24,000 nt of DNA from Candidatus Nomurabacteria bacterium. Lineage in GTDB: Bacteria > Patescibacteriota > Saccharimonadia > Saccharimonadales > UBA7683. Position numbers and translations under genes: made by a program. Below the pieces are notes generated by a model. That model ran no database searches, had not been told where the DNA came from, and worked only from the letters and a program-made list of their open reading frames with translations. The stretch covers positions 1 through 24,000 of the forward strand of contig JACKGR010000002.1 of NCBI GenBank assembly GCA_020631895.1. The letters are read 5' to 3'. Positions 1 to 24,000 of this stretch are shown in pieces (within the stretch, counting starts at the first letter, position 1; every line of letters starts with the position of its first letter).

Positions 1-272
1 AATCCACCAATTATTATCATGATAACCGATACTGTACCAACTACTATCGAGAAAATGTTTATGATCTTCTTGGCAAGCTCTGAAAATGATTCACCGTCTT
101 GTTCGCTACAGTCAGTTGAATCAGGATCTGCACCACCAGTACTGTTAACACCTCGACAAACATTGTTTCTGATATCTGCGTGCACTGCGGATGGCAACAA
201 TACTGCTGAAGGCGCTACGAGTAGAGCGATTGCTGCAAATGTTGTTACAAATTTTTTAATAATAGATCTCAT
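1..272 (-). CDS. VirB2/TrbC-type T4SS pilin-like protein, paralogue P0 (3' end cut by window edge)
   Basis: Absent from the ORF track because it runs off the window. Reverse-strand ATG at 272-270 translates without stops to MRSIIKKFVTTFAAIALLVAPSAVLLPSAVHA|DIRNNVCRGVNSTGGADPDSTDCSEQDGESFSELAKKIINIFSIVVGTVSVIMIIIGG. This gives a signal peptide, one Cys pair, and the start of the same hydrophobic core as the 367..825 paralogue (KKIINIFSIV.GTV.VIMIIIGG nearly identical). The + strand ORF 19..306 is its antisense shadow. Confidence 0.75.
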   Translation of the reverse strand, partial: MRSIIKKFVTTFAAIALLVAPSAVLLPSAVHADIRNNVCRGVNSTGGADPDSTDCSEQDGESFSELAKKIINIFSIVVGTVSVIMIIIGG

Positions 273-305
273 TATATTTAATTCCCTTTCATTATGTATG
301 TGCTG

Positions 306-334
306 ATTATATCGAACGTTTACGTTTACTTCAA
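306..334 (-). promoter_or_regulatory. sigma70-like promoter for pilin paralogue P0
   Basis: On the minus strand: TTGAAG (334-329), exactly 17 nt spacer, TATAAT (311-306). It lies about 34 nt upstream of the P0 ATG, with an AAGGGA Shine-Dalgarno-like element in between. Called on sequence only. Confidence 0.45.
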
Positions 335-366
335 TAGATGCACTAACTATTTAACCGATACTATTA

Positions 367-825
367 CTAAGGTGTGCCTTTTGGTGGGGTAGTTGGAGCT
401 GTTTTTGGTGGGGTAGTTGGAGTAGCTGGTGATTTTGTATCTGTATTAGATAACACAAATATAACTATAACTTGGGCGAACAACACCACTACAAGTCCAA
501 TAACCGCATACATGATTGTATCTTTAGCGGATTTTGTGGCCGAACTATCTCCTCCGGAGATGATATAGCGGAAACCACCGATTATTATCATGATTACTGC
601 GACCGTTCCGATTACAATCGAGAATATGTTTATTATTTTTTTAATTAATCTCTGAAAGTCACTTCTACCAGTCGTTGCATCATCGCAATCAGCTGTAGGG
701 TCTACAAGCTTAATACCATCACATGCATCTGTTTTAGCATCTGCATGAACAGCTACTGCCGGCACTAGACCAAGCGAACCCACTAGACCAAGTGATATTA
801 ATAACATTTTAATTTTTTGCAACAT
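367..825 (-). CDS. VirB2/TrbC-type T4SS pilin-like protein, paralogue P1, with Pro/Thr-rich C-terminal tail
   Basis: 152-aa ORF. Signal peptide (AVAVHA|DAK) and exactly one Cys pair (DAC...ADC). Two hydrophobic helices joined by a short polar loop: IINIFSIVIGTVAVIMIIIGGFRYIISGGDSSATKSAKDTIMYAVIGLVVVLFAQVIVIFVL. AAGGAG (835-840, minus strand) lies 9 nt upstream of the ATG. Tail is TKSPATPTTPPKTAPTTPPKGTP. Confidence 0.8.
   Translation of the reverse strand: MLQKIKMLLISLGLVGSLGLVPAVAVHADAKTDACDGIKLVDPTADCDDATTGRSDFQRLIKKIINIFSIVIGTVAVIMIIIGGFRYIISGGDSSATKSAKDTIMYAVIGLVVVLFAQVIVIFVLSNTDTKSPATPTTPPKTAPTTPPKGTP
379..422 (-). repeat. exact 20-nt direct repeat (period 24 nt) encoding the PTTPPK tail of P1
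   Basis: TTTTGGTGGGGTAGTTGGAG occurs at 379-398 and again at 403-422, identical and separated by 4 nt. In the coding frame this yields two P-T-T-P-P-K units. Confidence 0.8.
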
Positions 826-850
826 TTACATTATCTCCTTAATGACTACA

Positions 851-1285
851 TTATAGATTGCTTAGCACAAAAGTAATAATTGTTTGTGCAAAAACTGCCA
901 CTAACAACCCGACGACCGCATATAATATGGTGTCTTTTGCAGCTTTTATTGCCGTACCATCGCCACCAGACACAATGTATCTAAATCCACCAACCATAAT
1001 CATTATGATAGATATGGCTCCAGTGAGTAAGGTAACTGTCTGAGTTATCTTATAAAATATTGATGAAGGACCCAGGATAGGCGACGAGTCGTTATCAATA
1101 GCATCTCCGCCGCGTGGATTCTCTTGAGCATCCTTACAAAAAGGGGAATCCGCGGCCTCGATGCAAGGATCGGTCGGATTAGCAAAATCAGCTGCAGATA
1201 CCGTAGGAGCAGTTGCAAGCACAAGCTGAATTAACACAGCAAAGGCGGCTATAATAAGGATTATTTTTTTAAAAAAAGTCCTCAT
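851..1285 (-). CDS. VirB2/TrbC-type T4SS pilin-like protein, paralogue P2
   Basis: The track ORF 851..1519 is over-extended and its first 78 codons overlap P3. The internal ATG at 1285-1283 gives MRTFFKKIILIIAAFAVLIQLVLATAPTVSA|ADFANPTDPCIEAADSPFCKD... This has a signal peptide, one Cys pair, and the core GAISIIMIMVGGFRYIVSGGDGTAIKAAKDTILYAVVGLLVAVFAQTIITFVL. Confidence 0.8.
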   Translation of the reverse strand: MRTFFKKIILIIAAFAVLIQLVLATAPTVSAADFANPTDPCIEAADSPFCKDAQENPRGGDAIDNDSSPILGPSSIFYKITQTVTLLTGAISIIMIMVGGFRYIVSGGDGTAIKAAKDTILYAVVGLLVAVFAQTIITFVLSNL

Positions 1286-1287
1286 AA

Positions 1288-1698
1288 TCAAGATAAAGCT
1301 CCAAATATAAAGCTTGTGATAACAAACACTGATATACCGAGAACTAATCCAATAACTGCATACATTATTGTTTTTTTGGCAGTTGCAATGGCGTTTCCAT
1401 CTCCTCCTGATAATGCATACCTCATGCCTCCGATAACTATAAATAGTAGCGACAACATGGTCAGAGCCCCAAATGCAAGTTTTGTTAGTGTCTGAATTAT
1501 TGAAGTGTCTGATCCACAACCGTAAGTCGGGAGACCAATTACACTAGCATCAAGCAGAGCCTTATTGTTTGAGCAGGGCACTCTAGTTGCCGCTTTTGAG
1601 GCAACCGCAAAATTTGGACTAAAAATCGTTAAAAGTAACGACACAAAGACAACTAATCCAACAATTGATCCTTTACTGAACCTAAATAACTTGCTCAT
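1288..1698 (-). CDS. VirB2/TrbC-type T4SS pilin-like protein, paralogue P3
   Basis: 136 aa. Signal peptide (FAVAS|KAAT), one Cys pair (VPC...YGC), core LSLLFIVIGGMRYALSGGDGNAIATAKKTIMYAVIGLVLGISVFVITSFIF. Its start overlaps the P4 stop in ATGA (1695-1698). Its stop TGA lies 2 nt before the P2 ATG. Confidence 0.8.
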   Translation of the reverse strand: MSKLFRFSKGSIVGLVVFVSLLLTIFSPNFAVASKAATRVPCSNNKALLDASVIGLPTYGCGSDTSIIQTLTKLAFGALTMLSLLFIVIGGMRYALSGGDGNAIATAKKTIMYAVIGLVLGISVFVITSFIFGALS

Positions 1699-2048
1699 GT
1701 TACTTTAAAAACCGTTCCGATAATAAATCCAACAAGCCAGGCCGACAAAATACAAACAAACAACCCAATCAACGCATTTGTCATGGTGTTTCTGGCAGAT
1801 TTTATGGCTTCTGGTGAACCCTGGCTGGTAACCATTTTAAACGCTCCAAATATAAAAAATACGATTGATACTAAAGCGCCGATTCGGAGCAGGGCGTCAG
1901 TTATTCCAGCTAGAACCAACCATACACTACCGACCCCATATGTCTTAAAGTCAAGATTTTTACATGAACCCGGCATGTACTTATACCAACCCTCAATAGT
2001 AAAGAACGTGTTTCCGCAACTTGCCGCTAGATTTTCTAAAAATGACAT
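1695..2048 (-). CDS. divergent pilin-like two-TM protein, paralogue P4 (no recognisable signal peptide)
   Basis: 117 aa. Begins directly with a Cys-pair segment (ASC...GSC). Then a two-helix core LLRIGALVSIVFFIFGAFKMVTSQGSPEAIKSARNTMTNALIGLFVCILSAWLVGFII, with the same helix-loop(..A.K.A..T...A)-helix layout as P1-P3. An in-frame TAG at 2085-2087 and no alternative start upstream fix the ATG at 2048. Confidence 0.65.
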   Translation of the reverse strand: MSFLENLAASCGNTFFTIEGWYKYMPGSCKNLDFKTYGVGSVWLVLAGITDALLRIGALVSIVFFIFGAFKMVTSQGSPEAIKSARNTMTNALIGLFVCILSAWLVGFIIGTVFKVT

Positions 2049-2084
2049 CTTGTAAATAACTATATTATAGATACTTATTAGAGT

Positions 2085-2918
2085 CTATAGGCTAAATACG
2101 CCACCTGGAATTAGCCACTGTAGTAGGCCGAACATAAACGCATAAATAACGATTCCAATCACGACATTATATATTCTAGTTTTGGCTCCAGCGACCGCTT
2201 GAGGATTATCCTGAGCTGCAGCGTATTGTATGCCAGATATTACCAAAAAGAATACCGCCAAGATACCTAGACCTAAAGTGAACCACTTAATATATGACGA
2301 GACCCTTGCTACAAATTTTGACTTAGCTCCTGCATTATCAATATTTATAGCACCTCCTGCGCTTGTACTGTCGTCGACAGGACCCGGTGGATCAGCCCAG
2401 TCGGATTTATAATCGCTTAAGAACTGTTGCTGTATCCGTCTTACACAATCAGCATCCTGGTCATCGACAGTACCACAGTCTTCGATTATCTGCTTTAACG
2501 CATCATAGAATTTGGTACTTTTATTGGGCAAAATATAACAACCCTCTGGAACCCTAGCTTCGTCAGCCGGCGAACGGCTAGCGTCAAACCTCGGAGCGCA
2601 GAATTGCGGAATAGTAAATCCAGCAAATCTTTTTAATTCTGTTGGTTTACGGTATACAAAGCCTAGAAAAGCCTGTTTGCACTCTTCTTGTTTATCAGAA
2701 TTAGCCAATCCACACCACTGATTTGTTAAATCATCAAATTTACGTCTGCTCATTGTGCAATTATATGGTTTATCTTGACTACACCCAGACGGACCCAAAG
2801 CGTCAGCTTTTACTTCTTTTTGCATCAAAATAAATACTGACGATGTTAGTAATATGCCGAGTAATACCAACAACTTAGTCAATTTAAAAGCGTAGTGTGT
2901 TTTTCCAATTAAATTCAT
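2085..2918 (-). CDS. pilin-core protein with about 190-aa 8-Cys N-terminal ectodomain, paralogue P5
   Basis: 277 aa. N-terminal signal/anchor (LLVLLGILLTSSVFIL) followed by a soluble region with 8 Cys. C-terminal two-helix module: WFTLGLGILAVFFLVISGIQYAAAQDNPQAVAGAKTRIYNVVIGIVIYAFMFGLLQWLI, homologous in layout to P0-P4. Confidence 0.7.
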   Translation of the reverse strand: MNLIGKTHYAFKLTKLLVLLGILLTSSVFILMQKEVKADALGPSGCSQDKPYNCTMSRRKFDDLTNQWCGLANSDKQEECKQAFLGFVYRKPTELKRFAGFTIPQFCAPRFDASRSPADEARVPEGCYILPNKSTKFYDALKQIIEDCGTVDDQDADCVRRIQQQFLSDYKSDWADPPGPVDDSTSAGGAINIDNAGAKSKFVARVSSYIKWFTLGLGILAVFFLVISGIQYAAAQDNPQAVAGAKTRIYNVVIGIVIYAFMFGLLQWLIPGGVFSL

Positions 2919-3018
2919 AGTATATAGCTAACATATTATACTAAATCATTAACTCGTTAAATGGGGCCTTTTTAAATATTTGTAATCCCAGGGCTACTTG
3001 TTTACAATAAGCTTAATA
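2919..3018. promoter_or_regulatory. divergent control region between the pilin array and the T4SS-like operon
   Basis: 100-bp AT-rich gap between divergently oriented gene sets. Minus-strand TATAAT (2940-2935) lies 16 nt upstream of the P5 ATG with no good -35. Plus-strand candidate is TTAAAT (2957-2962)-N18-TGTAAT (2981-2986). A 6-bp inverted repeat AGTATA/TATACT sits at 2919-2924 and 2937-2942. Promoter function is not demonstrable from sequence. Confidence 0.35.
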
Positions 3019-5955
3019 ATGAATAGTAAAAAACTAAGATCTGGTGGCAGACAAAAGGGTACTTTGATTAGATTAATTGTACTTGTTGTTGTTTTATTTA
3101 ACTCACTTTTAAGCGGATCTTTAATTAAGCCATCACCAGCTCAGGCCGCCAGTGGGTTTAGCTCTCAACTAAATTTTAGTGATCCACCGTTTGACACTTC
3201 GGATGAATACGGGATTTGGGTAGACCGAGCGAGAATAATGATATATCAAAGCAGTACCCCAATCACTGACGACATAGAGGATGGTGACCTTGGCGGACAA
3301 AAATTTGAGGCTGATCCTAACGAGGGACTCAACGGAGGCACAGTAGAATATATTTCTGGATGCCAAAGTCTTACAGTAACCTTTGATAATGCAGAGGATA
3401 ATCCGGACAGCGGTCAACTGACTAAGTGTGACGGGACGCCAGTGGGCGTAACATTGTTAAACAAAGATTATGCCACTATAGACGGCTACATAAGTGAAGA
3501 CTCAGAAAAAATCGATATGGTTAGATACGTTAATGGCATTAACGGGTGCGGTACGTTTGATACGGGTGGTAACTTAAGTGGAGATTATAAAAGTGACGGT
3601 ACTTTTGAAAAGGACGGCTCAGTATGGAAACTAACTGGTAATACATCGGCTGTAGTTTATGACTACAACAGCAATGGTAGCAATAGGGCTGGCCGTGCAA
3701 AGCAGAAGAAGACATCTAGCTGTAACTCAATCGGTAGAGTAACGCCATCTGCACTTGTTGCGGCGGGAATCGTAATTACCGGCGGCAGCAACGCTACAAT
3801 TTCGTATGCGGGTGGCAGTAGCGGAGGAAGACCGGTAAATATTCTGAAAGGCTTTAACCGTGGCCAAGTAACGAGCGCTGTAGAAAATAAAATAGATAAT
3901 TACAATGCCATTAGAGGCAGGATTTCGCGTCTCACTCAATATTTTCAAGACAGTTCAGCCGGCCAAGCTGCTATTACAAAATGTAAAAACGACACAGGTA
4001 CGACGGGCGATAGGGCAGCAATCGTCCAATATTTAGCACAGAACAATCAGGCAGGGCTAAACCCATTCACAGACTGTATGCTACGCGAGTTAGAGGGAGA
4101 TCAAGACTTTGAAGACGCTCTAAACTTCAATTACTCAGGTAATTTTGATACCGATATAATTGCAGACACAAGTGAGAACTGTGGTTCTGCTGGTCCACCA
4201 ATAATCGGTCCGATGGCATGCTGGGCAGTTGAATATGTTTATGATGCGCTCTTTGCAGGCTTTAAGGCCGTAATAGATTATTTTGCGTCTCCGTCAGACA
4301 TGTTCACGGATCAAAATAGCACACTTGAGCAATCGATGAAGAACCTAAGGGACTTTGCCAATATTATATTTGTGCTAGCTTTTCTGGTTGTTGTTTTTCA
4401 GTATATGACCAACATTAGCGTAGTCGATGCCTACTTTATCAAAAAGTTTATACCGCGACTTGTTATTGCTGTTGTTTTGGTACAGGCGGCGTTCTTTATA
4501 ACGTCAGAATTGAATGCCTTTTTCTATGATCTTGGTAACAGTGTTCAGACAATAGTTTTTCAGGGCTCATCGCCAGGCGAACTTGCAGTTACAAATGGTG
4601 CCGCAACGATAGCATTGGTCTACGCTTTGGCCCTTGGGCCTGCACTTTTGGGGTTAGTCTTGGTGCTAGGCATAATCATGCTTCTGGTGCTTCTTGTCAC
4701 GATTATTGTTTTATCAATCAGATACGTCTTGATAATTGTACTGGCAATTTTAGCGCCACTGGCATTTGCGGCGCTGGCAATACCCCAGCTCGAGGGTATG
4801 ACAAAAAAGTGGTTCTCTATGTATATAAAACTGCTGTTAATGTATCCAATAATAATGTTCTTTATCGCTGCATCGGCGGTTGTAGCAGGAGCAATTAGTG
4901 GAGGTGGCACAATAATGGCGTTTCTCAGTTTAGTTGTCGCATTCTTACCATTTATAATTTTACCGTTTACGTTTAAATTTGCCGGCGGAATCATGGGTAC
5001 AGTAACAGCAAAGCTTGGCAGTCTGGCCAAAAAGGGCGCCAAGATGGGATACAATCAAGGCAGGAAAGCCTACGACAACTCCTACACAGGCATGAAACGA
5101 GCCAAAGAGAAAGAAGTTAAGAAGGGAATTAAAGCCGACAGAGCAAGCACCGCAGCAGCAGGCACCTTTATGAGAAAAGTAGATGGTATGAGCCCAGCAA
5201 GGAGACGGCGATTATTTGGGAGTGACCAAGAAAAATATATGGGCATTCTTCAAGATAGAGAAACAAAGCGACTTAAAGAGGAGGCAGAAAGCGAACTTGC
5301 AACCAAACTTAGGACCGCTCCTGACCAAAAAGCAAAAGTTAAGATAATGGATACGCATTACAGAGAAGCTATGGCTAGGCGCGACTATCACGCCGCCGGT
5401 GCCGCCTACGACCAACTTGTCGGGGCCAAGGCACACGATGAACTTGCAGCCATTCAGGCTGACGCTGTTAGTGGAGTAGATTCTTCTGTAGGCACTTCTA
5501 CCAGCGGGGCTGTATGGGGTGACGCCGGAAGAGCGGCATATAACAAACAACAGGGAGACAACTTTAGTAAACTTGGTGAGTTTGGTGCCCACCTTCGTGG
5601 CGATGTAAGCGCAACAACGAACCTTGATACTCACCGAGCAGAGAACCTTAGGAATTTGAGTGCAGATGAGTTAGCCATTGCGCCCGCAAAAACATGGGAA
5701 GCATTCCATGCAGTTGCCCCTACCGAGGCTACAGAAAGATGGGTTAACATACACGCTGCAGGCGGAAGCCCGGCGACCAAATTAAAACCAGAAGCCAAGG
5801 CTATATTGGCAACAGATCCTAATGTTATCGCAACGATGAATGAATCAGATGCTGATATAGCCGCGAGATTAGCCGGAATCCCTCTAGGTTCAAGGACCGC
5901 TGCTATAGATGCAGCTAAAGCTCAACGAGATAAATACAAAGCAGCATTCTCATAG
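3019..5955 (+). CDS. extended VirB6/TrbL/PrgH-like polytopic T4SS membrane protein
   Basis: The track ORF starts at TTG 2998. The first ATG, at 3019, gives MNSKKLRSGGRQKG + h-region + AQA|AS. An ectodomain of about 400 aa carries 8 Cys. It is followed by at least 5-6 long hydrophobic segments: ANIIFVLAFLVVVFQY, LVIAVVLVQAAFFI, LGLVLVLGIIMLLVLLVTIIVLSI, VLIIVLAILAPLAFAALAI, LLLMYPIIMFFIAASAVVAGAI, MAFLSLVVAFLPFIILPF. The C-terminus is a Cys-free K/R/A/E-rich tail of about 300 aa. The assignment rests on topology and on its position directly 5' of the PrgI-like and VirB4 genes, not on a recognised signature. Confidence 0.55.
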   Translation: MNSKKLRSGGRQKGTLIRLIVLVVVLFNSLLSGSLIKPSPAQAASGFSSQLNFSDPPFDTSDEYGIWVDRARIMIYQSSTPITDDIEDGDLGGQKFEADPNEGLNGGTVEYISGCQSLTVTFDNAEDNPDSGQLTKCDGTPVGVTLLNKDYATIDGYISEDSEKIDMVRYVNGINGCGTFDTGGNLSGDYKSDGTFEKDGSVWKLTGNTSAVVYDYNSNGSNRAGRAKQKKTSSCNSIGRVTPSALVAAGIVITGGSNATISYAGGSSGGRPVNILKGFNRGQVTSAVENKIDNYNAIRGRISRLTQYFQDSSAGQAAITKCKNDTGTTGDRAAIVQYLAQNNQAGLNPFTDCMLRELEGDQDFEDALNFNYSGNFDTDIIADTSENCGSAGPPIIGPMACWAVEYVYDALFAGFKAVIDYFASPSDMFTDQNSTLEQSMKNLRDFANIIFVLAFLVVVFQYMTNISVVDAYFIKKFIPRLVIAVVLVQAAFFITSELNAFFYDLGNSVQTIVFQGSSPGELAVTNGAATIALVYALALGPALLGLVLVLGIIMLLVLLVTIIVLSIRYVLIIVLAILAPLAFAALAIPQLEGMTKKWFSMYIKLLLMYPIIMFFIAASAVVAGAISGGGTIMAFLSLVVAFLPFIILPFTFKFAGGIMGTVTAKLGSLAKKGAKMGYNQGRKAYDNSYTGMKRAKEKEVKKGIKADRASTAAAGTFMRKVDGMSPARRRRLFGSDQEKYMGILQDRETKRLKEEAESELATKLRTAPDQKAKVKIMDTHYREAMARRDYHAAGAAYDQLVGAKAHDELAAIQADAVSGVDSSVGTSTSGAVWGDAGRAAYNKQQGDNFSKLGEFGAHLRGDVSATTNLDTHRAENLRNLSADELAIAPAKTWEAFHAVAPTEATERWVNIHAAGGSPATKLKPEAKAILATDPNVIATMNESDADIAARLAGIPLGSRTAAIDAAKAQRDKYKAAFS

Positions 5956-5961
5956 GTTTTT

Positions 5962-6858
5962 ATGGCGACACACAAAGTACCCCAAGACGTAGAGACAGAA
6001 GATAAGATAATTGGCTTTTTAAGCCTTAAACAGTTCATCTTTGTGGTTGTTGGCATCGGCTTTGGTTGGCTGACTTTCTTCTTTGCTACTAGAGTCAACG
6101 TGATTCTTGCACTCATTTGGATTCCTTTTACTGTCGTACCGTTAGTCCTTGGACTCTACCAACGTAAAGACCAGCCGGTAGAAGTGTTTTTGGCATCGGC
6201 ACTTAGGTTTTATTTTAAACCTCGTAAGAGAAAATGGGATCAAGAGGGCTATGAGGAGAGAGTACTAGTGACCGCACCACCAAAAGTTGAGCATCACTAT
6301 ACCAAAGACTTCTCTGGTGAGGAAGCCATGAGCCGATTGACAAGGTTATCTCGAATGATGGATTCACGTGGTTGGGCAAGTAAGCTCAGTGGTGAGTGGC
6401 AAAATCCACAGTTGGCAGCTGCGGCTACGTCTGACGCACGACTCGTTCAGCCGGCTAATTTAGCCACAAATGATTCCGGTTACTTACAAACCTATATGCA
6501 GCCAACTGATGTCATGGACGAGCAAACCAGCGTAGTTGCAAAGGACTTTCAATACAAAATTGACGCAACTGACACTAGTGCCCAGGTAGGTGCTATGAAG
6601 ACCATGGATGCAGCCAGAGCAACTAGTGATAACCCCGCACCACATGTAGAAAAGTATCCCGATATGAGACAATCGGTGGTAAAGCCAATTACAGCTGATA
6701 CTATTACAAGCTCCGCTCCTGACCCTGTGGCACCACCAGTAGTTCAAGATGATGCAACTGAGCCAGAAAACGATGTCCAGCAGCCTATTAAGTCCTCAAC
6801 CTACGAGCCAAAAGTTCAAAAATCAGACGATGGCTCAGTCGAAATCTCCCTCCATTAA
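5962..6858 (+). CDS. PrgI/TcpE (VirB3-like) family membrane protein with long low-complexity C-terminus
   Basis: 298 aa. The N-terminus MATHKVPQDVETEDKIIGFLSLKQFIFVVVGIGFGWLTFFF...ILALIWIPFTVVPLVLGLY shows the VP.D....EDKI.G....Q lead-in plus two TM helices typical of PrgI-family proteins in Gram-positive conjugation loci. It lies upstream of VirB4. The remaining 190 aa or so are acidic, P/T/S-rich and probably disordered. Confidence 0.6.
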   Translation: MATHKVPQDVETEDKIIGFLSLKQFIFVVVGIGFGWLTFFFATRVNVILALIWIPFTVVPLVLGLYQRKDQPVEVFLASALRFYFKPRKRKWDQEGYEERVLVTAPPKVEHHYTKDFSGEEAMSRLTRLSRMMDSRGWASKLSGEWQNPQLAAAATSDARLVQPANLATNDSGYLQTYMQPTDVMDEQTSVVAKDFQYKIDATDTSAQVGAMKTMDAARATSDNPAPHVEKYPDMRQSVVKPITADTITSSAPDPVAPPVVQDDATEPENDVQQPIKSSTYEPKVQKSDDGSVEISLH

Positions 6859-6869
6859 ATTAGGTGGTA

Positions 6870-7057
6870 GGGAATAGGTAGTGGGTGGTAGGGATTATAA
6901 GAGAGCAGATGAGAGGCAAAGAATAGCAGGTAAACATATTTGTCATTCCTGCCCGAGTTTATACTCGACTCGATCGGGTACAGAAATGATGGGAATCTCC
7001 CATATTCTGTTTCCCTCACTCCAAAACCCTACTACCTAGTACCTAAAACCTATTGCC
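6870..7057 (+). repeat. long imperfect inverted repeat / candidate structured RNA inside the operon
   Basis: 6870-6893 pairs with 7027-7041 plus 7049-7057, leaving a 7-nt bulge at 7042-7048. 22 of 24 positions pair, counting two G-U pairs that exist only in the + strand transcript. Inner arms (6943-6957 vs 6969-6989) pair partially. The 11-nt direct repeat GGTGGTAGGGA occurs at 6863-6873 and 6884-6894. No ORF of 60 aa or more lies in 6859-7141. Confidence 0.5.
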
Positions 7058-7141
7058 TGCGCCCCCGGGCGCTATACTTGCGTAGCAGGGGTAGTCCATG
7101 TCATACTCTTTAGGTAATTAGGGTGTGGCTCTATTAATTTT

Positions 7142-7999
7142 ATGCAACCAAATCAACCGACGATACCATCGCAACAACCCATGCAACCCGCTGGACAGCC
7201 AGCGGTACCTTCGCAACCACAGCAAGCAACTGCGCCCCAACAAGAACAGCAGCCACTAAGCCCATCTGTCGCTCCTAAAAACCCAAACAGCACCCAAAAT
7301 ACACTTGAGATTGCAGCCATTCGTGATGGTGTAGTTATCATGAACGACGGAAGTTTTAGATCGGTTGTGATGGCAAAGAGCATTAACTTTGATCTTATGA
7401 GTATTAACGAGCAAGAGGCTGTTGAATTTGCTTATCAGAGCTTTTTAAACTCATTGTATTTTGATATTCAAATCCAAGTCAGATCACGCAAAATTGATAT
7501 GCGACCTTATCTCGAGAAGCTAGGTCACATCAGAACAGAGATGAGTAATATGCTTCTAGGAATGTTGATGGAGGATTATATATACTTTATCGATGACCTT
7601 GTATCGCAAACCAATATCATGAATAAACAATTTTATGTAGTTGTGCCATTTATGCCAATTGTTTCAGCCAGTGGGGCCGTTAATGCCGGAAAAGGACTAG
7701 TTGGAGGGCTTATCGGTGGTAAAAAGAACAAAGGTGTTATAAAAATTGATGAGGTAAATCTAGAAAAAGCCAAGACTGAGCTCACAAACCGAGTCCAGAG
7801 TGTAGTAAGTGGACTGTCAAATCTTGGAGTTCAATCAATACCACTAGACACTCAAGAGCTTATTGAGCTATATTACAATGCATTTAATCCTGATACTGCT
7901 ACACGTCAAACACTAAAGCAAGCTGATCAGTTGGCAGTTCCTGTAGTAACAAAAGGTGAGGGACAAGCGCCCAAGCCAAATCTCGGAGTAGGTTTATAA
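7142..7999 (+). CDS. VirB4 N-terminal-domain-like protein (separate ORF) with Q/P-rich leader
   Basis: 285 aa with no TM segment. After a Q/P-rich leader of about 45 aa comes TLEIAAIRDGVVIMNDGSFRSVVMAKSINFDLMSINEQEAVEFAYQSFLNSLYFDIQIQVRSRKIDMRPYLEKL...FYVVVPF...LDTQELIELYYNAFNP. From memory, this resembles the first 200 aa or so of single-chain Gram-positive VirB4 homologues (Tn916 Orf16 / PrgJ / TcpF type). Its stop overlaps the next start in TAATG (7997-8001). Confidence 0.5.
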   Translation: MQPNQPTIPSQQPMQPAGQPAVPSQPQQATAPQQEQQPLSPSVAPKNPNSTQNTLEIAAIRDGVVIMNDGSFRSVVMAKSINFDLMSINEQEAVEFAYQSFLNSLYFDIQIQVRSRKIDMRPYLEKLGHIRTEMSNMLLGMLMEDYIYFIDDLVSQTNIMNKQFYVVVPFMPIVSASGAVNAGKGLVGGLIGGKKNKGVIKIDEVNLEKAKTELTNRVQSVVSGLSNLGVQSIPLDTQELIELYYNAFNPDTATRQTLKQADQLAVPVVTKGEGQAPKPNLGVGL

Positions 8000-9921
8000 T
8001 GGCTATATTTGGAGGTCAAAAAAACCAAACTGATCCAGTAACGCTGGCCCAACAACAACGTCAGCGTGAACAGCAAGAGGTTGATAGTGCATTCAGACAA
8101 GGTATTTCTGAGATGCGTGATTTTATCGCACCAAGTAGTCTTGAGATTGAATCTAGCTACTTTAGACTAGGCACAATGTACGGACGCTCCTTTTATGTAT
8201 ATGGCTACCCGAGGCAAATCTTTACAGGTTGGCTATCTTCAATCGTAAACATGGATGAAGAGATTGACCTATCAATGTTTATATATCCAGTAGCAAGCCA
8301 AGTTGTTTTAGAGAACTTGCGCAAAAAAGTTAGTCAACTTGAAGCTGGTCTACAAATTGACGCAGAAAAAGGTCGCGTAAGAGATCCGGCTAAACAATCA
8401 GCCATAGTCGACGCCGAGGAACTTAGAGACAGTTTACAAATAGGAGAGGAGAGATTCTTCCGGCTTGGTCTATACATCACGACATATGCAAAGAGCCTTG
8501 AGGAGTTAGATTTTATACAGCACAAGGTCGAGACCGTTCTTGGACAACAACTAATATACTCAAAGCCAGCCACAGTACAGATGGAGCAAGGCCTAAACTC
8601 GACAATGCCACAATTTACTGACCAACTTCAAGTACGCCGAAACATGAATACAGGGGCTCTTGCCACCAGTTTTCCGTTCACCTCAGCAGATTTAACGCAG
8701 GAGAACGGTATTTTGTATGGCATAAATATGCACAATAATGGCCTAGTACTATTTGATAGATTCTCACTAGAAAACGCCAATATGGTGGTCTTTGCCAAAT
8801 CTGGTGCTGGTAAATCATTTGCTGTAAAACTTGAGGCTGTCAGATCAATGATGATGGGTACCGAGATTGTAATTATAGATCCCGAGAATGAGTATGAGCG
8901 ACTATGTGATGCAGTAGGTGGTAGCTATATCAGAATGAGTCTCAGCTCAACAACTCGTGTTAATCCATTTGACCTACCACAAGTTATTGATCAAGATGAT
9001 GCAGATAACGCGCTTAGATCAAATTTAATTACTCTTCACGGTCTAATGAGATTAATGATGGGTGGCGCACTAAGTCCTAACGAAGAGGCTGATCTTGACC
9101 AAGCCCTTATCGATACTTATGCAAAAGCCGGTATAACTGGCGATCCTCTTACCCATCAAACCCCGCCACCAACAATTAATGACCTCTACGAGACGCTACT
9201 TCACATGCAAGGCTCAGGTCCAAGCATGGCTCAGCGACTCAGAAAATATACCACAGGGACATTTGCTGGAATATTCTCACAACAAAGTAATGTTGATATC
9301 AACAACAACATGGTTGTCTTCAACATTCGCGATCTTGAAGATGAACTCCGGCCAGTAGCCATGTATATCGTACTTAATCACATCTGGAACAAAACAAAAT
9401 CTGATAAAAGAAAAAGAAACCTGATTATTGATGAGGCTTGGCAACTTCTTAAGTACCAGGACTCGGCTAATTTTATGTTCTCCCTGGCAAAGCGCGCACG
9501 AAAATACTATTTGGGACTCACAACCATATCTCAGGATGTTGAGGATATGATGAGTTCGCAAACAGGACGAGCTATTGTATCTAACTCGTCGATGCAATTA
9601 CTTCTTAAGCAATCAACCTCGGCTGTTGATGTTCTCTCTGCCGTATTTAAACTTACTGGTGAAGAGAAGAAGCGTCTTAGCCAGTTCCCGGTAGGACAAG
9701 GGTTATTATTTGCCGGACAAAATCACGTCCATATTCAAATCATAGCCAGCCCAACCGAGACCAGCCTTATAAGCACAAACCCGGAGGAGATGCGTAAGGT
9801 TCAAGAGGTTGCCGCTAGAGCACAAGAAGCCTATCAAGTTATGACTCAAGCAAATAACACCGGAAACATCGCCGCAAATCAACATTCAGTCACGCCCACC
9901 CCTGCAGAGCCAACAGAGTAA
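7999..9921 (+). CDS. virB4: VirB4/TrbE/PrgJ-family T4SS ATPase (C-terminal two-thirds of the canonical protein)
   Basis: 640 aa. APSSLEIESSYFRLGTMYGRSFYVYGYPRQIFTGWLSSIV (VirB4 middle-domain pattern). Walker A FAKSGAGKSF. Walker B NLIIDEAWQLL. Downstream TISQDVEDM motif. GGAG lies 10 nt upstream of the ATG. Confidence 0.9.
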   Translation: MAIFGGQKNQTDPVTLAQQQRQREQQEVDSAFRQGISEMRDFIAPSSLEIESSYFRLGTMYGRSFYVYGYPRQIFTGWLSSIVNMDEEIDLSMFIYPVASQVVLENLRKKVSQLEAGLQIDAEKGRVRDPAKQSAIVDAEELRDSLQIGEERFFRLGLYITTYAKSLEELDFIQHKVETVLGQQLIYSKPATVQMEQGLNSTMPQFTDQLQVRRNMNTGALATSFPFTSADLTQENGILYGINMHNNGLVLFDRFSLENANMVVFAKSGAGKSFAVKLEAVRSMMMGTEIVIIDPENEYERLCDAVGGSYIRMSLSSTTRVNPFDLPQVIDQDDADNALRSNLITLHGLMRLMMGGALSPNEEADLDQALIDTYAKAGITGDPLTHQTPPPTINDLYETLLHMQGSGPSMAQRLRKYTTGTFAGIFSQQSNVDINNNMVVFNIRDLEDELRPVAMYIVLNHIWNKTKSDKRKRNLIIDEAWQLLKYQDSANFMFSLAKRARKYYLGLTTISQDVEDMMSSQTGRAIVSNSSMQLLLKQSTSAVDVLSAVFKLTGEEKKRLSQFPVGQGLLFAGQNHVHIQIIASPTETSLISTNPEEMRKVQEVAARAQEAYQVMTQANNTGNIAANQHSVTPTPAEPTE

Positions 9922-9941
9922 TGGTATACTAAGCGGTATAT

Positions 9942-12900
9942 ATGGACGACGACAAAGGCTCAAGTACAGATCTGTTAGAAAGACCAGATTCTGATGATGC
10001 TGGTCCTTCTTTAGGCGACAGAGCGTCGGGTATTGGTGACGGTGTTAGATCAGCAGCAGACTCAGCAAAAAAGGTTATCGGAAAAGCGTCAGGTGGCAGT
10101 GGTGATGGTCTAGGAAGTTCACTAGCTGGTGGCCTTAGTAGTCTAGCTGGACATGGAAGCGCGGGTAATAGTATTGATGGAATAAAGCCAAAGTTGCCAG
10201 GAGTTGCAGGTGGCGATGGGGCTGATAAAACTCCAGGCATGTTTAAGGGTCTCGAGGGTGGAGCAAACCCTGCTAACAAAAACGATACAAGTGGCGATTC
10301 CGAAAACCCCAGTGCCAAAGATTTTGCCAGGAAGGCCGGTAAAAATGCTAGTCAGAAAGTAGAACAAGCTGCAAAAGACATCGCTCAAACTGCCAAAGAG
10401 GTCAAGCATGCCGCTACTGCGGTTGCCACTCTTGGTGCAAACGCTTTAGATGATGCGGAGCTGGCTAAAGATCTTGCGCAAGCAGCCTTGCACCCGATAC
10501 AAACCGCTAAACGTTATGGACGGGTTGCTCTATATCTAATCGGCTTCTTTTTTATTCAGACTTTTATTGTCTTTGCGGCAATTGGTGTTATCTTCTTTGG
10601 AATATACAAGGTTTATCTAATGACAATGGATATTGTAAACATAAATCCTACAGATGTAGTGACAGAGCTCCGCGTAGAAAACGAGATGGCAAGTTGGCTA
10701 ATATCCTCAGTTGGTGATTTGGCATATCAGCGTGATATAGCAGCCCAAAGACAGCCTGGAGTGGCCGTCGCACAAAATCGACCTAACTTGCCCGAGCCGC
10801 AAAGTAGCCCAGAAACTTCAAAAATGTTCCAGACTTGGGATAATGCAGGTCTTGCTGCAAAATTTATGGATGAATACCACGCAAGATTTGAACCATCTAA
10901 TGGATCTGCAGCAGGAGATAGCACTAATCCAGGAAATTGGGATCTTATTGTCGGTAATAAAAATTTTGGCAACGTTAACGGTACAAAAGCTCGGGCATTT
11001 ATCTCAATATTTGCCGACCACACAACACACTGGAGAGATATCTACACCAGAGAGGCACTACAAGGCGTAGCGACAAACTCATTTGATACCCAATCGTTTA
11101 AACTTAATTTGCCTGATCCAGAATACAATATAGGAAACAGCAGAGTTAATACAACAAAACAACTCGTCAGCAGCACGGCCAAACCGATAACCAGTAAGTC
11201 TATCACCTATTACAATTGTTTAATTGCGGGAGGTGATAGCTGTAACTCCTTAGGATTAGGATCAACTGGCTCACCAACAAACGTATCGACCGATGCCTCT
11301 GGTGGTATAGTTTCAACAATAATTAGTAACTTAAGAAACGATATTAGAACCAGAGTTCTACAAAACACAGTCGGTGTTGAACAAATTGGTCAATATGCTA
11401 GTAGCACTGCCGAACAAGTTACACCCGAGACCAGCACATATGACACCAAACGAATCCTATCAGCTAATATCAGAACAGGGTCATCAGACACAATTTTATC
11501 CAACCTTCCTAAAGATGCCAACGGAGCCCCTAAAAATAGCGCCCTGCTAGATCTTTATGATAGATATAGAGAATCTGTAAATAATGATAACTTCTCAAGA
11601 GTAAACTATGATAGAGAATCTCGACAGAGTGTTGCTCTAGCGGAGAACTACTTCGTTGCCGGGGGACAACTTGTAAATAACGAGATGGGTTTACTAGATA
11701 GCTGGGCACTAACCGAGAATCTAAGTATTGTTACACAGTCACCATTGTTTAGACGGGCGGTTATCGGCAACCCAATCGGGGTCTTTGCAGAGGACGAGGC
11801 AGATGATGGAGTAAGGTCGTGCCAAAAGATATATAATGATCTATCACCTGTAGGAGACATATCGGACAACCTAGATCGCGACACTACAAACAACTCTTGC
11901 TTCAGGCTTGCACTAGTTCCTGATAAGGCCACTGTTTTGAGCGATAGATCAGCAAATAGAATTTATAACATACTTGAGGAGAAAAATGAGGAAGTTAATA
12001 AATCCAACGGAGTGTTTAGTGTTGGTGATGCACTAAATGCCGCTTTGCAAAGATACAATAACCGAGAGATAAGATCATCTCCACTAGCGACTGAGAGCAT
12101 TAAGGTGGCTCAAGATTTAAGTCCAGATTTTGATGGATATACAAATAATGTTTATGGAGTATCTAAGACAGGTGCTGAAATCAACGGTGATGCTTACGAT
12201 AGTATGAGGCTGGCTGCCGAAGCTCTTTGGACCAAGGCATTGATCGACGATCAAGTTGGTATTGGCGCCAGCTACCAAACCGATGAACAGACAGCAGAAG
12301 TTATGCGTTATGCCCAGAAAATTGATCGCGAGAAGATGGCATTTAAACCTCTGGGGGAACGATTGTTCTCACTTAAGGATTCTAAATCACTAACGGCAAA
12401 GCTTGCCATGATGACGCCAACCAACAAAAAAGATGGGTTAAAGAGCACACTAGCCCTGTTAAAGCCGAGTAACCTTACATCTGCCGTAGCTAGTCGAATG
12501 GTGCCATCAACTTTTGCCCAGGACACAGCCCCAGTTAATCCCCTAAATGCTATCAGAACTGGATATGCACTGGATGATCCATCAAACAGAATGTCAGGTG
12601 ATCAAATTTGGCAACAATATAGCTGCGACTCTGGCGGTCCGACTCAATCAGAGTCTCAACCAAATGGAGTTCCCTTTAATATAGCTACAAATACAAACCC
12701 CTGTAAACGTGAGGCTGTGCTCTCAAGAATCACCACCTGTTACTTTGATACAGAGGATAGTTGCTCTATGGTTGGTAGTGGGTCTACACCAACGCCAGCA
12801 GCAACAACCAGTGGTACCGTTGGAGACATTGGCGAGAGCTCTGATAGCGTACCGTGTGCTGAAGGATCAAATGACATCGGTAATGTAGAATCTCGATACG

Positions 12901-13388
12901 CGGGGTCACTCAGAAAAGATATTCCTCTTATTATTAAGTTGTGTCAGGTACCTGATATTGGAGGACGTGGCAATGATACTAGTGGTAACAATATCGAGGG
13001 TGGAATTGTTGTAAACTCTCGAGTATCCGGTGCCTGGGTGGCTCTCGGTAGAGCAGCCAAATCAGCCTCACCAGCTATCAATCTAACTGGTAGTTCATTC
13101 AGACTAGCCGACTCCTGCGGCGGGGGAGGCGACGGATCGCTTTGCGCCCGACCAGGCACATCTATGCATCAGCTTGGTATTGCGGTAGATTTTAGCGATA
13201 TGGGGTCCAGTGGTGGTAGTACATCAAGTTGTAGTGGCAGAAAAGGTGCTCGAGGTGATCCAAGATGGGATTGGTTATTTAGCAATGCCCAGAACTACGG
13301 AATCAAACAGTATTCCTACGAACCATGGCATTGGGACACAAACCCAGGAGCAAATAGATGTGACAGTTCGTCACCGGCGGTATACTAA
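9942..13388 (+). CDS. bitopic T4SS-associated protein with C-terminal VanY/M15-type (LAS) peptidoglycan peptidase domain
   Basis: 1148 aa. The N-terminal 195 aa or so are G/S/D/A-rich and Cys-free. One TM segment follows (VALYLIGFFFIQTFIVFAAIGVIFFGIY). The ectodomain of about 900 aa has 14 Cys. The C-terminus SFRLADSC...ARPGTSMHQLGIAVDFS...NAQNYGIKQYSYEPWHWD carries the VanY-type H-x6-D and E-x-W-H zinc motifs. Confidence 0.75.
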   Translation: MDDDKGSSTDLLERPDSDDAGPSLGDRASGIGDGVRSAADSAKKVIGKASGGSGDGLGSSLAGGLSSLAGHGSAGNSIDGIKPKLPGVAGGDGADKTPGMFKGLEGGANPANKNDTSGDSENPSAKDFARKAGKNASQKVEQAAKDIAQTAKEVKHAATAVATLGANALDDAELAKDLAQAALHPIQTAKRYGRVALYLIGFFFIQTFIVFAAIGVIFFGIYKVYLMTMDIVNINPTDVVTELRVENEMASWLISSVGDLAYQRDIAAQRQPGVAVAQNRPNLPEPQSSPETSKMFQTWDNAGLAAKFMDEYHARFEPSNGSAAGDSTNPGNWDLIVGNKNFGNVNGTKARAFISIFADHTTHWRDIYTREALQGVATNSFDTQSFKLNLPDPEYNIGNSRVNTTKQLVSSTAKPITSKSITYYNCLIAGGDSCNSLGLGSTGSPTNVSTDASGGIVSTIISNLRNDIRTRVLQNTVGVEQIGQYASSTAEQVTPETSTYDTKRILSANIRTGSSDTILSNLPKDANGAPKNSALLDLYDRYRESVNNDNFSRVNYDRESRQSVALAENYFVAGGQLVNNEMGLLDSWALTENLSIVTQSPLFRRAVIGNPIGVFAEDEADDGVRSCQKIYNDLSPVGDISDNLDRDTTNNSCFRLALVPDKATVLSDRSANRIYNILEEKNEEVNKSNGVFSVGDALNAALQRYNNREIRSSPLATESIKVAQDLSPDFDGYTNNVYGVSKTGAEINGDAYDSMRLAAEALWTKALIDDQVGIGASYQTDEQTAEVMRYAQKIDREKMAFKPLGERLFSLKDSKSLTAKLAMMTPTNKKDGLKSTLALLKPSNLTSAVASRMVPSTFAQDTAPVNPLNAIRTGYALDDPSNRMSGDQIWQQYSCDSGGPTQSESQPNGVPFNIATNTNPCKREAVLSRITTCYFDTEDSCSMVGSGSTPTPAATTSGTVGDIGESSDSVPCAEGSNDIGNVESRYAGSLRKDIPLIIKLCQVPDIGGRGNDTSGNNIEGGIVVNSRVSGAWVALGRAAKSASPAINLTGSSFRLADSCGGGGDGSLCARPGTSMHQLGIAVDFSDMGSSGGSTSSCSGRKGARGDPRWDWLFSNAQNYGIKQYSYEPWHWDTNPGANRCDSSSPAVY

Positions 13389-15796
13389 TGAGTAATATGA
13401 AAATGAGAATAAAAAGAGCCTTCAAACTAGCATTTCAGATTTCTGCCTTGGTCTTATTTATACTATTTAGTCTAAATACACCACCTGCTGACGTAATCAG
13501 TCCGGTGGCTCGGGCAATATCAGAGTGTGACAAATTTGCGATCGATAAAGGCTCAATACTAGCCGACAACGAACTATGTCAACCATGTACCGACAATACC
13601 GATAATGCCATATCTAAGAAGGTGTTTGTAATAGGTGATTCGCTTACTAAGGCCATGAGGGATGATGGTCAAATGCAAGCTAAACTTGAGAGCAGAAACT
13701 TTGAGGTTACAAAGATAGAGGGGAATAATGGATTTAATATAAATGATTCACTTCCATTAATCGATTCCGATGCAAACGAAATTAGCCAGGCTGATATTGT
13801 GGTTATAGGTCTTGGTACAAATCCTGAACCAAATTTTGGGCAGAAGGTACCCGAAATGATAACCAAAGTAAAACAGAAGGCACCAAATGCTCAGATATTT
13901 TGGACAAACGTTCATGTTCAACCAGGCGCGTATATCGACCCTTCATTTTTAGGTAATAATAGAATAAATCAAATTTTAGAGACCAAAAGCCAGTCAGAAG
14001 GCTTTACAGTAATCGATTGGGACAAAGAGGTGACCGACAATCCTAACCCTTACCCTTTTCTAGGAGACGGCGTGCATCACACTCCTGAGGGTTCGGTTGC
14101 AAGATCAGATTTTATTGCAAGTGCGCTTCCACAATCTGAAGATCCTTCTGAGCCAAGTGGCACGGGATCTACACAAGAGTTAGCCTCTCAAATGATCAGC
14201 AACGGCAATATTACCTACTGGGAGAATAATGGCGTAAACACAAGAGATGTAGTTGTTGCTCTGTCAGAAGGGAGAAAAGCGTTTACCACCTCTAATGATC
14301 CACTCGCCGTAGAGAATCGCGAGGTAGACATCAATCCAAACATTCTAAGCTTTATATTAGAAGCTGCTAAAACTGGTCCTATAATGGTAAACGCGCTTAC
14401 TGATAAAGATCACTCATCAAACTCAAACCACTATAAAGGCAAAGCAGTGGATCTACAAAACAGCGGCCCAAACACTCAAGCAGTATCTGTATACGATGCC
14501 GCTGCGCAAAAGTTTGGAGGCGTCAGAAACAGCGAGACCACTCACTGGCACTATGACTTCACCTCTGACGCAACAGCCATCCCTGTCGGGAATAATAACG
14601 ACACAGCTAATCCCTCATGCTGTTCAAACTCTGGTGGAACAGGCACTTTAACAGGTGCTAATAATGAGGAGAAGATATTTAACTACCTGTCATCCGGTAA
14701 AGGAATAAATGCCATACAGGCAGCTGGAATAATGGGTAACATGAAGATGGAGTCCAGTTTTAACCCAACAGCTCTAGAATCTGGTGGTACCGGAAGAGGC
14801 TTGGTTCAGTGGTCATTTGGTAGAAGAACCAATCTAGAGACTGCCGCCACTGCTGCAAATGTTGACCTCTCTATAGACGATGATGCCAATATATTATTCC
14901 AGCTCGACTATATGATTAATGAATCAAAAGGCCGAGATTCTATTACCTTCGATGGCGTTAAAGAATGGGACGGTTTAGCCAGAACTACCCGGGTTGATAC
15001 ATTTGATGAGACCCAGGGATCAACAATCTACTGGGAGGCTAACTTTGAGAGACCAAAAAATCCCGGTCAAAAATCTAGAATCGACGCTGCTATAGACATA
15101 ATGACTCGACTTGGAGGCGGTGGTGGTGGAGGAGGGGGTGTTGTTACTCAAGTATCTACAACAACTCAGTCCAACTGCCCAGGAGCAGGCTCAAGTATGG
15201 TATGCGAAGGGAACGGTACGGTACCACTACCAGACGGTATTGATATAACATTCTTTAATTCCCACAACCACCACCAATCAGTCAGTTACCCTGGAGGATC
15301 TAATAGACACAGACCACTTCTTGGAAACTTTGGTGCTTACGGAACTGAAAGTGTAACCAAAAACGGCCCAGGAACCGGCGAAGCTGTAGATGTTGGTGCC
15401 CCACCGGGAACAGCCGTACTAGCTCCCGTAGATGGTAAAGTCACCTATTCTGACGGCGTAAGTGGTCGTGGAGATTCTGATAAAGCTGTAGTCATCGAAT
15501 CTACTAATAAAAAATGTGCTGCAACTTTAGCGCACATGCAACCGACAGTATCAGAAGGGGATATGGTAACTGCAGGTCAAGAGATTGGCACGCTTACAAA
15601 TATGGCCAACTCACACCTTCACTTCGAACTTTGGGTTGATGGCGAGCCAATAAATATTGGTCCGGACAGCAGTCCGTGTGGATTAGGTGAGGATCCTTGT
15701 GATAACTTCTCAGACGAAGCCGAGCAAATATGGAATAAACAAAAAGAGGCGTTAACTAATTCAGCAGCAGGAGCATCAGATGTTATATCACTTTAA
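13388..15796 (+). CDS. secreted four-module cell-wall hydrolase: SGNH/GDSL esterase + LAS (M15-like) peptidase + tail-lysozyme-like domain + M23-like peptidase
   Basis: 802 aa with an N-terminal signal/anchor (FQISALVLFILFSL).
- SGNH blocks: VFVIGDSLT, VVIGLGTN, DGVHHTPEG.
- LAS motifs: SNHYKGKAVD (H-x6-D) and THWHYD (H-x-H).
- Lysozyme-like: AIQAAGIMGNMKMESSFNPTALESGGTGRGLVQWSFGRRTNLE.
- Gly9 linker.
- M23-like: PPGTAVLAPVDGKV...ATLAHMQPTVSEGDMVTAGQEIGTLTNMANSHLHFELWVDGEPIN. The usual first H of the HxxxD motif is not evident (GEAVD).
The start overlaps the previous stop in TAATG (13386-13390). ATGs at 13397 and 13403 are alternative starts. Confidence 0.8.
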   Translation: MSNMKMRIKRAFKLAFQISALVLFILFSLNTPPADVISPVARAISECDKFAIDKGSILADNELCQPCTDNTDNAISKKVFVIGDSLTKAMRDDGQMQAKLESRNFEVTKIEGNNGFNINDSLPLIDSDANEISQADIVVIGLGTNPEPNFGQKVPEMITKVKQKAPNAQIFWTNVHVQPGAYIDPSFLGNNRINQILETKSQSEGFTVIDWDKEVTDNPNPYPFLGDGVHHTPEGSVARSDFIASALPQSEDPSEPSGTGSTQELASQMISNGNITYWENNGVNTRDVVVALSEGRKAFTTSNDPLAVENREVDINPNILSFILEAAKTGPIMVNALTDKDHSSNSNHYKGKAVDLQNSGPNTQAVSVYDAAAQKFGGVRNSETTHWHYDFTSDATAIPVGNNNDTANPSCCSNSGGTGTLTGANNEEKIFNYLSSGKGINAIQAAGIMGNMKMESSFNPTALESGGTGRGLVQWSFGRRTNLETAATAANVDLSIDDDANILFQLDYMINESKGRDSITFDGVKEWDGLARTTRVDTFDETQGSTIYWEANFERPKNPGQKSRIDAAIDIMTRLGGGGGGGGGVVTQVSTTTQSNCPGAGSSMVCEGNGTVPLPDGIDITFFNSHNHHQSVSYPGGSNRHRPLLGNFGAYGTESVTKNGPGTGEAVDVGAPPGTAVLAPVDGKVTYSDGVSGRGDSDKAVVIESTNKKCAATLAHMQPTVSEGDMVTAGQEIGTLTNMANSHLHFELWVDGEPINIGPDSSPCGLGEDPCDNFSDEAEQIWNKQKEALTNSAAGASDVISL

Positions 15797-17384
15797 TAGA
15801 TTCTTAAACTTCATTCGTACGCACAAAATTTTAAGTATAGTGTCTGTTATATCTTTGTTTTTAGTAATATTATTGTCTCAGTTTGGTTTTATTGAGGTAA
15901 ATATAAAACAAGACAATCTAAAATCTGATACTAAAGTAAAATTACTAAATCAAAAAACATCTAAAACTACCTCTAAAAAAACTAACACCTCCTCAATTAA
16001 AAAACTTGTAAGAAGGGGTACTTACGAGGTATCGGTTTTTAACAAAGCAGGTACGAGTTTTAATATTAAGTCAGTTGGCGGATTTCTAAGAACAACCAAG
16101 TTGTCGGCAAATCTAAAATCAGAGAACTATAGCGAGTTTATCGGTTACAACCCTAAAGCCTGTGTAAACTACAATAAAATTGTAGCAGTATCCTGGGGTT
16201 GCACAAGTGATACAAGCGTATTTACAATTCATCACCCAGCTATTGGTCTTCAGCCCACCTACAATGAATCCGGTCCCAGGGTATTAACTGGCAGACCAAT
16301 ACAAAACCAATCCTCCAGTAATAACGGAGAATATGAGGAAACTGCAGATGAATTAAGTGGAACAATTGAGGGGATTTTTGAATCTAATGGTTCTAATTAC
16401 ATGCTAATTAGAGAGGTTGGCTATGGGGGATCAGACTATCAACATGTTATCTACAGTTTAAATGGTAGTTATCAAATTGGCAAAAGAACCGTTGTGTCTG
16501 GTTTGGATTCCAAAAAACTATACAAGATAGAGGGAATGGGTAATGGATTCTTGATTTATGATACGTCTATGACAGATTTTTATAGATATGACACAGTTGA
16601 GTCTAAACCTAAAAAAGTTAGTTTTAATTCACCAGCAAACGATCAGATTAAGCCAAGCCTTGTTAAAGTGTCTGGTTCAAAAATTTTTATATTATATTCA
16701 AACTATATTAAAGATGGAGAGACAGACATAGCTACAAAAGATTTAATAAACACGGTAGTTACTGTTGACTCAAACTCAAACAACTCACAATCGTTTGATG
16801 GTATGTATGTAGATCAATTCAGTACATGTGGAAACGGATTTTGTATTCTATCAAATGGCACACTAAAAATTTATGGACTAGTTAAAAACAAACCAAAATA
16901 TTTATACGAGATAAAACAAGTTAATACAATCATTAATGTTGGTAAGGTTTTATTAGTCTCAAAGCCAGACGGTACGGTTAGTCTATCGGTCGATAGCAAG
17001 TCAGGTTACTTTGGACATACAAATAACGGTCTTGAATCCTGCGGTATAGTTTATGTTCACATAGATTATTATGTTGAATGTGTGATTGATAAATATAAGA
17101 GACGATCACTACTGAGCGTTGATACAACAAAAAATAGCCAGACAAGAATAAGCAAAGTAGTTAATGATATATCAAATATTAATAACGTAACTGGTATTTC
17201 AGTCTATAAAAAATCTATCCTAATCACGCCAGATGCAGGAGAATTTACATATATTCCATCCATAAAGAGCTATGGCTACGATCCAGAAATTCAGAAGCAA
17301 TCGATATCAGATTTAAAATCATCTATAAATAAGTTAGATTTTGATTTATCTGGCTATAAAATTTATATAGTTGGTGATAACTAA
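15780..17384 (+). CDS. hypothetical N-terminally membrane-anchored protein (AT-rich orphan, last gene of the operon)
   Basis: 534 aa. AGGAG lies 6 nt upstream of the ATG, inside the preceding gene (17-nt overlap). One N-terminal TM segment (ILSIVSVISLFLVILLSQFGFI). The remainder is N/K/S/Y/I-rich with 6 Cys and no motif I recognise. Confidence 0.7.
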   Translation: MLYHFNRFLNFIRTHKILSIVSVISLFLVILLSQFGFIEVNIKQDNLKSDTKVKLLNQKTSKTTSKKTNTSSIKKLVRRGTYEVSVFNKAGTSFNIKSVGGFLRTTKLSANLKSENYSEFIGYNPKACVNYNKIVAVSWGCTSDTSVFTIHHPAIGLQPTYNESGPRVLTGRPIQNQSSSNNGEYEETADELSGTIEGIFESNGSNYMLIREVGYGGSDYQHVIYSLNGSYQIGKRTVVSGLDSKKLYKIEGMGNGFLIYDTSMTDFYRYDTVESKPKKVSFNSPANDQIKPSLVKVSGSKIFILYSNYIKDGETDIATKDLINTVVTVDSNSNNSQSFDGMYVDQFSTCGNGFCILSNGTLKIYGLVKNKPKYLYEIKQVNTIINVGKVLLVSKPDGTVSLSVDSKSGYFGHTNNGLESCGIVYVHIDYYVECVIDKYKRRSLLSVDTTKNSQTRISKVVNDISNINNVTGISVYKKSILITPDAGEFTYIPSIKSYGYDPEIQKQSISDLKSSINKLDFDLSGYKIYIVGDN

Positions 17385-17388
17385 ATTA

Positions 17389-18486
17389 TTAGCTCTTCAG
17401 TGGCATAACAATATGTTGGTAGCCAGGTTGCTCTTTTGAGCTAAGTACACACGGGCTTATCGATCCGCTAAACCTAAATGTTATCTCATTAGTCTCAAAA
17501 CAGTTCAGCGCATCTGTTAAATATCTAACATTTAGGACTACGTTGCCATCACCGCTAACTTTTCCTGAAATACTTGAGGTGTTGTCACCAACTTGGCTAG
17601 CTACTGAACTAACCACGAGACTGCTGTCGGCCTCAGAAGCATTTAATGTAATACTGCCACCACTTTCTCTTGCAAATAGACCTGCGAGCTTAGCTGCAGT
17701 CAGAAGTTCTTCACGAACTATGGTTGCACTAATTTCACTCGACTCCGGGATCAATTGCTTGTACTCAGGATATTGTCCCTCGATAAGTCTACTAACTAAA
17801 GTTGTCTCCTCACACTTGAGTCCAAACTGACCATCCTCAAATTGCATTGTCACAGTCTTCTCGCTAGTGTCTTGTAGTATTTTCAGAACATCTTGCAAAG
17901 TTGAAGTTGGTACAATCGAGTTTTTGATATCAGCCTCAATACTAAGAGCTGATTCAGCTAGTCTATATCCATCAGTAGCTGCAATGTAAAGTTGCTTATC
18001 GATTGTATGAAACAAAACTCCACCTAAAACTGGTCGAGAATCATCATGTGAGGCAGCCAGCATTGTTCTAGTTAAAGTCTGCTGGAGACTCTTTGTATCA
18101 ACTACCAGACTTTCTTTTGTACTAAGTGTCGGCAAAGCAGGGTAGTCATCAGAAACTGTTCCCTGTATGTGTGAGCTATAAGATCCGGCAGTAATTAAAA
18201 GCTTGTTCTTGTCAAAAAATAGCTCGATTGTCTCATTTTTTGGAAGTTGAGATATAAAGTCTGTAAATAATCTCGCTGGTACGGTAACTGATCCCTCTTT
18301 TTCAATTTTACCCCTAGCAGTGTGGGTGATTGCTACCTCAAGGTTAGTGGCTGATAACTCTAGAACACCATTTTTTACACTAAGAAGTATATTCGACAAG
18401 ATAGGTAGGGGGCTTTTTGTTGAGGCTACGCGAGATAGCAAGGTTAAGGCTTTATGTAAGTTATTTTGAGTTATTTGAATTTTCAT
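17389..18486 (-). CDS. dnaN: DNA polymerase III beta sliding clamp
   Basis: 365 aa. MKIQITQNNLHKALTLLSRVASTKSPLPILSNILLSVKNGVLELSATNLEVAI is a typical DnaN N-terminus, and length and position after dnaA agree. AAGGAG lies 5 nt upstream of the ATG. Confidence 0.95.
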   Translation of the reverse strand: MKIQITQNNLHKALTLLSRVASTKSPLPILSNILLSVKNGVLELSATNLEVAITHTARGKIEKEGSVTVPARLFTDFISQLPKNETIELFFDKNKLLITAGSYSSHIQGTVSDDYPALPTLSTKESLVVDTKSLQQTLTRTMLAASHDDSRPVLGGVLFHTIDKQLYIAATDGYRLAESALSIEADIKNSIVPTSTLQDVLKILQDTSEKTVTMQFEDGQFGLKCEETTLVSRLIEGQYPEYKQLIPESSEISATIVREELLTAAKLAGLFARESGGSITLNASEADSSLVVSSVASQVGDNTSSISGKVSGDGNVVLNVRYLTDALNCFETNEITFRFSGSISPCVLSSKEQPGYQHIVMPLKS

Positions 18487-18754
18487 AAATTCTCCTTATT
18501 TAGACCAGACTGTTATTAATTGTCTTTTATTTTTTAAACAAATAGTAGTAATAGTAGGCACAGTGGAAACAGTGTATAAACCGGTCGACATTACCTGTTG
18601 GAAGGATGCATATTGCCTGTGGATTTGTGATAGTAAAGACGCAGATTGGATACTAGACTTACCCACACACACTAAGTTACTAAGTAGATTTTGTGGGTAA
18701 GTTAGACTTCTACACAAAGTTTTACTTGCCTTGTCAGAAGGTTGTACACATTTT
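18487..18754. other. dnaA-dnaN intergenic DnaA-box cluster with AT-rich tract (oriC candidate)
   Basis: DnaA-box-like 9-mers against the TTATCCACA consensus:
- TTACCCACA, 18659-18667, 1 mismatch.
- TGTGGGTAA, 18692-18700, 1 mismatch, inverted. These two form a perfect 10-bp inverted repeat, CTTACCCACA / TGTGGGTAAG.
- TGTGGATTT, 18618-18626, 2 mismatches.
- TTGTACACA, 18742-18750, 2 mismatches.
An AT-rich stretch spans 18511-18558. Confidence 0.55.
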
Positions 18755-20089
18755 TTACCCATGTAGTTTCTCCCGTATTTCTTGAACATGCTGGCGCATA
18801 ACAAAGTCATGACCAATCAGTGATTCAACTTTATCAACAGAGTGTATTGCTGTAGTGTGGTCTTTTCGGCCAAGTTCAGTGGCAATTTTAGGAAAACTCA
18901 TGTGTAGCTCGCTTCTTAGTAGGTACATTGCAACTTGCCTTGGTGTAACAATATCTTTATCTCGTTTTGCGCTGACAATATCAGAGAAGGGGATATCAAA
19001 ATGGCTGGCGGTCTTCTCGACTATACCTTTGGGTGTGAGGTGTCTAGGTCGAGTTTGCTTACCTTTTATTAGAGCTTGGGCGGTTGCAATGTCAGGCTCT
19101 ATGTTTCTGAGTTCACAAAAGGCGAGTAATTGATTTAAAGATCCCTCAAGTTCACGAATATTGGTTTGAATAGCCTTAGCAAGCACATCAATCACTTCAT
19201 CACGTAGTATCACGCCGTGACTACTAGCTTTTGCCTGTAGTATTGCCTGGCGAGTCTCAAGATCTGGTGGTTGAATATCAATTGCCATACCCCATTCGAA
19301 CCTACTTCTAAGCCTCTCCTCTAAAGTTGGGATGGCTTTGGGTGGTTTATCACTAGTTAGGATAATTTGTTTGTTCGCTTGGTGAAGTGCATTGAAGGTA
19401 TGGAAGAACTCTTCCTGAGTTTTTTCTTTACCAGCAATAAACTGAATATCATCAATAATCAAAACGTCGGCACTTCGGTAGCGATCAGCAAATCCCTGCT
19501 TTTTGAATCTAATACTATCTAAAAACTCGTTTACAAATGTTTCTGTTGATACATATACAATTCTTGATTCTGGGTGATTTGTCTTTATTCCATTGCCAAC
19601 AGCTTGAATTAGGTGTGTTTTACCTAGACCAACACCACCGTATATAAATAGGGGATTGTATTTTGTGCCAGGGTTTTGAGCAATCGCTTGGCAGGCTGCA
19701 TAGGCGAATTCATTGCCTGACCCAACTATAAAGTTTTCAAAATTATACTTCTCGTTAATTACTGGTGCGGCATTAGGTCTGGGTTTTGTAGCTTGTGCCG
19801 TTTGGGCTTGAGTTGCTACGGATTCAGATTTTTGGCTTGATGGGCTAGTGGTAGCGATTGAGTAGACTATCCGTTTTGGCTTAAGTCCATGCTTCTCTAA
19901 TAGACCTTTTATTGTGTCGGCGTATTTAACTTCAAGTTGTTGTTTGGCAAAAATGTTAGGGACTTTAATAGTTGCTACGTCGTCAGTCGACTCAGCAAGT
20001 GTAGTGTTTCTGAACCAAGTTATAAAACTTGCTCGAGAAACAGACACTTCAATTTCGGCTAGAATTGCCCTCCAGATACCCTCGTCCAT
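18755..20089 (-). CDS. dnaA: chromosomal replication initiator DnaA
   Basis: The track ORF starts at TTG 20122. The first ATG, at 20089, gives MDEGIWRAILAEIEVSVSRASFITWF. Walker A GGVGLGKTHL, Walker B VLIIDDIQF, and domain IV RQVAMYLLRSELHMSFPKIATELGRKDHTTAIHSVDKV are all present. The exact start is uncertain (20089 vs 20122). Confidence 0.95.
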   Translation of the reverse strand: MDEGIWRAILAEIEVSVSRASFITWFRNTTLAESTDDVATIKVPNIFAKQQLEVKYADTIKGLLEKHGLKPKRIVYSIATTSPSSQKSESVATQAQTAQATKPRPNAAPVINEKYNFENFIVGSGNEFAYAACQAIAQNPGTKYNPLFIYGGVGLGKTHLIQAVGNGIKTNHPESRIVYVSTETFVNEFLDSIRFKKQGFADRYRSADVLIIDDIQFIAGKEKTQEEFFHTFNALHQANKQIILTSDKPPKAIPTLEERLRSRFEWGMAIDIQPPDLETRQAILQAKASSHGVILRDEVIDVLAKAIQTNIRELEGSLNQLLAFCELRNIEPDIATAQALIKGKQTRPRHLTPKGIVEKTASHFDIPFSDIVSAKRDKDIVTPRQVAMYLLRSELHMSFPKIATELGRKDHTTAIHSVDKVESLIGHDFVMRQHVQEIREKLHG

Positions 20090-20122
20090 GATCCTCACAT
20101 TTTCTTTGTTTATCTCCACCAA

Positions 20123-20338
20123 GTATACAGGCTAAACAGAGTTTTCCACAACCCATTTTGTAGTCTAAAATTACTCGACCACTTACAGGCAGTTATCCAC
20201 ATCAGGATATTAACAGATGAGAATATGTGTACAAAACGATAGGCTGTGTGGATAAAAGAAATATGATATAATGAAAAGCATTAAATTTCTAGAATCGTTG
20301 AAACATAATATTAACTAGCGCAAGAGGAGTATAATTTA
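20123..20338. other. rpmH-dnaA intergenic DnaA-box cluster (dnaA promoter/autoregulation and/or second oriC part)
   Basis: Perfect TTATCCACA at 20193-20201. Perfect inverted TGTGGATAA at 20247-20255. TTTTCCACA at 20142-20150 (1 mismatch). AT-rich sequence spans 20256-20320. Confidence 0.6.
20264..20272 (+). promoter_or_regulatory. extended -10 promoter candidate for rpmH-rnpA-yidC-jag
   Basis: TGATATAAT (TGnTATAAT) at 20264-20272, about 66 nt upstream of the rpmH ATG. The -35 region coincides with the DnaA box at 20247-20255. AGAGGAG Shine-Dalgarno at 20323-20329. Confidence 0.4.
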
Positions 20339-20476
20339 ATGCCAAAAAGGACATTTCAGCCTAAAAAAAGACACGCCAAGCGAAACCATGGTTTCCGTGT
20401 GCGAATGAGTTCTGCCAACGGTCAGAAGACTCTCAAGAACAGACGACTTAAGGGTCGTGCTCGTTTAAGCTACTAA
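20339..20476 (+). CDS. rpmH: 50S ribosomal protein L34
   Basis: Too short for the ORF track. My translation is [45 protein letters not shown] (45 aa, TAA stop). This matches the canonical L34 sequence pattern and the canonical position between dnaA and rnpA. Confidence 0.95.
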
Positions 20477-20509
20477 TTATTACCACACAAAGTTTGGTAG
20501 AGTAGGTCT

Positions 20510-20857
20510 ATGCTTGCAAAACAGTTTCGGTTTCATGGATACGGTAGCCTTAAGTTTTTATATAACAAAGGCAAGGTTGTTCGTGCCCGATTTGTTAATC
20601 TTAAATATATATCCAATCCCAGGCGCGAGGATTCAAGGCTAGCTGTTGTTGTAGCAAAAAAAGTGTCTAAAAAAGCACCAGTCCGAAACCGAATCAGGCG
20701 GCGACTTTATGAGGCAGTTCGACTCCATTGGCCAATGCTCAAACCAGGTCAGGACATGATAATTACTGTATTTGATGAGAATATTGCCAACATTTCTTCA
20801 ACTGAGCTTAATAAAATCGTAGTAGAACTTCTGACAAAAGCCGATCTCTATAAGTAA
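20510..20857 (+). CDS. rnpA: ribonuclease P protein component
   Basis: 115 aa, basic. AVVVAKKVSKKAPVRNRIRRRLYEAVR matches the RnpA RNR motif region. Synteny is rpmH-rnpA-yidC. Confidence 0.9.
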   Translation: MLAKQFRFHGYGSLKFLYNKGKVVRARFVNLKYISNPRREDSRLAVVVAKKVSKKAPVRNRIRRRLYEAVRLHWPMLKPGQDMIITVFDENIANISSTELNKIVVELLTKADLYK

Positions 20858-20887
20858 GATACTAGAATCTACCCCTGAAGCTATGGT

Positions 20888-21937
20888 ATGATGGGTTATA
20901 TGTTTCAGACTTTTATTGTTCAGCCAATCTATAATATTTTAGTCGCGCTATACGGAGTTTTGCCAGGCCATGATCTTGGTGTTAGCTTAATATTGTTCAC
21001 AGTTTTGATTCGACTCTTGCTCTGGCCACTTCTTAAAAAGCAACTTCACCAGAGTAAAGTAATGCGCGAGCTTCAGCCAGAACTTAAAAAAGTTAAAAAG
21101 GCGGCAAACGGAGATAAGCAAAAAGAGGCAGCTCTGATGATGGAGCTTTATAAAGAGAAGGGGATTAGTCCGTTTGGGTCAATTGGCTTAACTCTGGTTC
21201 AGCTACCGATCTTTATCGGAGTGTTTCAGGCGGCGCGAGATTTAACACTTCATCTAGATAAGCTAGAGACATTCACCTATAGTTTTGTAAGGAATATTCC
21301 TCATATTCAATCAGTTATCGCAGATCCAAAAAACTTTGACTTTGTATCACTCGGTTTTATCGATCTTAGTAAAAAAGCCTTCGAGGGAGGCTCGCCTTAT
21401 TTTCCAATCTTAGCTCTAGCGATTGCCGCGACAGTCTTTCAGTTTATTCAATCAAAACAAATTCTGCCTCAACCAAAAGAGAAAAAGACTCTACGCGAGA
21501 TATTAAGACGAAGTGCCTCTACCGGCAAGCAACCTGACCAAGAGGATATGTCAGCAGCTATGACTGGCTCTATGTTATATCTCATGCCTTTACTTACAAT
21601 GATGTTCGCTGTTGCAGCCCAGGGTGCTATGGTTGTCTATCTCCTTGCCAGCAGCTTAATCGGTATCTTCCAACAATCCCTTATCTTTAAGAAGGATACC
21701 AGTGAGATGGAAGCAGAAGTCGTATCTGTTAAAAAGACCCCAGAGAAAACTTCGAAAGTTCAAGAAGCTCAAATAATTGACGAGGAACCAGCAGTAGTAG
21801 AAGAAATGTCAGAACAAAAAATTAATAAAAAAGGTAAGGTTGTTACCAAGACTCGGATAATCTCTCCGAGTGGAGGCAGTAGTGACAGCCAGAATAAATC
21901 TAGGAGCAAGCGAAAATCTAAAAAAAGGAGGAAGTAA
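20888..21937 (+). CDS. yidC: membrane protein insertase YidC (short, monoderm type) with K/R-rich C-tail
   Basis: 349 aa. GVSLILFTVLIRLLLWPLLKKQLHQSKVMRELQPELKKVKK...MMELYKEKGISPFGSIGLTLVQLPIFIGVF is the conserved YidC/Oxa1 core. There is no large periplasmic domain. The C-terminus is SKRKSKKRRK. Alternative ATGs at 20891 and 20900. Confidence 0.9.
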   Translation: MMGYMFQTFIVQPIYNILVALYGVLPGHDLGVSLILFTVLIRLLLWPLLKKQLHQSKVMRELQPELKKVKKAANGDKQKEAALMMELYKEKGISPFGSIGLTLVQLPIFIGVFQAARDLTLHLDKLETFTYSFVRNIPHIQSVIADPKNFDFVSLGFIDLSKKAFEGGSPYFPILALAIAATVFQFIQSKQILPQPKEKKTLREILRRSASTGKQPDQEDMSAAMTGSMLYLMPLLTMMFAVAAQGAMVVYLLASSLIGIFQQSLIFKKDTSEMEAEVVSVKKTPEKTSKVQEAQIIDEEPAVVEEMSEQKINKKGKVVTKTRIISPSGGSSDSQNKSRSKRKSKKRRK

Positions 21938-22401
21938 TGATAGACCGCGATAAGTCGATAGAAATGGCTCAAAAATTTCTTGAGGACGTACTGTCATTCT
22001 TTGGCCTTAACACCGTAGTTCACTCATCAGTCGACGAGGATGTGATTGAGTTGTCCGTTCCGTCCACTCATCTAAATGGCTTTCTAATCGGTCAACACGG
22101 CGAGACTTTAAGAGCCCTCCAGGCCTTGGTTAGTACAATGCTAAAAAGCTCCGTGGCTGAACTTAACCGAGTAAATATTGATGTAGCCGACTACAAAAAA
22201 CAGCGAGCTGACAACCTACGAGATCAATTGGCCGACTGGGTAAAAACTGTCCGTGATAAAAAAGAGCCACTAGCTTTAAAACCGATGAACTCCGCCGACA
22301 GGCGCACAATTCATAAAGGCCTAGAGGATTACAGCGACGTCACCAGCCACTCCGAGGGCGAAGCCCGCGACCGCCACATAGTTTTAGAGTTCCAGTCCTA
22401 G
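21937..22401 (+). CDS. jag: Jag/KhpB-type RNA-binding protein (KH + R3H domains)
   Basis: 154 aa. LIGQHGETLRALQALV (KH-like GxxG) and PMNSADRRTIHKGLEDYSDVTSHSEGEARDRHIVL (R3H). AAGGAGG lies 5 nt upstream. The start overlaps the yidC stop in TAATG. The position after yidC is canonical. Confidence 0.85.
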   Translation: MIDRDKSIEMAQKFLEDVLSFFGLNTVVHSSVDEDVIELSVPSTHLNGFLIGQHGETLRALQALVSTMLKSSVAELNRVNIDVADYKKQRADNLRDQLADWVKTVRDKKEPLALKPMNSADRRTIHKGLEDYSDVTSHSEGEARDRHIVLEFQS

Positions 22402-22733
22402 GAAAAAACGGCTTGAAGAATCTCAATAAGATTTCTCTGACTATCAGCTTTAAGACTTCCATCATAACTTACGATTCTTTTCTTAGATATGCTCCTGATG
22501 TGATCGCACGCTACTGATGCCCTAGCTGATCTGTGGTTAATCGTAAGCCGAAACGGCCAGTTTTGAATAGTGTGGGTTAGAGGAGCGATAATAACTGTTC
22601 CGAGGTTACTATTAAGTTCGTCTGGTGAAACAATGACACATGGACGAGTTTTTTTAATTTCTCGCCCAACCGTTGGATCAAGATTTACCCAATAAATATC
22701 AAATCTTGAGATTGGTCTTTGTTGTTTAGTCAC
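22398..22733 (-). CDS. mazF: MazF/PemK-family type II toxin (mRNA interferase)
   Basis: RFDIYWVNLDPTVGREIKKTRPCVIVSPDELNSNLGTVIIAPLT is the PemK/MazF signature. The track ORF starts at ATG 22757. I prefer GTG 22733 because GGAG lies 9 nt upstream, the lead-in before RFDIYWV is then 9 aa, and the overlap with the antitoxin stop is 8 nt. The start is uncertain. Confidence 0.85.
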   Translation of the reverse strand: MTKQQRPISRFDIYWVNLDPTVGREIKKTRPCVIVSPDELNSNLGTVIIAPLTHTIQNWPFRLTINHRSARASVACDHIRSISKKRIVSYDGSLKADSQRNLIEILQAVFS

Positions 22734-22980
22734 CGAGTGAGTCTCCAGCAAGTGCATCCCAGTCGCTTAGTTCAGGGTCCTCTATATCGTTGCAGCCAGA
22801 TTGTCGAATCGCTTCAGTCCAACCAGCTCTGGGATCTTTTGTTTCTCGGATAGTAACTATACCTTGTTTTGCCTCAATTTCTACAACACCAGATAGACCA
22901 CTCATCTCGAGCAGTGTTTTGGGTATTCTAACAGCCGTACTGTTGCCATCCTTAACTAGTTTTGTTCTAATGCTTGCCAT
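22726..22980 (-). CDS. mazE: AbrB/MazE/SpoVT-fold antitoxin
   Basis: 84 aa. TKLVKDGNSTAVRIPKTLLEMSGL is a swapped-hairpin AbrB/MazE DNA-binding motif. The C-terminus is acidic. It lies immediately upstream of, and overlapping, the toxin gene. Confidence 0.8.
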   Translation of the reverse strand: MASIRTKLVKDGNSTAVRIPKTLLEMSGLSGVVEIEAKQGIVTIRETKDPRAGWTEAIRQSGCNDIEDPELSDWDALAGDSLGD

Positions 22981-22989
22981 GGTGGTTAC

Positions 22990-23018
22990 ATTGTACCCAC
23001 TGGCAGATACAAAGTCAA
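22990..23018 (-). promoter_or_regulatory. sigma70-like promoter of mazEF with overlapping palindrome
   Basis: On the minus strand: TTGACT (23018-23013), 17-nt spacer, TACAAT (22995-22990). The ATG lies 9 nt after the -10, so the leader is very short or absent. The palindrome TACA-A-TGTA overlaps the -10 and is a candidate operator. Confidence 0.45.
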
Positions 23019-23059
23019 GCTAAATTGCCCTAATAAACATAAACGTGTTTAATGTATGT

Positions 23060-23641
23060 ATGGTTAAAAAGAAAACCGTAAGCTCAGGAACTAAAAAAAG
23101 CACAGTTAAATCAGTGACTAAATCTAAAAGTAGCCATGCGCCTAAGATTAGGTGGTATGTATGGGTTCTCATTGGATTAATTTTAGTAATTCTCTGTAAT
23201 CTGGCTTACAAAAATGTTGCCACAAGGAGAGATGTAGCCTTACTAGATAAGGCTGAAGCAAAAATGCGTCAGTTAGACTTCCCTGGTGGTAAAGAGGGTG
23301 AAATAGAAAGATACTGTAGTGAGAAAAGCGTAAAGTTCGGCAGCCCCGGCAAGCCTAGTTGCGGTGTGTCTATCACAAGTACACCTCCAGCTAGTAACAC
23401 TATTGGTAATAGTAATACAGAAAGCACAATTAGAAGTATAAGTATGAGCGGAGCGGACGTTGAACAGTACAGAAATGATAAAGATAGAGCATATTACAAT
23501 ATTACAGGGTATGTTGATGGTCTAAAATGCTATATGGGTGATGTGCTTGTAAAAGACTACACATCTAATGTGACTATTCAAGACCTTACCTTATACTGTC
23601 AGAAAGAGTTCCAAACGAAAGTTTATCCGATTAGAAACTAG
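23060..23641 (+). CDS. hypothetical membrane-anchored protein
   Basis: The track ORF starts at GTG 23045 and the first ATG is at 23060. K/S-rich N-terminus, one TM segment (WYVWVLIGLILVILCNLAY), and an exported region of about 140 aa with several Cys. No motif recognised. Confidence 0.6.
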   Translation: MVKKKTVSSGTKKSTVKSVTKSKSSHAPKIRWYVWVLIGLILVILCNLAYKNVATRRDVALLDKAEAKMRQLDFPGGKEGEIERYCSEKSVKFGSPGKPSCGVSITSTPPASNTIGNSNTESTIRSISMSGADVEQYRNDKDRAYYNITGYVDGLKCYMGDVLVKDYTSNVTIQDLTLYCQKEFQTKVYPIRN

Positions 23642-23676
23642 TTGCCATAATTAATCTACGAGCCTAAGATAAATAT

Positions 23677-24000
23677 ATGAAGAGGTGGGGTATATTGGTT
23701 GCTTGTTTGGTCTTATCGTTTTTAATAGCGTCAGCAGGTTTGGTCGGAGCAGAAGGTAGCCAGAACTGGTTCAGCGATAGTCAGGCTCCTGTAATAACTT
23801 TGGCTGAGGAGTCTGCGACACCTCCAGAAAGAGACTACTGGGGTGCCGATTGCAGAGAATTGAGCTACGAGGCGTCATGGATAGATTCTCTTGGTAAACA
23901 GATAAATCAGACCGTAAACAACTGTGTTCACCAGGCAAGTTACGGGTATATTGGTACCTATGGCGTTAGACTCAGGGGAACCAAAATTAGCTACTCGATG
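23677..24000 (+). CDS. hypothetical secreted protein (3' end beyond window)
   Basis: Absent from the track because no stop lies in the window. The ATG at 23677 opens 108 stop-free codons: MKRWGILVACLVLSFLIASAGLVGAEGSQNWFSDSQAPVITLAEESATPPERDYWGADCRELSYEASW... This has a clear signal peptide. Confidence 0.55.
   Translation, partial: MKRWGILVACLVLSFLIASAGLVGAEGSQNWFSDSQAPVITLAEESATPPERDYWGADCRELSYEASWIDSLGKQINQTVNNCVHQASYGYIGTYGVRLRGTKISYSM

Follow-up and report, generated by a model that had tools for sequence, protein, structure and literature searches.

The DNA analysed here is a 24 kb stretch (the window) from a Saccharimonadales (Saccharibacteria/TM7) bacterium, and positions are given relative to its first letter. 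A tandem array of VirB2-like pilin genes lies on the minus strand, and a tightly packed operon lies on the plus strand, encoding in order a VirB6-like protein, PrgI/VirB3, a TrsD-like protein, VirB4, two giant anchored wall hydrolases and, last, an anchored beta-rich protein that is hypervariable. Neighbouring operon genes overlap (-1, -1 and -17) or are separated by gaps of 6-20 bp, which we take as translational coupling. The array and the operon diverge from a 79-bp intergenic region (2919..2997, unstranded), delimited by gene positions alone, in which both promoters presumably lie; a promoter scan of this region found no sites above those of shuffled sequence.

An earlier note on this DNA, made from the letters alone, had counted six VirB2-type pilin genes. 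Their identity as pilins was supported by PF18895, but the array in fact consists of seven genes, as was revealed by contig L081, which shows 99.99% identity to positions 1-9945 of the window and extends past its start. P0 (1..272, minus strand) is truncated by the window start; its complete gene (L081:9674-10090) encodes 138 aa and scores 47.6 bits with PF18895, and the seventh pilin gene lies beyond it (L081:10192-10611; PF18895, 43.8 bits). The other members, all on the minus strand, are P1 (367..825; 152 aa; PF18895, 52.2 bits; PF04956 TrbC, 29.9 bits), P2 (851..1285; 144 aa; PF18895, 37.2 bits), P3 (1288..1698; 136 aa; PF18895, 40.9 bits), the short P4 (1695..2048; 117 aa; PF18895, 42.7 bits), whose stop shares 4 bases with the start of P3, and the long P5 (2085..2918; 277 aa; PF18895, 31.2 bits at residues 212-269). 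The true start of P2 is MRTFFKK, and the L081 gene call is likewise 144 aa. Against Pfam gathering cut-offs of 26.6 for PF18895 (T4SS_pilin) and 27.9 for PF04956 (TrbC/VirB2), all seven genes exceed the former; P1 alone passes the latter, with P2 and P0 at about 24 bits, under the cut-off, and no match for the other pilins. A profile built from the seven pilins found no PDB pilin sequence. A signal peptide and two hydrophobic helices with a short polar loop are present in six of the seven, the exception being P4, which has no N-terminal hydrophobic segment and hence no signal peptide. The helices are joined by a conserved GGFRYIxSGGD loop. In P1, the signal peptide is followed by a Cys pair, the two helices and a Pro/Thr-rich tail, while in P5 a Cys-rich extracytoplasmic domain (~170 aa) precedes the two-helix pilin module. 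The pilins bear variable N-terminal disulfide-type loops, and these loops, together with the extra domain of P5, would face outwards if the known geometry of VirB2 pili applies.

The small genes might alternatively encode not pilins but an array of toxins or effectors that Sec exports and the T4SS then releases on the Bordetella ptx/ptl model, as put forward for TM7x by McLean 2020. The paralogues have indeed diverged strongly (22-61% identical to the first member of the array) and the array is mosaic between strains; signal peptides are found on six of the seven small proteins, and a coupling protein (T4CP) is missing, as in Ptl. Nevertheless, we regard this reading as highly improbable: every member scores above the PF18895 cut-off and P1 also matches TrbC/VirB2, the two long C-terminal hydrophobic helices and their loop describe a membrane hairpin rather than a soluble toxin, and single-copy homologues occur in Streptomycetaceae conjugation-type clusters.

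The first gene of the operon (2998..5955, plus strand) encodes a polytopic membrane protein of 985 aa, a putative VirB6/TrbL-like component in extended form, consisting of a variable beta-rich outer domain, a conserved TM core (~400-670) and a variable helical cytoplasmic tail (~300 aa). PF19590 (TrbL_3) is precomputed for an identical protein and for 18 of 19 homologues; the Pfam scans run here returned no family for it, and its score with NCBIfam CD3337/EF1877 was 27 bits (cut-off 120). The highest-probability Foldseek matches were TrwI/VirB6 of R388 (probability at most 0.99, TMt at most 0.44, E 0.07). It is followed by a PrgI/VirB3-like protein of 298 aa (5962..6858, plus strand; PF12666, 56.1 bits versus a cut-off of 27) and a TrsD-like protein of 285 aa (7142..7999, plus strand), which matches NCBIfam TrsD NF041427 at 31 bits, under the family cut-off, and carries a precomputed PF26593 (TraC-like) assignment. 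The TrsD-like gene overlaps by 1 base that of the VirB4 ATPase (7999..9921, plus strand; 640 aa). VirB4 scores 382 bits with NCBIfam conju_CD1110 NF045971 (cut-off 325) over model positions 175-733, and the TrsD-like ORF also aligns to positions 2-105 of the CD1110 (VirB4 family) model; judged from sequence, the TrsD-like protein is the predicted equivalent of the VirB4 N-terminal domain. VirB4 is further matched by PF19044 (101 bits) and PDB 4ag5 (E 7e-48), and contains Walker A (AKSGAGKS at 266) and Walker B (LIIDE at 475) motifs. Of the assignments made earlier, pilin, PrgI and VirB4 gained profile support and VirB6 weaker support. The proposed order of VirB6-like, PrgI, VirB4 and wall hydrolase stands, but the TrsD-like ORF (7142-7999) and a second hydrolase had been missed.

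Downstream of virB4 lies the gene for a membrane-anchored protein of 1148 aa (9942..13388, plus strand), with a cytoplasmic N-terminus, a TM segment at 193-232 and a large outer region; at its C-terminus is an M15/VanY peptidase domain (PF02557, 29.7 bits, residues 1068-1131) bearing H-x6-D at 1076 and WHWD at 1129. Its position corresponds to that of SEML1_0007 (Hedgehog/DD-peptidase fold) in Southlakia epibionticum ML1. The second hydrolase (13388..15796, plus strand; 802 aa) is an anchored multi-domain envelope enzyme that combines an SGNH esterase (PF13472, 42.7 bits), Phage_lysozyme2 (PF18013, 91.9 bits) and an M23 endopeptidase (PF01551, 58.6 bits), along with a possible M15-like segment with a weak motif (E 0.027); its domains are shuffled among 28 species. 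These two hydrolase genes are followed by that of a hypervariable membrane-anchored beta-rich protein of 534 aa (U534; 15780..17384, plus strand), modelled by AF2 as a beta-sandwich and then a propeller-like region (mean pLDDT 65.8; only generic propeller matches in the PDB). U534 has no Pfam or NCBIfam match and six homologues among 5.8 billion proteins. With moderate confidence, its model is not an NTF2 fold, and no match to a VirB8-like (NTF2-fold) scaffold such as PrgL, TraM or TcpC was obtained among the ORFs of the locus.

The operon ends 4 bp from dnaN (17389..18486, minus strand; all three DNA_pol3_beta domains matched), in agreement with the direct adjacency described before, and dnaN is followed by dnaA (18755..20122, minus strand; Bac_DnaA, 237 bits). 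Upstream of dnaA lie three DnaA boxes (20142..20255, unstranded; TTWTNCACA at 20142, 20193 and 20247). This motif occurs four times in the whole window, which is not above chance, and it is the clustering of three that counts; the cluster is likely part of oriC or of the dnaA promoter. Beyond it are rpmH, rnpA, yidC and jag. On the other side, contigs L081 and L082 supply a further 3.3 kb before position 1, which hold the remainder of P0, the seventh pilin gene, an Hsp20 gene, a ComF-family gene and a gene for a 208-aa protein with no Pfam match; relaxase, VirD4 and integrase were looked for in this flank and none was found, so that the check which the earlier note had proposed favours its interpretation. 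Within the 24 kb window, Pfam and NCBIfam profiles gave no match to coupling protein, VirB11, relaxase or integrase families, no tRNA was detected, and of the ORFs with 80 aa or more, only those of VirB4 and DnaA contain a Walker A motif. The claim that VirD4/TraG, VirB11, relaxase, integrase and tRNA are missing is thus upheld across the window.

These flanks bear on the idea of an ordinary ICE or conjugative island that would have its relaxase, coupling protein and integrase just beyond the window. Although the VirB6, PrgI, TrsD, VirB4 and hydrolase core is of the monoderm conjugation type, and the closest Streptomycetaceae relatives have T4CP and Replic_Relax genes beside virB4, such an element is largely refuted and its probability is now close to nil: the same chromosomal genes flank the locus in dozens of species, and relaxases were found near virB4 in only 15 of 109 Patescibacteria cases (PMC12102498).

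Dozens of Saccharimonadales species share the ComF-to-dnaA block in the same gene order. In 53 of the 56 loci that reach at least 9.9 kb, dnaN follows virB4 at a distance of 5.4-8.8 kb; the pilin array is flanked by Hsp20 in 19 loci and by ComF in 14. VirB4 identity is 71-93% over the best 80 species-level loci of 559 relatives, and the outward-facing parts of the system diverge fast while VirB4 holds at 89-93%. Because this gene order is common to Saccharimonadales species, the locus appears to be a vertically inherited chromosomal one, not an ICE.

Gene for gene, the window locus follows the order of SEML1_0001-0021 in Southlakia epibionticum ML1, where SEML1_0004-0019 constitute the T4SS. 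Both contain dnaA, dnaN, small anchored proteins, a lysozyme-type hydrolase, an M15-fold protein of ~1100 aa and VirB4, and the order continues in both with a TrsD-like protein, PrgI, a VirB6-like protein of ~1000 aa, a divergent PF18895 array, Hsp20 and ComF; neither locus has a coupling protein or relaxase. Several differences were also found. The window lineage has seven pilins and Southlakia six; recF follows dnaN in Southlakia but is absent there from the window lineage; and SEML1_0012 (NTF2-like) and SEML1_0013 (a second large polytopic protein) have no counterpart in the window. The second hydrolase combines SGNH, lysozyme and M23 domains in the window, whereas that of Southlakia has two lysozyme-like domains and a cysteine protease, and the single propeller-like U534 stands against two small PEGA/prealbumin-like proteins. 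By Tn-seq, the Southlakia T4SS genes are essential for epibiotic growth on the host bacterium (Wang et al. 2023, Cell; PMC10633639), while SEML1_0012 and the flanking ComF gene SEML1_0021 are non-essential (PMC10633639). The earlier interpretation of a domesticated, non-conjugative apparatus is therefore supported, since the locus is collinear both across Saccharimonadales and with the essential T4SS of Southlakia.

From its 71-93% identity to Saccharimonadales VirB4 proteins, the window VirB4 would be placed in the Patescibacteria clade, and nothing essential differs between the window and the VirB4-clade T4SS of Patescibacteria (Quinonero-Coronel et al. 2025, Microb Genom; PMC12102498). They share VirB4, TrsD, PrgI/VirB3, a putative VirB6, a VirB2-like array, the lack of a relaxase and a position near dnaA, dnaN and rnpA; VirB2-like arrays in Patescibacteria comprise 2-11 genes (PMC12102498). 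The locus is accordingly already known, with the same points made by McLean 2020, Wang 2023, Quinonero-Coronel 2025 and a 2025 FEMS review. The Gram-positive-type core, the six-pilin array, the missing coupling protein and relaxase, the dnaA/dnaN adjacency and the substrate question are all in the 2020-2025 literature, and the domesticated, non-conjugative reading is found nearly verbatim in Wang 2023 (PMC10633639) and Quinonero-Coronel 2025 (PMC12102498).

Starting from the observed gene content, domain content, topology, synteny beside dnaN and non-mobile flanks, we conclude with high confidence that this is a conserved non-mobile chromosomal T4SS of the Patescibacteria type, orthologous to SEML1_0004-0019, of MPF-FATA-like ancestry and with amplified pilins. 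It would have originated from monoderm MPF-FATA-like conjugation machinery, in a sub-lineage already bearing a VirB2-like pilin gene, by amplification of this gene to seven divergent paralogues and the addition of two large multi-domain wall hydrolases. In the proposed mechanism, the pilins would enter the membrane through Sec as helical hairpins, and the split VirB4 (TrsD-like N-domain plus ATPase) would dock on PrgI/VirB3 and the VirB6-like platform, extract the pilins and polymerise them into a short pilus or tube. Formation of a pilus is reasonably probable, and pilus polymerisation is considered a possibility in the 2025 FEMS review. The anchored hydrolases would open a passage in the epibiont's own wall; that they act on the host's wall too has about an even chance, and they could serve the epibiont's own wall alone by analogy with PrgK, TcpG and CwlT. 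The outcome would be a contact-dependent host junction that moves proteins or host-derived molecules and does not conjugate DNA. As to the cargo, import or exchange can be put forward only tentatively, and export of effectors or hydrolases is little less likely. A coupling protein may be encoded elsewhere in the genome and provide a route for cytoplasmic substrates; T4CP homologues in 2,918 Patescibacteria genomes are mostly distant from virB4 (PMC12102498), which leaves room for such a route.

Seven pilins with variable loops, one of them long and with an extra domain, and the lack of a coupling protein could also describe a pilus of purely adhesive function, which would keep the epibiont attached to its host and transport nothing. 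We consider adhesion as the sole function improbable, because two giant wall hydrolases and a VirB6 with a ~300-aa cytoplasmic domain exceed the needs of a fibre, and Saccharibacteria already have two type IV pili for adhesion and motility (PMC12206443). About as improbable is a DNA-uptake machine resembling ComB (Helicobacter) or Ced (Sulfolobales), importing host DNA as a nucleotide source. This idea draws on the VirB2-, VirB3-, VirB4- and VirB6-like set without T4CP, VirB11 or relaxase, on the flanking ComF/GntX-family gene, which is present in the window lineage and also at 14 other loci, and on the expectation that the organism lacks nucleotide synthesis (PMC10633639). However, the Ced models score far under their cut-offs (CedB on VirB4, a partial match of 50 bits with a cut-off of 700; CedD, 20 bits with a cut-off of 600). 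Moreover, transformation of Southlakia is ComEC-dependent and a comEC deletion is viable, yet its T4SS is essential independently of ComEC (PMC10633639), and the flanking ComF gene is, as noted above, dispensable there. Bordetella Ptl, Brucella VirB, Helicobacter ComB and archaeal Ced are likewise driven by VirB4, possess VirB2-like subunits and lack a T4CP, and Ced and ComB are also relaxase-free and import DNA; unlike the window locus, Ptl, VirB and ComB belong to diderms and include VirB7, VirB9 and VirB10.

The locus was also compared with the monoderm conjugative T4SSs of the MPF-FATA class (pCF10 Prg, CTn2 CD1110-type, pIP501 and ICEBs1). With these, the window shares a CD1110-type VirB4, PrgI, a TrsD-like protein and a putative polytopic analogue of VirB6/PrgH; as in them, virB4 is followed by the gene of a large wall hydrolase anchored in the membrane (PrgK, TraG, CwlT). 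It differs from them in lacking a coupling protein, a relaxase, an oriT context, element borders, a recognised VirB8-like protein and an adhesin of the PrgB kind, and in having a pilin array. Pilin-bearing clusters were nevertheless found on large replicons of Streptomycetaceae (Embleya NZ_CP108778, Streptomyces NZ_CP081497) and Bacillaceae (Pontibacillus NZ_CP062975, Priestia pFDU301A), which hold the closest VirB4 proteins of the plasmid collection (36-39% identity). Their genes are ordered as in the window (pilin, VirB6-like, PrgI, (TrsD), VirB4, hydrolase), and the pilin loop motif GG(F/L/V)RY(I/L)xxxGD is common to both. Pilin genes number one or two in these clusters, against seven in the window lineage, and the clusters do not lie beside dnaN, and those of Streptomycetaceae, unlike the window, retain T4CP and Replic_Relax genes directly after virB4. 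The PF18895-type pilin is rare in PLSDB, with three records found by tblastn. Thus, the combination of a Gram-positive core with VirB2-type pilins noted before holds, but the hybrid origin that it implied is weakened by the PF18895 pilins in the closest non-CPR monoderm clusters.

One tentative extension, which we hold short of even odds, is that the VirB2-like T4SS_pilin is native to a little-noticed sub-lineage of monoderm T4SSs and no peculiar Patescibacteria addition to a Gram-positive core, that the DNA-processing module was lost or relocated in Saccharibacteria, and that the pilin was amplified sevenfold, polymorphic host-aimed wall-degrading enzymes were recruited and a structured RNA insert added a layer of control. 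If the pilin is native in this sense, pili of the conjugative type would be built by some classical Gram-positive bacteria as well. Apart from the Patescibacteria system, no T4SS has been reported as essential for growth of its own carrier bacterium; this system is probably central to host exploitation by ultrasmall epibionts and may be the first pilus-forming T4SS in a monoderm. To this picture, the present analysis makes modest additions, namely the evidence for a pilin gene from a monoderm ancestor, the domain shuffling of the second hydrolase and an orphan structured RNA element.

This last element is an intergenic insert of 283 nt between prgI and trsD (6859..7141, plus strand). It has no Rfam match, and RNA folding of the sense strand gave -110.9 kcal/mol with a z-score of -6.47, compared with -2.65 for the antisense strand. 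The insert is specific to the window lineage and absent from Southlakia; among 66 related loci, 65 have no more than 99 bp between prgI and trsD.

The ORF listing, together with profile searches, showed that the T4SS-like locus consists of two divergent arms. The minus strand carries an array of VirB2-like pilin genes, namely P0 (3-272, truncated at the window start), P1 (367-825), P2 (851-1285), P3 (1288-1698), P4 (1695-2048; its stop overlaps the start of P3), and P5 (2085-2918). Across a divergent gap of 79 bp, the plus-strand operon encodes a 985-aa polytopic VirB6-like protein (2998-5955), PrgI (5962-6858), a 285-aa TrsD-like ORF (7142-7999), VirB4 (7999-9921), hydrolases of 1148 aa (9942-13388) and 802 aa (13388-15796), and a 534-aa protein (15780-17384). 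The genes of this operon are spaced by only -17 to 20 bp, with the single exception of a 283-bp gap, and its 3' end lies 4 bp from the stop of the convergent dnaN (17389-18486, minus strand). Apart from minor corrections, these data confirm the T4SS-like locus as described in the earlier note.

Because this system has already been described in detail, there is nothing new in that finding: every element of it is in print, and the window is one more Saccharimonadales example. In TM7x, McLean et al. 2020 described a VirB4/VirB6/PrgI region that has a GntX neighbour and an array encoding small Sec-signal proteins, four to six in number, and that is maintained across Saccharibacteria (PMC7427843). 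In Southlakia epibionticum, Tn-seq by Wang et al. 2023 showed SEML1_0006-0019 to be essential for epibiotic growth, and the authors stated that the composition of this T4SS "most closely resembles" that of Gram-positive conjugative T4SSs; the gene order in their tables is identical to that of the window (PMC10633639). In a survey of 3,035 genomes, Quinonero-Coronel et al. 2025 found that the Patescibacteria VirB4 proteins form a monophyletic clade within MPF-FATA, and reported T4SSs with TrsD, PrgI, VirB6, and arrays of 2-11 VirB2-like genes, a scarcity of relaxases, and a location near dnaA, dnaN, and rnpA (PMC12102498). No mechanistic work was found in the literature after those papers, and the substrate and mechanism of the T4SS are still an important question. 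The points at which our results go slightly beyond the published papers are the pilin origin, the divergence gradient, the hydrolase shuffling, and the strain mosaicism.

Whether this locus is a mobile element was to be decided, according to the earlier note, by the genes found upstream of position 1. The Logan contig L081, which is 99.99% identical to window positions 1-9945, extends 2.2 kb further upstream, and a second overlapping contig (L082) reaches 3.3 kb upstream. Upstream of position 1, the pilin array continues with the remainder of P0 and a seventh gene; this region also contains Hsp20, encoded divergently, a member of the ComF/GntX family, and a gene for a 208-aa protein that has no Pfam match. 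Thus, the array reported in the earlier note as six pilin genes is real but comprises seven, the last of them lying beyond the window start. No relaxase, coupling protein (VirD4 type), or integrase was found in these 3.3 kb, and Walker A motifs occur in the whole window only in VirB4 and DnaA. When one genome per species was scanned, 559 loci with a relative of the window VirB4 were obtained, the best 80 of which belong to Saccharibacteria or metagenome-assembled genomes (71-93% identity). Across these best 80 loci the order is conserved as ComF, Hsp20, pilin array, VirB6-like, PrgI, TrsD, and VirB4, followed by a large protein, a hydrolase, one to three small or medium-sized anchored proteins, dnaN, dnaA, rnpA, and yidC. 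The distance from virB4 to dnaN is 5.4-8.8 kb in 53 of the 56 sufficiently long loci, the exceptions being L007, L008, and L040. This order from ComF to yidC and the position of dnaN, shared across species, indicate that the T4SS locus is vertically inherited and chromosomal. The reading as an integrative and conjugative element was rejected because the 3.3-kb upstream flank is devoid of relaxase, coupling protein, and integrase, and because the gene order from ComF to yidC is conserved across species. The interpretation as a domesticated, non-mobile apparatus is in turn supported by the flanks and by the synteny with dnaN.

The five complete window pilins and the two recovered outside the window all score above the gathering threshold for PF18895 (T4SS_pilin), and P1 is additionally above the cut-off for PF04956 (TrbC/VirB2). 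A signal peptide is present in six of the seven, the exception being the short, leaderless P4. All seven share a layout in which a variable cysteine-bearing region (with a Cys pair in the six shorter ones) precedes two long hydrophobic helices, which a loop with the conserved motif GGFRYIxSGGD connects, and P5 carries an additional Cys-rich N-terminal domain of ~170 aa. A PDB sequence search with a profile of the seven pilins gave no match. The strain-level contigs L083 and L084 are 96.5% identical to the window over 1-1527 (P0-P2) and ~80% identical over 1683-3107, a stretch running from P4 through P5 into the beginning of the VirB6-like gene; at the protein level, identity is 100% for P1 and ~78% for P3 and P5. 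As this uneven identity shows, the pilin array is mosaic between strains, which suggests recombination or diversifying selection.

For the core components, VirB4 scored 382 bits against the NCBIfam equivalog cut-off of 325 for the monoderm CD1110 family, with the alignment covering only model positions 175-733, and the 285-aa ORF in front of it matched TrsD as well as positions 2-105 of the same CD1110 VirB4 model. These complementary alignments indicate that the VirB4 N-domain is encoded by a separate, translationally coupled gene. VirB4 retains intact Walker A and B motifs, and among solved structures its best relative is the VirB4 of Thermoanaerobacter (4ag5, E 7e-48). The VirB6-like protein is the weakest component assignment. 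Local Pfam scans of its full length and its TM core (E up to 10) returned no family, which conflicts with the precomputed PF19590 (TrbL_3) match present for an identical protein and for 18 of 19 homologues; moreover, its NCBIfam CD3337/EF1877 match is weak, and a PDB sequence search gave no match. In its AlphaFold model (mean pLDDT 69.7), the highest-probability PDB neighbours are TrwI/VirB6 of plasmid R388 (probability <=0.99, TMt <=0.44, E 0.07).

Recent reviews describe Gram-positive T4SSs as having no VirB2 homologues. In the plasmid collection, the VirB4 proteins closest to that of the window (36-39% identity) are encoded on large replicons of Bacillaceae and Streptomycetaceae, and on each of these four replicons an HMM of the seven window pilins detected a homologue immediately before the VirB6-like gene. 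The pilin genes, at 7477-8389 in Pontibacillus (L085), 7520-8050 in Embleya (L086), 6874-7272 in Priestia (L087), and 5580-6020 in Streptomyces (L088), lie upstream of the genes for VirB6-like, PrgI, and VirB4 proteins, and their PF18895 membership was confirmed by Pfam with up to 72 bits. In the Embleya and Streptomyces clusters, virB4 is followed by genes for a coupling protein (T4CP), a Replic_Relax protein, and an NlpC/P60 hydrolase. The Pontibacillus order is pilin, pilin, VirB6-like, PrgI-like, TrsD-like, VirB4, and a 1050-aa M23 + NlpC/P60 hydrolase; the annotation shows no T4CP within 12 kb. A tblastn search with P1 against the plasmid collection gave no match, for which we suspect the low-complexity filter because the local HMM found homologues in the same collection. 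The Embleya pilin retrieved only three PLSDB records by tblastn, including Embleya itself, so this pilin type is rare there. The occurrence of the pilin in Bacillaceae and Streptomycetaceae clusters might be explained by passage in the opposite direction, as the pilin may have moved from an epibiont to the host phyla. Its presence in these clusters, some of which carry T4CP and Replic_Relax genes, nevertheless argues that the pilin was part of the system's monoderm ancestor, rather than borrowed from a diderm T4SS, and that the Saccharibacteria version lost or relocated its DNA-processing genes.

The comparison of the window proteins with those of the two nearest species revealed a gradient of divergence. 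Identity is 93% and 89% for VirB4, 80% and 66% for TrsD, and 64% and 55% for PrgI, and is 40% and 33% for the VirB6-like protein, 33-64% for the pilins, and 34-47% for the hydrolases. The VirB6-like protein is conserved in its TM core but divergent in its outer and cytoplasmic domains. In the 1148-aa hydrolase, the cytoplasmic N-terminus is followed by a TM segment, and a VanY/M15 domain forms the C-terminal part. The 802-aa hydrolase combines SGNH, Phage_lysozyme2, and M23 domains, together with a candidate second M15-like domain based on weak motif similarity (E 0.027). Among 28 species (the window plus 27 loci), this second hydrolase keeps its Phage_lysozyme2 core in 20 and exchanges M23, glucosaminidase, C39-like, CHAP, VanY, Amidase_3, SGNH, SLT, GH3, and GDPD modules, a shuffling that fits polymorphic enzymes directed at a host better than it fits a housekeeping VirB1. 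The 534-aa protein has no family match in profile searches and only six homologues among 5.8 billion proteins, and it is barely alignable to its same-length positional equivalent in a species with a VirB4 identity of 89-90%. Its predicted structure, built from six sequences, shows at moderate confidence a TM anchor, a beta-sandwich, and a propeller-like region, which matched only generic propellers among PDB folds.

In T4SSs, the extraction of pilins and the assembly of the pilus on a VirB3/VirB6 platform are powered by VirB4, and monoderm T4SSs need dedicated hydrolases for crossing the wall. Given this general knowledge, the most likely working model is that the seven pilin paralogues would form a pilus or tube driven by VirB4, which would be threaded through an opening made by the two anchored hydrolases and establish a contact-dependent junction with the host. 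Such a junction may serve the import of host material, the export of enzymes or effectors, or merely the anchoring of the cells. Two observations argue against conjugation: no coupling protein is encoded at the locus, and the essentiality of the Southlakia T4SS is independent of ComEC.

The sole long gap in the operon is a 283-nt insert between prgI and trsD (6859-7141). Its sense strand folds with -110.9 kcal/mol (z -6.47), none of 200 shuffles being as good, whereas the antisense fold is much poorer (z -2.65) and the arms are only 71-80% Watson-Crick complementary. These features point to a structure at the RNA level. Of 66 related loci, 65 have no more than 99 bp between prgI and trsD; the only other long gap (435 bp, L001:7685-8119), in the nearest relative, is unrelated in sequence but also folds strongly (z -5.47). 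Rfam yielded no family for the insert at the gathering or E-value threshold, no further copies were found in the window or in related Saccharimonadales loci, and all 62 matches from a 17-mer scan of metagenome contigs were unrelated G-rich sequence.

Beyond dnaN lie dnaA (18755-20122, minus strand), three DnaA boxes (20142-20255), and rpmH (20339-20476), followed by rnpA, yidC, and jag/KhpB as context genes. Unlike in Southlakia, recF does not follow dnaN in the window. No tRNA was found in the window, GC skew tracks the coding strand and did not locate the origin, and a promoter/terminator scan of 1-18800 was uninformative (43 promoter-like and 15 terminator-like signals versus 42.8 and 14.4 in shuffles). 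As judged from gene order alone, and provided that the origin is located next to dnaA, transcription of the 14.4-kb T4SS operon (2998-17384) would meet the replication fork head-on, and the pilin array would be co-directional with it. The orientation is the same in Southlakia, where genes 0004-0013 are opposite to dnaA and dnaN. Beyond the origin-region genes, a mazEF pair is located at 22398-22980, in which the MazF/PemK toxin gene (22398-22757) overlaps the MazE-like antitoxin gene (22726-22980).

Follow-up and report, generated by a model that had tools for sequence, protein, structure and literature searches.

The locus described here raises the question of why one epibiont should carry a whole series of divergent pilin genes beside its T4SS, and whether the encoded proteins are alternatives to one another or parts of one structure. 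We consider it probable that the region is a VirB2-like pilin array belonging to a chromosomal, origin-proximal, monoderm-type T4SS of an epibiont of the Saccharimonadia (Saccharibacteria/CPR), and that its paralogues are specialised subunits of a heteromeric pilus. In the window (the entire 24,000-nt stretch of DNA analysed), positions 1–2918 are filled on the minus strand by six consecutive small ORFs. P5 (2085..2918) encodes a 277-aa pilin of the position-1 class and is followed by P4 (1695..2048; position-2 class, 117 aa), which has a stop codon five codons 5' of its ATG and whose own stop overlaps the start of P3 (1288..1698; 136 aa) as ATGA. P2 (851..1285) encodes 144 aa according to the gene call; the TTG start of a 222-aa ORF was rejected and the true ATG placed at 1285. 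P1 (367..825), with the ribosome-binding site AAGGAG, encodes a 152-aa pilin with a 24-residue Pro/Thr-rich C-terminal tail. P0 (272..<1) is represented by its first 90 codons, the coding sequence stopping at the window edge right after ...IIGGF. A longer contig, L001 (99.99% identity to the window over 9,945 nt), carries full-length P0 (L001:9674-10090; 138 aa), the product of which has a Sec-type leader ending in VHA directly before D and is assigned to PF18895/PF04956 in precomputed annotation. Beyond it on L001 lies a further pilin gene, P-1 (139 aa), so that the array consists of seven genes with P0 as the penultimate (sixth); the preliminary description, which counted six tandem paralogues, was correct for the window and one gene short for the array.

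All five complete window proteins exceed the PF18895 T4SS_pilin gathering cut-off of 26.6 bits (P1 52.2, P2 37.2, P3 40.9, P4 42.7 and P5 31.2), and P1 also exceeds that of PF04956 TrbC (29.9 bits, cut-off 27.9), its many weak matches to unrelated membrane families all lying below the respective cut-offs. All seven proteins have two long hydrophobic helices (~30–40 residues each) forming a hairpin with a short conserved loop, and six of the seven have Sec-type leaders with AxA-like end sites. The AF2 model of P1 is a helical hairpin (H50-89/H94-128, mean pLDDT 78). Fold comparison with solved pilins gave no significant match, the best relevant one being 8dfu, a conjugation pilus from Aeropyrum pernix (E 5.5, TMt 0.63), and a profile search of PDB sequences gave none. 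A two-helix hairpin has a low information content for fold comparison. The earlier assignment to VirB2/TrbC-type pilins is upheld by the Pfam matches, the AF2 hairpin and the head-to-head arrangement of the array with genes for VirB6-like, PrgI/VirB3 and VirB4 proteins of a monoderm-type T4SS.

These T4SS genes all lie on the plus strand. A 985-aa polytopic membrane protein of extended VirB6/TrbL-like type (2998..5955), at the position of SEML1_0011 of Southlakia epibionticum ML1, is assigned to PF19590 TrbL_3 solely by precomputed annotation, hmmscan of this protein giving no match. It is followed by a PrgI/VirB3-like gene (5962..6858; PF12666, 56.1 bits) and by a VirB4 ATPase encoded by two genes (7142..9921), namely a TraC-like N-terminal part (7142-7999) and a P-loop part (7999-9921), a split that is identical in SEML1_0009/0008. 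Two large cell-wall hydrolases (9942..15796; one VanY, the other GDSL + phage-tail lysozyme + M23) are VirB1-type functions. The annotated dnaN and dnaA genes (17389..20122, minus strand) adjoin the T4SS and pilin locus, which therefore lies next to the replication origin, and perfect DnaA boxes are found at 20193 and 20247. No coupling protein or relaxase was recognized in the window.

The array appears from its gene content to be orthologous in layout to SEML1_0014-0019 of S. epibionticum, likewise a member of the Saccharimonadia with small, sequence-divergent pilin paralogues (Wang et al. 2023; PMC10633639). Compared by layout, the T4SS locus SEML1_0006-0020 is syntenic and likewise near dnaA, sharing in order lysozyme, large hydrolase, VirB4, a small gene, PrgI, VirB6-like, divergent PF18895 pilins, Hsp20 and ComF-like genes. 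It differs in having six pilin genes rather than seven, and a second VirB6-like gene plus an extra non-essential gene between core genes and array, while the eight-Cys 277-aa position-1 protein and the leaderless position-2 protein are features of the present locus. More widely, a 2025 survey (Quinonero-Coronel et al.; PMC12102498) reports 441 VirB2 arrays of 2–11 genes in Patescibacteria, most abundant in Saccharimonadia and including the TM7x 'Sec-secreted array' (PMC7427843); as here, tandem PF18895/PF04956 genes of low within-array identity lie near virB4, in a T4SS near dnaA without relaxase. The mean within-array identity in the survey is 25% and the quoted maximum 54%, a value exceeded by P0 and P-1 (68% over 118 aligned residues). 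This kind of array is therefore already published; the passages of the survey consulted (PMC12102498) say nothing of fixed positional classes, a Cys pair or a strain mosaic, and our additions are gene-order conservation, the Cys pair, the rate contrast and the strain mosaic.

The core motif given in the preliminary description fits none of the proteins when read literally, since its spacer is x5, not x4, and its [ST] position needs A as well; P0 and P-1 carry YAIVGL, and P0 also AGK. With these corrections the motif holds for P-1, P0, P1, P2 and P3, although the core of P0, cut by the window edge, is not readable within the window, and the loop of the distal members reads GGFRY..SGGD.....AK. 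The looser pattern proposed for P4 and P5 holds for P4 but not for P5. A DNA match claimed between 1-75 and 576-650 amounts to only 19/75 in that register, which was off by 4 nt; against 572-646 the identity is 56/75. 'Near-invariant' is a fair term for the cores of P-1, P0 and P1 (62–84% identity) but not for the remaining pairs, which fall to 46–52% (P1/P2 and P2/P3) and ~25% (P3/P4 and P4/P5), and over the array identity to P0 is 15–51%. The paralogues are saturated at synonymous sites (pS 0.56–0.95), so that in this genome they have not recently undergone gene conversion or exchanged cassettes with one another. P1, P0 and P-1 are lineage-specific duplicates that all map to one gene in more distant genomes, so that there may be some redundancy, at least among these three.

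As had been claimed, each of P0 to P4 has one Cys pair just before helix 1 (P0 39/55, P1 35/47, P2 41/50, P3 42/61 and P4 11/29). Among 158 pilins of related loci, the N-terminal segment contains exactly two Cys in 94 and three in 13 (one of them within the leader in those inspected), and Cys frequency is 3.2% in this segment versus 0.1% in the core; C35 and C47 of P1 are at least 90% conserved among 85 homologues. On these sequence comparisons the Cys pair is not due to chance but characterises the family, in whose proteins it lies in the putatively exposed N-terminal segment. For P1–P5, region-wide dN/dS is 0.02–0.08 in the cores and 0.15–0.33 in the N-terminal segments, which change 3–10 times faster, in agreement with the proposed conserved core and faster-diverging exposed segment. 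The values never exceed 1, and diversifying selection, as suggested, is not supported; nor are the paralogues decaying, P1–P5 being under purifying selection and the orthologues of P0 and P-1 intact (66–73% identity).

Two members form distinct classes, with class-specific loop and ectodomain signatures. P5 consists of a signal peptide, a ~130-residue helical ectodomain, a low-confidence linker and a very conserved pilin hairpin, and has eight Cys, not one pair, all invariant in 22 homologues; this 277-aa eight-Cys form is found in only ~22 database proteins, and its ectodomain matches no solved fold, VirB5 included. P4 carries C-x-F-x-[TI]-x-x-WY-K-Y-x-C in its N-terminal segment and is without a signal peptide in this clade, a poor simple fit with an exported N-terminal Cys loop.

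These classes keep their places in relatives. The 80 closest VirB4 loci are all from Saccharimonadia-type MAGs, and most of those with enough flank have an array of 5–8 pilins in the same place; six paralogues, described as unusual, are so against canonical T4SSs, but 5–8 is the norm in 24 related loci. Over these 24 arrays, best matches fall at the same position for 89% (position 1), 79% (position 2) and 71% (last) of comparisons, against a chance level of 17%, and the two closest species (L005 and L006) show perfect 7:7 colinear best-hit orthology with the present array. All six S. epibionticum pilins, the last array gene included, are GD/ES/ES in Tn-seq (PMC10633639); the genes are small, with 11–15 insertion sites behind each call, and essentiality of all but the last could partly reflect polarity. 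Conserved order together with this per-paralogue essentiality favours specialised subunits of a heteromeric pilus over interchangeable antigenic variants.

We propose that the subunits are inserted in the membrane, would be extracted by the VirB4/VirB6 machinery and then polymerised, as structures of conjugative pili and studies of PrgF suggest. Loop and helices would provide the conserved surface for packing and for the lumen, and the disulfide-stapled N-terminal segment would decorate the filament exterior, a location that would explain its fastest divergence. Positional orthology and the published Tn-seq suggest that the paralogues are non-interchangeable subunit classes in fixed gene order. 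P5, with its large Cys-rich ectodomain, is a candidate tip or initiator subunit by position and architecture only; P4 would be the position-2 subunit with a WY-motif loop, and P3 to P-1 shaft-type pilins whose number changes by duplication. The classes may jointly form a single heteromeric filament or conduit where epibiont and host meet. To our knowledge, a filament of these proteins has never been seen in any Patescibacterium, and we infer the pilus.

Alternatively, the paralogues may be interchangeable major pilins, each forming a homopolymeric filament with its own exposed loop and expressed alternatively to adapt the epibiont to different host strains or to evade host defences, which is the view of the preliminary description and is suggested in the survey by analogy with VirB2 paralogues of Bartonella and Anaplasma (PMC12102498). 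The fast N-terminal segments, the lineage-specific duplicates P1, P0 and P-1 with promoter-like sites at P0 and P-1, and the different expression of TM7x array genes between infection stages would all suit such a pool, as would a mosaic variant strain in which ~20% divergence of P3–P5 gives way, at a sharp breakpoint within P2 near 1142, to near-complete identity in P1 and P0. Pilin orthologues are also only 36–71% identical, versus 93% for VirB4; yet the VirB6-like (41%) and VanY (39%) proteins, likewise envelope-exposed, diverge equally fast, so that rapid change is not pilin-specific. An equivalent pool would not be expected to conserve order and class over 24 arrays, nor each of six genes to be essential on a single host, and dN/dS never above 0.33 and the lack of recent conversion further count against this explanation, which we regard as unlikely. 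A role of the proteins as effector or toxin subunits, exported by Sec and then delivered to the host by the T4SS, as proposed for TM7x by ptx/ptl analogy (PMC7427843), is compatible with the signal peptides in 6/7 proteins, the flanking T4SS genes and, for a protein-export role, the lack of coupling protein or relaxase in the window; every member, however, ends in a hydrophobic hairpin matching pilin HMMs, unlike a soluble effector, the reported pertussis S1 similarity is 11% identity and the Pfam profile search found no catalytic domain in any member, making this highly improbable. We give almost no credence to generic two-helix membrane proteins (holin-like or transporter accessory) resembling pilins by composition only, since, despite the insignificant fold and PDB-sequence searches and the weak matches of P1 to unrelated families, 5/5 complete proteins pass a PF18895 cut-off where those families miss theirs, linkage to VirB4/VirB6/VirB3 is constant across Saccharimonadia, loop motif and Cys pair are strongly conserved and there is no phage or lysis context.

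Viewed as heteromeric-pilus subunits, the proteins share with Gram-negative VirB2/TrbC/TraA pilins (T-pilus, F-pilus; PF04956) the leader, two-helix hairpin, short polar/basic loop and genes for VirB3, VirB4 and VirB6 alongside. They differ in their monoderm setting without outer-membrane complex or recognizable VirB5, in longer mature proteins with an extra ~25–35-residue N-terminal segment and predicted disulfide, and in being seven rather than one. Several divergent tandem virB2 copies by a T4SS also occur in Bartonella, Anaplasma and Rickettsia, obligately host-associated as well. Their T4SSs are diderm, P-type and aimed at eukaryotic cells, and antigenic variation is the favoured reading there; here, by contrast, order conservation and per-gene essentiality appear to point to specialisation. 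Closer in envelope type is PrgF of pCF10, which by description is likewise a small two-helix protein near virB6 of a monoderm FATA-type T4SS (ter Beek et al. 2025); it is VirB2-like, essential for conjugation and, in models, polymerises into a pilus on a pentamer of VirB6 (10.64898/2025.12.18.695078). Gram-positive plasmids have one pilus-modelling candidate per system in 16 examples inspected visually (10.64898/2025.12.18.695078), unlike the seven homologous genes in fixed order here, in a chromosomal, non-conjugative locus in which relaxase and coupling protein were not seen.

The suggestion that P0 has a separate promoter is plausible: TTGAAG-17-TATAAT (306..334, minus strand) upstream of P0 matches at 10/12 positions and is the best such site of the region, in which the total number of matches is not above that of shuffles, and a perfect-TATAAT site is kept at the equivalent intergenic position in L005 and L006. 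P-1 is also preceded by a promoter-like site, and through internal promoters before P0 and P-1 the distal shaft-type pilins might have their stoichiometry set separately; in TM7x, RNA-seq showed that array members differ in how their expression changes from one infection stage to another. P0 is followed by a hairpin with a T-run, and direct reading shows a minus-strand TATAAT (about 2938-2933) in the divergent intergenic region (2919..2997) between the pilin operon on that strand and the T4SS core operon on the plus strand.

The pilin genes occupy the left end of the window on the minus strand, head-to-head with a plus-strand T4SS operon and 80 bp from its VirB6-like gene. In transcription order they are P5 (2918..2085, 277 aa), P4 (2048..1695, 117 aa), P3 (1698..1288, 136 aa, its start overlapping the P4 stop), P2 (1285..851, 144 aa), P1 (825..367, 152 aa) and P0 (272..<1), of which 90 codons are visible before the window edge cuts it after ...IIGGF. 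The ATG at 1285, 2 nt after the P3 stop, is taken as the start of P2, the 222-aa ORF with a TTG start in the mechanical ORF list being over-extended. A longer contig (L001), 99.99% identical to window positions 1-9945, reaches 2.2 kb beyond the left edge, and its positions 9674-12001 continue the array past window position 1: full-length P0 has 138 aa and is followed by a seventh pilin (P-1; 139 aa, GTG start), then by a convergent Hsp20 gene and a ComF-like phosphoribosyltransferase gene. The plus-strand genes encode an extended VirB6/TrbL-like protein (2998-5955), PrgI/VirB3 (5962-6858), VirB4 as a TraC-like N-terminal part (7142-7999) and a P-loop part (7999-9921) with a stop/start overlap at 7999, and two large cell-wall hydrolases (9942-15796). 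Because VirB4 is divided between two genes in Southlakia epibionticum too (SEML1_0009 and SEML1_0008), the split in the window is not a frameshift. The VirB6-like protein is assigned to PF19590 (TrbL_3) in precomputed annotation, and hmmscan, run twice on the current copy of Pfam, found no family for it, a discrepancy that probably reflects a difference in library version. Farther along the window lie dnaN, dnaA, two perfect DnaA boxes, rnpA and yidC, so that the locus is chromosomal and origin-adjacent.

That the array encodes VirB2-family pilin homologues of the Saccharimonadia T4SS is well supported, and the array of six pilins noted in the preliminary description of this DNA is real, although several details needed correction; its reading as VirB2-type is supported. 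When whole proteins were scored by HMM, all five complete proteins passed the curated gathering cut-off of PF18895 (T4SS_pilin; 26.6 bits), with 52.2 bits for P1, 37.2 for P2, 40.9 for P3, 42.7 for P4 and 31.2 for P5; the window fragment of P0, in which the domain is cut off by the window edge, gave no PF18895 match, and full-length P0 and P-1 carry the family in precomputed annotation. The TrbC/VirB2 family (PF04956; curated cut-off 27.9 bits) was matched by P1 above its cut-off (29.9) and by P2 below it (23.9), with no match for P3-P5 in the same whole-protein scoring; precomputed annotation adds weak TrbC matches for P1 and P0. An AxA-like site follows the N-terminal hydrophobic stretch in six of the seven pilins, P4 having no leader. 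Seven tandem PF18895/PF04956 genes, with 15-51% identity to P0, lie near a Patescibacteria-clade virB4, and the linkage of pilins to VirB4, VirB6 and VirB3 is repeated in those related loci of Saccharimonadia whose upstream flank is long enough. A type IV pilin (T4P/T2SS pseudopilin) identity was rejected, as none of the seven proteins has a G|F/M-T-L-x-E prepilin peptidase site in its first 40 residues and the AF2 models of P1 and P5 have a hairpin at the C-terminus in place of one N-terminal helix. The lipoprotein (SPII) reading of the TM7x paper was likewise rejected, since none of the leaders, read directly, ends in a lipobox Cys.

The two-helix core had been described as near-invariant, which holds for the distal genes and fails toward the proximal end of the array: core identity between neighbouring paralogues is 84% for P-1/P0, 74% for P0/P1, 52% for P1/P2, 46% for P2/P3 and about 25% for both P3/P4 and P4/P5. 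The core motif first proposed matches none of the seven proteins as a literal regular expression; corrected to x5, [STA], [AG]K and YA[VI], it fits P-1, P0, P1, P2 and P3. The looser pattern put forward for P4 and P5 fits P4 but not P5. P0 and P1 are indeed similar in DNA sequence, but positions 1-75 match 572-646 (56/75) and not 576-650 (19/75).

Arrays of this kind are widespread among relatives of the window's organism. The window's VirB4 shares 71-93% identity with its 80 best matches from species-representative genomes, nearly all of which are labelled Saccharibacteria or Saccharimonadales. In most loci with enough upstream sequence, an HMM built from the seven pilins and iterated once on six-frame ORFs of all loci found a tandem run of 5-8 pilin genes oriented divergently to the T4SS core. 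The first impression of an unusual copy number is not supported within this lineage. All seven genes correspond one-to-one and in the same order to seven genes in each of the two closest species (L005 and L006). Across 24 arrays of at least five genes, the window's included, the best cross-genome match keeps its position for 89% of position-1, 79% of position-2 and 71% of last genes, chance being 17%. Each class has a signature: at position 1 the ectodomain is larger, with 2-10 Cys, and the loop is distinct; position 2 is marked by a C..F.[TF]P.WY[RK]GL..C segment and the distal genes by a GG[FI]RY..SGGD.....AKNTI loop. P1, P0 and P-1 all map to one gene in more distant genomes, and so are younger duplicates. 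A signal peptide is absent from P4 (1695-2048, -), whose ATG has a stop codon five codons before it, and equally from the P4 orthologues of L005 and L006; at position 2 in other Saccharimonadia, a clear leader precedes the C..F.TP.WY..L..C segment of most orthologues. Nine related loci (L008, L014, L021, L026, L027, L037, L040, L043 and L058) have a short position-3 pilin of 92-109 aa without leader or Cys, a type that the window's array does not contain.

A Cys pair in the N-terminal segment, the stretch before helix 1, is a family trait. The pairs reported in P0-P4 are present as described, and P5 has eight Cys, all invariant in 22 homologues. Exactly two Cys occur in this segment in 94 of 158 related pilins and three in 13, one of the three lying within the leader in the cases inspected; the Cys-Cys spacing is 5-29 residues (median 12). 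Cys makes up 3.2% of N-terminal segments against 0.1% of cores, and both Cys of P1 (Cys35 and Cys47) are at least 90% conserved in 85 P1 homologues.

Rapid divergence is common to the whole T4SS surface and not a property of the pilins alone. Relative to L005, VirB4 is 93% identical, the pilins 36-71%, the VirB6-like protein 41%, and the VanY and lysozyme/M23 proteins 39% each. Diversifying selection, suggested earlier for the exposed loops, is not borne out: Nei-Gojobori dN/dS, for which only the strain-level comparison is informative because synonymous sites are saturated against L005, the nearest species representative, is 0.15-0.33 in N-terminal segments and 0.02-0.08 in cores, below 0.35 in every region and nowhere above 1. 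The exposed parts are therefore fast-evolving without gene-wide positive selection. Recombination between paralogues, also proposed for examination, left no trace of recent gene conversion, synonymous differences being saturated in every neighbouring pair (pS 0.56-0.95 in cores and N-terminal segments). Comparison with a variant strain, represented by two contigs from other archives (L003 and L004), revealed a mosaic, with 2 differences from the window in 25-1090, 34 in 1091-1300 and 348 in 1301-2918. Nucleotide identity drops sharply from about 99.8% to about 80% inside P2, near window position 1142, at the junction of the ectodomain-coding part and the conserved core. Synonymous divergence rises across the break from about 0.02 to 0.3-0.9, which points to recombination or an assembly chimera and not to selection. 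Strains may swap blocks of the array. The break may alternatively be a chimera of metagenome assembly: the two contigs are 100% identical to each other and come from different archives, but their samples may be related.

The window's array is a further example of a kind already published. McLean et al. (2020; PMC7427843) reported that 4-6 small proteins with Sec signals are encoded in a conserved array beside the T4SS of TM7x and other Saccharibacteria, and compared the proteins to pertussis toxin subunits. That the array encodes effectors delivered by the T4SS, a reading close to that comparison, is unlikely beside the pilin profile matches. In the annotation of Wang et al. (2023; PMC10633639), the S. 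epibionticum proteins are pilin subunits, and the T4SS cluster in which they are encoded is essential. In the Tn-seq table of that study all six pilins (SEML1_0014-0019) scored GD/ES/ES, and S. epibionticum is the only species for which a requirement of each pilin for epibiotic growth is known. By gene size and order, every gene flanking its locus has a counterpart in the window and on L001 (lysozyme, a 3.3-kb gene, VirB4, a 0.9-kb gene, PrgI, a 3-kb VirB6-like gene, the pilins, Hsp20 and ComF-like), including the Hsp20/ComF-like end seen on L001 (SEML1_0020 and SEML1_0021), and the two loci share an origin-proximal position. In 383 Patescibacteria assemblies, a survey has described 441 arrays of 2-11 VirB2 genes, with a within-array identity of 25% on average and 54% at most; its authors drew a parallel with Bartonella and Anaplasma and suggested that the arrays confer versatility in host range (Quinonero-Coronel et al., 2025; PMC12102498). 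The same points recur in a FEMS review of 2025, which speculates that a pilus may serve as a conduit. Work on a Gram-positive T4SS showed its VirB2-like protein PrgF to be essential, and in modelling PrgF formed a pilus on a VirB6 pentamer (ter Beek et al., 2025). As array type, spread and essentiality are all published, the window raises no new question in these respects.

In the AF2 model of P1 (pLDDT 78), a leader helix and a short helix inside the Cys35-Cys47 loop precede a long hairpin (H50-89/H94-128); that of P5 has a helical ectodomain at residues 58-170 (block-mean pLDDT 69-90), a disordered linker and a hairpin (H201-237/H239-269). Neither model gave a significant PDB fold match. The best relevant Foldseek/PDB match of P1 was the archaeal conjugation pilus of A. 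pernix (8dfu), at rank 3 and with a non-significant E of 5.5 (TMt 0.63, rmsd 3.7 A, 75 columns), and a PDB sequence profile search from 85 P1 homologues found nothing relevant. A generic membrane protein family, with which these null structural results would agree, is unlikely beside the PF18895 scores and the repeated linkage to T4SS genes. A VirB5-like or adhesin fold for the P5 ectodomain received no support from structure comparison. In a collection of 5.8 billion proteins, only about 22 have the full-length form of P5, whose C-terminal hairpin is conserved far more strongly than those of the other pilins. P1 ends in a Pro/Thr-rich tail of 24 residues (DTKSPATPTTPPKTAPTTPPKGTP; window 367-441, -); of 165 related pilins, 12 end in a low-complexity tail of at least 14 residues, the position-5 orthologues of L005 and L006 among them, and the P1-type tail may be a linker that spans the cell wall or is glycosylated.

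In conjugative pili of solved structure, the loop between the helices is lumen-facing and the termini point outward. From this geometry we infer that the surface for packing and for the lumen would be made up of the conserved loop and helices, and that the N-terminal segment, stapled by a disulfide, would be the face that is exposed and changes fast; the mode of action of the proteins is inferred as well. Specialised subunits of one heteromeric structure fit better than interchangeable variants, given the gene order, the class signatures and the essentiality of every paralogue in S. epibionticum, and the younger distal duplicates with their own promoters, together with the strain mosaic, leave room for some added variation. 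We tentatively hypothesize, while considering the reading as a whole doubtful, that the array is the parts list of a conjugative-type heteropolymeric pilus of fixed architecture, blocks of which are exchanged between strains. P5, at position 1, would with its large disulfide-rich ectodomain be a tip, adhesin or initiator replacing the missing VirB5, P4 a position-2 adaptor with a conserved C..F.TP.WY.GL..C loop, and the remaining pilins several disulfide-stapled shaft subunits; strains would trade array blocks by homologous recombination, with breaks at conserved core-coding sequence, and such exchange would retarget the filament to new hosts. We know of no heteropolymeric VirB2-type pilus, and the window's array would, if this proved true, encode the first. 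Few functions have been shown to be essential for Saccharibacteria to live as epibionts, and the T4SS with its pilin array is among them. Added here are the positional classes, the disulfide-stapled segment, the fast exposed parts and the possible block swaps, which can guide experiments as to which subunits to co-model, which to tag and which cysteines to mutate.

The array may also be regulated in parts. The TTGAAG-17-TATAAT upstream of P0 (334..306) is, as had been noted, the best promoter-like site of the region; in L005 and L006 the P0 orthologue is likewise preceded by a promoter-like site whose TATAAT is perfect, and on L001 a hairpin and T-run follow P0 and a TG-extended TATAAT precedes P-1. 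Promoter and terminator counts over the whole region did not exceed those of shuffles, and weight rests only on such individual, positionally conserved sites. RNA-seq of TM7x has shown array members to change expression differently between infection stages.

The dnaA-rnpA intergenic region (20123-20509) contains perfect DnaA boxes (TTATCCACA) at 20193 (+) and 20247 (-) and a one-mismatch box at 20142, and is, to judge from these motifs, probably oriC, some 17 kb from the pilin array. P1 is identical to a protein from a MAG that bears the label 'Candidatus Nomurabacteria bacterium' (locus tag H6800_01030); this label is probably a misclassification, as all close relatives of VirB4 and the pilins are Saccharimonadia. 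Just beyond the yidC-jag genes lies a MazF/PemK-type toxin gene (22398-22757, -; PF02452, 89.5 bits).

Follow-up and report, generated by a model that had tools for sequence, protein, structure and literature searches.

Patescibacterial T4SSs are MPF-FATA-like, chromosomal and located near dnaA, and they lack a relaxase (PMC12102498). The relaxase is absent from most of these clusters, and Southlakia has neither a recognisable coupling protein nor a relaxase (PMC12102498, PMC10633639). A VirB1-like component is listed in a FEMS review (PMC12857230). In Candidatus Southlakia epibionticum ML1, two genes downstream of virB4, SEML1_0006 and SEML1_0007, are essential for epibiotic growth (Tn-seq; Wang et al. 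2023, PMC10633639). Both are annotated by structure in the supplements (PMC10633639).

PrgK of pCF10, the hydrolase of a DELTA-class Gram-positive T4SS, is another close relative in kind, and TraG of pIP501 is comparable. PrgK consists of TM, LytM, gp13-like muramidase, and CHAP. Only one of its hydrolase-type domains shows activity in vitro, and the donor's own wall is the proposed target (PMC11323569). phi29 gp13, the tail-tip "morphogenesis protein 1" (3csq), combines a lysozyme-like domain, a poly-Gly linker, and M23. Here these proteins are compared with a multi-module hydrolase encoded in an ultrasmall epibiotic Saccharimonadia (Saccharibacteria) bacterium.

The hydrolase gene and its T4SS locus

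The gene lies in a window of 24 kb, i.e., the whole stretch of DNA analysed (Table 1). It is an ATG-started ORF of 802 codons for amino acids, exactly where the preliminary description had placed it, and its last 17 nt are shared with the next gene. The same protein sequence (P0001) is recorded in NCBI and occurs, amid the same neighbouring genes, on three metagenome contigs.

Table 1. Positions of the genes and protein modules in the window
Feature	Position	Strand	Basis
Array of four divergent VirB2/T4SS pilin genes	367..2918	-	Pfam T4SS_pilin, E 6e-14 to 2e-7
T4SS core genes, same operon	2998..9921	+	Pfam; order kept in 9 related loci
985-aa membrane protein, T4SS core	2998-5955	+	
PrgI/VirB3-like gene	5962-6858	+	
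285-aa TraC-like N-domain protein	7142-7999	+	
VirB4 ATPase	7999-9921	+	
1148-aa membrane protein, C-terminal VanY-type LAS peptidase	9942..13388	+	Pfam VanY, synteny
Four-module wall hydrolase gene	13388..15796	+	ATG shares TAATG with upstream stop
N-terminal chassis, aa 1-67	13388..13588	+	Hydropathy, alignment of 15 proteins
SGNH/GDSL esterase, aa 77-250	13616..14137	+	Pfam, profile, model
MID, Hedgehog/DD-peptidase (LAS, M15-like) zinc peptidase, aa 258-394	14159..14569	+	Motif, profile, model
Phage-tail lysozyme (gp13 N-domain/PrgK "MUR"-type), aa 420-576	14645..15115	+	Pfam, alignment, model
Gly9 run (aa 576-584) and ~80-90-aa low-confidence tether	15113..15379	+	Sequence, alignment, model
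M23/LytM-type module, aa 665-757	15380..15658	+	Pfam, family profile, alignment
Conserved C-terminal tail, aa 758-802	15659..15793	+	74-91% identity in P0002-P0006
534-aa protein, N-terminal hydrophobic segment, without family match	15780..17384	+	ORF, Pfam, synteny

The gene order is VirB6-like, PrgI, TraC-like, VirB4, a protein of approximately 1000 aa, a multi-module hydrolase, a protein of approximately 450-550 aa, and dnaN-dnaA, flanked by rnpA-yidC-jag. This order of T4SS, hydrolase, dnaN, and dnaA recurs in Saccharimonadales and Patescibacteria genomes. In related loci reaching that far, the gene after the hydrolase encodes about 420-580 aa, with one exception (L009), where two shorter ORFs occupy the position. 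The hydrolase locus is a chromosomal monoderm-type T4SS operon beside dnaN/dnaA, whose synteny is kept across Saccharimonadia.

The 1148-aa neighbour has its VanY domain at aa 1068-1131 (nt 13143-13334; E=6e-7, 29.7 bits against a cut-off of 25). Owing to this C-terminal domain, the earlier count, five lytic-type modules across two neighbouring genes, is correct. SEML1_0007 is the positional counterpart of this protein. As in Southlakia, the two genes lie directly downstream of virB4 in an origin-adjacent T4SS cluster, and a multi-module hydrolase with a phage-tail lysozyme among its domains comes after a protein of ~1100 aa that has a LAS peptidase at its C-terminus. While SEML1_0006 (643 aa) has a glucosaminidase, a tail lysozyme, and a cysteine peptidase, it lacks SGNH, M23, and an internal Hedgehog/DD-peptidase. 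In Southlakia the Hedgehog/DD-peptidase is on the large protein; in the window it is inside the hydrolase, and the large protein carries a VanY-type domain. The suggested link to an epibiont holds, as the locus is a Saccharibacterial T4SS with counterparts essential for epibiotic growth of Southlakia (PMC10633639, PMC12102498).

Like PrgK, the hydrolase is encoded in a monoderm T4SS operon and has an N-terminal membrane anchor and several hydrolase-type domains on flexible linkers. Both proteins have a gp13-like muramidase (phage-tail-lysozyme fold) that carries a catalytic Glu, and in both the metal site of the LytM/M23 domain is incomplete. PrgK differs in its long cytoplasmic N-domain, its CHAP, its domain order, and the lack of an esterase or LAS. 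Its LytM is without both motifs, while M23 of the hydrolase misses only the first His. PrgK serves conjugation, whereas the Patescibacterial system has no relaxase and is needed for epibiotic growth.

Modules and tethers of the hydrolase

That a single polypeptide carries four modules is confirmed, and every motif quoted in the preliminary description is present. The order is SGNH esterase, Hedgehog/DD-peptidase (MID), phage-tail lysozyme, and M23. Three of the four pass the curated cut-offs of Pfam; only the LAS module fails and is identified by motif, profile, and model. Catalytic residues are kept across relatives in the SGNH, LAS, and lysozyme modules, while M23 is without its first zinc ligand. 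The model of the protein has four confident domains and low-confidence linkers (pTM 0.35), with disordered tethers of 45, 25, and 88 residues.

The chassis was aligned among 15 proteins whose downstream architectures differ. It starts with a basic N-terminus and a hydrophobic helix at about aa 11-31, which the model places at 2-30. A possible signal-peptidase site, the conserved A-x-A|IS at aa 41-45, is followed by the Cys motif ECDKFAIDKGSILxDNxxC-xC at aa 46-67.

In the SGNH module, Lipase_GDSL_2 matches residues 81-235 (Pfam; E=1e-10, 42.7 bits against a cut-off of 32.9). The catalytic residues are S85 (GDS 83-85), G113, N145 (GTN 143-145), and D227/H230 (DGVH 227-230). Among SGNH relatives, G83/D84/S85 are conserved in 44/44, N145 in 42/44, and H230 in 43/44. 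The profile finds 4h08 (1e-8) and the C-terminal SGNH domain of OatA (6vjp, 2e-8) in PDB. In the model (pLDDT 85-96), the closest folds are acetyl-xylan and sialate O-acetylesterases and OatA-C; the closest characterised relatives in sequence and fold are 6vjp, 5ufy (TMt 0.74), 7ddy, and 6njc, which share the SGNH fold with its Ser-Gly-Asn-His blocks. OatA itself is a transferase with an acyltransferase-3 membrane domain, which the hydrolase lacks. The profile search against PDB gave no match to Ape1-type O-acetyl-PG esterases. The module had been called a candidate O-acetyl-peptidoglycan esterase, and its kinship to carbohydrate O-acetylesterases and OatA SGNH fits this proposal, a fit rather than a proof.

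MID contains H342, S346-x-H348-x-x-G351-x-A353-x-D355, and E383-x-x-H386-x-H388, and thus both motifs of a LAS-type zinc peptidase, H-x6-D (H348-x6-D355) and H-x-H (H386-W-H388). It stays below the Pfam cut-off (Peptidase_M15_3, E=0.17; HH_signal, E=0.2). The LAS assignment nevertheless stands, because all 55 homologous domains keep the SxHxxGxAxD...ExxHxH residues, the profile matches the N-domains of Sonic and Indian hedgehog in PDB (E about 0.008), and the AlphaFold model is confident (pLDDT 84.9, core >93). The best PDB folds by Foldseek are ShhN (6n7g_C), the Streptomyces Zn DD-peptidase (1lbu), and VanY, all weak matches (E=7e-3 to about 1, TM about 0.38). The Hedgehog/DD-peptidase of Southlakia is assigned to the corresponding ECOD domain, e6n7gC1, the top fold match of MID.

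MID shares H-x6-D, H-x-H, and the upstream catalytic His and Glu with the Hedgehog/DD-peptidase family (LAS, MEROPS M15-like), including bacterial "bacHh" domains (Roelink 2018, PMC6027127). Local sequences are also alike (DKDHSSNSNHYKGKAVD in MID and DGHHSEESLHYEGRAVD in Shh). The similarity to Hedgehog is limited to the zinc-site core (E about 0.008, TM about 0.38). In MID, Glu and His are one residue closer together (E-x2-H-x-H) than in the Hedgehog family (E-x3-H-x-H), and MID has an extra N-terminal helical part. Bacterial domains of this family are often the C-terminal end of larger proteins. MID defines a distinct subfamily of small size: 232 clusters reach E<=1e-10 in a set of 1.84 billion representatives. 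MID is also the module most conserved and most widely shared among relatives.

Phage_lysozyme2 matches the lysozyme module at residues 426-573 (Pfam; E=5e-26, 91.9 bits against a cut-off of 28.2), with the motif AAGIMGNMKMESSFNP...GRGLVQW at 445-475 and pLDDT of 74-92. phi29 gp13 is the best PDB sequence match (E=8e-7), and its domains correspond to the C-terminal half of the hydrolase. The catalytic E455, kept in 44/44 relatives, sits opposite E45 of gp13, and the Gly9 run lines up with the Gly linker. The virion protein gp13 lacks a signal peptide and has a short linker and an intact M23 motif, H(x)7D...HxH, while the hydrolase has a linker of ~90 residues, no first His, and two further modules in front. 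The tether (pLDDT 25-41) carries a His-rich motif, FFN(S/A)HNHH..HRP (aa 622-642), which is clade-specific and conserved only in P0002-P0006.

Peptidase_M23 matches residues 665-756 (Pfam; E=7e-16, 58.6 bits against a cut-off of 28.7), and the family profile matches ShyA at 3e-26. D668, H716, H743, and H745 are present, the last two within SHLHFE (742-747). The caution that the first His is missing (GEAVD, 664-668) was right: the residue four before D668 is Gly (G664) in the hydrolase and its five closest relatives. Remoter relatives show HxxxD or HH-x5/6-D instead. M23 is the most conserved module within the clade of the hydrolase (81-86% identity). The tail behind it carries C764/C771 and a predicted helix at 774-790.

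Mosaic origin

The hydrolase is an evolutionary mosaic of two lineages, judging from identities along its sequence. Over residues 1-400, identity to P0007-P0010 is about 60-67%, and this anchor-SGNH-MID half is common to SGNH-MID-glucosaminidase proteins. Over residues 420-802, identity to P0005/P0006 is about 59-65%, rising to as much as 91% in the C-terminal tail, and this lysozyme-Gly-M23-tail half is common to SGNH-lysozyme-M23 proteins. Modules are shuffled among genomes whose VirB4 is 90-93% identical. At a VirB4 identity of 93%, both hydrolase-bearing proteins are only about 39% identical. The protein is a local mosaic version of the already known, module-swapping "VirB1-like" wall hydrolase and not a new kind of system.

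Proposed role in crossing cell walls

We consider it probable that the hydrolase is the dedicated, "VirB1-like" or PrgK-class wall hydrolase of this T4SS. A related reading, possible but rather doubtful, makes the host wall the main substrate. The hydrolase would be displayed or released at the host interface and digest thick, possibly O-acetylated Actinobacterial peptidoglycan; the T4SS pilus or channel would gain the host membrane, and the module set would be matched to the chemistry of the host wall. In Southlakia, it is specifically epibiotic growth that requires the T4SS and the two hydrolase-bearing genes downstream (PMC10633639), although failed T4SS assembly explains this equally. The module types all correspond to those of virion-associated phage lysins, which act from outside in. 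The architecture of the C-terminal half is that of gp13, and matches include tape-measure proteins and endolysins (PHROG) and tail proteins, tailspikes, and Gordonia phage esterases (BFVD). PrgK, however, applies the same module types to the donor's own wall. The divergence and module swapping described above also point toward the host, but swaps of equivalent glycan-cutting modules could be neutral. The long tethers could extend the reach of the protein. Host-wall breaching by the hydrolase is plausible. The module number had been thought far more than local remodelling at a secretion channel needs. This argument fails because PrgK has three hydrolase-type domains, one of them active in vitro, and is proposed for the donor's own wall. 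Nor is the count informative as a sum of activities, with M23 here lacking a zinc ligand.

A housekeeping autolysin for growth, budding, or division that just happens to sit beside the T4SS genes close to the origin is improbable. While enzymes of the M23, LAS, and glucosaminidase types often act in growth and division (PMC9662197) and an origin-proximal position means high gene dosage, the gene is translationally coupled and always stands between the large protein beside VirB4 and the following gene of the T4SS locus, across genomes with VirB4 68% to 93% identical to that of the window. Moreover, a phage-tail lysozyme of gp13 type is characteristic of T4SS and phage lysins rather than of division enzymes (PMC11323569), and fast module turnover is unexpected in a core division enzyme. 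Even less likely is the earlier suggestion of a secreted effector, i.e., a T4SS-translocated antibacterial hydrolase with an immunity protein, like the X-Tfe hydrolases of Xanthomonas/Stenotrophomonas. It would suit the peptidoglycan-hydrolase content and the T4SS locus. The protein, however, has an N-terminal Sec-type signal/anchor and chassis rather than a C-terminal T4SS signal, its gene is operon-coupled and fixed in position as a machine component across the class, and neither a coupling protein nor an immunity candidate was recognised within the 24-kb window. The downstream 534-aa product could in principle protect, but its size, hydrophobic segment, and lack of a family match are unlike small immunity proteins. 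Phage-type modules and the gp13-like architecture might also recall a tail lysin or tape-measure fragment left by a prophage or integrative conjugative element. This is most improbable, as the window has no integrase, relaxase, capsid, or tail genes and no tRNA, the place beside dnaA is kept and vertically inherited across the class, and the GC of the gene (0.42-0.45) is within the spread seen elsewhere in the window (0.35-0.49).

As a dedicated T4SS component, the hydrolase would be expressed along with VirB3, VirB4, the pilins, and the large membrane proteins, consistent with operon structure and kept synteny. The N-terminal Sec-type signal/anchor would export it, and the Cys-motif chassis may hold it at the machine; alternatively, cleavage at the A-x-A site could free it. 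Outside the membrane it would resemble beads on a string, as in the model. The SGNH esterase, with its catalytic tetrad intact, would strip O-acetyl groups from the glycan. Deacetylation would license the lysozyme module to cut the glycan strand via E455, an activity suggested by gp13 and PrgK. MID, in which all zinc and catalytic residues are present, would cut a D-Ala-containing peptide bond in stems or cross-links. The tethered M23 may cut cross-bridges with a non-canonical metal site or, with about the same probability, bind or regulate like the degenerate LytM of PrgK. The outcome would be a local peptidoglycan hole for the T4SS channel or pilus, which certainly crosses the bacterium's own wall and may also cross the host's wall at the epibiont contact.

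Domain composition of the 802-aa hydrolase

The open reading frame of the putative wall hydrolase was confirmed as coding for a single polypeptide of 802 aa with an ATG start, and all of the motifs quoted for it in the preliminary description were found at their positions. In Pfam profile searches the SGNH, lysozyme, and M23 modules lie above curated cut-offs and the LAS module matches only below threshold; the catalytic residues of the SGNH, LAS, and lysozyme modules are kept across relatives. The full-length AlphaFold model has an N-terminal helix (aa 2-30) and four domains that fold separately and with high confidence (aa 77-250, 258-394, 420-576, and 665-757). With low-confidence linkers and a pTM of 0.35, the protein is predicted to be organized as beads on a string. 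A search of a 5.8-billion-protein collection retrieved 85 relatives. Across the differing architectures the N-terminal anchor, an A-x-A site, a Cys motif, and a LAS peptidase form a constant part, and the remaining modules vary. The C-terminal tail (aa 761-802) is clade-specific (74-91% identity among relatives), contains two Cys residues, and includes a predicted helix. Also on record for this protein is a weak match to DUF8155 (PF26482).

The SGNH module (Lipase_GDSL_2, residues 81-235, 42.7 bits against a cut-off of 32.9, E=1e-10) has all of blocks I, II, III, and V: S85 (GDS, the nucleophile), G113, N145 (GxN), and D227/H230 (DxxH). Among SGNH relatives, GDS is kept in 44/44, GxN in 42-44 of 44 (N145 in 42), D227 in 39, and H230 in 43. 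By profile, the nearest solved structures are 4h08, a Bacteroides hydrolase, and 6vjp (E=2e-8), which is the SGNH part of OatA, a peptidoglycan O-acetyltransferase. By fold, the module model is nearest to acetyl-xylan and sialate O-acetylesterases and to OatA-C, the last being its closest peptidoglycan-related relative. The module is predicted to be an acetyl-ester-type enzyme, with the O-acetyl groups of peptidoglycan as a reasonable candidate for its substrate. Membership in the Ape1-type O-acetyl-peptidoglycan esterases was dropped because no Ape1 structure is found among 45 PDB profile matches at E<=1 or among the 50 best Foldseek matches listed.

The second module, denoted MID (aa 258-394), had been described as a LAS-type zinc peptidase. 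This holds for its motif residues but not for its Pfam scores, as Peptidase_M15_3 (12.5 bits against 23.2, E=0.17) and HH_signal (11.8 against 22.1, E=0.2), both of them LAS families, fall below cut-off. H-x6-D and H-x-H zinc motifs and a catalytic Glu define the LAS/Hedgehog family (PMC6027127). In MID the zinc-site motifs are complete (H348-x6-D355, H386-x-H388, catalytic E383, and H342), and the pattern SxHxxGxAxD...ExxH(xH) is the signature of VanX/VanY/DD-peptidases. All 55 MID domains are invariant at H342, S346, H348, Y349, G351, D355, N381, E383, H386, and H388. DKDHSSNSNHYKGKAVD of MID closely resembles DGHHSEESLHYEGRAVD of Sonic hedgehog, and the best solved relatives by profile are the N-domains of Shh and Ihh (E ~0.008). 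The domain model (pLDDT 84.9, core >93) matches ShhN (6n7g_C, E=7e-3, probability 1.0), the Streptomyces albus Zn DD-peptidase 1lbu, Drosophila Hedgehog, and VanY, with low TM-scores (<=0.38). MID is accepted as a divergent Hedgehog/DD-peptidase (LAS) domain with its predicted catalytic set intact, outside formal Pfam membership.

When the 85 relatives were mapped, aa 255-410 stood out as the segment with the widest distribution and the highest conservation. It is found in 55 proteins at typically 45-67% identity, even in those that lack the other modules, have them in another order, or share just ~25-35% identity in them. The MID subfamily is small: an exhaustive profile search found 639 clusters at E<=1e-3 and 232 at E<=1e-10, of 1.84 billion. 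Among the best 150 representatives, MID is located at the extreme C-terminus of proteins of at least 830 aa in 48 and at the C-terminus of shorter proteins in 57; only 32 have it internally, as here. That MID is a duplicate of the VanY domain at the C-terminus of the 1148-aa upstream neighbor was rejected (BLASTP E=0.06, HWH region only), and the two are different LAS subfamilies.

The phage-tail-lysozyme module of the preliminary description is well supported by Phage_lysozyme2 (residues 426-573, 91.9 bits against a cut-off of 28.2, E=5e-26) and by E455, which aligns with catalytic E45 of phi29 gp13 and is kept in 44/44 relatives. Compared with the PDB, the full-length protein matches gp13 best (3csq, E=8e-7), and the Gly linker of gp13 aligns with the poly-Gly run of the hydrolase.

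The last module matches Peptidase_M23 (residues 665-756, 58.6 bits against a cut-off of 28.7, E=7e-16), and the M23 family profile matches ShyA at E=3e-26. The HxH motif H743-L-H745 is kept in 13/13, D668 is invariant, and the mid-domain catalytic-type H716 is nearly so. The H(x)nD zinc-ligand motif is incomplete, with D668 present and no His within 27 residues upstream. The earlier caveat about the missing first His was therefore correct: the position is G664 in this protein and in its five closest relatives (P0002-P0006). More distant M23 relatives have HxxxD or HH-x5/6-D, the latter spacing recalling H(x)7D of gp13; known spacings in M23 are x3, x7, and x12. M23 is the most conserved module within the clade (81-86% identity) and is therefore under constraint. 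It may be catalytic, or it may be binding or regulatory like the degenerate LytM domains of PrgK and EnvC. The clade-invariant E665, three residues before D668, is a speculative substitute zinc ligand. A clade-specific His-rich motif, FFN(S/A)HNHH..HRP (aa 622-642), lies in the 88-residue tether before M23. It is likewise a speculative stand-in for the missing ligand; the segment has a pLDDT of 25-41 in the full-length model, and its alignment holds six informative sequences only.

The T4SS locus and the origin region

The hydrolase gene is co-oriented with VirB3/VirB4 inside a T4SS gene cluster, in which genes for the 985-aa membrane protein, PrgI/VirB3, a TraC-like protein, VirB4, the VanY protein, the hydrolase, and a 534-aa protein are arranged on the same strand in tight or overlapping order. 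Four sequence-divergent pilin genes are transcribed divergently from this operon and match the pilin arrays reported in Saccharimonadia. Directly downstream are dnaN, dnaA, and a DnaA-box cluster, then rpmH, rnpA, yidC, and jag. No relaxase, coupling protein (T4CP), integrase, or tRNA was recognised in the 24-kb window. Patescibacterial T4SS are MPF-FATA-like, located near dnaA, without relaxase, and equipped with VirB2 pilin arrays (Quinonero-Coronel et al. 2025, PMC12102498). Ten related loci, drawn with the MID profile from one-genome-per-species GTDB data, all belong to Saccharimonadales or Patescibacteria, and gene order up to the origin is identical in them and in a further related locus, L014. 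The locus is therefore a chromosomal, vertically inherited Saccharibacteria T4SS and not a mobile element.

Coordinates of features in the window
Feature	Positions	Strand
Four VirB2-type T4SS pilin genes	367-2918	-
985-aa membrane protein	2998-5955	+
TraC-like N-domain protein, 285 aa	7142-7999	+
VirB4 ATPase, 640 aa	7999-9921	+
VanY protein, 1148 aa	9942-13388	+
Hydrolase, 802 aa	13388-15796	+
His-rich segment (aa 622-642)	15251-15313	+
C-terminal tail (aa 761-802)	15668-15793	+
534-aa protein	15780-17384	+
106-aa ORF	18496-18816	-
dnaA	18755-20122	-
DnaA-box cluster	20142-20255	
Probable oriC	20142-20476	
rpmH, 45 aa	20339-20476	
MazF toxin gene	22398-22757	-
AbrB/MazE-like antitoxin ORF, 84 aa	22726-22980	

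The identical protein P0001 carries the NCBI label 'Candidatus Nomurabacteria bacterium', which is probably wrong because all of the loci nearest to this one, with VirB4 90-93% identical and synteny shared, are from Saccharimonadales. VirB4 appears to be split into a TraC-like N-domain gene and an ATPase gene, an arrangement also found in eight related loci (those reaching far enough upstream) and in Ca. Southlakia epibionticum (SEML1_0009/0008). Pfam has no match for either the 534-aa or the 985-aa protein. Wherever a related locus reaches far enough, it has a similarly sized gene at the corresponding position, except that L009 has two shorter ORFs downstream of the hydrolase; the counterparts diverge fast (26-55% identity or undetectable). 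Both proteins are candidates for missing VirB8-like, VirB6-like, or adhesin components.

Between dnaA and rpmH lies the probable oriC, in which two DnaA boxes (TTATCCACA) are perfect and a third is near-perfect, and the window therefore probably spans the replication origin. Note that only this cluster is meaningful; 11 boxes in the whole window against 7.5 expected are not above chance. Directly after jag, a MazF toxin gene is overlapped by its antitoxin ORF, both on the minus strand. As a ParE-type pair exists at the equivalent place in L014, this looks like a toxin-antitoxin insertion hotspot beside the origin. The 106-aa ORF between dnaN and dnaA overlaps the annotated dnaA start; it has a 37%-identical counterpart in locus L007, ORFs comparable to it in size and placement are present in L004, L009, and L010, and it could be a real small gene or reflect a mis-called dnaA start.

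Module exchange among related hydrolases

The order SGNH-MID-Lys2-M23 (Lys2 being the phage-tail-lysozyme module) is shared with the relatives P0002-P0004, and MID-SGNH-Lys2-M23 is found in P0012 and P0017; the four-module set thus exists beyond the window, in permuted order included. P0007-P0010 have SGNH-MID-glucosaminidase, and further architectures are MID-SLT-M23, MID-Lys2-VanY, Lys2-MID-glucosaminidase-VanY, SGNH-GH3-Lys2, and SGNH-Lys2-M23. The acetyl-esterase is often paired with the gp13-type lysozyme. Hydrolase architecture differs from that of the window even in L001 and L007, whose VirB4 proteins are 93% and 90% identical, and both hydrolase-bearing proteins have ~39% identity between loci where VirB4 has 93%. 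Module turnover is fast relative to the core T4SS machine. The first half of the hydrolase is ~60-67% identical to SGNH-MID-glucosaminidase proteins, and the second half is ~59-65% identical to SGNH-Lys2-M23 proteins, with up to 91% in the C-terminal tail. On these identities, the protein is a mosaic of halves from two lineages.

No examined locus is without a LAS peptidase; one of the two genes codes for at least one, of the MID or the VanY type. The stricter rule that MID is always present in the locus is refuted by L014, where MID is missing from the hydrolase and VanY is found on the large protein. LAS retention, module exchange at 90-93% VirB4 identity, and esterase-lysozyme pairing appear to be new, as they were not found stated in the literature examined.

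Relation to known T4SS hydrolases and possible functions

Multi-module wall hydrolases in monoderm T4SS, this lineage included, are already established. PrgK of enterococcal pCF10 has a membrane anchor, a degenerate LytM domain, CHAP, and a domain labelled 'SLT' that is in fact a muramidase of gp13 type; in vitro the muramidase alone is active, the other domains down-regulate it, and the donor's own wall is argued to be the target (PMC11323569). In Southlakia, SEML1_0006-0019 are essential for epibiotic growth by Tn-seq (Wang et al. 2023, PMC10633639). These include the positional counterparts of the large protein and the hydrolase: SEML1_0007 (1113 aa) has a Hedgehog/DD-peptidase domain at its C-terminus in a structure-based table, and SEML1_0006 (643 aa) has glucosaminidase, phage-tail lysozyme, and cysteine peptidase (PMC10633639). 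These counterparts are indirect evidence that the hydrolase may be required for T4SS function. With such multi-module enzymes established, the earlier claim that four modules go far beyond the needs of local remodelling around a secretion channel does not hold. A VirB1-like component is listed for Patescibacterial T4SS in a 2025 review (PMC12857230). The 802-aa protein has no SLT or CHAP match in Pfam, and so lacks the lytic-transglycosylase or CHAP homology of VirB1/TrsG/CD419; SLT is carried by some relatives (e.g., P0016). It is a functional analogue of VirB1 and not a sequence member. Its place among the Saccharibacterial T4SS hydrolases, as a mosaic that combines an esterase with an internal Hedgehog/DD-peptidase, is well supported.

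The best explanation, and in our judgment a probable one, is that the hydrolase is exported by Sec, is dedicated to the T4SS, and makes openings in peptidoglycan through which the channel or pilus passes. In a plausible division of labour, the SGNH esterase would de-O-acetylate peptidoglycan, the gp13-type lysozyme would cleave glycan, the Hedgehog/DD-peptidase would cleave stems or cross-links, and the tethered M23 module would cut or bind. Host wall as the principal target is a lesser possibility, consistent with modules that all belong to the phage virion lysin toolkit, with their fast turnover and long tethers, and with counterparts essential for epibiosis. However, PrgK applies the same parts to its own wall, and module shuffling does not prove that the host wall is targeted, since one module could take the place of an equivalent one neutrally. 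A bolder and rather unlikely version is that the hydrolase acts from outside as a Saccharibacteria host-range 'key', with esterase, glycosidase-type, and peptidase-type modules recombined round a constant chassis of anchor and Hedgehog/DD-peptidase so that they suit the chemotype and O-acetylation state of the peptidoglycan in each host lineage.

The N-terminal signal, operon coupling, and conserved synteny argue alike against three other readings: a housekeeping autolysin, which is improbable, a T4SS-translocated antibacterial effector of the X-Tfe type with an immunity partner, which is still less probable, and a prophage/ICE remnant, whose probability is negligible. The effector option had been offered in the preliminary description, whose observations stand and whose interpretation stands in part. 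Such effectors are marked by a coupling protein, a C-terminal translocation signal, and an adjacent immunity gene. The protein has a Sec-type signal at its N-terminus instead, and neither a T4CP family match nor an immunity candidate was recognised in the window. Gene context led to the rejection of both the effector/immunity and the prophage/ICE-remnant readings.

If the T4SS-dedicated reading alone is true, the hydrolase adds one well-annotated case to a class already known; its value would rise substantially if module content tracked host wall chemistry. Few systems have been shown to be indispensable to Patescibacteria living as epibionts, and the T4SS is one of them; the hydrolase genes beside virB4 offer the most direct access to the step in which it crosses two cell walls. 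LAS retention, module exchange, and esterase-lysozyme pairing give testable predictions in the Southlakia and Nanosynbacter genetic systems. If the host-range reading is true, module content would predict which Actinobacteria an epibiont can parasitise.
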